Shown one piece after another: positions 1-64,000 of a stretch of DNA of 64,000 nucleotides. The position numbers and the translations under genes were made by a program. Source of the DNA: Perna viridis. Taxonomy: Eukaryota. The stretch spans positions 25,651,171-25,715,170 of the forward strand of contig CM074511.1 in assembly GCA_037379345.1 (NCBI GenBank), in the 5' to 3' direction. Each line of letters starts with the position of its first letter. Positions within the stretch are counted from its first letter, which is position 1. Below the pieces are notes generated by a model that was not told the origin of the DNA, ran no database searches, and saw nothing but the letters and a program-made list of their open reading frames with translations.

Positions 1-91
1 CTCCACTAAAAACTGGGAGCATGGACCAGGTGCACCGGCAGGGTAAGCGTCCTCAGCTTTTCTAGAAAACACCCGCCGAGTTGCTCATAAA
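1..91 (-). mobile_element. Penelope-like retroelement 3' UTR fragment (family A), cut by the window edge
   Basis: Near-identical to 18991..19080 and 35752..35828. Confidence 0.7.
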
Positions 92-379
92 TATTGAAAA
101 GGGAAATAACTCTTTCAATTGGTGCAAAATTTGGTTGATTTCTTAGGGAACTTTTAAATCATTTTCTGAGCCAGCCATTATCGATTCAGAAAAATTGTTG
201 CACTATTGGGCATACATTATTTCAAATTTGATATAGATGGTGCATAAGTTGTGAGCAAATTTGGTCTTTCCAATACATGTATCGACTTCCTGTCTTGTGG
301 GATGGCTGTACAAGTTGGGTATACCTAGCACTATAATATGTGCATCTTCATGTTGTAATTTTAAAAATCTAAATTAAAG

Positions 380-572
380 GTGCAGGTAAGAACCATGCTG
401 GAGCTAGCCATGCTGGTGAAGGAGGGGGTATAAGTGATTACTCTGGTGGAGCTGCTTACGATTCCTACCAGAAACCTATGTACATGGGATCTGGTGGCGA
501 TAACACTAAAGGAGGAGGATTACTCCATATCCAAGCTGCCAATGTTGTTCATAAAGGGGACATAACAGCAGA
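380..572 (+). CDS. exon w1, Gly-tract unit (GASHAGEGG...YDSYQKPMYMGSGG...)
   Basis: aag|GTGCAG acceptor (in-frame alternative at 386); donor GA|gtaagt; missed by the ORF track. Confidence 0.8.
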
Positions 573-3500
573 GTAAGTAGGATATATATTTAGTGTTAGG
601 TTTCTGGCTTTATCATTCCTTTCAATGTTCGGGTATCATGAAAGAAACTTAAATTGATATAGTCCTCAAATCCTTGAGTTTTTTTCTCTAATTTCAATAA
701 ATAAGCAAGCTGATTGGTTGAAAATTGAGTGGAAGAAAGACTTAGGGATTACTTCAAATTAAGTTTTATGAAGTTGGACATTGTTTCTCTTTGAATTAGT
801 GGACTTTAGGAAAATGTAGAATTGTAGAATATGACTTGATTGATTCAATGTGGAATTTATTTGTAATACAGTATCTCACTTTTTACCCATAATATGTGGA
901 GAGTTTCAGATAATCAAGATTGGAGAAAATTTTTCATGGCTAAAAAGGACAGAAAATGTGATATTTGTGTCTCTTAAAGGAGACGTGATGCAAAAATATC
1001 ATTTTTTAAACATTTATATTTATGAAAACTATAGTATGTTTAGATAGGAGTGTAACAAACGTTTTTTCATCAGGTTAGGGCTAAGTAAAGTTAGAATGAT
1101 TTATTTGTGTTATTACGACGATCTAATTAATATGCATAAATGAAATCCGGAAGTTAATAACACTCACTTACCATACATGGAAGTGCTATGTCATTGGTTC
1201 TCAATCTCCATTTGAGTGCATCGAAAATATATACACATGCCCGAAAAAATTAATAAATCTTTGAAAATAGCTTGCATATATGATGCAGAGTGGTCTAGTG
1301 ATCTGTGTATGAGTGTAATATTCATGTGTAAAAAGTAAGAAGACTAAAGTTCTTGTTTTCCGTCAGCTTTTCATTTTTTTAGGCATACATTCCCGCCTGG
1401 CGAAAATGCAACTACTTTGCACACTATTTTAGGACTTGAACAGGAGGGTACAACTAAAATAATGACATTCTGTGTATCGTTCTTTCTTTGACGCTAGGTT
1501 ATATCAATTAGCAAGCCCGGTAGGCTTAATTATGGCAAAGAGAAAGTGTAGGCGGCTTCTTTTATCTTAACATGGTTTGGCACCTCGTGACACAGGTATC
1601 GACACAGGTGTATAACTTGGATAATTGAAAAATAATTGCATTTCTTTTGTCTTACAAATTTTGAAATAAAACAATTCACATAGAGAATTTGACATGATAC
1701 ACAGTATATAATAGGTGACTCTATGTAAGTTTAAGTGAGCAATATTTTTTTATAGGTCAGTTAAAATATTTAATTTTAGCACAAAAAAAATTTAGAACAT
1801 GAGGAAGCTTTGGCACAAAACTCTTATGGGTTCTCAAATAAACCAATGAAAAATAAACATGTCAATATTATTCTGTTGCTGTAATTGCTGGATACAGGTA
1901 CACTTGTCAGGAGTAATATTCCGTTAAAAGGGGTGAAATCAATATTTTCATTGAAGATTGAGATCGGAAGTTTGAATCTTAGAATGGGAATTTTATTTAC
2001 TTGATGTAAAAAGTTCAATTGAACATGACAGAAAATAATGAAATATTTCTATGTAGTCTTCGAAAAGAAGTGGTGTCGTCTCTCTGTGGATTCTAGTCTT
2101 CATACTTGTAATAGTTAAATATTTCTGTCATTGTTTATCATTTTCTTCTCGAAGTGGTTTAAATTGATACAACTGTAAGTATATAAACTTTCAATATTTT
2201 CCCTCTCAGTTGTTGAAATCATGTAAAAAGTGCAGGAGCCCCACGCATTTCAACTACTCGATCTATGAATTGAGAACCAATGATGTAGTATGTTCATGTG
2301 ACCACATGGCTAATTCAAATTTGTATGGCTTGGTTCATCGTCGATTTTGAATTTATCTTTAATTAATTATTTAAATGACGTATGTGACTACAAGGGACAT
2401 TTTTATGATTTATATTTGGTGTAATAAATCCAATAAACCAAGAATTGAAAAAAAAAAAATTTGTGTCATGTCTCTTTTAACAATACTGTTTTTTTTTCAG
2501 TGGTGAGAGTGCTACATCAGCCAGTGGAGGAGGTTCTGGTGGTGGAGTATGGATCTCAGCAGCAACAAGTATTGATGTTACAGGTAAAAAATCTTGAAAG
2601 AAGGGGTATCATATTGGTCGGTTTATGTGTAAGTTTTTGTAAGAATCAGGCAAAATGGAAATTCTGAAACATGCCTGTCAAAACACCACCTATCTTACAA
2701 TATAATTTTACTCAAAGATACTTTGTTTATTTGAAAAGGCCATTGTTTAATCTCTGTATCACTGGATTTGCTCAGAAATTTTTCATCAGAATGTTTATAG
2801 AAAAATGAGGTATTTGACAGAATTATCTGCCCCATGAAATGTTCATTTTCAGTGTATTTCAATGAAATCATAACTCAGTTTTACCAACATATGGAAAATC
2901 TTCTCCTATTTCCTTGTTTCAAATTGCACTAGTCAAATTACACTTTCAAAGTGGAGGGGTTCAGAAAAAAAATCAAGAAATAGTTTGAAAAAGAGACAGT
3001 ATTTTGGGAACTTCATAGAGCTTGGTATTTCTCAGGCTTTAGTTGCTCATTGTATATTTAACATTTTCACATGACAATTAAATTATTTCATCATTAGTAT
3101 TATATAATTATAGGGAAAATAAGTGTTAATGGCGGTAATGGTATTGATGGTGGAGGCGGGGGTGGTGGAATTATCTCCCTTGAATACACCAATGGCAACA
3201 TTAAAGGTAACCTCATGGCCTATGGAGGTCATGGCAATGGCAATGGGCAACATGGTGCAGCTGGAGTTATCTACCTTGCCAAGGATATTAACTCCCTTTC
3301 ACCAGATAGAAAGGTTAGTCTTCAGTGATATACATGTATAAAGTTTACAGAAATTTTATAAATCAATATATTTAAATGCATTTATCATTACAATTTTACA
3401 ATTAAAGACCAAAATGCAAGTTTGAATTAATGTATTTTATAATTTCAATTTTGGCAAAAATAAAAGGTTACAATGATTTCAACATTTTGTTAATTGTTAT

Positions 3501-6500
3501 TTGAGACAAAAAAGAAATCTACCACTAATAAATGAGATTGAGAGGGGCTTGATTAAATTTCCTTGAAAATGAGTTTTTGTGAACTTCAGGATTATCATGG
3601 TTGACAGTAGCTTTATGAAGACATTTTTTTTTTTTAAATGTTTTACTTTGTTATATGCAAACAAATATTTAGAAATGTCTGTATTATGAAAATATTAAGC
3701 TACCACACAAATATTTCAAAAGACAAACTTTTAAAACAGCAATTTATTTTTGTACATGTAATACTTAAATGGATTTTTAAACATAAAAAGTTGCCAAATG
3801 TTTTATGACCAAAAATATAAAACAGAGCATTTATCCATTAATAGGTTATAATTAACAACAATGACGTACCAACTGATGCTTTTAGTAGAATTCCTGTACC
3901 ATCTACAGAATTTTCTGTTGAAATTGACCAAATTGACATCCAGACTGACGATAACGTAGCCTTTACTACCAGACCAGATATTGGCGCTGCTCTCAGTGTT
4001 ACAGTAGGGGACATAACTGGTACAACGCAGTCAAACTTCACCGTAGACAAATTTAATGAAGTCTACATTTCAACCAAATATCCATCAGCCGTATCAGAGC
4101 TTTCAATTAAATCATCCATTCACATTAGTAATTATGGTAAATTAGAGCTACCTGAAAATGTCATTGTTGAAAGAGGTCACATTCTGGAGATTTGTGGTAC
4201 GTTGATGTTTAAGACAAACAATGTATTTGTTAGAGATTCTGGTATTGTAAAAATAGGAAATCCAGCCCAGACAAACAGCTATTATGCTGGTACTAACACC
4301 CATAATCCACTGATGTGGAAATCATTAGTGATAGATTACAATGGGAAGTTTGAACACACATCCGAATGCATGAGTTCTGATCAGTCTACAATTTTACTGT
4401 TAGACCATTTAAATGTGTCAGCTGGCTACACTATCAATTTTAAGTCAATTCGTGTGAAAGCTTTACACACCAGTGAGATTAGTCCACTGTTGAATGCAAC
4501 TTGTGATAGCACAACAGATCTCCTCATCTACAGAGATACACAATGTGAACTGGCTGCCAAGGCCTACTCATATAACAGCATTGTCATAGAAGCTGGTGGT
4601 AAGCTTATCCTAACAGGAGACCCAGAAGGTAAAAATTTCACCAAAATCACAGTCACCAACCTCGAAATTAAGTATGGTGGGGTCATAGATGGAAAGGGTA
4701 AAGGTTATGTTTCTGGAGGTCCAGGTGAGCCTAGTGTTAGTTCATCTGGTGCGAGTCATGGTGGTGCAGGCAAGAATATTGCTAATCCAGTAGGAAAAAT
4801 TTATGGAAATATTGTCTCTCCAAAGGCTTATGGAAGTAATGGTCATGGTGCATCATCATTTTTAGGAACTGGTGGAGGCCAAATTGAACTTGTAGTTATC
4901 AATAAGTTCACATTGAATGGTGATATTGATGTGAGTGGATTTGATTCATCAACCTCTGGTGGCAGCGGTGGGAGCATACTAGTTACCACTAAGGATATGA
5001 CCGGTACTGGTACATTGTCAGCCAATGGTGGGTCAGGGGGAGGTGGAGGTGGAAGGATATCTGTGACTGTGTCAGAGGCTTACCGCTATGGTGGATTAAT
5101 GTCAGCATCTGGCAATGGTGCATCACCTGGTTAGTTAATATTATCAACTCTGGAATGATGAATAATTGATCCATAAGTTTGTTTTATTTTCTTATTTTAA
5201 GAATAAATTTTCATTCTTTGACAGCATGAATGAACATTTTTGAAAAACTGAAATCATGTGATTGAATGTTTTATTTATACAACTGAACTATGTTTAAAAC
5301 TCACTTAAGCCTGTAAGTTCTTAAGAGATACTTTAGATTGTTTGTTAATCTAAGTTTACTTCAAATTAACTGTGCTTATCACAAGCATTTTGAAACAAGT
5401 TTTAAATAGTTTGTAAGTTCATCTATTGAAATTCTTGTGGGGGGTAACTTGACAGTTTAAGCAAGTTTAATTATGGAGTTGAAGGTTATAAACTCTAAAT
5501 GCATAGTCGTTAATATTTGCAATTCAATTTTCAGGCACTGTGTATGTTTCTAAGACAGTTTCTGGGTCAGCATATACCACACTGTTGCTGAACCAGGCTG
5601 GTACTATAGACTTGATGGATGGACTTTCACTTCCAAGCTCACTGAATGAAGTCCAGCTGACCAATGGAACTTCTTTGTCACTTACAACAGACCTAGCTGT
5701 CAGTAAACTGATGTCAGATGGATCAGGAACTGTCACATTGTCTGACAATTCTAAACTGTCAATATCCTCATTTGATGACCTTAATCATGGTTGTCAGTGT
5801 AACTTTGACATTAAAGCTGGATCAACACTCCAGGTTAACACTGATTTTGACTTCACAGGAAACAATCCAACTCTAAATCTTGCAGGGTCTTTAATAGCGA
5901 ATACATTCAGAATCTGGGACCATGGAACTGTGACAGTCCAAAATACTGGAAACCTACAAGTCAACTCTCTGACTCTACATGAATATTCAACATTAGATTT
6001 GAAACCAGGAGCTATATACAGTAATGCTCAATCACTTACACTGGGATATAATTCCACATTAGTAGTGTATGATGACCCTTTAAGTTTGACCTTGACCTTG
6101 TTCCACATGAAGGTCAAATCAACATTAGATATTAGATCAGCCACTAAGACTATAAACCTTGAAGCCACTAATGTTATTATTGAGGATGATGCTGTATTGT
6201 CTGTTTCTGGTAGTGGGTCATTAACAGGTAAGTAAGGCAATATTTTTTAGTAACAGCATACCTGTTAACCTTTGGAACAGTCCATGTGGGAGACTCCCCC
6301 ATTGACACAGACTCATGTGGGGGATTTTTGCATAAACATAAATTGTTTATTTCAAAATTCAATTACTTCGTAAATTTCCACAGAAAACTTGGTAAGTTTT
6401 GCCAAAAACCTCCCACAAATCTAACATTTTTATGTTGGAAATTCTAATTTTTTTCATTGATAATGTGGGAATTCCCCTTACTGTGGGAGGGTTAACAGGT

Positions 6501-9500
6501 ATGGTAACAGTATATTGTTATGATGGGTTATGGTATTGCAGATTTCAATGAAATAATTAGATTAGCAAGGCCTTAAAAAAATAACATAAGTTCGAAAAAA
6601 AAATTGGGATTTTAAGAATTGATTGAATTTATCTGTTTGTGTAAATTGTTCAGTAGTGTAGTATGTTGTTTATGCAGAAATTATTAACAAGAGTATGGCA
6701 CCATTGAAACTTTCCACTGTGTTGATTATTTTAGGTTTGGGAGCAGGTGATGCAGAGAAAGGAGCCAGCCATGGTGGAGAAGGGGGAGACAATCAAGGCA
6801 CTACATATGGTTCAACAACTTCACCAACAGATGTTGGCAGTGGGTGTTCAACAGTTCGTGGTGGTGGTGTAATATCAATCAAGGCTACAACATTATCCAT
6901 CGATGGTGTCATATCAGCTGATGGTGAGAGTAGCTTCTCAACTGGTGCAGGCAGTGGAGGCAGTATTAAGGTCACAGGTGACAGTCTTGAAGGTCATGGA
7001 ATTATTTCTGTAAATGGAGGAAGTAGTACCAACAAGGGAGGTGGAGGTGGAGGTTGTCTTGCTCTAGATGTCAAGGTGGTGACCTCATTTTATGGTGGCC
7101 TTGAAGCAAAAGGCGGAAGAGGTGGGAAAAGCAGTGGGGCTGCTGGGACTGTTTATAAGTTGTACCAAATCACAGGTGGTGCATCAAAATCTGCATTGGT
7201 TATTTACAATGATGGCCTAGTTACAGATTCTCGGACAATTGTTAATGGTGTCATAAAAGTGTCAGAACTTGAAATAACAGGAAAGTCTAAGCTTATCTTT
7301 GACACCAGTGGTTCTCCAAATGTAGAGATAGAGCTAGTGGAAGGAGATAAAACGGGTTTACTGACAATTCAGTCAGGGCAGTACTTTGTCATTGCCACTA
7401 GCTATGGAACACAGTATGCCTTTTCTCTGCCATGTAAAATAGTTGTTGAAGGTGGAGGATATGCCACCCTGCCTGCTCAATTATTACTGGAGGATGACAC
7501 AGATGATGATGAATATAACCTAGATGTACAAGGAAATGTGATCGCACTGAGAAATCTTGTTGTGGGAGTGAATTCTAAGGCTTACTTAAGTTACAGTGCT
7601 CGCAGTGGTCTAACAACAACACAACCCTCTGATGTTGGAACATTCTCGCTAACTCAACTGGAAGTAACAACTGGTGGAAAGCTTGAAGTGTCTCAGGACT
7701 CAACTAGTAAATATACGTTAGATGTACTGGATGAATTGAATATCAAGTATGGAGGAGAAATTAGTGCAAGAAACTTATTCATCCAAGTTCCAACAATGCA
7801 GGTTGCATATGATGGCTTGTTAAGTGTTGATGGAAGCAATGGTAACCTTGGGACTGGGGCTGGTCAAGATGGCTCTGGAGGAAGTCATGGTGGTTCTGGA
7901 GGCACTTCCAGCTCTGGTGGGACAATAGTCAAACAATACACAGGAAGTCTATTCACTGCTGATGCCTTTGGATCCACTGGTGGTAACAAGTCTTTATCAG
8001 GTGTAGGCGGACCTGGAGGTGGCATGGTAAAATTGAAGGTCACAAAACAACTGACCTTGGATGGAGTGATTAGTTCCCATGGTAACAGTGGTATGAATGG
8101 TGGTGGAGGAGGGAGTGGTGGGTCTGTTTCTATTGAAATTGTAGACATGTTAGGAGCAGGATCAGTTTCTGTTGTTGGTGGGAATGCTATCGGTGGTGGT
8201 GGTGGTGGAGGTGGTGGTAGGATTTACCTCATGTGTACTGGTGATTATAACTATACTGGTGTCTACAAACTAAAAGGAGGTAACTCAGACACAGGTCAAG
8301 CTGGTGGTTCTGGTACAGCATACCTCCAATATCCTTACAGCAATATCCAGTTCCGTAAACTTTTTACTTCCAACTCAATGGTCACAGGACGTACTGTCGC
8401 CGCTACTTATTTTGATACACCTGGTACCCCTCTAGTTGAACTTGATGAGATGGAGGTTGGAGACAAGACAACAATAAAAGTTACAACAGCGGGTCTTCAT
8501 GTGATAGCATCCACCTTGGTATGTGGTGCAGATTCCCTCCTTAATGTACAGGATAATGTGATATTCAGTGCTGATGTTGAGAGCTCATACAGCAAACTAA
8601 CCTGCAGTTTACACATCGATGAACATGGGGAGGCAAGGTTACCAAAGACAGTTGAGTTACTAGGTGCTAATAATGAGTTCAAAGGTGAGGCTTTATCTCT
8701 TTATGATATTGAAACTAAATTATTTTTTTGTCAGAACAATTTGTTATGCTTATGAGTTCAAAGGTGAGGTTTTATCTCTTTATGATATTGAAACTAAATT
8801 ATTTTCGTGTCAGAACAATTTGTTATGCTTATGAGTTCAAAGGTGAGGTTTTATCTCTTTATGATATTGAAACTAAATTATTTTGGTGTCAGAGCAATTT
8901 GTTGTGCTAACAAATAGTCACAAAAATAAATGTCCACAAATAAATTCTTTTGTTATGGAATACATTTTGAGTATATAGTGTTAATCTTGATAACAAACAT
9001 AAGTAAAATTTGATTGATATCCTAAAATGCCAAAAATAAGAATGCAAAAATATGAAATGCTTTACAATAGAAGAAACATATTATTCAAAGCATGCATATA
9101 AAAGTTATTAAACACTCCAATATCTTGTTTACTTTTAACCTCCTAGTTATTATTATTTTGACACCTTTTGAGGAGGTAGACCTAGGGTAAGGGACATAAC
9201 CCATGAAGTCAGTGATATGTTTGTATCATATTCAATTTTACCAAAGCTTACCAAGCTTTCATTTGACACAGAATGAAATCAAATCTAAGTTGCTTTGATG
9301 CTTACATGACATTGACGTAAAATGCTGAGTACAAACGTTCCAATGCTTTGTAAGGGTTGTGTCCCTTACTTTAGGTCTACCTCCTTAAAGATGTATTATA
9401 TATGAAAATGAACTTGAGAAATAAAGAAAACTAAGATTTAGTGTCAACACAACATAATAGAAAATGATGACAGATATACATTAGATAAAACACACTCTGT

Positions 9501-12500
9501 AGTGTTGTGCATGGGATCAGAGTAGTAGGGACAACAATTCCATTATTTGGCCTTATAGATGGGTGAATGTCTATGAGTATTTTTTGTTGTTGATAAAATG
9601 TGACGTAATGAGTCAGAATTAGCCATGGTCTCAAAAAAGCATCATTTCCCCTATCTTAAGGTTTTATGTATGTGTTATAGTTTTATTATTCTAAAGTTAT
9701 GTTTACTTTACCCTTGCATACCAAGAGATGAACTCTATTCTTTCTATAATGTGCTTTACAGGAACTCTGACAAACATTAACTCCCTGATAGTTTCATCAG
9801 GACAAAAGGCCACATTTTCCTCTGTCACCAGAACAGCTACCTACAACAATGGAGTGTTTACTGCCCAGGAGGCAGGAGCATACAGATTTGCCAGTTTCAC
9901 AATCAAGGACTATGCCACTGTGACATTTGAGACCACTGGGAAGGTCTTACAGCTGACAATATTGGAACTGCACTATGGGTCAACCCTGAAGGGAGAGAGG
10001 ATACTACTACAGAGTAATGAGATAACACTACAACCTGGTTCTACTATAGATCTATCTGGTGGTGGTCATGCTGCTGAGAATGGACCTGGTAAAGGTGCTC
10101 AGGTAAGTCCATTGTATAAATAATAGGGGTCTCATACTTCTATGGAGTAATTAGATCATGCTTCAGCCTGGTCCTATTATAGATCTAATTAGTGGTGGTC
10201 ATGCTGATGAAAAAGTAAAGTTGATCTGGTCAATCGCTTGTGTATATAAAGTGGTTTTATTTCATATTTATACAGGAATGAGTTTCAGGTATTGGTCAGT
10301 TACTGTAAACATACTAATTCACTATTTTCACGGTAAACAGAGAACCGAGAAAAATAGTACATGTACATGCGAAATTGATTTTTAACACTATATAACACTA
10401 ATCATTTTTTTGAAGCCATGAAAATTGATATCTGCAAATATGTTCTCTTGACAGAATCCGTGAAAATTAGCAACCACGAAAATTAATATGTTTACGGTAT
10501 GTACCATTATTTATGTACGGTCCATACCATAGTTATTTAGTCCAAATACCTTTTTGGTCATATTTGCTAGCCCTTTCAGTTTTCTCTACCTGATAGTGCA
10601 TTTAACAAATTATCTCCCCTGAGATGCTGGTTTGATTATCTCATTTAGCAATGTTCCAAATCAAATCATAGACCAAGTCAATAATTCAATTCAGTATCTG
10701 AAATTATATCTGATCATTAATGTGATAGTATTTTATACATCTTTGGTGTAAAAAAAAATAATGGCAATTGAAGAAAGCTTTTTGATTTTTACAGATAAGT
10801 AGTCATGACCTTGCAACAGGAGCAGGATATGCAAGTCTCGGTGGATCTCCATCAGAATCAAACTCTGGTGGCTCCATCTACAATCTGACCAGAATACCTG
10901 GAGAAGAAGGAAGTGGGGGAGGTAACTCTATATCAGGAGTTGGTGGAGCTGGAGGTGGTTATCTGAAGATTGAAACTTTCTATGACCTTACGAACTATGG
11001 TAAAGACACTCTAGTAAAAAGTTACTCTTGTATGAAAAAAAAATGATAATATTATACCCCCACTCAAAAGGTGGGTGATATATTGGAATGACTTAGTCTG
11101 TTTGGGTGCTTTTGGGTGTTTGTTACTTTGAATGTATTATTTTGGTTATTTTATGTTCTTTGTTGTGTGTGTTTTTTTTCCATGTCTGGTCTTTGTCCTT
11201 GGATTACGTTCTTTTGATTTCCACTAGATCCTTGGTCCCCTAGATTTCTCTTTCACTATATGGATTGGTAGGCCATTTTAAACTCTTGGGCATTGAATAA
11301 ATTACATTGAATCTCTAATGAGGACCTTGGCTTTGGTTACAAATATCTTGGTTCCCAATAATTGGATTGACTTCAAATTCAATGTGTGGCTTAATATAGA
11401 TGTGGCATACATAGTGAGTAATTTTGTTGCTCTTTGATATCAAGTTCCTGTATGAGTGGGGGTATGCCAAATACGAAAATATGTGCAACTTCAAGGTTAT
11501 TATGATATATTTACAGAAAATTTAAGTAGCCACTGTCTTATTAAAATTATCAGTAGACCATAAATTTTTTTTACTCTTTTTTTACAGCCAAACTAGTTTA
11601 AATTAGCAGACTTATTTTAATTAGACTGAAGCATCTTAGTTTAGTATGCAAGACAAGTTGTCTTTTCATAGCAAGGGTTCAAATATGTAATTCCAACATA
11701 TCGTGACTTTGTGTCTATGGAACTGTATATTACACAAAATGAAGGGCATGTGTTAGATCTTGAATTACAATGTTTTAAAATCTATTTGAGAAGTTATTAC
11801 TTAAATATTGTTATTAGTTATGGTTATTAAAGAAATAAAGGATCATTATAGGTGCAATAAAGGTTGATGGGTCTGATGGATCTGGAAGTGGGGCTGGTGG
11901 TGGCAGTGGTGGGACCATATTCTTGAATTGTAGAGGTTTAATTGGAGATGGAAGCCTATCTGTCAATGGTGGCAAAGGATCAGGTCAAGGAGGAGGTGGA
12001 TCTGGTGGGAGAATGAAACTTATCCTTAAAGAAAGGTATTTTATATGAATTACAATAATTTGTTTGAACGTGTCTAATTTTTTCTTACAGTGTTTTTATC
12101 TTCTTTGAAATGATTCTGCCCTTTTTTCCCAATGTAACAATATTAATTGATCTGCACCCGGATTCATAAAACAATCTCAAATTGAGATTTTCCTAAAATT
12201 CTTCAGTTTTCCTCAAATTTTCAATTTCAAGCAATTTGATTGGTCGAAATTTTAGTTGAGGAAGGATTTGAGGAAAATCTCAGTTTGAGATGTTTTATGA
12301 AACTGGCCCCAAAATTTTAATTTTGTCATAGAGATACTTTTCATTTTAATGTATACATATTAAATCAATGTTAGCATATTGTTTTACCATTTATTGCATC
12401 TTGATCATTTATTATACCTCCTGCTTTTAAAGAGACCATTTGTTTGTCCACATATTTTGTTATGTTTCTCTGCAACTTCTTATCACAGCTACTTGATATT

Positions 12501-15500
12501 TGGACAGAAGCTTATTACATGTATGCTATAGAGGGGAATATGATTTAAGACTTGTGCAACTTGAACTTCCTGTTTGATGAATTTTGAAATACTTTGATCA
12601 TATGATATCTGGGGTGGGAGTGGGGGTATCTTTGATTGAATTCCTTTTGAAATTACTTACTGAATTTACATGTTTGTATAAATGTTAGTTTTAAAAAAAA
12701 TCATTGACAGTGTTCCTCTTTTAGAATTCTTGTTATTTTTAATTTTAGCTATGCATTTTCTGGTACCATTACCGCCTATGGGGGTGGGAATGATGACAAC
12801 CTTAACACTGTTAAAGCAGGACCTGGTACAATATACATACAAGATGGCCCTGGTATCAGTCAAATGAACAGATTATGGATCATTGGTAATACAGAATCTC
12901 CAATACAGAAACAGACCCATGCACGTATCTCAGGAACTACAGCTGATGATTTCTACTATAATCTGCTGTCACTCAAAGGTATCCTATTTTTTTTTAATTC
13001 TTTGGTTAGTTTTCAGGTAATAGTTGGACCTCCTCGAGAATGTATCTGAACTGCATGTTTAAGGGTACATAGCTGAAGCCTAGAATGCAAAAGAGATATT
13101 TATTTAGTCTCAAGTTTATTATGTGGTAATCTCCTACAAGGTGAAAGAAAAAGAAACCTTGCTCAAGATGTATAGAACTTACAGTGGAATTTCATTGTTT
13201 TTGTACCGATAGTTACAGCAACTACAATCAATATTTTTTCTCAAATTGGCCGTGTGTCTTGAAAAAAAAACCTACCGGTACTGTCAAAGTCTTTTTTCTT
13301 CAAATAGTCAAAAAAGTTTTTATCTTTCTTTTCAGGTTATTCCCAATCAGATGTAGAAGGCAGTGACACAACTCTGCGTATAGATGAAGTAGATGGGGAT
13401 GATACAGCTTGGATATACATGCAGCACAATCAGATCCTTAAAGCGGAGGTGTTTGAGGGTGAACAGAGACACTTCATTACTAATATCAATATTGACTTAG
13501 GTGAGGATGCTACACTACATGTACCCCTCAACATGACAGTTAGTGGCTGTACAGTCAACCTTAAAGGCAAGGTCACCTTCAATAATCTTATTGTGGAAAA
13601 CGGGGGTAGAGTTATCCTGGAACCAACATCAATGACTGCCAAGTATTCTGGTGGAGTATATGACACAAGTGCTTCACAAGCAGGAGTTTACTCTCTTGGA
13701 TATGTCGGTCTGAAGTATGGTTCAACTTTTTCTCCCTCAGGTGGGCTCCAGCTGATAGTGGTTACCATGGATATAAAGAGATACATTGTCCTTTATTCAG
13801 ATTTTGTAGATCTGAAAATAGCCACTTTTACCATGGAAAGAGGAGCAGAATTGAATGTAGTGGGCAAAGCATTAGAGAGTGAAGCTCCATCTTCTGCACA
13901 TGGTGCCTATAACAATGGTGGTTCTTTCGCCAGTGAGGGAGGTGTTGGTAATAACCATAACATGGACACAACCTCAATGCCTTATGGTTCAATATATAAT
14001 TCTGTTCTACGAGGATCTAAAGGAGGAAATGGAGGTCAAGGTGGAGGCTATATCTCTGTACAGACAGGAACTTTTACTCTTGATGGAATACTTAGGGCCA
14101 GTGGATCCTCATCTACCAGTGGTGGTGGTGGCAGTGGTGGGAGTGTTTATGTATCCTGCACTGATCTGTTGAAAGGGTTTGGACAGATGGAAAGCAGTGG
14201 AGGTGACACAAGTAGTTTCTTAGCTGGAGGAGGTAGCGGTGGAAGGATAGCAGTCTATGCTGAGGAAGATCTATTTACTGGTGTAGGAACATACAGAGCT
14301 AAAGGTGGTGCATCACCAGCAACTAATGGCCGAGGTGGCCCTGGTTCAATTTATACAAAGACAGGCAGTAGAAAAAATGAATATGAAACTCTCACTGTAG
14401 ATAATGAGAATGAACAGACAGTGCATTATCTGACATTAAATGAAAATGAAACTGCTATACTTTTTGACCTTCTAAACATTGAGAGCTATGCCAAGTTACA
14501 AGTGATTGATGATGGAAAGAATCGATATCTAAATGTGAAGAGTGTTAATGGAGATGGAACTGGTTTAATTAGGATGAGACAGAATCAAACTGGAACACTT
14601 GAACGATTCTCTGTAGATGTTTTAATCTCTAAACTTGAAATTAATCTTGAGCTCCATAATGGTGGGGAATTTATACTCTCAGAAACAACAACAATTTTGG
14701 GAAAAGGAACAACTGCTCTTGACTTGGATGGAATTATGAGAGGAGCACTGAACCTTATACTTGGCACAGGAAGACATATGAGATTTGGATCAAATGCCTG
14801 GATTATTCCAATGAAAGCAACTGAGCTCTCGTCACAAGCCAGAGTATCTTTTGCTCTCCTTCAGCTTGACCCAGGAAGCTCTATAGACTATGATGATAAC
14901 ACAGGTGCTGAAATGTTAGTTGGAACACTCAATGCAAAATTCAAGTCAAGTATCACTGCAGACTACTTCAACATTGCTTGTTCTCACCTTAATGTTGAAC
15001 TTGAAGCGAAATTGTCTGCAGCCAGTACTGACCGATCTGGATCAGAAAAAATAGATATTGAAAATGGTAAAGCCATTGGTGACAAAGGAGGTGCTGGTCA
15101 TGGAGGGGTAGGTGGAGGTTCACAGTCAGTTGCTGGTGACTCCTATGGTTCATTGTACAAACCAGTTGATGCAGGAAGCAGACCAAACCCATCAGGTGGT
15201 AAAGGTGGAGGCAAAGTATATCTGAAAGTAGCATTGTCGGTGATAAATGATGGTGAAATATCTGTAAATGGAAGCAGTTCTAATCTTGGTGGTGGCAGCG
15301 GTGGGAGTATCTGGATTGAGACATATTTCATTGAAGGATATGGTGTCTTTTCAACTGTTGGAGGTGATGGAAGTGTAACCTATGGAGCAGGTTCAGCAGG
15401 CCGTATTTCTGTTAACTCTAGCAAAGTAATAGAGTATGAGGGTGAATATCTTGTTTATGGAGGTGCTGCTGGCTCTGATCTCCTCTGTGCAGGTGGAGGA

Positions 15501-18500
15501 ACAGTTTACTTAGAGGACATCAGAAAAGGTGTTGCCTACAGGAGACTTATGCTTGACAATTTTGATAGACCTCTAGAAAAATATTCAACTATAGATGAAG
15601 CTACCCAAACTGAATTTTATTTTGATGAGGTTCACATAATGAGAAAAGCATCTCTTCAAGTTAGAGACAAAGGCATTGACATGTTCATGGATATCAGAAA
15701 GTTATATGGAGATAGGAGTGGACTGCTTCATCTACACAACAAACACCAGTTTATTGTTGAATATGAGCAAGGAATAAGACAAGCTCTAACATCTGGAGTC
15801 AACTTCATCATTGATGACGGTGGTGAAATTATCCTACCTGCAATATCCTACATCTATGGTAAAGGTGTATCAATGACAGGATACACAGAGTCTCGGTCTG
15901 TTCAGATCTATGGCAGGTTCACTGGTGTTGCTGATTTAATCCTCGGATTTGAGACACTTCTTTATATCGGACAAAATGGACATACTGCTATGCTAGGGAG
16001 TGGAACATACACTGAAAAGGGAAGAACATACTTTTACAAAAATGATGATGGTACAACAACTTTTGGCACAGTTGACCTAAGAGCATTTTCAACTATACTG
16101 TATGCACCGGATAAGCCAATGCTCAGCAACATTGGTAGAGTTGATTGCCGCTATAAAGCTACAATTTCTGCAGAAAGCATTTACCTCAACATAACAACCA
16201 TCAACATTGAAGCAGGGTCAAAGGTTACTACATCTGCTAATTATAGACCATTGGATACCCTTGATGAAGCAAATGGGTCTGGACTCAGTGTAAGTACATC
16301 TGATGTTTCAACAGGTGGTGGTCATGCCAGTAAAGGTGGAGCTTTGTACAACCAGGCTGACAAGACCTCAATTAGAGAAGGAGGTGGTTATTATGGAAGT
16401 ATGTATATGCCAGATCTTAGAGGAAGTCGTGGTGGTAGTAGTTTGAATTCTCCAGGAGGTAAAGGAGGTGGTGTAATTGACCTGAAGGTGGCCAAACATT
16501 TGTTGGTTGATGGTGAATTATCATCAGATGGATCTGATGGTGGAACTTTGGCTGGTGGTGGAAGTGGAGGTAGTATCTATACAGAATCTTACAATCTGGA
16601 GGGGCATGGTGTTGTCAGTGTCAATGGAGGGAATGGTGGCTCTGGTGGAGCTGGAGGTAGAATAAGCATCCATCTTGAGACGGAAATTTACTTTCATGGT
16701 AGCTATGACAACCTTGGAGGCTCTGGAAGAAATGGATATCTCTCAGATGGTGGACCAGCCACTGTTTACATCAAGGATACTAGGAATGGACGGAGCTATG
16801 AACAACTTCACCTTGACAATAACAAGAGAACATGGGACCACTATGTAGTTCTTGATGAGCAAGGTAAAACAGATTATTACTTTGATGAATTACACCTTTT
16901 CAAAAATGTCACCCTACAGCTTAAAGAAGATGGAATTAACAGAAGACTTACTGTCATCAAAGTGGAAGGTGATAAGAGTGCCAGATACCATGGAAGGAAA
17001 AATCATGTTGCCTATTTAGAGGAGTATAGGAGTTTGATGAAAACACCAATTAATCTGTGGATAGATGAAGGTTCTGTAGTCTATTTGTCACCACTTGTCT
17101 ATATTCTGGGTCAAGGTGAAATAGCTTTCAGATGGTATGGTGAGATTGTTGGTGTCAGGCATTTGAGAATTGTCCCAGGAAGGAAGATCAATATAGGACA
17201 GATGGCTAGGACCAGTTTTCTGGACAGTGGTGTGTACAAACAGGGTATTGCTGGATGGTTTAGATTTGCCAGCTTAGAAGAAGGGGCAGAGGCTGTGATG
17301 GAACTACCATCTCCAATGGAGCTTAAGCTCACTGTTGGATTTCTGGTAAGTTTTTTTCAATAGTACAAGTGTACATATGTTTTTAGTTCTGTCTCTTAGT
17401 GTGAATAAAGGTTCATAAGTTGAAAGGTCTGAAACTTAATTCATTCCATATAAATGTTATTATATCCCCTGCTTGCAAAGTGTGAGGTATATAGTGATCA
17501 TGCTGTCCCCACCCTATTCATCTGTCCCCTGTTCTAATCCCTCACCTCCTCTCAAGCTCCTTAGTAGAAATTGATGAAACTTTTACACATTTTTTATCAC
17601 ATGATGCCATTGTGCACCTTCTATTTTTTTCCCAATTTTTATTTTATTACTCAAGGGATTTCCTATATGGTCTCTAGGGAAGGGAGAGGGGGTATCACTA
17701 AGTGAGCTCTGCTTACAGATTTTTTACTTTATTTAGTGACATTCAGGTACCAGATTGGAACAAAATAGTAAGAACTAGGAAATAAAGAAAATGAAACCTA
17801 ATTACTTGACTTATTTTTTAAGTACTTCTCCAATAATCTGGCAATTTGTGTACAAAATGTGGCACATGAAGAAAAAATACACAGAGATTTTATTGCATTA
17901 TCCAAGTACTTATACCTCATAACTTCAAGAAATTACTGTTAAAGTGTAAAGTTTGCCTTTTTAGGATATTGATAGGTCAAATTTAGTTGAAATGCACTAA
18001 GGAAAAATGGCAGGAAAATTTTCCTGAACTTTTTCCTTATATAAGCAGTCAAAAAATATCTACGTCACTAATGCTTCAGGATAAATTTAAATAGCTTTTC
18101 AGTTGTTTTCTAGATGTATTTAAATATGTTTGAGGCAAAGAAGACCAAATTGAGAAAAATGATGTACCACTCATTGCCTGATTCATACACAGAATGGTAC
18201 TTAAATTCCTAGATCAGTTACTTGTCTTTTTAAAGTTATATAAAAAAATCTTTCTTTGGAATATTATTTGTTTTTAAGTTTCAATATTAAGCACATAAAA
18301 TGACAGATTTATTTAAGTTTTATTGTCTTCAATTTTAGGACATAAAGTACAGTGCTTTGTTCAAAGCTGATACATTTATGATACAAGCAACAGATTTCTA
18401 CCTTGAGCCATTAGCCAGCTTCCAGTGTATAGCCACAGCACCACTGGGTGGTCCAGGGACACCTTTGGTAAATGCTGCGGGAGCTGGACATGCCACTATT

Positions 18501-21500
18501 GGTGGAGGTTGTAAGTACCATTAATGATACATTGTCTACTGTTAAGTTGGTTATCTTGTGTGCTTAACATTGTTTTATGTGTAGGTTAGAAAAATATCCA
18601 AGTGTCAGTGAAAAGGTGGCATTAAATAGGAGAAATCCTAGGGAAAAAAGTTAGAAAACACATAATTGCAGACAACCAAATTAAAAAACACTCAAACACA
18701 AGCAGCACAAACTCCACCAGAAAAAAAAAAAAAACTATGTTAACTTGGTGTTTATTCTGTAATCCAACTTATTTTTGTGAGAACTTTTTGTAGCTTATTT
18801 GGCAGGCAAAAAATTAACGGATAAAATCAGTGCTTTAAAAGAGTAATCAAGGGAACCGAGTTATAGCAGTAATCAAAAGAATGTAATCCAGGGACAAAGA
18901 CCAGACATGGAAAACAGACATACACAACAAAGAACATAAAGTAACTAAAATCATACATACAAAGTAACACAAGCAAATGAGCAATTCGGACTCCACTAAA
19001 AACTGGGAGCATGGACTAGGTGCACCGGTAGGGTAAGCATCTGCTGCTTTTCTAGAAACACCTGCCGAGTTGCTCATAAAAAGTCAAGTCCAGGGTAGAC
19101 AAACGAGGAAAGGAAAACTATGCTCCGTTGAATAAATCAGTTTTCATGGTGCAGATGGATTTAAAGAATGAAATAAAGAAGGAAGAAGTGTATTTAAAGA
19201 ATACCCTCAGTATGGATTACATTATCCTCGGAGTTGTGAGATACAATAGCAATATTGAATTGCCTTTTGATATCGTTATTTATATTTGAAATAGAGGATT
19301 TTTATCTAAATTTGATTGTGAATAATTTGAAAATTAAAAATGGGTTGCATTCACAGCCCCAGGACAATCAAGTAATGGTGGAGCCGCCTATGGATCATTG
19401 TATAAACCAAATGAGACAGGAAGTCAGGGAGGAAGTAGTACTAGTGGTGATCCAGGAGGTAGAGGTGGTGGCAAGGCTTACATTACAGTGGGAGCTGTAA
19501 TGATTACAGATGGTAAAATTGAAGCTGATGGAGGAGATGCCAGTAATGGTGCTGGTGGTGGTAGTGGTGGCTCCATCTGCATTATTACAGGTATTGAAAT
19601 TTCTGCCTACATTATTTTTGCTGTAATTGCAATGATATTTTGTCTTATTTGTATTATTTTATATTTGGCAAGCATTTATATGATGGTTGAAATAAATGTC
19701 ATTGAAGTCATCTGGAAATGGTAAAAAAAAATTTTGGCTTTGATAAGTTAAGTTACATTGCCTAACCAATGCTGATTGAAACTCTTGTAATAACTGAGAA
19801 TTTTTATACAGATCATAACTTGCTGGTAAAACAAGAATTTCAGAATGTGCTTAAAGTTTTCATACCTTGAAATGATATCTAAGCGTGTTTAAAAAAATCA
19901 TGCAGCTGATAACAATTATAATCATTGAAATTGTGTCTTTATGAAAAAGTTTTAGTGGTAAAAAAGATTCATAGGATAAAAGTAATCATGTATTTTTTGT
20001 TTTTTGAAATGTATGCTTTCATAGTTATGCAAAACTGACATGAAAGAAAACAAAACTTATTTAAAGCAATTTAATATATACAAGGTAGACTGATGTAGCA
20101 GTAACATATGTTTTTTTAAGGTTCATTCAGAGGACATGGTAAACTATCAGCTATTGGTGGTAAAGGACATGATACATCAGGAGGAGGAGCAGGAGGTAGA
20201 ATTGCTGTTCACAGTTCACTTGACAATGAATATGGAGGTCAATTACTAGCTTATGGAGAAAAGGGCTCCACTTCTGGAGACAGGGGTGGTCCTGGGACTG
20301 TGTTTGTTGAGGACAAAACAGGCCTCTTTACATACCAGAGTAGACTATACCTTGACGGGAAGGACTTGTTCCCTCCAAAACCTGTGATTGTGAATGAAAG
20401 AAATCCAAGGATAGTTGCCAATGGTGATGATATTGATAATGATGCTGATCTTAATTTTGACCATCTGATGCTTAACAATAAGGTAGAGTTAATAAAACAA
20501 AATTATTTGATCATCAGCAGATTTATTCGTATGGCCTTAGAAAATAGTTACTTCAAGAGCTATATTAGAACGAATTGTGTCATTTAAAATAGAATTACCA
20601 ATTTTGAATTATACAATTGATAAGAAATCAACACTGAACAGACATTAAGTGAAGTGTTAGGCTTAAAGTCATGCATGTAAATATAGAATTATAGTTACTT
20701 TCAATTTTGTTAACGACAATATCATTTGGGACTTTTCAAAAATTTCAAAATTGAAATTTAGTATTATTCTGTTTATAGGTAATCTTTTATTTAAATTTTA
20801 AAGCAAAAAATCAAGTAGTGCAACCACAAACTATTGATTTGTGACTTCATTTTCATTCAAAGGCCTGGTGATATCACGATCACTCCCAATGTTTTGATGG
20901 ATATTTTTAAATATCTGGCAACAAGATTAAAGAAAAAAGGTACAGATTACCATTTACAAGGAGATGTTATAAATTTGAGGCTGTTAGTATAGGACCATTT
21001 GTATAAGAATTGTGTACTTGAATAGCGGTATCAAAAATACTTCATTTCTAACTTTGTAATTTGTGTTCCAACAGGTCATGTTAGAAATAGCTGATGGAGG
21101 AGATACTATAGATATGATAAACCTTGGACTTGTCCTTGGAGACAAGTCTGGATACCTCCACATCCAGAATCTTCAGAAATTCTATGTAGAGTTTGATAAA
21201 TTTGGTGTTTTGAGATCTTCCCCACCATGTAACTTTATAGTGAGGTATGGAGGTGAATTGTGGGCATCAGCTGACTTCAGACTAATTGGAAATGAGATAC
21301 CGGTTCTTGATCTGGATGGGCACATTGCTGGTGTAATGAATCTGACTCTGGATGAGTCTAGGGTTGTTTATATAGCTGAGACAGCTACAAACAGTCGATG
21401 GATGGGAAGCCAGTATGTTACCTTGCCTGGAGGTACAATTCATTGATTTAAGTATTTCAGAGAGGAATCATTTCTAGCTTACAATAGAGGCTTCAAAAGT

Positions 21501-24500
21501 ATTATTGTTATTCTCAGCTTTTGTGAAAGTCTACAATGTTTCTAATGCATTAAAAATATTCTATTTTTTAAATGTAACATGCTTCATATTTTTAAAGCCA
21601 TTCCTGTGATAGAAATGATTTGTGCTATGTGTCGTTAAAAGATTTTACCAGGATTATATATCAGATGACAAAATGATTGTCATGAACTTCAGTAATAGCT
21701 TTTTAGGTGTTAAATATGGATATTGCTTTTAGGTACCCTTGGATTTGGTCATCTATCAATGGAAGCCAAGGCAGAAATCATCCATGAGACAGTCCTGGAT
21801 CTAGAGGTCTCTGATTTAATGATGAGGTATGATTCCCACATCACTGCTGATAACATCACTATAGCAGCTGGTAAATTACACATGGAAGGAGAGGCTAAAC
21901 TGAATACAACAGGAAGGAGTGTTGTATGGGCATCACCAGGGGATGGAGTGGTGGACAGTAGTGGAGCAGGAGTTGGAGGCAGCCATGGTGGATATGGTGG
22001 TGGTCATGTTCAAACTAACTATTCTACAAGTATGTAAAAGGAAAGGAGGAAACAAAATAATTGTAGAGGATTGAGCTTATTTATGACTACTGGTGTAAGC
22101 ACAAATCTAGTTTTTTTATGAACTTTAGGGGCCTATGAACTTGGACAATATTCAACAAGTACAAAAAGGTATCTGTCAAAACAAATTGGTTTGTAGTATA
22201 GAGGAAAATGAATATGGTAAAATATTTTCATAATTTAGCTTTGATAAACAAAGTCTGTTTGAATTGATTACTTTAGACGATTTGAAAGATTTGAAAACCT
22301 AAAGATTTTTTTTAAATTACATACTCTCTTGTTTTATGCTTCTTCATTTAAGGTACTTGCAAAATTTTGCTCTTCTGTTTATACAGGCAGTTGCTATGGA
22401 TCCTACAAGAAACCTGTACATCCTGGCAGTAAAGGAGGCGGTAACTCAGGAGGCCAAGGAGGAGGTGTTATTGACATAGATGTAGCTAGATACCTTCACC
22501 TGGATGGAATTCTGATGAGTCTGGGTAACAATGCCACAAATGACAACAGTGGTGGTGGCAGCGGTGGGAGCATTCACATTGTGGCTGTAAACTTCTCTGG
22601 ACATGGTCTAGCAACCACAGAGGGTGGCTATGGGCACAACCTTGGACATGGTGGAGGTGGAGGCAGGATAGCTGCTCACGTTTCATGGTTCAGAGAGTAT
22701 ACTGGAGAATACAAGACTTATGGTGGCCATGGTGGTTCAGGAAGAACTGATGATGACAAAAATGGTGCAGCAGGAACTATCTATTTTACCGACTCCAACA
22801 GTCAAGGTCTAAATGCAAAGGAACTTGTTAATACAACAGAAGGCCTAGTTTACAAAGATGGTTTTGTCAAGTTGTACATTGACAATGACAACAGAAATCA
22901 CAAAGCTCCAACCATTATAATGACTGATGATGGAATTCATGACTTTGAGTTTGATGAGTTAGAGGCTAACAACCATGCTGTGCTACAGATATATGGATCA
23001 TCATCAGAACTTGTGGTACATAAATTCAGTGGAGATAGGACTGGGCTGATGCATATATTGGAAGGACAAGTCATTCATGTAGAATACAAAGAATCTACAA
23101 CAGGGTATACAGTAGCTCCAGTAAGCTATAAAGTTGAGAAAGGAACAGAAATTGTCCTACCATCCACAGTCATTATGCTAGGAACCAGAAGTGAACTCCA
23201 TGGTCTAATGACAAATGTACAAAATCTTACCATTGCTGAGGGTGCTGATGTAGAATTTTATTCTACTTCTCAAACAGCACTGAGAGAAAATGGATCATAC
23301 ATACACATGACAAAACCAGGCAACATCAGCCTGACTATATTCACAGTCCAGAGAGGATCTGTTGCTAGGTTTACAGAAACAGAGGCAAATTTAGTGTTGC
23401 AGCTGATCAAGTTCCATATTATGTTCCAGGGCAGAGTTTATATGACTGATGGTACCATCTTCTCAGCAGAGGGTGTAGTAGAAAGTGAAGGTTTTCTGTA
23501 CCTAGACTACATGGGATATGGATCTGAAACAGGACCTGGAAACGGAACAACAGAGGGACCATTGGGTTATGGAGCAGCCCATGGTGGACATGGTGGAGCT
23601 CCCAAACCAAACACTGGTGGCATTCCCTATGATTCTGTCTATGTACCTAAACATGAAGGAAGTGGTGGTGGTAATGGTAAAGGGAGAGGAGGCAGAGGTG
23701 GAGGTTATCTTGTATGGAGGGTCGGAACTCATCTGTGGATTGATGGTGAGGTAACCATGCAGGGAGAGAATGGGCAAGGTCTGAATGCTGGTGGTGGCAG
23801 CGGTGGTGCTATTGTTATTGAGACTCTAAACTTCACTGGATATGGTCATGTTGATTGTAGTGGAGGAAATGGATCAAGCACAGGAAAGGGAGGAGGAGGT
23901 AGTGGAGGTAGAATTGGCATTCTCATTCACTTTGACAGAAGATTTGCTGGCCTTTTGAATGCTTATGGTGGTCATGGATCAGGAGGAATGGAGTCAGGTG
24001 CTGCTGGTACTGTGTATATTGAAGAAACAAACAGGGGACCAGACTATGAGGATATCAAATATGACAAAGTACTGAATGAGACCAATAGGGTTGGTAATCA
24101 TCGTAGAATTTTGATTGACAACAACCATACTGACAAACATCTTTATGTTAATCATGGAGAACCTTGGCTGTATTCAAGTGTTACTGAAGGGGCTACCACT
24201 AATTATGCTTTTGATGAAATGGATCTTCGAGGCCATGCTAATGTAATCTTTGACTACCCACCGTCTGGTGAAGGTGTTGAAGTTATTGTCCATGAAATGC
24301 AGGGTGACTTGACTGGATTGATTCATGTAAGGCAGAAACAAATCCTTTATGTTGAAGTATTCGAATCTGTTTCAAATGAAACTTATGCTCCTGTCAGTTT
24401 CAAAATTGATGCCAAGTCTGAAGTTCAGTTCCCAGAAATTGTAAACCTGGTTGGTCGAAGAAATTGGTTTGCCGGTCTGATCACAGGCATTGAAGAGTTG

Positions 24501-27500
24501 TTGATCCGTAGAGGTGCAGATGTTTTATTCTTCTCTACTGGCCATACTGCTCTCCTTACCAATGGTACAAGATACAGAATGACTACAGAAGGAAATTTTG
24601 AGTGGGCCATTTTGAAAGTGATGAGAAATTCAATAGCTAACTTTATTCAAATTACTAATCCATTGTCAATAACAGTTGCAAAATTCTATGTCAAGTATGA
24701 AGGGCTTCTGTTGATGAACCTTGCCCTTATTAGGTCTAGCTATGGTAGTGTGGAAGCTGAAGGAAAGTTAAACCTTGATGCTGTTGGTAATCCAGCTGAA
24801 AGCGGTCGTGGTGCTGGTTGGACAGTTTCAGGGAAGGGTTGTGGAGCAGGTCATGGGGGTTGGGGTGGTGGGCCATCCCCAGATTTTGGTGGAGTTCCTT
24901 ACAATTCTGTCTTTAAACCTGGAAATGGCACAGCCTATCCCACAATGGAGTACACAGGCAGTGGTGGAGGTAATGGTGGGGGTACAGGTGGGACTGGAGG
25001 GGGATTCTTGGTGTGGGAAATTGGAGATCTTCTTGAACTGAATGGAATCTTGACTTTGAATGGTGGTGATGGTCAGTCAAGCCATGCTGGTGGGGGTAGT
25101 GGAGGTAGTTTGTTGATAACTGCCCTTAACATGTCAGGACATGGGGACATCTACGTTGCTGGTGGTAATGGTGTTGGTGATGGCTATGGTGGTTCTGGGG
25201 GTAGAGTTGGTGTTCACTGTGAATGGAGATATTCATTTGGAGGAACATACCATAACTATGGTGGAAATGGTGGTGGGACATTCGAGTCTGCTAAAGTAGG
25301 TGCTTCAGGAACAACATTCATACAGGAGAATACTCGACCACTTGCTTACAGAAAGAAAAAATATAATTCAGTTTACAACATGACCTATTTTGATGTTGAT
25401 CATAAATACTTGCATACAGACAATCGTGGGAAGTATAGTCCAGCAGAAACATTGATTATGGAGAATTACAAATACAACTATGTGTTTAATGAAACAGAGC
25501 TCACAGGAAGTACTAGACTTAAAATTTACCATCCTAGCAATGCTACCAGAGTTGATGTGGATATTCTAAGATTCATTGGTGACAAGACCGGAGTACTAAT
25601 AATTCAGAATGATCAACATGTGGTTGTTGAAATCACAGAGGCTATATTCAACAGAACTGAAGCACCTTGTGGTTTTGACTTGAGAGCTGGTGGTGAGATT
25701 TACTTGCCTGCAGAAACCCACTTGCTTGGAGCAGATAGTACATTTGCTGGTTTGATAACTGGTGTGGCCAATTTATTTGTTGAAGATGCCACAGACATTG
25801 AATTCCACTCAACTGCATACACTGCACTGGTTGAAAATGGCACATACTACAATGTGAAAGAGGAAGGAAACTTTGCTTGGGACACATTTACAGTTAAGAA
25901 TGGAGGAACTGTTGGCTTTTTGAAAATCACCAAAGCTATGCACATTTGGAACAGTGAAACTAGGGTAAAGTATGGTGCCAACCTGTATATGAATGATGCC
26001 ATCATAGATTCATCTTATGCTTGGATTGAGAGTCGGGGAATTTTACATCTGAATGGTCATGGACATAAGCCAGAGGAAGGATTAGGTGCAGGAAGAACTA
26101 TAAGTAGCCAAGGTTATGGTGCTAGCCATGGTGGTTATGGTGGTGGGTCCAATCCATCCTTACCAACAGAACCTTACAATTCAGTATATGACCCTGCAAT
26201 ATTTGGCAGTGGTGGAGGTAATGGGAGTGGAGTAGGTGGCAATGGAGGTGGGCTGCTTCTATGGAATATCAGTCAAAGGATGGAACTGAATGGTTTACTT
26301 GCTCTACAAGGCAATAATGGGCAATCTGGCAACAGTGGTGGTGGTAGTGGTGGAAGTATCAACATGTTTACCACAAACTTTACAGGACATGGGGAAATCA
26401 ATGTTAGAGGAGGAAATGGTTCTGGTTCAACAGGTGGAGGGGGTTCAGGAGGCAGAATTGGTGTTCACTGTAGATACAGGTACAGCTATGGAGGAAAGTT
26501 CACCAACCATGGTGGTGATGGTGGCAGTGCAGCAGAACTGACTCATGGTGGAGCAGCTGGAACTACTTTTGTCGAAAACAACTTCAGACCTTTAGAGTAC
26601 AGAATACTGAAGTACATGAAAGGTACAAATAATACCTACCTTCAAGTTGATCACCGTTATCTTCACATTGACAATGATGGTAACTTGGTCTCTGTCCCAA
26701 CAGTAATTATGGTAAATGAAACAACTGACTATGAATTTGATGAGGTTGAAATAGCAGGATTTGCAAGAGTAATAATTTACCATCCTAATAAACCTGTTCA
26801 AATCATTATCCATAGGTTTATTGGTGATCGTACAGGACAGCTGCATCTAAGAAGTCACCAAAAAGCGATTGTTGAATATGTTGAATCTATCAGAAATGTC
26901 ACTGAGGCACCAGTGAGCTACATTATTGACTATGGAAGTGAAATTGTGTTCCCAACAGAAGTTCACATGCAGGGCATCAATACAATAATAGATGGATTGA
27001 TGACAGGGGTCCACCATTTCTACATTGAGGATGGCACTGTTGTCAGTGTATCATCAACCTCTCAAACTGCACTACTTGATAATGGAACATATGTTTTTGT
27101 CTCAGAGGAAGGCGATTTCGCACTACCAACCATCAACATCAAGAAACTTGGAACTTTAGAGTTCAGAAAAATTTTGACAGATTTCACTATTACAGCATCC
27201 TTTATGGAGGTAAAATACCAAGGAACAGTACTTATGAATCATGGTTACATGGATCTAGGGGCCTTTGACATTGAACCAGAGGGAGAATTGAACCTTGATG
27301 GTAGAGGCCATGGCCCAAGTACAGGGCCAGGAGTAGGTAGTGGCTATGCTGGCGGTAGTTATGGAGGTGTTGGAGGAGGGTCTGATGACTCTCACCCATA
27401 TGGATCTGTGTTTTCACCTATGGACCTTGGCAGTGGAGGAGCTGGATCTAACAGTGGATCAGGTGGAGGTTTCCTCAAAATGATGGTTGGTAGAAATATC

Positions 27501-30500
27501 CACATTGATGGTGAGATCAGTTCAGGGGGTTCAAGTGCTACCAGCTCTTCTGCTGGTGGCGGTAGTGGAGGGAGCATATTCATCACAGCATACAACATTT
27601 CTGGTCATGGAACTATCAATGTAAATGGTGGGAAAGGTTTTGGCTCAGGAGGTGGAGGTAGTGGAGGCCGTATTGCATTACATGTTGGATTTTTCAATTT
27701 GTATGGAGGCAGGTATCTATCACATGGTGGTACAGGGTCATCAGTTGGAGGTCCAGGTACTATCTACAAGTATGAGTCACAGAGAGGACCACAGTACAGA
27801 GAACTGAAATACAACCCCAGACTCAACAGGACAATGATTGAACCAGAACATTCTAAACTACTTGTGGACAATGGAGCATTGAACACCATAAATCCAGCCA
27901 TGGTGATGGAAAACAATAGTATTTATTATGAATTCAATGAAGTTGAAGTAGAGGGCTACTCATATATTCATTTCTACCATCCACATGGTGTAGATAATGT
28001 GACAGTTTTGATTCATGAGCTTACTGGGAACAAAAAGGGAATGGTCAGAGTGCAGTCCAGACAACAAGTCATTGTTCACTTTGTTGAATCAACCCACACC
28101 TACCTTGATGCTCCATGTGGTCTCCATGTTGATGTGGGTGGAGAACTTGTATTACCAACTGAATTTATTCTTACCACTGAAAAGTTCATTCTTAGTGGTA
28201 GACTTGTTGGAGTAGAAAATATCTGTATAGAGAGAAATGCAGAACTTATTCTCTCTGAACATGCTCACACAGGTGAATTGAGATCATTGGTCATGTGGTA
28301 TACAGACAAATCAGTACATCCTTATACTCCAGGGGTTGTAACCATAGGAACAATTACTGTTAATAACAAAGGTCTAATCACGGTTACCATGGATCCTCTC
28401 TTCCCTACCATAACAGGAGGAAAATTTACTGTGAAAAATGGTGGCACTGTGGAAACTGACAGTTTAAAGGTCAAGTTGAATTCAACTAGGATGACTGTTG
28501 AATACGGTGGAACTGTACAAGGAGATGGACATGGATATCCTAAAGGTCAAGGTCAAGGAACAGGTAGTGACTCAACAGACTGGGCTTCAGGAGCAGGACA
28601 TGGCAGTGCAGGTATGTTCTAATTATTTTGATCCAATAAAAACTTGTCGAAACCAACCCTTTTGAACTGATGGATTTGTTTAGTCAAGACAGGTATTTGC
28701 TTTACAAAGGTTCACAATATATTTTTTATTGTATGATGGGACTACATATAATGTCTGTTTAAGGCATGTTATAACCCTATTTAACAAGTAGGTAGTATAT
28801 TGGAATTACCTTGTCTGTCCTTCATTCTGTCTGTCCCGTAAAATTTTCATCTCAATTATCTCGGATCCCAATGGATGGATTAGTTTCACATTTGGAGTGT
28901 GGCTTCATATAGATGGGGCATATGTTGCTCACCAATATCAACATCCTGTTTCCTGGGTCTTAGCCATTTTTCACTGTATGGAATGATAGAGAAATTTTTC
29001 GTCACAAAAATCTTGGTTCCGAATTGATTGATTTTAAATTTGGTGTGTGGCTTCATATAGATGAGGCATAGCTTTTTAGCAATTTTAGTTGCTCTCCCAT
29101 GTTAACTTACTGCATAAATTGGGGATTGTATTTTGGATAAGGTAAATGAAATCAATTTGTATTTATTTCTTTTGATATAAAAATGAAATATTAATTCAAT
29201 ACATTTCTGTAGAAAAAAAATTATTCTAAGGAAGCTTACTATATAATATGTTTCACTAAGACAGATTTAAAATCTACAGATACTGCAAAGCCATGCAAAA
29301 AAATATATACTGCAACTGATCACATGACTGATCTAAATAAATTCAATTATATCCTACTTAATGAGATGACTTAGAACTATTGTGGCTAGAAATATCAGAA
29401 TTAATATGAGTCAAACAAAGGGACAAAACATAGAATAGAATGCAACAGGACAACAAAAAATTTGGTGAAGTTACACATAGCATAATGGAAAAAAGTTGTC
29501 CACATGGAAATGACCAGCATAACGTTTTAGTTGAATTGTAACATGCATATTTGAGAAACACTTGACCTACTGTCAGTTTTTGTTGACCATACAGGGGGCC
29601 ATGGGCATGACAGTGCTACAGCAGGAAGTCAGTACGGCAGTGTTATGTCGGCTACAGAACCAGGCAGTGGAGGTGGGGGATCGTATGGTGGCTCTGGTGG
29701 CAGTCATGTTACAATCAACGTTGCAGAGGTGATTATGGTTTATGGTTTGGCCATTGCATTTCTTCAAGCTGTTTTTTGATGAATTATCAATTAAGATTAA
29801 AAAAAAAAATCACTGAAGCAAGATGTAGAAACAAATGCTTTTATTCAGTATATTACTGAGAACTATGCTAAAAATTATTACCTACCGGGTAATTGATAAG
29901 ATAACAGCAACATTTATCTGGTTTTGAAATGACCATATTATGTTCATTTTCACTAACATGTTCTAATTTTAATTTTATTTTAAGGAGGTAGACCTAGGGT
30001 AAGGGACATAACTCATGAAATCAGTGATATGTTTGCATCATACACAATTTCACCTAAGCCTCTCAAGCTTTCATTTGAAGCACAATAAAATGAATCCAAG
30101 TTAATTAGATGCTTACATAAGATTGATGTAAAATGCTGAATACAAACGTTCCAGTGATTTTTATGAGTTGTTTCCCTTACCCTAGGTCTACCTCCTTAAC
30201 CTTTGTTATTTTGATAATTAAGAAGGTAGACCTGGCATAAGGGACATAACTCTTCAAATCAGTTATAATGTTTGTATCATATAAAATTTCATCAAAGCCT
30301 TTCAAGTTTCCCTTTGAAGCAGAATGAAACCAGTCCGGGCTACTTTGATGCTTACATTAGATTGGTATAAAATGGTAAATACAAACGTTCCAATGATTTG
30401 TAAGAGTTGTGTCCCTTACCCTAGGTCTACTAACTTAAATGGTATCAGTCTTGTATTACATATTCCTGAGCGGATGTACGTCAAAACATGCAGCTAAAAA

Positions 30501-33500
30501 ATATAGCGCCCTCTTTTTTGCCTTTTCCTGTTTTTGTTTCTTGCCAAATGACTATCATTTGTCATCACAAGTACAGGGTAAATATCAATCTATGACACAA
30601 AAAAAAATTGTTTTTGAGAAGAAACAGTATTTTCATGAAAAATAATGCTTCAGAAAAGGGGTCTACTTTATGAACTCAAAATAAAAGTGAAAGTAGAAAA
30701 AAGTCTATTTTTAGTTTGACCTGTCCTGGTGTACCAAAGTTTGTCCCTTTTTTTTCTAAAATGGACCTAAAAATTATTTTTGACATTTCCTTATTTGAAA
30801 AACATGGTCAAGAGTTAGATTAAAACTCCTGTCTATTTTTTTAAAAAATCATGAAAATTTAAGGTATACTATAGAAGCCTATGGGGGCAAAGAATACAAG
30901 ACTGAGACCAAATAGTATTTTGTAAGATATATATTTGTACATTACAGGAATTACGCCTTGATGGTACAATAAAAACTACAGGATTGAGTGGGACATCCTA
31001 CCATGGTGGTTCTGGTAGTGGTGGTAGTATTATGATGACCTTGGGAAATCTTAAAGGTTATGGAACAGCATCAGCTAATGGAGGCATAAGCCATTCATGT
31101 AAGGAGGAGATCAAATGTTTTTACTTTTTTTGTCAATATATTCACTGTTTCAAAAAAAAAATAAAATTATTTGATGTTATGATATTTTATTAACTAAATG
31201 AAGTACTGTAAATACTAATGTCTTTGTTATTGCTAGTTATAAACAAGTTCACCTTAGAATAAACTTTTTATCAAATATCCAAATATTGTAAATATAAAGT
31301 ATGCCCCTTTCAGGATTATAGAACCAATATGTAAATAAAAGAGGTTTGAAAACTGGAGAGTAGAATTAGATGGTTAGTTATATAGTGATCTGTATTAAAA
31401 AAAAATCAATAGAATTCAACTTTGATTAATTTTTTAACCATCCCATTATTTCACTACAAAAAGATTTTATTGAATATATTGAGTGAAGTTATCCTTAGCA
31501 TAACATCATAAATAAGTTTTGGGGGAGAAGGTCATCTAAGTTATCATTACTTGTGGCAGACCCTCATTTTAAGTTTCAACTATATTATGCTGAAACGTAC
31601 GGTATTTGACTTTTCAGCAAACGGTGCAGGATCAGGAGGCAGAATATCAATCTACCTATCAGAATACATGTTATTCAATGGAAACGTCATAGCGACGGGT
31701 GGGGGAGGCTCATACCCTGGTGGTCCTGGCACTGTATATGTTCAATTAACCGTAGGAGATGATGAATGGCGAGAGCTATGGATAGACAACCTGAACAGAG
31801 GCAGCATCAACACATGTTCATTCAGAACAAATATAGACAATGTATACCTTGACAATATACACCTGAACAACAGGGCATGTGCAGCTCCAACACAGGTAAA
31901 AACAAAAACAAGTTCTTCTTGATAGGTAACGAACTGTTTAGTTTTGTGGTAGGTTAGACAAAATGTATCTAGTGATTACTGTTATCTGTCCATCTAATTG
32001 TCTAATTATCTTTTGTCCCTCCACAACTTTTTCTTTACAATTTTTACTATAAGTAGTGATCACAGCCACTTGATATTTTGACAGAAACTTAAAAATGCCA
32101 TATTGTTGAATTTAATTTCAGATTGAATCAACGTTTCACAGCTTTGTTTTAATATATTTTTACCATAATGTAACTGGGGTGTTGAGGGGGTATATAAAAG
32201 TGGGCTTTTTTCATTTTTTCTAGTTCAGCTAGCCATGACGTATTAATATCATTTAATTACGTGCCAGTTTTACAACATATTTTCCATTTCATAACTTGAT
32301 GATGTTTAGTTTTTGTATTTACAGACTCCAATATACTATGACCACATTCATGAAGCCAATGGTCTGCTCTACATTAGTAATGGTATCACATTATACATTG
32401 CCGATAATCGCCTTCGTGATGGGCTAGGATCTAACATTTACACAGTAGAAGGGTCAAAGGTCATTTTCCCACCTACTAGCTACGTTGAACAAGTGATGAC
32501 CATTAAAGGAGATGTGTATGGTCTGGAGCATTTGTACACAAGAGGAACAACAGCCTTATATTATTCTGGTTCTGCAATGGGCAACATCGGCACACCTTTG
32601 CCCGGCAAATACCATCTGTCTACCATGACAGTTCTGAACCAAGGAAAAATTCAGCTGATTGATGATGATTACACTACCAGTGAAGGACTTGATGTTTTTA
32701 CTCAATATTTCCATGTTCAGCACAGCAGTACAGTGGAGGTTACATATTCAGGGTCTCTGGTTAGCTGGATTATGGATGTTGAAAAAGCTGGAATAATAAC
32801 TGGAGATGGAAAAGGGTATGAAAAGGCAACTGGACCAGGTGCAGGTACTACATGCAGTAATGATGCAGGGGGTGGAGCTGCTCATGGAGGCCATGGTGGA
32901 AATGGATACAATTCATGCGGCAGTTATTGTACTGGAAGTTCCTCAACTTATGATGACAAATGTCTTCCATGGACTGCTGGTAGTGGTGGTGGTAGTTGTA
33001 GACATGGTAATGCAGGCTCAGGAGGTTCAGCATTCAGAGTTGTATCTTCAAATGCTATGTTTTTGGAAGGTCAGGTTCACATGAAAGGTATAGGGTCTGG
33101 AGCAGGAGGAGCAGGAAGTGGTGGTTCTGTGTGGATGGACAGTGAAATTATTGAAGGATGGGGAATTTTAAATGCAGATGGAGGTGATGGTGCTGGAACA
33201 GAAAGTGCATGTTCTTGTTATTTCGTTGACTGTTGTCGTAGGCATTACAGGGCTGGTGGTGGTGGGGGTAGGATTAGGACTTTCACTGGTAACTATACAC
33301 ATAAGGTTCTGAAATTCCAACGGTCTGTATCTGGAGGAAATGGAATAAGTCCAGCAACAGATGGAAGTAGCGGTACATTATGTGAAGCTAGTGCCAACCT
33401 TTGCAATGGTCGTGGAACTTTCTTATCAGGATCATGCACATGTAATTCTGGTTTTGTTGGCAGTGATTGTCAATATTATTGTGATCCAACTACAACCTGT

Positions 33501-36500
33501 TCTGGCCATGGCACATGTTCTCAATGGGGCACATGTCAGTGTGATAGTAACTATGTCGGTCATAGATGTGACAGCCAATGTCATGCCAACACAACCTGTT
33601 CCGGACATGGGACTTGTACATCTATAGGCACCTGTATTTGTGACCCCTGTTACCATGGAGATGACTGTTCAAAGACATGCAATGGCCAAGGTCAATGTGT
33701 AGGAGGTGAATGTCAATGTGATGACTGCCATCTTGGAAGGTTCTGTGAATCAGAATGTAATGATCATGGTAGTTGTAACTCCCTTGGGACATGTACCTGT
33801 ACAGATAATTGGCAAGAAGATAAATGTACCCGTCCTGGATGCCCATCTAAAACATCTGATGAGTGTTCTGGCCATGGTATCTGTATGGCTGGTAGTGGGA
33901 AATGTTACTGTGAACCTGGATGGGCAGGTAAATCTTAAAGTTAGAAAGCATATCAAATTATATCAAAAGATATTGTTATTTTACCCAAGGGATTTTTTGT
34001 GGTTGTTGCTACCAATGGGAAAATGAATTGATACATGATGCAGATAAAGAATAATTAAAGAAGAGATTTTAAAGCATGATTTATGTCTACAAAATGATAC
34101 TTGATTGAAAAAGGATTGTTGAAAAGACAAAGTAAGCAATTGTACAAAAAATATAATGTAATTGGCATTAAAAACTTGAAAGAAAATGAAATCTCTAATT
34201 TTGTTTATTTCATTTTGAACATGTTTGAAAGTCTTCAAACATCACTAAAAAGTTGATTATTGTTATTTAAGATGAACTGACTGGATGTGGTGACCCAGAT
34301 TGTCCAGGAGAACCCAACTGTCATGACCAAGGTTACTGCGATCCAACATATTCTCCACCAAAATGCATGAACTGTGATGTTGGCTGGTATGGACCAGCAT
34401 GTAATGACCCATGTATTCATGGAGCCCCAAATGCAAACAATACACAATGTGTATGTAATACGACTTGTTACCATGGAGATGGATGTAACATTCAATGTTC
34501 AGGAAATGGTGTTTGTGACAGTGCCTACAAGTGTTTCTGTGATCCTTTGGTGGGATGGAGTGGTACTTACTGTGAAGTGCCAGGATGTCCTCGTCACCCT
34601 ACAACTGACATTGAGTGTAGTGGCCATGGTGATTGTAACAGTGAAGAAATGATGTGCGAGTGCTTTGCTGGTTGGATGGGTGTGGCATGCCATGTTGCTG
34701 ACTGTCCTGGTGAACCAAACTGTCATGATAGAGGTTTGTAGCATTAGTATTGTTTGCAATGGGTAAAATATATATGAAGAATTCAAAACAAATACATCGC
34801 TAACCGGTGGAAAAAATGTGGCATTAAGAGGGTTAAAAACAAAAAAATCTACTTGCTAATAGTTGAAATGTTAGTGTGAAAATCTAAAAATCTGTAACAT
34901 TAAATCATTCGCTCGTTCTTATTGGCCCTCATAACAGAAATTTGGGCTACACATTTTTGCTTCGTTTTTTCATATTTAAATTTATACAATAATAGATAGA
35001 TATATTTCTTTACTTTAGGGGTTTGTGATGAATGGAACTTTGACCCACCACTTTGTCAAAACTGTACTGGTAATTGGATGGGACCTGCCTGTAACGACCC
35101 TTGTGTTAATGGAACAGAGACACCTATCAACTCTGGACTCTGTGAATGTGATCCAGGTTTTGCTGGACTTGGCTGTAACTCTGAATGTTCTGAGCATGGT
35201 AAAATTGAAAGTGGAAAATGTAAATGCGACTATGTAACAGGATGGAAGGGAGATCTATGTGATATACCAGGTTGTCCAGGTCTCTTCAATCTAGACTGTT
35301 CTGACAGAGGTATAATAGGATTTCAATAATAATGTTTAGTACTAAATAAAAAATAAGACCGAAAGATATATCCTGAAAAAAAAATTAGGACAAAAGGTCA
35401 CCATCAATTTTATTGATATGAAAATCTATTTTATTTATGAATGACTGTAATTACTTTTTTGTCAATGAGGAGATCACCTATATCAAGTGGTACAGGATTA
35501 TTTTCAAGTGCAATATGAGCATTGAGAATATTAAAAAAAATAAATAAACTGTTATTCCTCAATAATATTGGAATTTAATGATAGTTCTAAGATTTAATGA
35601 GTAAGAGAGTAATCAAGGAAACCAAGGTTATAGCGGTATTCAAAAGAATGTAATCCAGGGACAAAGACCAGACATGGACAACAGACATATACAACAAAGA
35701 ACATAAAGTAACTAACAAAGTAACAAAAGCAAATGAGCAACTCGAACTTCATGGGAGCATGGACCAGGTGCACCGGTAGGTTAAGCGTCCTCTGCTTTTC
35801 TAGAAACACCCACTGAGTTGCTCATAAAAAGTCCAGGGTAGACAAACGAGGAAAGGAAAACTATGACCCGTTGAATAAATCAGTTTTCGTGGTGCAGATG
35901 GATACACCATAACGATCCACAAGTTCATGATGACAACCATAAAACTTATGTAGTGATGATTTCAATCTTGTAGCAACATAACCCTGTTCCAGAAGCCTAT
36001 TTGTTAGAGTTCTAAATCATGCAAAAAATTGTTGATTATTACAATTTCAATAACATTTTAAGTATGGTTCTGTCTAAAAACCAGCCAGGGGGTTATTCAT
36101 CATATTAAGAAATGCCTGAATCACTAATTATATGCTTCTGCCGAGTTTTAAGGTAGGGCTGTACTTAATAGGTAAATGATCAAAGCAAAATTAAGAAAGT
36201 CTACAGTTAGTGACGAAGGTTTTTTTTTTTTTTTCAAGTGGTCAAATTTAATTAATGTATTATTCTGTAGCCTATACCCAGATTATAGAACTATGATGGG
36301 TAGTCTTTTTTAAGTACCTTTGTTCTTTTTCTAGGTGGTTGTGAGAGTGCTACTCATACATGTACATGTAGACCTGGGTGGACCGGGATTGGATGTGAGT
36401 ATCCTGATTGTGCTGGAACCCCAGACTGTAATGATCATGGTATGTGTGATGATGGTGAAGACCCACCTGTCTGCAGGTAATATTTTTAATGATCACTCTT

Positions 36501-39500
36501 TGAAGTATTTTGAAGAAAATTATTTTATTTAAGTTGTAAACAGCAGTGTAAGTTTATTGCAAAATTAAATGTAAAATTAAAATTACTGCATGTTTGAAAT
36601 TGTGGCTTTAGTCCTTGAAATTCTGCTCCATTTTATTCAATTCAAAAATGAATTACGTTAATCATTTGGTCATATGAACAGTTTGTAGAACAAGTGTGTG
36701 ATTATTCATTGTAGAAATGTATATTGATATTAAGGATTTTTGCTGGTCATGTTCAGACATTTTTGTGCGATTTTTGGACTCCTCTGGTTTTATCCATTGT
36801 ATAGCATTAATATTTTTTGCCTAGCAACCCCCACTTTTCTTTTCATAATTTTATTAAACATACCTATATTTGGGAAGTTTTTATGAAATCCTTGTTCTTC
36901 ATTGTTTTTAATAGATCAAACCTACTAAGACAAAATCAGTACTAAAAACATAGAGAAATCTATTTTAAATGCTTATATCTCAAAAACAAGCATACTGACC
37001 TATCTATTTTTTCTTCTTATATTGCTGATGAGTGTCTATAAACCAAGCTTTATTTAATACATACATTATATTTTTAAAGGTGTAATTCTGACTGGTATGG
37101 ACATGCCTGTGAAGAACCATGTGTTAATGGCGATACCATCCCAGGTGTCAACAACTGTACATGTCATCCTGGCTGGGCTGGAATCAACTGTGACTCGGAA
37201 TGTTCTGACCATGGTAAAATTGTTGGAGGGAAATGTAAATGTGACGTCAACTGGTGGGGAGACCTATGTGACACTCCTGGTTGTCCTGGTATCGGGGAAA
37301 GCTGCAGCAAACATGGAATCTGTAACTCTGTCACTCACAACTGTGACTGCTTCCCTGGATGGACTGGTTCAGGATGTGAAATCCCTGACTGTCCTGGTGA
37401 ACCGAACTGCAACAACAGGGGAACCTGTAATTCTACCCATGATCCCCCAATCTGTCTGGACTGTATCCCTGGATGGATGGGACCTGCTTGTGATGACCTT
37501 TGTGTGAATGGTACACAGGTACCTCCTAACAGTGGACAGTGCCAATGTCACCCATGTTACAATGGTCTTGGCTGTAATGCACAGTGTAATGGACATGGGA
37601 AGTGTGTTAATGATGCATGTGTTTGTGATGTAGCCTGGCGAGGATCTAAATGTGAGGTCCAGAGTTGCCCAGGAGATACAGAGGATTGCTCTCAACATGG
37701 AACCTGCAATACTGCTCTACAACAATGTACATGTATACCAGGTAAGATTGTACAAAGCTACTGAAAATATCTAATTTAAGTGAAATATTCATCACATTCT
37801 AAAACACATAGTGTGAAAGTGTCATTGTTGGTGGGATATAATTTTTTCGTGGTTTTCAAAGGCTTGATAAACCACAAATTTGATTTAATGTGTTTTTGCA
37901 GGTTGGACAGGAGATGCCTGTGACATACCAGACTGCCCTGGTGGATGTGTAGGTAATGGTATCTGTAATGGTACAGGGAGAGACATACCAGTATGTGACT
38001 GTAAACCTGTAAGTATGCATCAATTGCTAGATGGAGAAGGCATTGATAATTAATAGGGTTTAATAATAGAAGTTAATAAACAGTATCCACTTTATTGGAA
38101 AATTACTTGGTACTAAACACAATAATGAACAACATATAATATAATTTGAATAGATTTTAGTCATTTTTGGACAGATGGGAACAATAAAATCAAGAAGAAA
38201 AACCAAGTGAAGAAAAGAGCTTGAAGTAACAAGTGTAGAAGCTGAAAATGATCACTTAAATAATCCAATCTAAAATATCACTATATAGATAGCAGTGTTT
38301 TACGGAATGTTCCTAGTGTAATAATAATAGGATAATTAATTGGAAGGAGTGAATAACCAAAATATGATCACGAGTGCCGAAGATTGCATAGATTTAACAA
38401 GTGTGCAGAACTTGTTCCGCGCACAAGTTAAATCTTACTGCATTCTTGGCATGAGTGAATAACTAAAATATGATCATGAGTGCCGAAGAACACATAGATT
38501 TAACGAGTGTATGGAACTTGTTCTTGATTTTCTTATTTATTTTTTTTAGATTTCCCGATTATTTGTTGCTGTTTTCAACATAAATTTCAAATTTTGTGAA
38601 CGGTGGATTGATTTCAAAGTTTTGGCAAGAGGAAGTCTGAGAGTGAAATTACCGAATTTATTTTACAGTGTGAATTAGCGAAATTTTTTTCACTGGGAAC
38701 ATTTGATAAAACACTCCTATCTGTATAATAAATTTCAATAATTCACACTGTGAAATAAATTCAGTAATTTCACTCTCGCACTTTCTCCCGAAAAAATGTC
38801 ACAACTTTGATATCAATCGGCCAATGGTAGAATGTAAAATTCATATTGAAAATATCAATAAATTATGAAGAAAATATATTTAATAAATAGGATAATCAAT
38901 TGGTTGTCGTGAATAACTGAAATATTATCACTCTTGCCAAGAATGCTTGAGGATTGAACTTGTGCACGAAACAAGTTCTGCACACTTGTTAAATCTAGGC
39001 ATTCTTTGTCACTCATGTTAATATTTTAGTTATTCATGTTTCCAATAAATTATCCTATTAATCATCTTTGATTCCCCTTAAAATGATGATAAGCAAGAAT
39101 ATTAAAAATACTTGTAATACATTAGTGTAACATGTTGGATATTGGCTTAATATGGCATCATATGATGGTTGACTTGGAACCTCTTAACTGGTTTTTTTCA
39201 CTAATACCCCTTTGTCATTATATCTGTTCTCAAGAATTGCATTTTGTAGCATCATCTGGTGGTTGACTTGGAACCTCTTTACTGGTTTTTTCACTTATAC
39301 CCCTTTGCCGACATATTTGTTCTCAAGAATTGCATTTAAAATTTTATTAATGATAGGGATGGTACAGCGAGGATTGTAGCAAGCCTTGTGTCCATGGTTA
39401 CGTAAACTCTGCCAATGATTTCTGTCACTGTAATCCATGTTTCACTGGAGCAGGATGTGAACTGGAGTGTTCTGACCATGGACTTTGTGTCAACGAAACT

Positions 39501-42500
39501 TGTGACTGCTTCACCACAGAGCCTGGTGAGTATTAATGTAAAATTGTTATTAAATGTAGTAAAATTTGAATAAAAATAACTATTTTTACATATAGAGTGC
39601 ACTTGTATATATTATTTTTTTTCAACTCAGTGCAGTCCTCCCAGTTTAAACAGACCACTGTTTGAAATTTACATTAAGTCAGGACAACTTTAAGATAGAC
39701 TATTAGAAAAATGTGTTTTGGACAGAGTTATCCCCCCTGCATTGATGATTTACCAATAGGCAAATTTTATCTTTTTTTTTTATTCTTTATTACTTAGAGA
39801 GCAGAAAGTGAAAAAAATAAGTAAAAGGTTTTATTCTTATCTTGTTTCTTCGAATGATCAATTCTTACAAAAGATGTTAATTACCTGAAATTGGCCCACT
39901 TCAGACAAGTGAAATGAACACTTCTCTCCAGGTTGTAACATAGCCAATATTTTCTCTTTCTATTTACAGGAAACAGCTGGGTGGGAGATAAATGTCAAGA
40001 ATCAGGATGTCCTGGAGAAGATGGGGCCTGTAATGGACATGGTAGCTGTAACTCTGCCCTGGGATTGTGTACTTGTGAACCTGGATGGAAAGGAGATGAT
40101 TGTGGAACCCCAAGTTGTCCTGGTACTCCTGAATGTAGTGGTGAGTTGAGTTGAGTTTGGATATGAAATATGATGATGGCAAATGTTCAGTTGGCTGTGT
40201 TACTGTTGTTTAGTGTATGAATAAGAGAGGAAAACTCCTTTTAACGTACCTGCTCCAAAGGAGAGATGGTATGCTGTTTTACCATTGTCGCTTTCCATGG
40301 GTAACATTTTTTTTGGTCACAATTTTCCCAGTAACTACTCATCACAGCAGCTTGAAATTTCAACACATTCTCCCTGTAGGTATGCCATATGGTGGGATTC
40401 ATTTTGGGAAAAATTTGACAAATTCCTGTTTACCCAGGACTTTGTTTATTTTCTTTATATCATGATTGAAAGCGGGGGTACCTACTTAGTGTGGTCTTTT
40501 ACTCAAGAAGTATTAAACCAATATTATTTAAACTTTGCACAATTCTTGTATAACTAAATTGAAGATGTGCCCTTCTTATTATGGACAAATCTGACTAACA
40601 TTAAATTTTAATTTTTAAACTTAGCCATTTCCCAGCAGTATATGTTGTCATAAGTTCATACTTATGTAATTTGTAACCTAACTAGAATTTTTTAAATTAC
40701 TTATTGTTTATGCATATTTTTTTTAAGATATTTATGTAGTTACAATTATATGACAGTAAGCCTGTGGTTCAAATATATCATCAGTCTTGCTTTGGAAAAG
40801 GCTGCTCACAAATGATTCAATTATCTCAATGTGAAAATAAATTAAAAAGAAACCTAAAACCTGTTTATTGTTACATGAACAATAAGATATAGACCTCAAC
40901 AGTTATCAGATTTAACCTGTATGAAATCAGTTCAAAGTTTACTATATAAACTGGTTCAAGAAATTTACAACACAAATGAGAATTTTAGTTCCGTGTAAAT
41001 CAACAATAAAAAGGAAAAAGTGTCATATACTTCTGATTTTGAAGAATTTGTCATTGTTCTGTCACCATGGATTTTATTTATTTTGTTCTCAGTGTCCTTC
41101 AGGGCTTACTTAAAGGTGTGTTTATACTTGTTGAAGGCCTTTTGGTGATCTCAGAAAGTATTTACTATTTTGTACTTAGGTTATATGCATGTGTATTTGT
41201 TGCATTTCACCATATCTGTCCTTTTTTCTATCATACTTTTTATACCCCTGCATCAAAGGAAAAAGGAACAGGGTTGTACTGTTTTTAACGCTTAGCCATT
41301 ACTCAGAGATTTATTGTTTAACATTTTTCCAGGCCCAGACCATGGTAACTGTACTGATGGTGGCAAATGTGGCTGTAATGATGACTGGTCAGGAGAATAT
41401 TGTCAGATTGCCTGTATGAATGGCACTAATGTTGATGGATTCTGTATCTGTGATCCTCCATGCTTCACAGGAATAAGCTGTCATCTTGAATGTAATGGTC
41501 ATGGATCATGTAATGATGATGGGAAGTGTGATTGTAACTATTATGGAACATATGAGGGCGAGAGATGTGATGAACCCAGCTGTCCAGGATGGCCAGAGAG
41601 GTGTGCTGGTCATGGAACTTGTAATCTTGCAACAGAAACTTGTGAGTGTGACCTCTACTGGACAGGTATAGCATGTGACATCCCTGACTGCCCCGGAACT
41701 CCAGACTGCAATGGTGTCAATGCTACATGTGCTATTGGACCTGAAGGAGGAAATCCCAGATGTTTGGATTGTCAGTACCCCTACATCGGTGATTCCTGTG
41801 AATACAGATGTATTCATGGCATTGGCATGAGAAGTCTTGATGGTAACTGGAACTGTATGTGTGACCCTTGCTACAGTGGTGTAGAATGTGATGCCCTCTG
41901 CAACAGTCATGGTACTTGCCAAAACAACACTTGTGACTGTGGTTTCAATGGTTACCGTGGTGACTGGTGTGAGAAAAGTGGTTGCCCTGGTTACAATGAA
42001 GATTGTTCAGGTCATGGTAGTTGTATTGCTGCCAAAGGACAGTGCATCTGTCAAGAAGGATGGGAAGGAAATGGTTGTCATGTTCCTAAATGTCCATCAG
42101 ACTGTAATGGTCATGGAAGTTGTGTGGTGGAGGATGATGAACCAACTTGTAGGTGTCACTCTTCATATTTTGGCTATATGTGTCAGCATTTCTGTGAACA
42201 TGGCTCTGTAAACAATGGAACTTGTGAATGTGATGCTTGCTACAATGACTACACTTGTCAACTAGAATGTTCTGGAACTGGCAACTGTACTAGTGATGTC
42301 TGTGACTGTGGATTCAATGGAGGTCGGGGTGACTACTGTGAACAACCTGGATGTCCTGGGTATGGAACTGATTGCAGTGGCAATGGTCAGTGTGCTCAGG
42401 GTAAATGTATCTGCTATGAAGGTTGGAAGGGTGATGGATGTGAGCAATCTGACTGTCTTGATAATTGTAACTTCAGGGGATACTGCAATGTATCGCTAGC

Positions 42501-45500
42501 AAGACCAAGATGTACCAGCTGTGAGAAGGGTTGGATGGGAGAATCCTGTAATGAAGTTTGTAATGGCATCCAGGAGCCTATGGATAGTGGAATCTGTGTC
42601 TGTGACAGCACATGTGCTTCAGGTGACTCCTGTGATATCATCTGTAGTGGCTTTGGCACATGTGACAACAACACATGTATTTGTGAACCAGGTCACTGGG
42701 GAGATAGATGTGAAGACCATCTATGCCTGGGAGTTGGATCCCTTTGTACTGGACATGGATCTTGTAATGTTGTGACCAAAGAATGTTTCTGCAACCCAGG
42801 ATGGTTTGGTGATGACTGTAGCATTCCTGACTGTCCTGGTGATCCAGACTGTAACAATCGGGGAAACTGCAGTGCTGCCACAGTCTACCCAACATGTGAA
42901 TGTAATGGTAACTGGACTGGGTATTCCTGTGAACTCCCTTGTGTGTTTGGTACTCCACAGCCAGACTTTACCTGTCAGTGTGATTCATGTTATTCAGGAA
43001 CTGGATGTGACTCTCTGTGTGGTGGACATGGAAGTTGTGATAACAATACATGTGTTTGTGATGTAGCATGGTGGGGTAAGTCATCTTTATTAAATTTGTC
43101 GAAGTCATTGAATGTAGAAATGTGATAAAGATTTGTTTTAGTCTTTTTTTATTTTGTTGTTCGAGAGAACAGCAATTAAAATCACATTACATGGCCAGCA
43201 AAATATGGGTCTTTCAGAGTATTTACAAACCCTTAAATAATTCATGATTGAACTAACTGAAACAATCCATTGCAGCATTAGGATGGTACAGTATAAGCAA
43301 AATAAGAGGTTTTAGTGTTTTGTTTTGTATATTGTTTGTTTTTGGTTTTTTTTGGGTTTTTTTTTTTTTTGTGAATACAAGATGTTGTGATTAAGTTCTA
43401 AAAATGGATGATTTAATGCAAATATTGCCAAAATTGAATCACAAAAATAACAACCTGCACATAATGTTACCTTTTATTTTTTTTTTTTTTTTCGCAAGTC
43501 AGATTAGGAAAAGGTCATGATTTTTACACTGAAGTCAATATTTTGATTTTTTAATTATCTTTCATTGTTTCAGGAGATGATTGTAGTGAGAGAGGTTGTC
43601 CTGGTGACCCAGACCATCCAGAGAAAGGAAGTTGTAGTGGACAGGGAACCTGCATTCTTGCTGATCAGAAATGTGACTGTTTCTATGGCTGGCAGGGTGA
43701 TGGATGTGAACTACCGGACTGTCCTGGAGATCCTGACTGTAGTAACAAAGGTAAAAATATACTAATTCAGCAGATAACTGTCAATTATACAATGACTTGT
43801 AAGAGGGGCCCTATACTACAATTATCTTTTGTTCATTGGTCAAATTATTTTAAAATTAAGTAGCAGTTGTGTATTATACCAGTATGTAGATGTGCATATG
43901 ATTACTGTTTGAAGTCTCAAAAGGGAGATAATTGAACTGAGGGATTTGTACATTCAACATTTAGCTCCCATTTAAATTAATTCTAATCATGAGATTCATC
44001 ACGCTTATAGACATTTTTGATTGGTCGAGAATGTCTTTGCCAGAAAGTTCATACTTGCATGAACTTGGCCAGATCATTCATACATGCATGAACGCCTTTC
44101 AACCTGAAATCAATATGGCGGCCATGTAGTTCGAAAGAGTTTTGCAATGAACTATATACACAGCATAACATAGCTGTAAGAATAGTTTATTACATCCACA
44201 TTGATTTTACCAGTCAAGTTTGTTTACAGAGAGTAATTTTTAGCTCTGGGAAAGAAACTTAAAATCTAACTGCATGTACCAGTAAATTCACCTTAAAATT
44301 AATGTCCCAGAACTAGATTTAATAAATACATTTACTGATTTAACACATTTCCAAAAAAAAAAATCCCAAATGTTGGGATAGAATTATAAGGATTAAACAT
44401 CTATTTTTGGTTGTTCATGCATGTATGAATGGATCTCTCCACTCCCAAACATGACATGAACTGCCTTCGGCTGTTCATTGAGATTGGAAGCTCCGAGATC
44501 CATTCATACATGCATGAACAACCCAAAATAGCTGTTTAATCCTACAATGATAAAATGTAAACATGATAGAATTAGTTTTCAATGCTTTAAAAAGAGAGAA
44601 AAATATGCTAGAAATGAACACTAAAAAGGCACTATAGTTCTTTGGTAAAAATTTTTGTGGTGTTTTTGGTTCAGTTTAATGAACTATGAATAAAATTTGA
44701 AACCAAATCTTCCTTAAGATACTCGAATGAAAGCAACATATAGCATACTGTGTGACCTCTATATTTTAATACTTATATAACATGAAAATTGATTCCCACC
44801 CACAACATTGTGAACAGCACTTGATTTTTTTAAAGAATCATTTAGTTTATGCGTAGTAGTGTACTTTTTAATCTAGTAAAATAATAAGCCATTCACAGCC
44901 ATTTTTTAACTTTTTTCAGGAGAATGTATCTTACTGAATGGTAACCCCACATGTGTTAACTGTACTGACTCTATGGGACCCTCATGTAACTATGACTGTG
45001 TCCATGGTATAGAGTATCCTCCTTTCTCCTCCAACTGCCTGTGTGATACATGTTACTCTGATTCTGGCTGTCAAACTCTGTGTTCCAACCATGGACAATG
45101 TACAAATGAGACATGTATCTGTGAACCAGGCTTCAAGGGAGATAACTGTGAACTTCTAGACTGTCCAGGTAGGATTTAATGATTTAAAAAAAAATAGGAA
45201 CATGATCTGAGTGTTGTTTATACATGTATTTTAATTATATTATTGTTCTTTAGGAATACATATTAGAGTTTTATTTGATTAACATATTAACTTTGCTAGA
45301 AAGTTGTATAAGTAACACATTCTGAAGTGGGAAGTCTCACAATAATATTTAGTTGTCTGCAATTGTGCTTCTGTCAGAAATTCATTTGGTAAGAATTAAG
45401 GTTTTGATGTGAATTGGTTAGCAATTTTAGTGCACCTACAAATAACATTACTGAACTTAGTTAACTTGTCCACCAAAGAAAAGTCACTGTTAATCATATT

Positions 45501-48500
45501 TTTTTTTTGCAGGAGAACCAGACTGTAGTACGTATGGGCTGTGTGTAAGGAAGGGCAATGCTTCAGTATGTGTATGTAATGGAGGATTTGATGGTGACGA
45601 CTGCTCAGATTTCATTTGCCCGGGTACTCCAAAATGTAGTGGAAATGGCCAGTGTCTCCTTGCCACTGGAGCTAGTGCCCCAGCCTGTCTTTGTGATCAT
45701 GGATTTGGTGGAATGGCCTGTGATAACTGTCTACCACACTTTGAGGGAACTAGTTGTGAAAGATGTGAAACAGGTTACATTGGATATAATACTACTTGTA
45801 GTGTGCTTTGTATACATGGAGATCCAACAGAATTAGGTATGATAATCAGTTTTCTATATGGTCTTGGAAACAATGAAAAGTTACTTATTGTCATTTCAAT
45901 ATTATTTATAAGTAAACTTACACCATATTAAAATTATAGACAGTTTTGATGTAAATATAGGTAGAAGAAGGCATTGAATCTTTCCAAATGAATACGAAAT
46001 TTAAAAAAAAATATCTATGTTAGTGAAATTTTTGAATGACCAAATTAACTTTGATTACAGGTGGAGATGTATGTCAGTGCCATGATGATGATATAAATGG
46101 ACACTGGACTGGTAGTGCCTGTGATGAGTGTGTGTCAGGATGGGATCTTCCTTCTTGTACTGTCTGTACACCAGGTAAGTTTTTACGTTTGCCAATGTAG
46201 TAATAAAATCCTTTTTTTCAACATTGTTTTCTTTTAATAAAATCCTGCTTTTTTCGTCAACACCATTTTCTTTCACTATTTAAATCTGTAATGAGAAATA
46301 TACAATCTCCAAAATGTTGTCATTGTTTATTGATCCACAAGTAGATGTTTTATTATGATATGATTGACATTGCTAAGGAGAAAATTAATGGAAAAGATCA
46401 TTTGTTCATTGAGGTTGAATTAGTTCAAACTTGACCACTGCCTGCAGAAATCTTTGCTGTGACATTATTTTTCAGTTTTTTTTTTAGTTAATTTATGTTT
46501 ATTTTCTTAGGTGCTAAAAAATAAATCATTTGATTGTAGACTTTGTTGGACCTGGACATTGTACCATCCCCTGTACTAACGGACAAGGTGAATATGCTGA
46601 CAAGAATGACGGAACTGGTGAAACAGAGCCCATTAAACCAGTTTTCCGCTGCTATACTGAGGAATCTGATGGAAACTATACTGCTTGGTTTGGGTACAAC
46701 AACACCAATGATCACAATATTTACCTTACATCATCCTATGAGAACTATGTGTCACAGTCTAGTTCTTCAGTATACCCTCCCACCAAGTTCACTTCAGGAT
46801 GGACAGGATATGCTCTCTCAGTCAAGTAAGTAGTCACGATTTACTCTGTTTTTGCTGAGTCATTATGTTTATTTCAGTGGACTTCAAAAGTACATTGACA
46901 ATGTCATAACTTATTTTAAATAATTTGTTTCATGTAAGAATACATTTGTAACCAATAAATAAACTGAAACCTGCATTGAATATTACTTATTCTAATGCAA
47001 CATTCGTTTATACATTAAATTAAAGTAGATAAGTAAATTCATTATATAGATTGCAGTGATTTACAGATTGTTCCCAGTGTAATTTTTTTTATAATTCACA
47101 CTGTGAAATAAATTCTATAATTTCACTCTCGTGCTTTCTCCTGCCAAAACGTCACAACACGAATATCAATCCGTCGTTCACAAAATTTTTAATTTGTGTT
47201 GAAAATAACAATAAATAATGGAGGAAATCTATATATTAAATAGGATAATCAATTGGTTATCGTGAATTACCAAAATATGATCTCGTGCCAAGAACACATT
47301 AACAATTAACTCTTGCACGGAACTTGTTCTGCACACTCGTTAAATGTAGGCATTCTTCGGCATTCGTGATCATATTTTGGTTATTCACTCTTTCCAATTA
47401 ATTATCCTATTATTCATGGTATAAATTGCACATTCACAGATGTTTTTTTTTTCTTTTTTCAAATATGGATTTTACTGTTTTGTAAACAAACTCTCGATTT
47501 GATGATAAGAGAAATTACGAGTTTGCCATGAGAAAATAAATGGCAGTGTGAAGCGTTCCCTTTGAACAATCATTTATGTTTTTTTTTTTGTGTGTGTGTT
47601 TTAATGGGTACAAGAAAGATAAGTATGTCTATAGATCATTTTGATAAATCATTTTCTATATTTTGTAGGTCTGAGTCAGGAACTGCCATAGTGAGATGGG
47701 TTGTCTCTTCCTCATATGCAAACACCATAATATCAGCTTCAGCTACTCTTTCACCTGCCATGAAGTGTCCCTCTGTTCCTATTGTGGTATGTAATTTAAG
47801 GTGTGTTGTCTGAACAATCAAACCTGTTGAAATAAAACCCTTTCTGTACTGAAAGATTTGTTCAGCTTAGGCAGGTGTTCAGGTTACGCAAGTTCAAAAT
47901 GCATCGAATTTGATATGAAGGGACTTCATAAGTTGTCTGTTTTAGGCAGATAATTGTTCATTCCAGGTTTAGTTTTGACAGGCTTGTCTACAAATACTGT
48001 ATAGGGCGTAATTTTCACTGGGCGCCAATATTTGCATACTCTGAGCTTAGTTACCTAGTATACCACTATGCATCCGCCAGAATAAGAAATGATAAAATTT
48101 TTCATTCACCTTTTTCCTTAAAATTGCCTAATTTTTCACCCGCCAAAATTACCCACTAAACGCTAAAACTCAATTGAAAAATCACTATTCATAGAAAAAT
48201 TTGGAACTAAACAAAATGTGCTTACTAGAAAGGTATAAATTGGTCCTACAAAACGGCCACAATTAACAGACACATGCCCAATGGCAGATCCAGAGGAGGG
48301 ATGCACCCCATTTTTATTTGAAAATTTGTCATTTTCATGTGTAAAATTGGCAAAAAATGGCAAATAATGTCTTAGCACCCTTCTTTTTCTGAGGAACCCC
48401 AGATGTCACCCCTCCTTTTCAAAGTTTCTGAATACGCCCCTGCATGCCAGTAATATTAAGTATGTTTACTCAGAGGATTTTGAAAAAAAAGAGAGTTATA

Positions 48501-51500
48501 ATGCAAAACAACCCAGAACAATTTTATAAAACAAAACAGGTTTTTTGGGGGGCTGAAGGTCATATGCTGTTAGTACCAAAACTTATTTGAATGGAAAAAA
48601 ATTGCAAGTATGTTATTCTCTACTTTTTATTCCCATATACAGTATAATGAGAAAGATCAATTTTATTTTCAGCCTGTTTTGAATGACCAGACTGGTTACT
48701 GTAAGTGCAAGGAAGGATACTGGGGATCAGAATGCCAGAACATATGTCCAGGTGGGGCTAACAATGCTTGCTATGGCAATGGAGTCTGTGATCCTGCTGC
48801 TGGTACCTGCTCCTGTTATGCTGGTCCAGAAGTAATAACTAATTGTGAGCAATGTAAGGCGGGGTGGTTTGGAAAAGATTGCTCAGTGGTTCATGTAAAC
48901 AATGACAATAAAGCTGGAGACAAGTTCCAAGGAAAATGCTACCACAGTGGTCACTTCATTACTTTTGATGGTGCTGCGTACAACTATCACTATCCTGGAG
49001 AACACTTGCTGGTATCAGGCCAGCTGCTATCTGGAATTCAGATCAAAATTCACATACTTCAGGTTCTCATGTCACAATACTACGCCAGTGTTGGAACTGC
49101 AGCTGTTGGTATACAGATCGACAGTCACAAGCTAGTGATATCTGTGTTAGATGAAGTGGTCTCTACCTGGTATGATGGAAACAAGATTGTAATTGGGTCA
49201 GGATTCACTGTTTCTGGAGTCACATGTAAACAAGTCTCCAGTTACCATTACCAAATAGTAGGAAGTGATCTGACAGTGGATATCTATCTGTTTGAGAACC
49301 ACCTCGATGTGTTTATTGGAACAGTTTCAACTTTCTGTGGTACTACAACAGGTTTACTCAGCAGTTGTAATCTGAACCATGAAGATGATTTCAAGACAGA
49401 GACGGGTGTAGTTCTAAATAGTACTGTAACACTGAACACAGACTCTATTCATGATATCTTTGGTCAGTCCTGGCTTGTTTTAGAGTCAAACTCAATATTT
49501 CATGGACTAGTATCTATCAAAAACAGTGGAGGTTTTGGTCTCTTTACCAATGGTTCAAATTGCCTCACAGAACCGATATCAACATTCACTGAATTTGTCA
49601 CCACAGTAGAACTAAAGTTCAAATCATCAGTTGTAAGCCCAGGATGCTATACAATCTGGTCATATAAAAATGACAACCTTGTTTTTACCACTGTGATCTG
49701 TGACAGCAAAATGACACTCTATTACCAGGACAAGAAAATATCATTTGCATCTTTAACAGTTGAAAAAGACACATGGTACCACTTTGCCTTTGTATGGAGA
49801 CTAGACACTAGAATTATCAACCTGTATCTTATTCAGGAAAGTTTACAAATCAACACTGATGTCCATGTTTTTCCAGCTTCAGACCCCAATCCATTTAAAC
49901 CTGGAGGAACATTTATGATTGGTCAGTGGAATTATCCAATAAGTGAAAGAGATGGAGTGAATTGGGGTTTTATTGGGACTTTTGATGACTTCAGAATCTG
50001 GAAGAAACAGCTGACATTGAACCAAATAAGGACTTATGCCTTCATTCATTTGACAAATTCATACACAGGTTTAGTAAACCATTGGAACTTCAATCTAGGA
50101 TATGGTCGACAACTAGTTGACTCTATTGGTGGCTTGAAAATTACAATGGTAGGAACACCTTGGCTGCATCCAAAATGGAACTTGGTAGACTACACCTTGA
50201 CATCCCTAGACAAGCAGATTTACAACATCTTCAGAAGTATAAGTGATAAGAACAATGACATAAAGGACATATGCCTGTCAACAATTATGTCTGCAGCATA
50301 CAATAACTCTTGCTCAAGTTATGGTTTGCAAGTTCAATTTTATTTGTACAAGCAGTGTGTTTTCAACGGCCATGTCATGACAGACAAAGATTGGACGATG
50401 GAACCAATCATCACATTATCAGACCACTGCTCAACCGATAGATCAATTATTACATGGCCAGCCAGGACATGGTGTGATTCTTTCCAAACTAGACAGTTTC
50501 CAAGGTGGACTGGAAATTCCTGCTCTACATCCTGTGTCTCTGGTGATTGGAACACAATCTGTGACTGTCATGATGGATTTTGGGGTACTTCATGTCAAAA
50601 TATATGTCCATACTCTGCTGGTTTGCCATGTGGTGGAGGAACCTGCCACTCTAATGGTACATGTGAATGTCTACCAAATTTTACTGGTAGTAATTGTGAA
50701 AATTGTGCAACAGGATGGTATGGAAAAGATTGCTCAGTCAGTCAAGCAGTTATTCCATCATCAGGTATTGCAGCTAAAGTATGTTCAGCCTTTGGCTACG
50801 GCCATTATACTTTGTTTGATGGTCAAACGTTCGATTTTACAGCCAATGGAGAGTTCGTCTTTGTCAAAGATACCACAGTCGCTGTCTACATAAGACAGAT
50901 TCCATGTGGTCAAGATGGAGCATCATGTGTGAATCAAGTTTGGATCCATACTCAGGGTGAAAACTTTACAATAGTATCAGCAGTACCAGGACAAAGTGGT
51001 GTACTTATGCTTCATAACAACCAAGAAATAACTCTGGATAGCAACCACAGTTTGACATCAACTGTCAAGGTAGTCCAAAATGGGGAAACGTCAGTCAACT
51101 TAGAATATGGATCTAATGTTATTACAATCGTCTATCACAGTTCAGTTCTTGAAGTATATGCAACACTAACACAATGTACTTCAGGTATGTCTGGTCTCTG
51201 TGGTATTTGTGATAGCAACAAGAACAATGACTTTGCCATAGGAGCAGGATCTACAGTAGCAATGACTGACATCACAAAGGAGATCATCAACACACGCTAT
51301 GCAGACTATTGGAGGATTGATTCAAGTGTCGGGTCTGGCTTTAAGTATGTGTTTGGTGGCATCGAAGAACCGCAAAGTGTCAATGGAGAAACCTATGTCC
51401 TTGCATTCAACGGGACTGGAGCATATACATCACAGCTTGAAAATCTGTTTGGATCATCTGGGGATGCAACTATACAAGTCAAATTTGCTGCCACATCAGA

Positions 51501-54500
51501 CGAAGGGTTAATAATGGCATATTACAAGGGAACCTCAGTATCCATTTACTTAAATGGCACGGTACATGTACTTTGGGGTGATGAAAAGATAGATACTGGT
51601 TATGCAGCTGAAGTTGATATCTGGTACCAAATTTCTCTGTCATTTGCTCATGCCACTAGAACTTTGAAGATCTACATTTTTACATCATCTGGCATGCAAT
51701 GGTGGCACCAGTTGACAGTTCAAACTACAGCACTCAAGAACAGTGGCTTTCTGAAAATTGGTGACTGGAAGGACAATGCTCCTATATCATTCAAGCATTT
51801 CAATGGTAAAATAGCTGAAATTGAAACATGGAAAGTTGCCCTAGATGTTTATGAGATACTGTTTACATCTAAAAGATTATTGTCGAAGAAATTTACAGAC
51901 TTGACATCATTATGGATATTCACCAAAGGTCATGGCTTTGTTGCTCGAGATGTGATTGGAGAATATCAGCTTATTCTACCATCCGATGATGTATATTGGT
52001 GGCAGTCAGATGTAGTTACCGATGGAGAATCACCAAAAGCAAAACCAAACGACACCTTGACAACAACTGCTAAAAAAATATGTAAAGAACACTTGCTCGA
52101 CTCTGCTCTGTCATCTGTCTGTGGACAACTTGGCGATGCAGTCTTGCAGTACCATTATGAGTCGTGCATTGCAGATATTATTGCATCATCAAGTGAGAAA
52201 GCCTATATTTTTAGTGTGTACTCATATATAGAATATTGTGAAAAAATAGCCAACCCACCAATATCACCTAGACCATCACTATGTACCGACAGTACCAATC
52301 CATTCTTTAATCTGCTGTGTTCACATTTATGTAAACATGGACATATCAACAACGATTTGGTTTGTGATTGTAACCATGGTTACTGGGGCGATGACTGTAG
52401 TGGCGTTTGTACAGGTGGTACAATTTCACCTTGCAATAATAATGGACTTTGTGTGAAAGCCACTGGGGAATGTTATTGTTATCCGTCATACTCGAATACA
52501 ACTGACTGTGCGACATGTCTTGAGCCATGGACAGGAAATGACTGTGATGTTATTATACCAGATGTAATCCCACCAACTGGTACTCCAAATTTACAGAATT
52601 ACACATGTGCACTATTTGGGAACAGTCATTTGCGCACATTTAATGAGTTACAGTTTAACTTCTTACAGACAGGGGAGTTTTACATCTTCAAATCATCAGA
52701 CACAAGCATATACCCAGAAGTTCAAATCAGAAATACTTACTGCTATGATGATTCGATTTGCATTGCAGCTGTATCTATCAAGTACAAGTCAAATACTGTC
52801 GTTGTCAGAGCACGATATCATTCAAATCAAGACACCTTAATTTGGATTGACGGACAGCCATTCACATTTGATGGAGAATTAGAAAGGCATCTGACCGACA
52901 TAGTTGTTTATCATCCAACCACATCAGAATTCGAAATAACAACCAAGTCTAGCAACCACCTAACAATATCAGTCAGATCACTTGAGCAACAACTGAATAT
53001 AATTGTCCTAACTGAAACACCATTCTGTAAGACACAGGATTACCTCTGTGGCCCATGTGACCCATCTGTAACCAGCACAGACACATACTCAAATACTTGG
53101 GTTGTCACCGAACCTGACAGTTTGTTTACATTGATGTTCACTAACAATGAGTTGATGGAAATGAGACAAGTCTCTACAGCAGGCTTTTGCATTTACTTTC
53201 AAGACTCAGTCTTAACTACCGATTTTCTTCCAGGCATTATCCGAAGTGGAAACGACTTCTCTGTTGAGTTTTTCTTCAGACCTGGTGATAATACAGGCGT
53301 GATAATGTCTTACAATACAAAGCTGTCCTTCATTGTTTACTTAGAAAACACATTGAAACTGAAAATCGGTCAAAACATTTATAACACAGGGATTAATGCA
53401 ACGCTTGAGAAGTGGCATCATGTAACTCTTGTATGGCGCCACGTATCATCACAAATGGTTTTCTACATGTTCAAAGAAACTGGAAGCTTTAACTTCATAT
53501 CATTTACCATAAATCATCAGGACATGTTCGTGGCCTATGGTTACTTTGGTTTTGGTCAACCACCGCAGCCCCCTCTTCCATCCGATAATGAAGCATACCA
53601 CAAATATTATACTGGAGATATTGACGAAGTCCGAGTGTGGCAGAAAGCTTTGTCGTACAATGACGTTCTCAAATACCAGATGAAGCGAGTTGAAACGACC
53701 ACTACTTCTCTTGCAATCTATTGGAAGTTTGATAATTATGGATCATCACTTATCTATGATGTGGTAGGTAAACACCACATTGAAGTAGTTGATTATGGAG
53801 TTCTAAGACAGAAAATAAAATGGCGAGTGTCAAGTCTTCAGATTAATTCACCAACAGTGCCATATTTCCATACCTATACTGACTTATCTAAACAACAAGA
53901 GGCGGATACCAAATGTAGAACATTAATTTTCCAATCTGTTCTTGGGAAAACTACAGGACCAAGTTCTGGAACATTGAACTTCTACTTTGCTGTGTGTACA
54001 AGTGATATTGCTAGCTCTGGTAAAATTGACATGTCTCTGACTATTGTCATAAACCTGGCAGATCTGTTTGTAAAATCTAAATGGACAGCAGCCTGGCCCG
54101 GAAAAAACTACTGTAATGATTTTGCCTCCCTTGTCTATCCTGGATGGGTTGGTAATGATTGCTCACAGAGATGTGATTTTCATAAATCTATTGGATCAAA
54201 CTCTTGTACATGTGAAACAGGATACTGGGGACCTTCCTGTAACAAGAGATGTCATGGTGGTACTCACAATATGTGCAACGGGCATGGAGAATGTGACCAG
54301 TTTACTGGTGATTGTAAATGTCAAATGAACTGGGCGGCTCCGAATTGCACATCATGTGCTCCTGGATGGTATGGAGAAGAATGTTCAGTTACAGTTCAAC
54401 CAGTTTTACCAGGTATTTCCAACTATTTCTGTGGCTTTTCTGGCAATGGGCATATAACCACCATAGATGGGGCAAGCTTTAGATTTCCAGAACATGGTAT

Positions 54501-57500
54501 TCATACATTTTACCAAATGGGCAATATAAATCTTCAAATTCTAACAGGAGCTTGTCGATATTTCAAAACATGTGCCAAGGAAGTAGCTTTAAAGATAGAT
54601 TCAAAAATTGTTACAGTCAGTACTATCAATGGTGGTCATGTAGAAATAGATGGTCAGGTAACATCCTTGGAAACAGTGGCCAACCTTGGGAGTAGCTTCC
54701 AGATGGGACCATTAGACAGTTCGGTGTACAAAATATACAAAACAGGATTTGAGTTAATTGTATACGTACAGGAGGATTACATCAACATCAGGCTATCTAT
54801 AACCACAGCTTATTGTTCTGCCTCAGAAGGACTTGTGGGTGGGTGTATTATAAAGTCACATTTTTGCAGTTCCAACGATTATCCATGCTTAATCCGATAT
54901 GAAGGTCTAGCTAGTGTCTGCGCCAGTCATGTTATTTCAGGAACATCAATACTGCAGTATGCTAGTATATGGCACAAGACATATACATCGAGCATATTTA
55001 ACGAGATTGCAACAACCTTCAATCCTTCAACAGGAGTTGCTATCAATACAGGATGGATTCAGACAGTTCCGTGGGAGCAAGGCTTTCTCGGAGAATCAAC
55101 TACAATTGAAACTAGATTGAAAATTACTAGTCTAGATGGCAAGGGAGATGGTGGCACAGTCTTGTCATACAGCTGGAGAAGCACTACTGCTGTCTGCATA
55201 GTAAACGGAAAGTTTTTGGTGTCTCTAGGATCATATGTTGTATCTACTGGCATTCAAGTTCGACTTAATCAATGGACACAAATAACACTGGTTTACAACA
55301 GCTTATCTGGTTGGATAACTTTCCACTACATTTATGGCAATGATATCACTGAGTTCACATCAGTTTATCTTGGTATTGGTGCTTTTCCACCGAGAGGAAC
55401 TCTTGTTGTTGGAGAGTGGCAGCCGCCAATTGTAGGCGGAGGAGACATTCCACCTGGAATATTTATCGGTGTCATTGATCGTGTACTTGTATGGAACAGA
55501 CCTTGTATTCCAACACAAATATTTATCCATTGGAAAACCAGTATTTTACAGATAACAACAGGCTTAGCAGCTGGTTGGAACTTAGAAGTTGGTAACGGCA
55601 AAATATCAACTGACATAGTTAACAACTACAAACTGACAATATCCGACAAGGGATGCACATGGATACCAACTGATCTTCCTGATACAAGAACTAACACTCC
55701 AAAGATTGATGTCAACATTGGTATCCCAGAACCCGAAATAAACAGTAAATGCAACAGTCTGCTAAACAGCTCTGCGATTTCTAGCAAGTGCAACGATCTG
55801 GCTGTCAGTTCATCATTTTACATCATGGCGTGCATTGAAGACATTTCAGTCACAGGAACAATGGACTTTAGCATGGATAGCACTATTGCATTTGGATCAA
55901 TGTGTGAAGTGGAGAAAGACATCTCACCGCCATATCAGTCGCTTTGTAATGACTTCGAAACTAGAACATTCCCAGTGTGGAAAGGACAAGACTGCACTGC
56001 TAAATGTATTTTTGGAAAATTCATTCTAGAATCATCATATTGTCAATGTTATAGTGGTTACTGGGGAGAGAAATGCGACCAGGTTTGTCCAGGTGGAGCA
56101 TCTAATCCATGCAACGGTCATGGCACTTGTCAGAGGGATACTGGTAAATGTTCATGTCTAGAGAACTGGAATGGAGATGACAATTGTGGAACATGTACAA
56201 CGGGATATATTGGCACTGATTGTAATGTAGCAGAACCAGAACTTCCTTCAAATGCACCAATGGGATGCTTTGCAAGAAAACATGGGAATTATGGCAACTT
56301 TACTGGACACAGATTTAGCTATGCAGAACCAGGAAATTACTTACTGACTGAGCTTAATAACCTCAAAGTAGAGGTAGGTAGGACTTATTTAGATTGCAAA
56401 GCAATATAATATTTTACTTTTAGTTATTCAACTATGCAAATAATTATAGAACAAACTTTTGAAAATCTTAAGTTTTAAATTTTTGTATAATTCTACCATG
56501 GACAATAACATAAAAAAATAGTTTTAATACTTTTTCACTGATAAATTGTACCTAAATCACACTAGAAAAGGCTCTTTCCCTGTTAAGTATACTTTTATTT
56601 ATAACATTTAAGTGTAAGTGTTTGTAAGAATGAGGCAAAATGGAAAAAATCAGAAACATGCATGTCAAAGCCCCGCCAATCTGACAATGTAATATCACTC
56701 AAGGATACTTCCTCTATTAGAAAAGACCATTATTTGATCTCTGCATCACTGACTTTTCAGTAGAATTTTAGAAAAAAATTAGGTATTTGACAGATTTATC
56801 TGCTGTTGAAATGTTCATTTTCAGTGCATTTCAATGAAATTGTAAGTCAATGACCCAACATGATATGGAAAATCTTGTCTGTTTTCTTGATTCTGATGGT
56901 GCAAATAGTCAAATTACACTGTCAAAATGATGGGATTTTTCATACCATGTTTCACTGACTGCGTGATTCTTACATGAACTGACACTTAACAACTAAGATG
57001 AAATCAAGTTTTATGTGTTAAAATGCCTGCCTTGTGACATGTTCATATTCTTCTTTGAAGGTAAGACAAGTATCTTGTAAATGGCGAAGAGGACAGAGTG
57101 TATGCATGGATGCTGTGTCTATCAAGATACACAAGACAACTGTTACCTACCTCTCTCATAATGACACCATCTGGGTTGATGGCAAAGAGGTCCAAGTTAC
57201 TCTAGAAAGACGTAAGAGAATAGAGGTTGAAGGTGGATGCAAAATCCAACTTCACAGACCTTCGGAGAGAGTTACAAGATACATCATGAACGAATTAGGA
57301 TTTGTTGTTCGAATTAGGCGACACGTGCGCTTTGATAAGTTTATAGCAGTCGTAAGAGTTAAAATTGGAACTGATTTTTGTTGCAGTTCTCCTCCTATCC
57401 GAGGAATATGTGGAGGATGTAAAGACTGCTCATCTTATACTCCTACAATGCCTTGTTCAATGGATCTAACAACCACCAGTACAACAATGACACCAACTAC

Positions 57501-60500
57501 AACAATGACACCAACTACAGTAATGACACCAACTACAACAATGAATTATTTGAATGATAGTAGCATCGATTTGACAGGTTCAAGAACATTTGCTACTACA
57601 ACTGAAGCCTCTGACACTGTGACAAATATATTCAATCCTAACACTCTGCCCCCTGGAAGTTCTATTTTGGAAGAATCTGGGGTAGATGAAACATCTGTAG
57701 CAGGGATAGGACCGGGTAATGCTGTTTGCAATGATGATGCATCTATGATCACTGAACAAGTACAAATTTTCAACAGCGATTATGTTTCAATAGAGTTTTT
57801 CGTCAAGACTTGCCATGAAGACAGATGTCTTGGTACCATATTGTCATACACTAGTGTGAAGACATTTGCCGTGAAGAACATGAATGGAAAGCTTGTCATA
57901 ACCTATGGAGAGTTAACCTTTAACCTCGGTCTAATTCTGGAAAACGATAAGTGGAGTCAAGTAGGTTTGATCTATGATGGAGGCACCTATCTTTATGTTT
58001 ATGTCTTTAATAACTCTGGAACGTACAGGCGAGAGCTGGTAGAACTTGATGGTACGCATCCATTCAGTGGTAAAGGACGATTGGCGTTAGGCAAATGGCA
58101 GCCGCCACCAGGTGGGTCTGGAGATCAACCATTGAATGAAGGATTTGAAGGATGTATCGATGAACTCAGAATTTGGAACAGGTGAGCTCTATATATGGTT
58201 AATATTGCTTATCAAATAAATTAGGGACACATGACATCAATAAGGTACGTATTATATATGCCGCTTTTAAAATATAAAGATGTTAAGGAATTAATCATAC
58301 CAAATAAGCATATTACTTTATATTCATTTTTATTTATTGTTATAGAATTTATATTTTAACTTGGAAGTTTTGTAATCTGATAACTTTTAAATGCTTGTCA
58401 ATGAAACAAATTTTCCTTACTGAAATTATGTAATATTTTGTTTAGGTACCTTGGTTTAATGGAGATAAAAAACCATTGGAATAGAACCTACACTGTTGAT
58501 GATGAAGGGTTGTCCTCTCTCTGGACCTTCAATGAGGAATTAGGTACTTCATTTGAACTTAAGTAGCTGTCTTTGTAAGAATCATGCAAAATCTGAAAAA
58601 TGTGATACGCCCCAAAAAAGGCTACACATTTTTATTTTTGTAATTAAGTTGTTTTATGGGTCTATACTATGAAAGATGTAATTATTCATTCAAATCTGCC
58701 TACTCTTAGGAGATAATCGACATTGAAAATACAGTAGATTCTATTGTATTTGAGTGTCATTTATCTCCCTTAATTTTGAAATCTACAGTGCATTCTATAT
58801 AATTTTATCTCCTTAGAACACGGGATGTATGAAAAACTGAATGTGAATTTCTGTTCACTACGTATAAGGAAATTCAAACAAAATATCAAAAATAAAAATA
58901 TGTAGGTTTTTTACCCATGAATCACATTTTGCATGATTCTTAGCTGGAGTGCTACTTAACATGAGTATCAAAACAAACAAAACGGATATTTCAGCTCATG
59001 TTCATTTTTGTTGTGTACATCAGTTTTTGTTGTCTAGTAGTTACCCCAGGATTATGTTCTTTTTTATTACTGGTTTTCTTGTGATTTCTCTTTCAAAATG
59101 CAGATTTATCTTCCTCTAAATATACTTAATTCTTTGCCTTTGAAGAATTAAGTTATTTGTTTTTAAGTTCTTAACCAATAATTATATTATATGTTCTTTT
59201 CTTTGGTTCTTTGACTATAGTAAATGCTAAGATCTTGATGATGTGTTGTAATAGTCATATTTATCTAACATTAAGTTAAACTTTAATTCTGAAGTTTATC
59301 ATATATTTTTAATGTTGTAGTAATATTAATAAAAAGTGATATATTTGATAAAATTTTAAATGTTTATGATTGTAGATGGTACATGGACAGCAGAGAATAG
59401 TGGTATTGTTTTAAGGAATCCAGTTAGTCCATTTAATGGAGGAGTTGTAAGGCTATCAGATGCTCCTATTCCCTTTGTTGCGTCTCCAGTGGATGTCAGC
59501 CCACCGTCGGATATACTCGTTTCATCACAGATCGGAAAACGTAGGAAGAGGGCTACCATTTATGTACCCATCAGTACTGCATCATTCTGTGAACAAGTTT
59601 TCAGCTCGAGCAATTTTGCAAGGTATCTAAAATTATCATAATATTGATGCCCCTTTGTTACATTCGTTAAAGCTTTGATTTAATTTGTTCAATAAGTATT
59701 GTAAACGTACTAAATTTTGCTTTTTTCGCGGTGGACAGAAAACTGCGAATAATTGTATCTGCAAAATTTATCTTTAACACTATACAACACTAATTATTTT
59801 TTTTAAATCGCGAAAAATTAATACCCCCGAATATGTCCCAAAAAATTAATACGTTACAGTATTTGTCAGTTAAAATTAGAAACTTCTCATGAAAATAATT
59901 TGGTATTAATCTGTGTATCATTAGCATTGATAGCTCATCCATTTAACTGATCGTTTGCATGATATGAGTGATTGATTCATTGTTATTTATGTCATTTTTG
60001 TACACTTTTTTTTACCATTGATATTGAACCTGCGTTAACATTTTCGAATTTGTATTTGTGTAATCGGGAACAAAAAATTTCGGTATACACTGATTTTTAT
60101 GAGACAACATAATATTAGGAGCAAGGTCAAAATTACCACGTAGAGAGTACTAGAATAATGATAAGGATTTTTTTTTATTGAAAAGCAATATAATGTAATA
60201 GGCAAAACATGTTTAAAACCAATTAAGAGAATTCGATCCTTTACATTGTTTTCTCTTAATATTTATAGATGGAAAACATGGCAATCAAAACAAAGTTCTA
60301 AACAACCTTACAAACCAACAAATAAGACTGACATATGTTTACATTAAGTACATAACCTGTAAAATCTGTACAAGATACTAAAGGGGTTTTAACGTCCTTA
60401 ACTACCCTGTCGGGTCTCGCATGGACGGATCTGTACAAGATTAAAATTTGTACTACTTATATTTTCAGCACCTGTACACCAGCAGGAAGTAGTTTGAATC

Positions 60501-63500
60501 AGAAATACAAGTATGAATGTGAACAAGCACAAGATCCTGAAGACTTGGAAGATACCATCTTGGAGTATGCAGACTATTGCCAATATATCCTTGAATTAAG
60601 CACCTGGCCAGGACTGTCACTATGTACTGAAATGACAAATGATGCTGCGTTCAACTCAGTGTTTGGGGACCATTGTGATCCACATTGCTATTTTGGAACC
60701 AAAAATGGAGGCACTGAATGTGTTTGTAACAAAGGATATTGGAATACGACATGTGACACAGAATGTCCTGGGGGAGCCGCCTCTCCATGCTCAGGCTATG
60801 GAACATGTGATCAAACAGGATCATGTGACTGTCCACTCAACAGAAAAGGTGCAGATGATTGTTCTGTCTGTACTGATGGCTGGATCGGACCTGACTGTGC
60901 TGTAGCAGAAAACACCATCGCTGGTAATCAGTCCATTGCCCTGGCAAGTCAATTAGGTCACATGACAAATTTGGATGGTTTGAGCTTTATCGTCAGAGAA
61001 CCAGCAGTGTATTCATTGCTTACCATAAGTGATGTCATTGCCATTCAGGGAAAACTAGTAGCGTGTCATCAGAACTATACATGCATCACATTTTTATCGG
61101 TGAGACTTGGGGATACTTCGGCAGGATTTTCAACCATCACATTCAAGACTCCAAGACTCAAAACAAGTAAACCTATTGTTTACATTGAAGACCAAGAAAC
61201 CACAGTTGATGAGCCATTGTACTTCAAGGGTTTTAGTTTAGAAAGGATTGACATCGATGAATTGAAGATAAAGATTGAAGACCAAGCTCAAGTTGGTGTA
61301 AGGCTGCAAGGGCAATACCTTGTTATGGAAGTTATATTGAGTCATCAGTATGTCAGCACCACAAGTGGAATACTCGGAGGTTCAGGAGTCAGCAACTCAA
61401 CATTGAAAATCAATTCATTACTGTACAAAGAAGTTTTCTCTCCAAATGTATGTGTATACACAGGACCAACACAGACTCCACAATCAACATACCAGGCATA
61501 CACATTGCAAATTAGGGGCATCTCACTAAACAAAAACATGTCCCGGCCATATTCTTTTGAATGGTCAAGATTTGTTGTCGTACCTTGTGATGAGTTCATC
61601 TACTACCCATTTATCTATTACAAAACACAAAATGTTGGTGGATACAGCTTGAACTTTGCTTCATCTATAATATATGGAGAGGTTGACTTATACACAACTG
61701 TAGGTCCCAACATTACTTTTGAATTCTTGACTAAAATTGCCAACAAGTCTGATGATGGAGGTGTTCTGCTTTCCTTCAGTAACACCAAGCTCTTCATTGT
61801 CCAAGTGTCTAGTGGAATAATTGACATAGAATATGAAAACCAGACATACTCAACTAATCTCACTCTTCAGAAAGGAGAATGGAACAAAGTCATAGTGATG
61901 TACTATGGTGAAATTGGAGATTTTGACATCTATGTCTTCAATAGTGTAGGATATATCGAAAGGAGAAGCTATGAATTACCACTTCATATTTTCAACGATC
62001 CTGGAACACTTTCCATTGGTCATTGGCAACCACCATACAACAGTAAAGTCATGTCAGCTCCACGCCCATTTAGTGGATACATTGACAATTTCTTGGTATG
62101 GAAAATATCCTTGGAGCCAAATATTGTGACGGACATCTTTCAAATAGACCCACTAGATGTACAACACTTACTGAACCACCTTTGGCAATTCGATGAAGGT
62201 CAAGGGTCTATTACATCTGACGTACTCAAAGGCAGCATCATAAACCTACCTTCATCACCATGGATACCACCAGAGTGGATTCCTTCAGATGTGTATTATG
62301 TCAAAAATAATTATCCAGGTGTCACGTTCGTTAAATTCGACAGCTCAACAGTCAAAAAAGAAGCTGATAATCTTTGTAGCCAAGTAATGGACAATACTAT
62401 ATCATCCTGTATTGGACTGGCAACTGCTACAAAACAAATATTTTACTCAGCTTGCCTTCAAGTGTACAGTACTACCAAAGATTCAGCAAATGCTTACAAT
62501 GTTATCTTGAGCTATGGGCGCATTTGTAAGCTGTCTTTAGACCTTGCTTCTCCACCAACAAATAATTTATGTAGCAGTCTGCTCAGCAGTGAAAGTGAAA
62601 ACAGCGGATGTACTAAGACGTGTTCATTTGGTGAAAAGCAAAACGACGGGTCATGTTCATGTACATCTGGGTATTTTGGCACGACCTGTTCGGGTATATG
62701 TCCAGGAGGATCTGACACACCCTGTAACAATCATGGGAAATGTACAAGCTTGGGTCAGTGCGCTTGTAACTGGAATTGGAATGGTGATACCGAATGTGGA
62801 ACATGTACAGGAGGTTTGATGGGACCAGATTGTAGAATTTTTTACCACGGCTCGTCATTTGGGACAAAAGCATACGTTACCGGCAAGGGTGATTACATGG
62901 GTTTCAATGGCTATCAAATTTCTTTAGATGAGGCAACTGGAGTTTTTACAGTTTTCAATTCACCTTCCAATTTTGCAGTTGAAGTATTCCAAGTAAGCTG
63001 TATATATGGTACCTGCATAATAGGAGTGTCAATCAAAACTTCTTCAAACCAACTTGTTATCATGCCATCAGGACAGAATGATATGCCTCCATTTGTATAC
63101 AAGGATTTAGTCAAGATTGAATACGAGACCACTACAACGTTACCTGGCCTTAAAATGGAAATGAAGTCTTTCACAGAAATAGAAATTTCTGTTGGATCGA
63201 GTACCATCAAACTTTTGGTCCAGTACAATGGTATAGACATATCAATGGACATACTATCACCAGTGTGCTCCTCATCAACTGGAATTGTTGGAAATTGTGG
63301 CGGTACCAGCGAAACATACACTACATACAATCAAAACAACCTGATGCAGTACGTTACGAACACATATAGTTCGGCAGATGGACCAATAGTTCAAACAATG
63401 CTTGCAGTTTTTGGACGTAATGTAAGCCATGACTCCGGATTTGCTTTATCGTTCAATGAAACGTCGTCTTTGACAGATACACTTACATACAGACAAAACC

Positions 63501-64000
63501 ATACTCTGGACAGCAACAGTTTTAGTTTAAGCTTATACTTCAAACCTAAAACCGAGGGTGGAGTCCTACTAGCCTACAGTAAAAACATGACGTTTTCCAT
63601 ACTGAATAGAAATCCAATAATAATGCGATGCGGTACAAAGATCATAACGACTAATGTGACTACTCATCAAAATCAGTGGAACCAGATTGTCACAACATTC
63701 GACAGAACGAACAACAAAATCCATTTTTACCACTATGGACCAAATCTTACTATACGATATCAGATAATCGAAGACTTCTGTTCTGACTTATTTATAGAGG
63801 GAGGCAAAATATCGCTCGGAGAGTGGATACCATCAATCGATTCTGAGAAATATTCATACACAGAAACGTTTGACGGAGAAATAGAAGAAGTGTCAGTTTG
63901 GAAAGATCCAATACCCGCCCCTTTGATATTCCAAGCCGAAAGCCTAAATGTAAAATTGTCCGGTTTCCTAAAAAATGTAACATCTCTTTGGTCGTTCTCA
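380..64000 (+). CDS. Giant multi-exon gene (40 exons in window, partial at both ends, >12,300 aa): Gly-tract repeat region, tenascin-type EGF array, and VWD/LamG/EGF super-repeats; predicted extracellular protein
   Basis: All long + strand ORFs are bounded by AG acceptors and GT donors. Exon lengths sum to 36,902 nt, and intron phases match at all 39 junctions. Repeat motifs continue across junctions. Confidence 0.9.
627..780. mobile_element. degenerate MITE related to 12152..12311
   Basis: Shared layout tcatgaaa...cctcaaatcctt...tgattggttgaaa...ttttatgaa. Confidence 0.5.
2501..2583 (+). CDS. exon w2 (GESATSASGGGSGGGVWISAATSIDVT)
   Basis: poly-T cag acceptor; G|gtaaaa donor; phase 2 to 1. 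Confidence 0.88.
2638..2965. mobile_element. MITE-like repeat (TAAGAATCA-terminus family), homologous to 56623..56974
   Basis: Long colinear similarity, e.g. aggtatttgacaga.ttatctgc and tgaaatgttcattttcagtg.atttcaatgaaat. Confidence 0.7.
3114..3313 (+). CDS. exon w3 (GKISVNGGNG...GAAGVIYL...)
   Basis: tag acceptor; AAG|gttagt donor; phase 1 to 0. Confidence 0.88.
3845..5129 (+). CDS. exon w4, spacer plus Gly-tract unit
   Basis: Open frame includes ORF 4202..5134; tag acceptor; G|gttagt donor. Confidence 0.92.
5535..6227 (+). CDS. exon w5, beta-rich spacer
   Basis: ORF 5540..6235; ttttcag acceptor; G|gtaagt donor. Confidence 0.92.
6257..6503. mobile_element. MITE with 14-bp perfect TIR and 7-bp TSD (P-superfamily-like)
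   Basis: CATACCTGTTAACC...GGTTAACAGGTATG, flanked both sides by GTAACAG (6250-6256, 6504-6510). Confidence 0.8.
6735..8684 (+). CDS. exon w6, two Gly-tract units
   Basis: ORF 6695..8755; ttttag acceptor; AAG|gtgagg donor (first of three tandem copies). Confidence 0.92.
8673..8908 (+). repeat. 79-bp tandem repeat x3 spanning the exon w6 donor site
   Basis: atgagttcaaaggtgagg starts at 8673, 8752 and 8831. Confidence 0.95.
9171..9385. mobile_element. MITE family K (Kolobok-like termini), copy 1
   Basis: TIR GGAGGTAGACCTAGGGTAAGGGACATAAC / GTTGTGTCCCTTACTTTAGGTCTACCTCC-TTAA; homologous to 29984 and 30222. Confidence 0.8.
9762..10102 (+). CDS. exon w7
   Basis: ORF 9728..10123; tttacag acceptor; CAG|gtaagt donor. 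Confidence 0.92.
10126..10220 (+). pseudogene. decayed tandem duplicate of the 3' part of exon w7
   Basis: Translates MLQPGPIIDLISGGHADEK versus exon TLQPGSTIDLSGGGHAAEN; TAG replaces GAG. Confidence 0.8.
10301..10499. mobile_element. MITE with TACTGTAAAC...GTTTACGGTA termini (TA-flanked, Tc1/mariner-type)
   Basis: ~19-bp imperfect TIR; relative at 59697..59861. Confidence 0.7.
10795..10999 (+). CDS. exon w8 (ISSHDLATGAGYASLGG...GGAGGGYLKIET)
   Basis: tttttacag acceptor; G|gtaaag donor; not in ORF track. Confidence 0.88.
11052..11466 (+). mobile_element. Helentron/HINE-like non-autonomous repeat interrupted by a family A fragment
   Basis: ttatacccc start and gggggtatg end; core shared with 28770..29135. 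Confidence 0.55.
11117..11251 (+). mobile_element. family A 3' end fragment, opposite orientation to the other copies
   Basis: ttatgttctttgttgtgt...ccatgtctggtctttgtcc.tggattac is the reverse complement of ~18840..18970. Confidence 0.75.
11852..12035 (+). CDS. exon w9 (GAIKVDGSDG...GGGSGGRMKLILKE)
   Basis: tatag acceptor; AG|gtattt donor; phase 1 to 2. Confidence 0.88.
12152..12311. mobile_element. palindromic MITE (PIF/Harbinger-like termini)
   Basis: ttcataaaacaatctcaaattgagattttcct versus aggaaaatctcagtttgagatgttttatgaa; ~45-bp TIR. Confidence 0.7.
12408..12660 (+). mobile_element. degenerate HINE-like repeat; relative at ~31970..32225
   Basis: ttatacctc start, gggggtatc end; shared cacagc.acttgatattt.gacagaa.ctt. 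Confidence 0.45.
12749..12978 (+). CDS. exon w10 (YAFSGTITAYGG...AGPGTIYIQDG...)
   Basis: ttttag acceptor; G|gtatcc donor; phase 2 to 1. Confidence 0.88.
13336..17345 (+). CDS. exon w11 (4,010 nt), three Gly-tract units
   Basis: ORF 13419..17363; ttttcag acceptor; CTG|gtaagt donor. Confidence 0.94.
17458..17730 (+). mobile_element. HINE/Helentron-like non-autonomous repeat
   Basis: tatatcccc 5' motif, ctgtcc remnants, gggggtatc, then hairpin gtgagctctgcttac and a T-run. Confidence 0.5.
18339..18510 (+). CDS. exon w12 (DIKYSALFKAD...GAGHATIGG)
   Basis: ttttag acceptor; T|gtaagt donor. Confidence 0.88.
18840..19160 (-). mobile_element. Penelope-like retroelement 3' end (family A), 5'-truncated
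   Basis: Colinear with 35606..35902 and shares the same 3' terminus. Confidence 0.75.
19357..19590 (+). CDS. exon w13 (...AYGSLYKPNETGSQGG...GGGSGGSICII)
   Basis: cacag acceptor; G|gtattg donor; ORF 19398 frame. Confidence 0.88.
20121..20482 (+). CDS. exon w14
   Basis: tttaag acceptor; AAG|gtagag donor; ORF 20300 frame. Confidence 0.88.
21075..21432 (+). CDS. exon w15
   Basis: ORF 21063 frame; acag acceptor; G|gtacaa donor. Confidence 0.88.
21733..22029 (+). CDS. exon w16
   Basis: ORF 21723 frame; ttttag acceptor; A|gtatgt donor. Confidence 0.88.
22387..28611 (+). CDS. exon w17 (6,225 nt), about five Gly-tract units, rich in N-glycosylation sequons
   Basis: ORF 22329..28622; acag acceptor; G|gtatgt donor. 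Confidence 0.95.
28770..29135 (+). mobile_element. HINE-like repeat with two internal tandem core units
   Basis: tctgtc microsatellite remnant; atttgg.gtgtggcttcatatagatg.ggcata occurs twice (~28890 and ~29038). Confidence 0.55.
29595..29728 (+). CDS. exon w18 (GGHGHDSATAGSQYGSVMSATEPGSGGG...)
   Basis: acag acceptor; GAG|gtgatt donor. Confidence 0.87.
29984..30195. mobile_element. MITE family K copy 2, TTAA-flanked
   Basis: TTAA-GGAGGTAGACCTAGGGTAAGGGA...TCCCTTACCCTAGGTCTACCTCC-TTAA. Confidence 0.88.
30222..30434. mobile_element. MITE family K copy 3, TTAA-flanked, adjacent to copy 2
   Basis: TTAA-GAAGGTAGACCTGGCATAAGGGACATAACTC...GAGTTGTGTCCCTTACCCTAGGTCTACTAAC-TTAA. Confidence 0.82.
30948..31098 (+). 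CDS. exon w19 (ELRLDGTIKTTG...GSGSGGSIMM...)
   Basis: tacag acceptor; T|gtaagg donor. Confidence 0.87.
31618..31895 (+). CDS. exon w20
   Basis: ORF 31551 frame; ttttcag acceptor; CAG|gtaaaa donor. Confidence 0.9.
32325..33927 (+). CDS. exon w21, last (Cys-decorated) Gly-tract unit and start of EGF array
   Basis: ORF 32313..33938; tttacag acceptor; G|gtaaat donor. Confidence 0.93.
34272..34733 (+). CDS. exon w22, EGF-like repeats
   Basis: ORF 34367 frame; ttaag acceptor; G|gtttgt donor. Confidence 0.88.
35019..35309 (+). CDS. exon w23, EGF-like repeats
   Basis: ORF 35078 frame; ctttag acceptor; G|gtataa donor. Confidence 0.88.
35606..36010 (-). mobile_element. longest family A copy: ORF C-terminus plus 3' UTR of a Penelope-like retroelement
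   Basis: Minus strand 36007..35861 reads LTNRLLEQGYVATRLKSSLHKFYGCHHELVDRYGVSICTTKTDLFNGS*, resembling a PLE RT thumb terminus. Confidence 0.7.
36335..36476 (+). CDS. exon w24, EGF-like (GCESATHTCTCRPGWTGIGC...)
   Basis: ttctag acceptor; AG|gtaata donor. Confidence 0.88.
37080..37741 (+). CDS. exon w25, EGF-like repeats
   Basis: Frame of ORF 37477; aaag acceptor; G|gtaaga donor. Confidence 0.88.
37902..38008 (+). CDS. exon w26, EGF-like
   Basis: tttgcag acceptor; CCT|gtaagt donor. Confidence 0.88.
38325..39060. mobile_element. ~735-bp foldback element with nested inverted repeats
   Basis: taataggataatt...aattatcctatta termini with ~100-bp arms; inner IR gagtgaaattac.gaatttattt.acagtgtgaatta. 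Confidence 0.8.
39155..39337 (+). repeat. 94-bp tandem duplication just upstream of the exon w27 acceptor
   Basis: gcatcat.tg.tggttgacttggaacctctt starts at 39155 and 39249. Confidence 0.9.
39357..39525 (+). CDS. exon w27, EGF-like
   Basis: atag acceptor; G|gtgagt donor; GWYSEDCSKPCVHG... Confidence 0.86.
39970..40140 (+). CDS. exon w28, EGF-like
   Basis: tttacag acceptor; G|gtgagt donor. Confidence 0.88.
41333..43075 (+). CDS. exon w29, long run of tenascin-type EGF repeats
   Basis: ORF 41314..43125; ttccag acceptor; G|gtaagt donor. Confidence 0.94.
43574..43750 (+). CDS. exon w30, EGF-like
   Basis: tttcag acceptor; G|gtaaaa donor. Confidence 0.88.
44389..44543. mobile_element. 155-bp hairpin, probably the terminus of a non-autonomous DNA element starting near 43990
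   Basis: aggattaaaca.ctatttt.ggttgttcatgcatgtatgaatggatctc and its reverse complement; ttcatac.tgcatgaac also occurs twice at 44048..44093. Confidence 0.7.
44920..45168 (+). CDS. exon w31, EGF-like
   Basis: ORF 44973 frame; tttcag acceptor; G|gtagga donor. Confidence 0.88.
45513..45836 (+). CDS. exon w32, EGF / laminin-EGF-like
   Basis: ORF 45713 frame; tttgcag acceptor; G|gtatga donor. Confidence 0.88.
46061..46174 (+). CDS. exon w33, laminin-EGF-like (CQCHDDDINGHWTGSACDECVSGW)
   Basis: tacag acceptor; G|gtaagt donor. Confidence 0.88.
46540..46825 (+). CDS. exon w34, unique non-repetitive domain (PVFRC...YTAWFGYNN...)
   Basis: ORF 46530 frame; tgtag acceptor; AA|gtaagt donor. Confidence 0.86.
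47070..47412. mobile_element. right arm of the 38325..39060 foldback family
   Basis: Colinear with ~38738..39060. Confidence 0.8.
47669..47786 (+). CDS. exon w35, end of the unique domain
   Basis: ORF 47562 frame; ttgtag acceptor; GTG|gtatgt donor; phase 2 to 0 bridges w34 and w36. Confidence 0.85.
47995..48165. mobile_element. degenerate TACTGTA-terminus MITE
   Basis: tactgtatagggcgtaattttc versus ccaaaattacccactaaacgcta. Confidence 0.4.
48279..48442. mobile_element. MITE with CA(G)GGGCGGATCCAG-type termini (hAT-like)
   Basis: caatggcagatccaga...tctgaatacgcccctg; catgcc direct repeat on both flanks. Confidence 0.55.
48673..56373 (+). CDS. exon w36 (7,701 nt), four full EGF-VWD-LamG-C8-like units and start of the fifth
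   Basis: ORF 48610..56409; ttttcag acceptor; GAG|gtaggt donor. Motifs HxxTFDG (VWD-like) and FxGxIDExRxW / WxFxxGxG (LamG/pentraxin-like). Confidence 0.95.
56623..56974. mobile_element. MITE (TAAGAATCA-terminus family)
   Basis: tgtaagaatgaggca...tgcgtgattcttaca; homologous to 2638..2965. Confidence 0.72.
57061..58181 (+). CDS. exon w37, basic VWD-like segment, Thr-rich repeat and LamG-like domain
   Basis: ORF 57034..58185; gaag acceptor; AG|gtgagc donor. Confidence 0.9.
57481..57544 (+). repeat. coding 18-bp minisatellite x3.5 (TTMTPT)
   Basis: acaacaatgacaccaact tandem copies in exon w37. Confidence 0.95.
58446..58543 (+). CDS. exon w38 (YLGLMEIKNHWNRTYTVDDEGLSSLWTFNEEL)
   Basis: ttttag acceptor; G|gtactt donor; completes the LamG LWxF motif. 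Confidence 0.87.
58576..58942. mobile_element. MITE with perfect 17-bp TIR
   Basis: taagaatcatgcaaaat / attttgcatgattctta, plus inner IR ctaca.atttttattttt / aaaataaaaatatgtag. Confidence 0.78.
59376..59622 (+). CDS. exon w39, contains KRRKR
   Basis: ORF 59360 frame; tgtag acceptor; AG|gtatct donor. Confidence 0.87.
59697..59861. mobile_element. MITE related to 10301..10499
   Basis: tattgtaaacgtactaa...ttaatacgttacagta; shared tttaacactata.aacactaat.attttttt. Confidence 0.68.
60469..64000 (+). CDS. exon w40 (runs off window end), units 6 and 7 of the EGF-VWD-LamG super-repeat
   Basis: ttttcag acceptor, then TCTPAGSSLNQKYKYECEQAQDP...CPGGAASPCSGYGTC...CPGGSDTPCNNHGKC.... Absence from the ORF track is consistent with no stop codon before 64000. 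Confidence 0.9.

Follow-up and report, generated by a model that had tools for sequence, protein, structure and literature searches.

Gene structure and exon chain

The window analyzed here (the whole stretch of 64,000 nt of the Perna viridis contig, numbered from its first letter) is the central 64 kb of a gene of ∼170 kb, which runs from window coordinates -99,271 to +69,667. Exons in the window were delineated with a splice-aware dynamic programme that scores codon log-odds (trained on the big frames versus intron-like sequence) and GT-AG sites and keeps explicit track of phase. On the plus strand, this yielded a stop-free chain of 40 exons between 386 and 64000 (36,935 nt; Table 1), with no start codon within the window. 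The chain was obtained independently of the original prediction, which had been made by inspection of the letters and had given 40 exons, 39 introns, and 36,902 coding nt with neither start nor stop. The same programme recovered 4,588 nt at a score of 84 on the minus strand, versus a score of 2,899 on the plus strand, and stop-free stretches reach 2,611 codons on the plus strand versus 166 codons on the minus strand. One further 29-nt first "exon" returned at the window edge was discarded as an edge artefact. A dispersed repeat (∼970–2480) lies within the intron ahead of exon 2501–2583.

Table 1. Exons of the giant gene in the window, with the domain or module that each encodes (modules are numbered over the whole gene) and the evidence for each. 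Profile ranges refer to the profile of the repeated module.
Feature	Position	Strand	Evidence
Exon, Gly-rich part of beta-helix module 16	386–572	+	profile 292–347
Exon, module 16 GGGSGG rung	2501–2583	+	gene model, translation
Exon, module 16 end and module 17 start	3114–3313	+	model, module profile
Exon, module 17, weak G8 match	3845–5129	+	Pfam, module profile
Exon, first part of module 18	5535–6227	+	model, module profile
Exon, modules 18 to 20	6735–8684	+	model, module profile
Exon, module 20	9762–10102	+	profile 172–284
Exon, module 20	10795–11020	+	profile 289–343
Exon, module 20	11852–12035	+	profile 353–409
Exon, module 21 start	12749–12978	+	module profile
Giant exon, modules 21 to 24	13336–17345	+	module profile; orthologous ORFs in Mytilus, Solemya
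Exon, module 24	18339–18510	+	profile 241–302
Exon, module 24	19357–19590	+	profile 305–377
Exon, module 24 end and module 25 start	20121–20482	+	module profile
Exon, module 25	21075–21432	+	profile 96–193
Exon, module 25	21733–22029	+	profile 230–304
Giant exon, module 25 end to module 30	22387–28611	+	module profile, fold model (23943–25235)
Exon, module 30	29577–29728	+	profile 300–344
Exon, module 30	30948–31098	+	profile 347–391
Exon, module 30 end and start of last module (31)	31618–31895	+	translation
Junction exon, last beta-helix module and first EGFs	32325–33927	+	profile 149–397, Pfam
Exon, EGF array	34272–34733	+	model, translation
Exon, EGF array	35019–35309	+	model, translation
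Exon, EGF array	36335–36476	+	model, translation
Exon, EGF array	37080–37741	+	model, translation
Exon, EGF array, Cys-rich EGF-like	37902–38008	+	model only
Exon, EGF array	39357–39525	+	model only
Exon, EGF array	39970–40140	+	model only
Large exon, EGF array	41333–43075	+	EGF_TEN E 1e-53
Exon, EGF	43574–43750	+	spliced RNA contigs
Exon, EGF	44920–45168	+	spliced RNA contigs
Exon, last EGFs	45513–45836	+	spliced RNA contigs
Exon, Cys-rich linker	46061–46174	+	spliced RNA contigs
Exon, unique domain without family match	46540–46825	+	spliced RNA contigs
Exon, unique domain end	47669–47786	+	spliced RNA contigs
Giant exon, EGF-VWD-LamG-C8 units 1 to 4 and unit 5 start	48673–56373	+	Pfam, RNA contigs, fold model
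Exon, unit 5 (divergent VWD, LamG), RRKR site	57061–58181	+	motif search
Exon, unit 5	58446–58543	+	model only
Exon, unit 5, second RRKR site	59376–59622	+	motif search
Last exon, units 6 to 9, TM helix, tail, stop	60469–64000, on to 69,664	+	flanking DNA

When the flanking DNA is included, the exon translations total ∼21,650 residues in 114 exons. The single frame of more than 12,300 residues that was originally read across the window stands, but the whole protein is nearly twice as long. The exons upstream of about -23 kb (the 5′ third of the gene) are predicted from the gene finder and from module homology, and the first two introns are uncertain because a partial copy of exon 1, 100% identical to it, lies 3.1 kb downstream. 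At the other end, an unconstrained gene-finder extension beyond the stop at 69,664 (exons at 75,985–122,867) was rejected, because the last exon already has a transmembrane helix, a tail, and a stop; the later pieces of this extension belong to the spacer or have the wrong strand for an inverted copy of the gene in which they fall (described below). Similarity searches were run per exon, with each exon as its own query.

Layout of the encoded protein

From the N- to the C-terminus, the encoded protein consists of a signal peptide, ∼31 beta-solenoid modules, ∼48 EGF domains, a unique region, nine EGF-VWD-LamG-C8 units, one membrane-spanning helix, and a C-terminal tail. The predicted signal peptide (MRRLLALLSLLFVGLRYTEA) opens the exon at -99,271 and is followed by module-like sequence; together with the ∼31 modules it accounts for ∼13,700 residues. 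The EGF array (∼1,715 residues, with 290 Cys residues that correspond to ∼48 EGFs) has a Pfam match to EGF_Teneurin/EGF_TEN, and for the unique region that comes after it (133 residues), Pfam gave no match and the Atlas leads were weak (0.79). The C-terminal region comprises 6,118 residues, and the last exon (to 69,664) closes with a single hydrophobic helix (ILLIIIIICCIIPVIILIICCCCWF), a tail of ∼470 residues, and a stop. This tail is of low complexity and contains a PPSY motif, and is predicted to be disordered and cytoplasmic.

The window itself contains 16 of the Gly-rich modules and six complete and one partial EGF-VWD-LamG-C8 units, in keeping with the domain order that had been read from the sequence (at least 16 Gly-tract repeats, EGFs, one unique domain, and at least seven units). 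The same reading suggested that the mosaic was secreted or membrane-tethered, and extension into the flanking DNA located the corresponding predicted features outside the window: the signal peptide at -99.3 kb, and the single transmembrane helix, cytoplasmic tail, and stop at +69.7 kb.

A beta-solenoid module without a family model

The ∼31 plus-strand modules, each of ∼415 residues, occupy the stretch between -79.8 kb and +33.2 kb; in the flanking DNA, the module profile detected none upstream of -79.8 kb and none on the minus strand. Their Gly-rich rungs have the form GGGSGGSI and GGGGSGGRI. Comparison of the module with Pfam returned no family, with a single sub-threshold match to G8 in a single exon (22.0 bits versus a cut-off of 22.9; E 1.6e-4). 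Nothing meaningful was found in NCBIfam, and PDB sequences gave no match at E ≤ 1.

An AlphaFold2 model of the module at 23943–25235, with a 20-row alignment as input, has a mean pLDDT of 80 and is made up almost entirely of short strands. Foldseek returned no significant match for this model (best E 0.057). In VIA-align, run against 48,161 chains, the top matches were EtpA (Z 15.0), tapirin (Z 14.9), HMW1 (Z 14.3), and VacA p55 (Z 14.0), with pertactin, Ag43, tailspikes, and polysaccharide lyases at lower ranks; all of the top 50 are right-handed beta-helix proteins (Z 9–15). Because the structural matches are to beta-helices only, the "Gly tracts" can be read as the turns and rungs of a beta-solenoid, and we conclude that the repeat, as modeled, is a right-handed beta-solenoid module, belonging to a family for which Pfam has no model. 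The Gly-tract repeats originally described are thus present, but as beta-solenoid modules and not as collagen-like or disordered tracts.

A search of the module profile against 1.84 billion representatives gave 9,165 representatives at E ≤ 0.001. The named relatives among the matches listed are hemichordate and bivalve proteins, and include a Saccoglossus protein of 4,555 residues in which the profile matches 15 stretches; in a metagenome protein of 4,695 residues, the modules are joined with LamG and EGF. Gly-rich stretches also share 40–55% identity with proteins of ∼2,000 residues, of which the few that are named belong to Verrucomicrobiota and Planctomycetota. Among the best 150 of the 9,165 module-bearing representatives, the longest has 6,192 residues and none has the full VWD-LamG-C8 unit. 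With no full-length model among them, this hints that no annotation covers the entire protein.

A D-assembly variant with an inserted domain

The nine C-terminal units share only 21–27% pairwise identity, suggesting that they are old and individually maintained. Over 15 aligned units, Pfam identified VWD in 13 and Laminin_G_3 in 12. A structure model of unit 2 (50536–52362; pLDDT 77) was compared with known structures by VIA-align, and matched the D assemblies of MUC5B, VWF, and MUC2 (Z 24–26, rmsd 2.6–3.0 Å, ∼260–277 residues). For the VWD-C8 pair, the match to MUC5B and to VWF D2 reaches Z 26 (rmsd 3.0 Å, 277 residues), and since the alignment spans model residues 76–609, it takes in both VWD and the helical, Cys-rich domain at the C-terminal end. 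Residues 285–498 of the same model separately match the LamG-like domain of PAPP-A (Z 20–21) and the pentraxins (Z about 18). As modeled, the unit is EGF-VWD-[LamG/pentraxin insert]-C8, in which an entire jelly-roll domain separates VWD from C8; the EGF-VWD-LamG-C8-like repeat had been correctly named from sequence, and its folds match those of a D assembly and of LamG.

Pfam searches of the 15 units and the exons, with E values of up to 1 admitted, gave no TIL/E, PTS, or CTCK domain, and the GDPH autocleavage motif was not found. Because the VWD-C8 pairs occur here with no TIL or CTCK, a mucin-like polymerization is not assured. Sites of the form R-X-K/R-R occur in unit 5 only, as two RRKR sequences.

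Evidence for a single transcription unit

Any chain from a programme in which matching phase is required will be consistent by construction, and independent evidence for the junctions was therefore sought. The same property of the programme leaves room for a reading in which two or more adjacent genes on the same strand (e.g., a beta-helix gene and a VWDE-like EGF/VWD gene) have been merged, through read-through transcription or contig assembly, with the chain being a product of the search. Module proteins that have no VWD units do exist, as in Saccoglossus, and a contig that ran across two genes would show no single transcript. The evidence at the two region boundaries bears on this directly.

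At the first boundary, the switch from Gly modules to EGFs occurs within one uninterrupted open-frame exon (32325–33927), in which the end of the module-profile match is followed by EGF_Teneurin/EGF_TEN. This exon is kept in at least 11 bivalve clusters (93–100% coverage, down to 39% identity), all 11 of which have EGF families on record, and it has a match in a named protein from Dreissena polymorpha (46% identity, 57% coverage of the exon). Both parts of the protein thus share one exon that is conserved in bivalves, as would be expected if the original claim of a single protein is right. Further upstream, the module profile runs smoothly over the junctions of six successive exons (18339 to 22688; per-exon match to a profile of five modules), with matches at 241–302, 305–377, 380–411 then 1–43, 96–193, 230–304, and 311–411. 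Even the 83-nt exon at 2501–2583 codes for the expected GGGSGG rung.

At the second boundary, contigs from RNA runs of three studies (41,572, 9,088, and 8,453 nt) join seven consecutive exons with the frame intact, so that one transcript links the EGF array through the unique domain to the VWD region. The alignment of these contigs covered 43400–49300 (5.9 kb) only. Its pieces (43573–43748, 44918–45165, 45510–45834, 46059–46172, 46538–46825, 47669–47785, and 48672 onward) are unbroken in the coordinates of the records and agree with the model exons within a junction ambiguity of 1–3 nt; the first six total 1,268 nt, which is the sum of the six complete model exons covered. In the runs of RNA type, the word share of the searched stretch (0.44–0.49) equals the exonic share and the contigs have no introns, so runs that had been guessed to be RNA were taken as RNA. 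The 41,572-nt contig has 28,940 nt ahead of window position 43,573 and 10,735 nt beyond 49,300, and the upstream exonic sequence in the window model (22,968 nt) is shorter than the former. If this contig is collinear with the gene, a single RNA covers the beta-helix, EGF, and VWD regions; as the contigs are assemblies, it could be chimeric outside of the aligned 5.9 kb.

Merged neighboring genes are also hard to reconcile with the ends of the gene model. There is no in-frame stop from the signal-peptide exon through the last exon, no second signal-peptide-like start was noticed among the exon translations inspected by eye, and the sole transmembrane helix in the last exon, the one scanned, sits at that exon's end. 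Taken with the two boundaries, these observations make a merger of separate genes highly improbable. We consider it likely (with a probability of roughly 0.7) that the gene is one transcription unit, coding for a type I membrane protein of ∼21,650 residues. Gene continuity across the window, transcription, and the domain folds are supported directly, and the signal peptide and the transmembrane helix are predicted.

Conservation and annotation in other bivalves

The giant exon at 13338–17345 has named matches in Mytilus galloprovincialis (a "hypothetical" protein, 78% identity) and Solemya velum (49% identity), as well as many exon-sized ORFs at 43–80% identity. For the giant VWD exon, contigs from two other samples contain counterparts of the same length at 64–68% identity, each with the same next exon. 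The relatives in Mytilus and Solemya, along with these giant-exon counterparts, point to a mytilid-like bivalve as the source and indicate that the gene is old within bivalves. A relative from Owenia fusiformis (27% identity) was considered as an orthologue of the whole architecture and rejected, because it lies in a locus that has an array of VWD domains but no beta-helix modules.

The closest named relatives are "hypothetical" fragments of 831–2,033 residues in Mytilus, Dreissena, and Solemya, which is the kind of splitting by automated annotation that had been forecast. The protein appears to be invisible in current annotation because it has been cut into such exon-sized "hypothetical proteins." A literature search returned nothing relevant on this domain combination, and the VWDE/teneurin topic gave only VWDE and Equinox papers.

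An inverted second copy

The whole gene recurs in inverted orientation ∼46 kb downstream, and the repeat includes both the signal-peptide exon, at 97% identity, and the last exon. This second copy (B) is collinear with the whole window at 97.6–98.4% identity to the first (A), and module matches elsewhere in the genome were not found beyond the two copies. Divergence between the copies is 1.0% in exons and 2.5% in introns. The codons of the two copies have 158 synonymous and 179 non-synonymous differences and no stops, and the coding indels (3, 6, and 18 nt) are all in-frame.

One explanation for the second copy, to which we give somewhat less than even odds, is that it represents the other haplotype, misplaced in the same contig, such that there is one gene per haploid genome. 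The collinearity throughout the window is consistent with this, and a sequence identity of 97.6–98.4% falls within the allelic divergence expected for bivalves. Variant bases point in the same direction: contigs of the DNA run X15 have the copy B base at 28 of 30 variant bases, and RNA contigs have it at three of three, on an otherwise copy-A background. Furthermore, where both forms are seen (46338–46391), each has about half the depth of the shared sequence. Other features speak against a misplaced haplotype, as there is no N within 264 kb around the first copy, the arms are ∼46 kb apart with a unique spacer that has other open frames, and the large frames are all open in both copies. Bubble-popping, or gene conversion if the copies are true paralogues, would also produce mosaic contigs. 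The pattern of variant bases therefore fits haplotypes in one contig, paralogues with gene conversion, or bubble-popping in the contigs.

Comparison with known protein families

The architecture had been put forward as one that was not recognized, and none of the families named in that context accommodates the protein. Its domain content excludes it from the teneurins, the tenascins, and the gel-forming mucins, and equally from zonadhesin and SCO-spondin. Its EGFs are of the subtype found in teneurins and also tenascin (EGF_Teneurin, EGF_TEN; E 1e-27 to 1e-53), but the predicted topology is type I (signal peptide, C-terminal transmembrane helix and tail) and not type II as in teneurins. The NHL, YD-shell, and Tox-GHH domains, which in teneurins come after about eight EGFs, have no Pfam match in the large exons, and the EGFs number ∼48 here. 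The FN3 and fibrinogen domains of tenascin likewise have no Pfam match in the large exons, nor did Pfam give a match for the MAM and TIL domains of zonadhesin or the TSP1 and LDLa domains of SCO-spondin. As in gel-forming mucins and VWF, the VWD and C8 modules are packed into D assemblies; the differences are the LamG/pentraxin insert and the membrane anchor, and the lack of TIL/E, PTS, CTCK, and GDPH.

VWDE is a secreted protein of ∼1,600 residues in which one VWD is followed by EGFs. It shares with the present protein the combination of VWD with teneurin/tenascin-type EGFs, whereas nine VWD-LamG-C8 units, ∼31 beta-helix modules, a transmembrane helix, a tail, and ∼21,650 residues set the latter apart. 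Precomputed matches to the Vwde family (PF26129), weak or faint, occur on the giant VWD exon and its orthologues; the family is absent from the hmmscan listings obtained here.

PKHD1 and PKHD1L1 are large type I proteins, and along with CEMIP/TMEM2 they share the right-handed beta-helix with the module. Proteins of the PKHD1/CEMIP type have one or two beta-helix regions and TIG, in contrast to the ∼31 tandem Gly-rich modules with no TIG described here, in which G8 stays below the Pfam cut-off. The best structural matches of the module are to EtpA, HMW1, FHA, pertactin, Ag43, and tapirins (Z 12–15). The likeness to bacterial adhesins is limited to the fold and short motifs: no TPS or autotransporter secretion signal is present, and the module occurs within an animal protein, fused to EGF and VWD.

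Dumpy (of Drosophila) and MUC16 are membrane-anchored extracellular giants of ∼22,000–23,000 residues, built from hundreds of small modules. The resemblance to these two is by analogy, in size and anchoring; EGF is the only shared domain, ZP has no Pfam match in the exons, and DPY and SEA are likewise lacking. In its working principle the protein may resemble Dumpy, MUC16, or PKHD1L1, without membership in those families.

Proposed function

We infer a role as a long cell-surface adhesion or apical-matrix filament. The protein would be tethered to the cell membrane as a filament of great length, with an extended length that is estimated from typical domain sizes at several hundred nanometres (∼0.48 nm per beta-helix rung, 2–3 nm per EGF). 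The distal beta-solenoid rod may bind ligands, most likely glycans or matrix, which is a role that beta-helix folds have in proteins of the CEMIP/PKHD1 type, in tailspikes, and in bacterial adhesins. A stalk would be provided by the EGF array, and the VWD-C8 units near the membrane may support assembly, either lateral or through disulphides, of the kind seen in mucins and VWF. The two RRKR sites in unit 5 are candidates for furin-type cleavage, which would yield a distal part and a membrane-bound part. Tentatively, the protein could represent a new class of giant surface filament in bivalves, and perhaps in other marine invertebrates, in which a solenoid rod of ∼0.2 micrometre, an EGF stalk, and the D-assembly variant act as a glycan- or microbe-binding coat or an apical-matrix anchor on epithelia (e.g., those of the gill or mantle).

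A different function, which we regard as unlikely, is that of a secreted or shed polymer that forms a gel or matrix (a scaffold for mucus, byssus, or periostracum), with the membrane anchor being transient before cleavage. The VWD-C8 pairs do fold like the D assemblies of mucins and VWF, and cleavage at the two furin-type sites in unit 5 would release ∼17,000 residues. EGF- and VWD-rich proteins are also reported from mollusc adhesive secretions (PMC7333891, PMC9168380), which we count in favor of a polymer. However, the PTS/mucin domain, TIL, and CTCK knot that would be sought in such a polymer were not found, and four more units, the transmembrane helix, and the long tail are C-terminal of the cleavage sites. 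The presence of these parts behind the cleavage sites suggests a lasting membrane-bound function, as in a surface filament.

Implications

At ∼21,650 residues, the protein would be comparable to Dumpy and MUC16, which are among the largest proteins of animals after titin. Its architecture is new, combining one uncharacterized module family and one new D-assembly variant, and there are thus two entities for which no family model exists: the beta-solenoid module of ∼415 residues and the VWD-[LamG]-C8 unit. The latter implies that the two core modules of a D assembly can be separated by an entire inserted domain. The twin inverted copies offer a test case for distinguishing palindromic from haplotype duplication in long-read assemblies. 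For the biology of the mussel, the protein is a candidate surface coat, adhesion, or matrix-anchoring molecule.

A Second Copy of the Giant Gene

The giant gene has a second copy on the same contig, complete and inverted, lying tail to tail with the first; all of its frames are open, and the two copies differ by 1.0% in exons and 2.5% in introns. This arrangement may represent a true palindromic duplication, or it may be a haplotype duplication within the assembly. The copies are separated by a unique spacer of ∼46 kb with long open frames of its own, one of which begins with the signal-peptide-like MFLCVVVFVALIPVVFSLKCSNC.

At the 5′ end of the gene, the signal-peptide exon recurs 3.1 kb farther downstream in an incomplete form, from which the initial 48 coding nt are missing. 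The gene finder took this partial copy as the third exon of the giant-gene model, and the first introns of the model are tentative. The dispersed repeat found in an intron within the window has dozens of copies (77–85% identity) across many contigs.

Locations of the features discussed here (G000:C1, contig CM074511.1; L-numbers, fetched loci)
Feature	Location	Strand	Remarks
Partial copy of signal-peptide exon	L020:778-1300 = G000:C1:25554782-25555304 (window ~ -96,388 to -95,866)		100% identical
Dispersed repeat, ~1.5 kb	Window 970-2480		In intron between exons 386-572 and 2501-2583
Unique region, ~130 residues	Window 46540-46825 and 47669-47786		Between EGF array and first VWD unit
RRKR	Window 57061-58181 and 59376-59622		Unit 5, one in each exon; motif match
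RIRR	Window 57061-58181		Unit 5, first exon; motif match
Long open frames	Window 75,912-77,774 and 83,112-85,199	Plus	Unique spacer between gene copies (L009-L010)
Second copy of giant gene	G000:C1:25,767,000-25,926,500 (~window 116,000-275,000)	Minus	Near-identical sequence; L013, L028-L034
Annelid VWD locus	Owenia fusiformis, CAIIXF020000001.1:55,444,172-55,469,991 (L015)
P0019, 4,695 residues	JGI metagenome contig		Single intron-free frame

Unique Region and Unit 5

The unique region is transcribed; it matched no Pfam family, and its Atlas leads, which reached just 0.77–0.79, were bacterial hypothetical clusters. Among the EGF-VWD-LamG-C8 units, unit 5 alone is split by introns, and a scan of the whole model placed R-X-K/R-R sites exclusively within this unit. 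Judging from these motif matches, the sites are candidates for furin processing.

Related Loci in Other Organisms

In the annelid Owenia fusiformis, a locus rich in VWD repeats consists of abutting long frames in series, includes one complete EGF-VWD-LamG-C8 unit, and sits beside a gene call whose product is 10,597 residues long. This locus is probably another under-annotated giant gene. The metagenomic protein P0019 carries the beta-helix module (in four matched stretches), Laminin_G_3, and teneurin-type EGFs in one frame, and therefore the pairing of the module with LamG and EGF domains apparently also occurs outside the bivalves.

Follow-up and report, generated by a model that had tools for sequence, protein, structure and literature searches.

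The 64,000-nt stretch of Perna viridis DNA that we analysed (the window) carries a tandem array of units of about 400 residues on its plus strand. An HMM built from five units of the largest exon and run against all stop-to-stop fragments in the six reading frames gave collinear unit matches from 391 to 33380, on the plus strand only; the lowest E-value was 6e-197. When the extended locus was searched with a second profile (A1), 16 units were delimited in the window, on the same strand, from 373 to 33398. The initial annotation had proposed at least 16 such units between 380 and 33400, and the profile bears out this number; the gene as a whole has 31 units, of which 15 lie upstream of the window, the first of them about 80 kb away. 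The assembly also contains an inverted copy with 99% identity, which may be either a genuine duplication or an artefact of assembly. Of note, units were searched and folded exon by exon, with spliced exons left unjoined.

All units are read from the plus strand. Based on collinear A1 matches to model positions 25-359, unit 1 (373..4480) consists of segments 373-573, 2490-2591, 3110-3322 and 3845-4480, and profile matches divide unit 2 (4652..6199) into segments 4652-5131 and 5525-6199. Unit 3 (6704..7762; A1 E-value 1.5e-99, model positions 24-382) lies whole inside exon 6662-8752. With the same profile, unit 4 (7787..9988) was resolved into segments 7787-8725 and 9707-9988, and unit 5 (10792..13787) into four small exon segments. 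Units 6 (13818-14954), 7 (14979-16166) and 8 (16194-17336) share one exon, with A1 E-values of 4e-103 to 6e-121. Unit 9 (18357..21440) was assembled from the A1 profile and ORF inspection and has at least four segments (18357-18524, 19347-19619, 20120-20506 and 21063-21440); the first of these is a small ORF that bears the motif GPG...GAGH although it was missed by the HMM. It contains the anchor motif near 18480, one of the 16 anchor positions listed in the initial annotation, and all 16 fall inside units. A single open frame of 2,119 codons (22263-28619) holds units 11 (23463-24710), 12 (24735-25985), 13 (26010-27230) and 14 (27255-28451) together with most of unit 10 (21855-23438), with A1 E-values of 6e-129 to 4e-150 for these five units. 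Unit 15 (28473..32735) is spliced from segments 28473-28608, 29592-29726, 30946-31098, 31618-31891 and 32321 onward, as placed by RNA contigs, and unit 16 (32763..33398; A1 model positions 4-178), the last of the array, consists of the glycine module only.

Pairwise identity among units is 27-49%. The motif order previously described for a unit is also the consensus of our alignments, including the spacer motifs FDE, GDxTGLLH and KYxG. Successive GGGSGGS anchors of the big exon lie 406-433 residues apart, a slightly wider spread than the 411-425 residues given earlier. Glycine makes up 27.5% of the module (26-28%) as opposed to 6.8% of the remainder of the unit. The super-period of the array is 400 residues and the inner period 33 residues, and TRF-like simple repetition is not present in the units.

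The array is part of an expressed and spliced giant gene

Spliced RNA contigs of up to 11 kb match the locus. GT..AG joints across unit 15 were found in contigs from four runs of four studies, with junction 31098^31618 seen in three of the four runs; the reading frame is kept across the unit 15 introns, and frame arithmetic agrees with the frames of the HMM matches. The RNA label of these runs is an automatic guess, and the intron-less contigs themselves argue for RNA. We conclude that the giant-protein gene is expressed and spliced.

Downstream, unit 16 shares one exon and one open frame with teneurin-type EGF repeats (33369..33935, plus strand; PF23106 and PF25024 at residues 353-540 of ORF 32313-33935), and one RNA contig runs uninterrupted over 32321-33751, spanning both. 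A further exon of the same gene with teneurin-type EGF repeats follows at 41314..43122 (plus strand; PF25024, E-value 1e-53), and Pfam matches at 48610..58182 (plus strand) identify VWD/LamG_3/EGF super-repeats of the membrane-proximal ectodomain, which run on beyond the window. A transmembrane helix of 21 residues (hydropathy peak 3.71) lies ~4.2 kb beyond the window end and precedes a low-complexity tail of ~470 residues. Downstream of the array, Pfam detects only EGF_TEN, VWD and LamG_3, and no kinase. Discoidin (PF00754) and G8 (PF10162) domains, known in relatives, were not found near the array gene in a whole-genome search.

The units match no described family but have homologs in bacteria, archaea and animals

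No Pfam family, well characterised or otherwise, matches any unit-bearing exon at E ≤ 0.01; this includes the beta-helix families (Beta_helix, NosD, PbH1-type and autotransporter repeats). A scan of the units against NCBIfam gave no meaningful match, and profiles A1 and A3 gave no matches at E ≤ 1 or at E ≤ 10 among 177,635 distinct PDB sequences. These searches are in line with the earlier view of the protein as an animal one in which a poorly characterised module recurs in a long array. In the literature, nothing was found under the locus tags of four named homologs, and the module is not mentioned in general literature on polyglycine-II (PGII) and polyproline-II (PPII) bundles.

In contrast to these family searches, the unit profile matches 11,538 protein clusters (clustered at 50% identity), and for 3,184 of these the E-value is 1e-30 or lower. 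Those matches that carry a name belong to animals, a choanoflagellate, Verrucomicrobiota and an archaeon. The presence of the module in giant proteins of Verrucomicrobiota-type bacteria had been suggested earlier, and such homologs exist. In the bacterial, archaeal and hemichordate homologs, the Pfam matches are confined to accessory domains (CarboxypepD_reg, DUF2341, F5_F8_type_C and, weakly, G8). Because a bacterial homolog used as query against genome contigs found no relative, the prokaryotic taxonomy draws on a few named proteins, their gene neighbourhoods and Atlas cluster labels. Between the array protein, one from Verrucomicrobiota and one from an archaeon, identity over the module is 32-38%. 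Across animals, choanoflagellate, bacterium and archaeon, 10 columns of the alignment are invariant and 20 nearly so, with glycine fixed column by column, and the residues conserved across both units and kingdoms are almost all glycine, plus one each of serine, arginine, proline, tyrosine and histidine.

A beta-solenoid is the predicted fold of the units

We used units 12 and 13 for AF2 modelling. The model of 1.5 units is all-beta (pLDDT 88.2, pTM 0.82), with short regular strands throughout residues 196-441, and the glycine module modelled alone reached pLDDT 92.5 and pTM 0.85. In the module model, DSSP assigns long strands at 87-98, 121-130 and 154-163, i.e. with a 33-residue period, as well as a strand at 190-195 and short strands; conserved glycine tracts sit on either side of each long strand. 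Residues 19-86 and a glycine tract of 15-17 residues per coil were modelled at pLDDT 95-98 with neither helix nor strand by DSSP. The ~250-residue spacer that the initial annotation had treated as a separate part is modelled as ordinary three-stranded beta-helix that runs into the glycine module without a break. Foldseek against the PDB gave no match at E ≤ 0.001 for either AF2 model. By structural comparison of the predicted model, most of a unit matches solved right-handed parallel beta-helices in fold. Based on these models, we predict folded rather than disordered units that form a beta-solenoid rod, as had been proposed, in which the glycine tracts may adopt an extended PGII-like conformation.

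This leaves the nature of the glycine module to be weighed. The confident modelling of glycine tracts outside regular helix or strand would fit a true PGII or PPII helix bundle (as in springtail antifreeze proteins, phage gp38 and ALK) set between beta-rich domains. We consider such a bundle unlikely, however, because the module contains three beta-strands of 10-12 residues together with short strands. Its best solved structural match is a PPII-bundle antifreeze protein, but at 28% identity, mostly from glycine, and at most one Z unit from plain beta-helix fragments; aligners can superpose a PPII helix on a beta-strand, since each is an extended conformation. Kinship to the ALK/LTK glycine-rich domain, as suggested by the initial annotation, finds no backing: ALK/LTK chains are absent from the 50 best structural matches of the module as well as from the PDB profile matches at E ≤ 10.

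We regard it as improbable that the units are beta-helix modules that bind or cleave carbohydrates (of the pectate/alginate lyase, tailspike or C-5 epimerase type), with the protein binding or remodelling a polysaccharide matrix. No lyase, hydrolase or PbH1 family of Pfam matches them, their conserved residues are almost all glycine and not an acidic catalytic set, and 31 tandem copies are more easily reconciled with a structural than with an enzymatic role; moreover, the higher-scoring fold matches of a unit are adhesin stalks. A flexible or elastomeric low-complexity sequence of the silk or plant glycine-rich protein type would be consistent with the glycine content, and AlphaFold may over-predict regular solenoids from repetitive sequence, but such an artefact is very improbable given the columnwise conservation of glycine between kingdoms, the retention of one pattern in units of low identity, the long periods without simple repetition and the agreement of all five AF2 models of the module (pLDDT 91.4-92.5). 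A disordered glycine-rich protein was rejected on the alignment. A calcium beta-roll of the RTX/PE_PGRS type (nonapeptide GGxGxDxUx) was rejected on the 33-residue coil, the lack of a conserved acidic column and the lack of an RTX match in Pfam.

The array is ancient

In the unit tree, units pair one-to-one across species, and this orthology spans from choanoflagellate to molluscs and cnidarians. For instance, unit 4 groups with a unit of the sea anemone Actinostola (SH-aLRT 99), in which the domain order is the same, i.e. units followed by EGF_TEN and VWD/LamG_3. Because the units pair in this way, we conclude from the tree that the array is ancient and vertically inherited. Recent tandem amplification and recent transfer from bacteria were both rejected on the unit tree.

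A rigid extracellular rod as the probable function of the array

We propose that the array region probably encodes the distal ectodomain of a giant single-pass membrane protein, in which the 31-unit array would fold as one long right-handed parallel beta-helix and so form a rigid rod. Specifically, each unit would comprise an ordinary three-stranded beta-helix of ~215 residues and the glycine module of ~200 residues, in which wide, flat coils of ~33 residues follow one another. Each module coil is predicted to place a beta-strand of 10-12 residues on one face, then a tight G-x-G turn and a short strand, with the conserved tracts GGxG ... GGG(S)GG as its return face, where the lack of a side chain on glycine would let the two layers pack. 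At ~15 coils of 0.48 nm per unit, the 31 units would measure roughly 200 nm if collinear. Because the rod would be joined to the teneurin-type EGF repeats, the VWD/LamG super-repeats, the transmembrane helix and the putatively cytoplasmic tail of ~470 residues, the array would project far from the cell surface. By analogy with bacterial beta-helix adhesins, a rigid extracellular rod is the most likely role of the array, which could serve as a structural spacer, an adhesion element or a matrix organiser.

Among the closest known systems are the right-handed parallel beta-helix stalks of adhesins and secreted proteins of bacteria (HMW1, EtpA, FHA, TibA, Ag43, pertactin) and of the Candida Awp adhesins. 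The array units have no sequence relationship to these stalks and differ from them in the 400-residue super-period, in which narrow coils alternate with wide, glycine-faced coils of 33 residues, and in their fusion to EGF, VWD and LamG domains; furthermore, the array is eukaryotic and anchored by a transmembrane helix, whereas the bacterial adhesins are secreted by type V systems. Glycine-rich PPII bundles (springtail antifreeze proteins 7JJV and 2PNE/3BOG; phage S16 gp38, 6F45) are likewise among the closest systems. In contrast to them, the module is not modelled as PPII helices alone, and an ordinary parallel beta-sheet is predicted for one of its layers; the module, 200 residues long and with its own conserved signature, is set inside a beta-helix, and its structural match to these bundles is not clearly above that of beta-helix fragments.

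The glycine-rich domain of ALK/LTK is a PGII honeycomb (PDB 7N00 and 7NX1, as cited in PMC13243192); a TNF-like domain wraps around it, and an EGF-like module and a receptor tyrosine kinase complete its context. The module resembles that domain in being extracellular, in having several conserved poly-glycine tracts and in lying beside EGF-like modules. The array protein is, however, without a TNF-like partner domain and without a kinase, and its short tracts (GGxG, GGGSGG) take turns with long beta-strands. In its C-terminal half, the gene resembles VWDE- and teneurin-type proteins by encoding EGF_TEN, VWD and Laminin_G_3 domains; the Actinostola counterpart also matches PF26129 (Vwde), and one homolog is labelled 'Tenascin-X' in a sea cucumber record. 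These names cover the EGF/VWD part only and not the glycine/beta-helix array of 12,000 residues.

More speculatively, the module may represent an undescribed domain family in all three domains of life that forms a flat solenoid of hybrid type, in which one face is a parallel beta-sheet and the other consists of stacked PGII-type segments, and its 31 units may have been kept unit-for-unit in holozoans since before the origin of animals as a ~200-nm rod on a transmembrane protein, giving a so far unstudied cell-surface structure, perhaps of microvilli or of the choanoflagellate collar. We consider this extended proposal possible but hold it only tentatively. Only a few natural PGII/PPII bundle domains are known to us, and a beta/PGII hybrid solenoid, if true, would be a new building principle of interest to protein design.

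With a family model of the module, thousands of giant surface proteins now labelled 'hypothetical' could be annotated at once. The one-to-one orthology of a 31-unit array shows that tandem arrays of great length can be maintained without being homogenised, and the data indicate a conserved giant surface protein, so far unstudied, in many marine invertebrates.

A tandem array of 31 units in one large gene

The nine long open frames in the window all lie on the + strand, the DNA has 31-43% G+C with a steadily positive GC skew, and composition and frames together have the look of a single large eukaryotic gene with big exons. The initial annotation had described tandem ~400-residue units, each composed of a glycine module and a 'spacer' of ~250 residues; its motif string is present in the translations of the two largest frames, and a regular-expression scan found the GGGSGGS-type and GxxGGRI-type anchors on the + strand only. 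Specifically, we built an HMM from five units of the 2,119-codon frame and searched all stop-to-stop fragments in six frames, obtaining collinear matches from 391 to 33380 with E-values as low as 6e-197. With a profile built from ten units (A1; 27-49% pairwise identical to the first of them), 16 units are counted in the window, which bears out the tandem arrangement. The sole anchor without an HMM match, near 18480, coincides with a small exon carrying a GPG...GAGH motif.

A whole-assembly search placed the window at C1:25651171-25715170 and, among the matches listed, included a + strand series from ~80 kb upstream and a mirror - strand series ~120 kb downstream. Profile counts on fetched flanks added 15 units upstream, giving 31 in the gene, and no profile match was found in the 30 kb preceding the first unit.

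Contigs of four runs from four studies, aligned to window 28001-34000, skip four GT..AG introns at 28608^29592, 29726^30946, 31098^31618 (present in three runs), and 31891^32321. The runs carry the guessed label 'RNA?', and the absence of introns from the contigs argues that they are RNA. Spliced contigs reach 11 kb, and the exon phases computed from the four joints agree with the HMM frame of each piece. A single exon holds unit 16 together with teneurin-type EGF repeats.

Two further features were observed in these alignments. Contig depth at 29800-30600, inside the intron that separates exon 29592-29726 from exon 30946-31098, is 4,000-27,000 in all four runs, compared with ~15-35 for the exons; with its many loose contig ends and non-canonical internal joints, this stretch looks like a very abundant transcribed repeat or mobile element. 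At 33722-33845, three runs each contain two short contigs covering these 124 bases, of which one matches the window exactly and the other has four differences; the two appear to represent transcription of both alleles or of both inverted gene copies.

Membrane anchor and inverted second copy

With exons searched singly, the region 3' of the unit 16 exon encodes more EGF repeats followed by VWD/LamG_3 super-repeats. Approximately 4.2 kb beyond the window end (L021:4180-5664), an Ile/Cys-rich 21-residue segment with a mean hydropathy of 3.71 precedes a Ser/Pro/Lys-rich tail of ~470 residues that ends in a stop; together they form the transmembrane helix and C-terminus of the giant gene. Because the hydrophobic segment, tail, and stop follow the EGF and VWD/LamG_3 domains, the product is a type I membrane protein, and its unit array is the part of the ectodomain farthest from the membrane.

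A mirror-image copy of the entire array lies on the - strand at G000:C1:25803476-25917716, ~120 kb downstream and tail to tail with the window gene. Five stretches of 4.2 kb (L002, L005, L006, L008, and L010) have 99.0-99.2% DNA identity to the window gene, and ORF lengths differ slightly (2108 versus 2119 codons). Two possible origins of the copy are an inverted duplication of very recent date and the assembly of two haplotypes into a palindrome. The next genes past the giant gene encode LRR proteins: two + strand ORFs 12-21 kb past the window end (L028:1912-3774 and L022:2-1369; LRR_8 E-values 3e-42 and 2e-30) lie between it and the midpoint of the inverted repeat.

Predicted fold of the unit

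We modeled one unit plus the next glycine module from a 20-row alignment drawn from the window, a second mollusc-like species, Actinostola, and S. rosetta. The AlphaFold2 model is nearly all beta (mean pLDDT 88.2, pTM 0.82). Foldseek returned no significant match for it, its weak list being nearly all beta-helices. With VIA-align against 48,161 chains, right-handed parallel beta-helices ranked first: HMW1 (13.6; 252), EtpA (13.5; 282), Awp1 (11.7; 188), TibA (10.8; 262), FHA (10.5; 165), and pertactin (10.0; 246). These alignments extend from the 'spacer' into the next module, and that of TibA spans from the first module into the second; therefore, the spacer is itself beta-helix, and a unit boundary does not separate two domains. 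The model and the ranking support the suggestion of a beta-solenoid rod.

The glycine module alone, modeled from a 44-row alignment including bacterial and archaeal modules, reached pLDDT 92.5 and pTM 0.85. Each of its long strands (87-98, 121-130, and 154-163) leads through a G-x-G turn into a short strand and then a return of 15-17 residues, with GGxG at its start and GGG(S)GG at its end. The returns and the first 68 residues have pLDDT 95-98 and no DSSP strand or helix. In our reading, the module would be a flat two-layer solenoid, half beta-sheet, whose glycine face may resemble polyglycine-II; there is a real chance that it is a new hybrid fold. ALK and LTK were not among its 50 best structural matches, and the link proposed to the ALK glycine-rich domain thus found no support.

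Relatives across life

Sequence profile searches with the units matched nothing in Pfam, NCBIfam, or PDB, in line with the earlier view of the module as poorly described. Among 1.84 billion representative proteins, 11,538 matched at E <= 1e-3, of which weak ones may include compositional matches, and 3,184 at E <= 1e-30; many cover only profile positions ~3-205, i.e. the glycine module. The module is a large family without an entry in these three databases. Uncharacterised relatives occur in Saccoglossus (hemichordate), Actinostola (sea anemone), Dreissena (bivalve; 54% identity), Apostichopus (sea cucumber; named 'Tenascin-X'), and the choanoflagellate Salpingoeca rosetta, which also has full 400-residue units; identity to unnamed orthologs is up to 74-99%. 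Atlas clusters indicate Mollusca, which makes a mollusc the probable source of the genome. Adjacent Actinostola gene models have the same domain order (units, EGF_TEN, VWD/LamG_3). An F5/8 type C (discoidin) domain lies upstream or N-terminal in the Actinostola, S. rosetta, and Saccoglossus homologs (L012, L013; P0004), and none was found near the window gene in this genome.

Verrucomicrobiota/Limisphaerales relatives are proteins of ~2,200 residues, one of which has seven modules with a 260-residue period; its gene has uvrB and further bacterial genes as neighbours. A 4,952-residue relative (L015, gene 4001-18859) combines 11 glycine modules with DUF2341; because its metagenome contig carries LSM, PC4, and ribosomal S8e genes, it is archaeal. 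A DUF4258/MazE-like pair lies just downstream of this gene. We take DUF2341 to belong to the concanavalin/LamG-like clan; if so, the archaeal pairing echoes that of glycine module and LamG_3 in animals. Aligned module to module, bacterial and archaeal sequences are 32-38% identical to window unit 13. Ten alignment columns are invariant and 20 nearly so, almost all of them Gly, with one column each of Ser, Arg, and Pro; for His and Tyr, conservation reaches only the 60% consensus.

In a maximum-likelihood tree of 31 complete units (a quick search with several long branches, midpoint-rooted for drawing only), units do not cluster by species (10 changes for 10 window rows). Eight of eight window units pair with one unit each of the second mollusc-like species (SH-aLRT 94-100), unit 4 and the unit 12/13 clade (99) with Actinostola, and units 10 (99) and 14 (98) with S. 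rosetta. Because units pair across species, they diverged from each other before the lineages split and have not been homogenised since. The tree argues for vertical descent of the array within Holozoa. The same cross-species pairs argue against recent amplification of the units and against recent transfer from bacteria.

Proposed role

The predicted fold and architecture of the giant protein rest on tool results and are best read as a rigid rod on the cell surface, a beta-solenoid of 31 units. We class the protein as a variant among the known beta-helix surface rods. The rod would be ~200 nm long by analogy, and the EGF/VWD/LamG stalk would hold it away from the membrane. By analogy to bacterial beta-helix adhesins, it may have a structural, spacing, or adhesive function at the cell surface.
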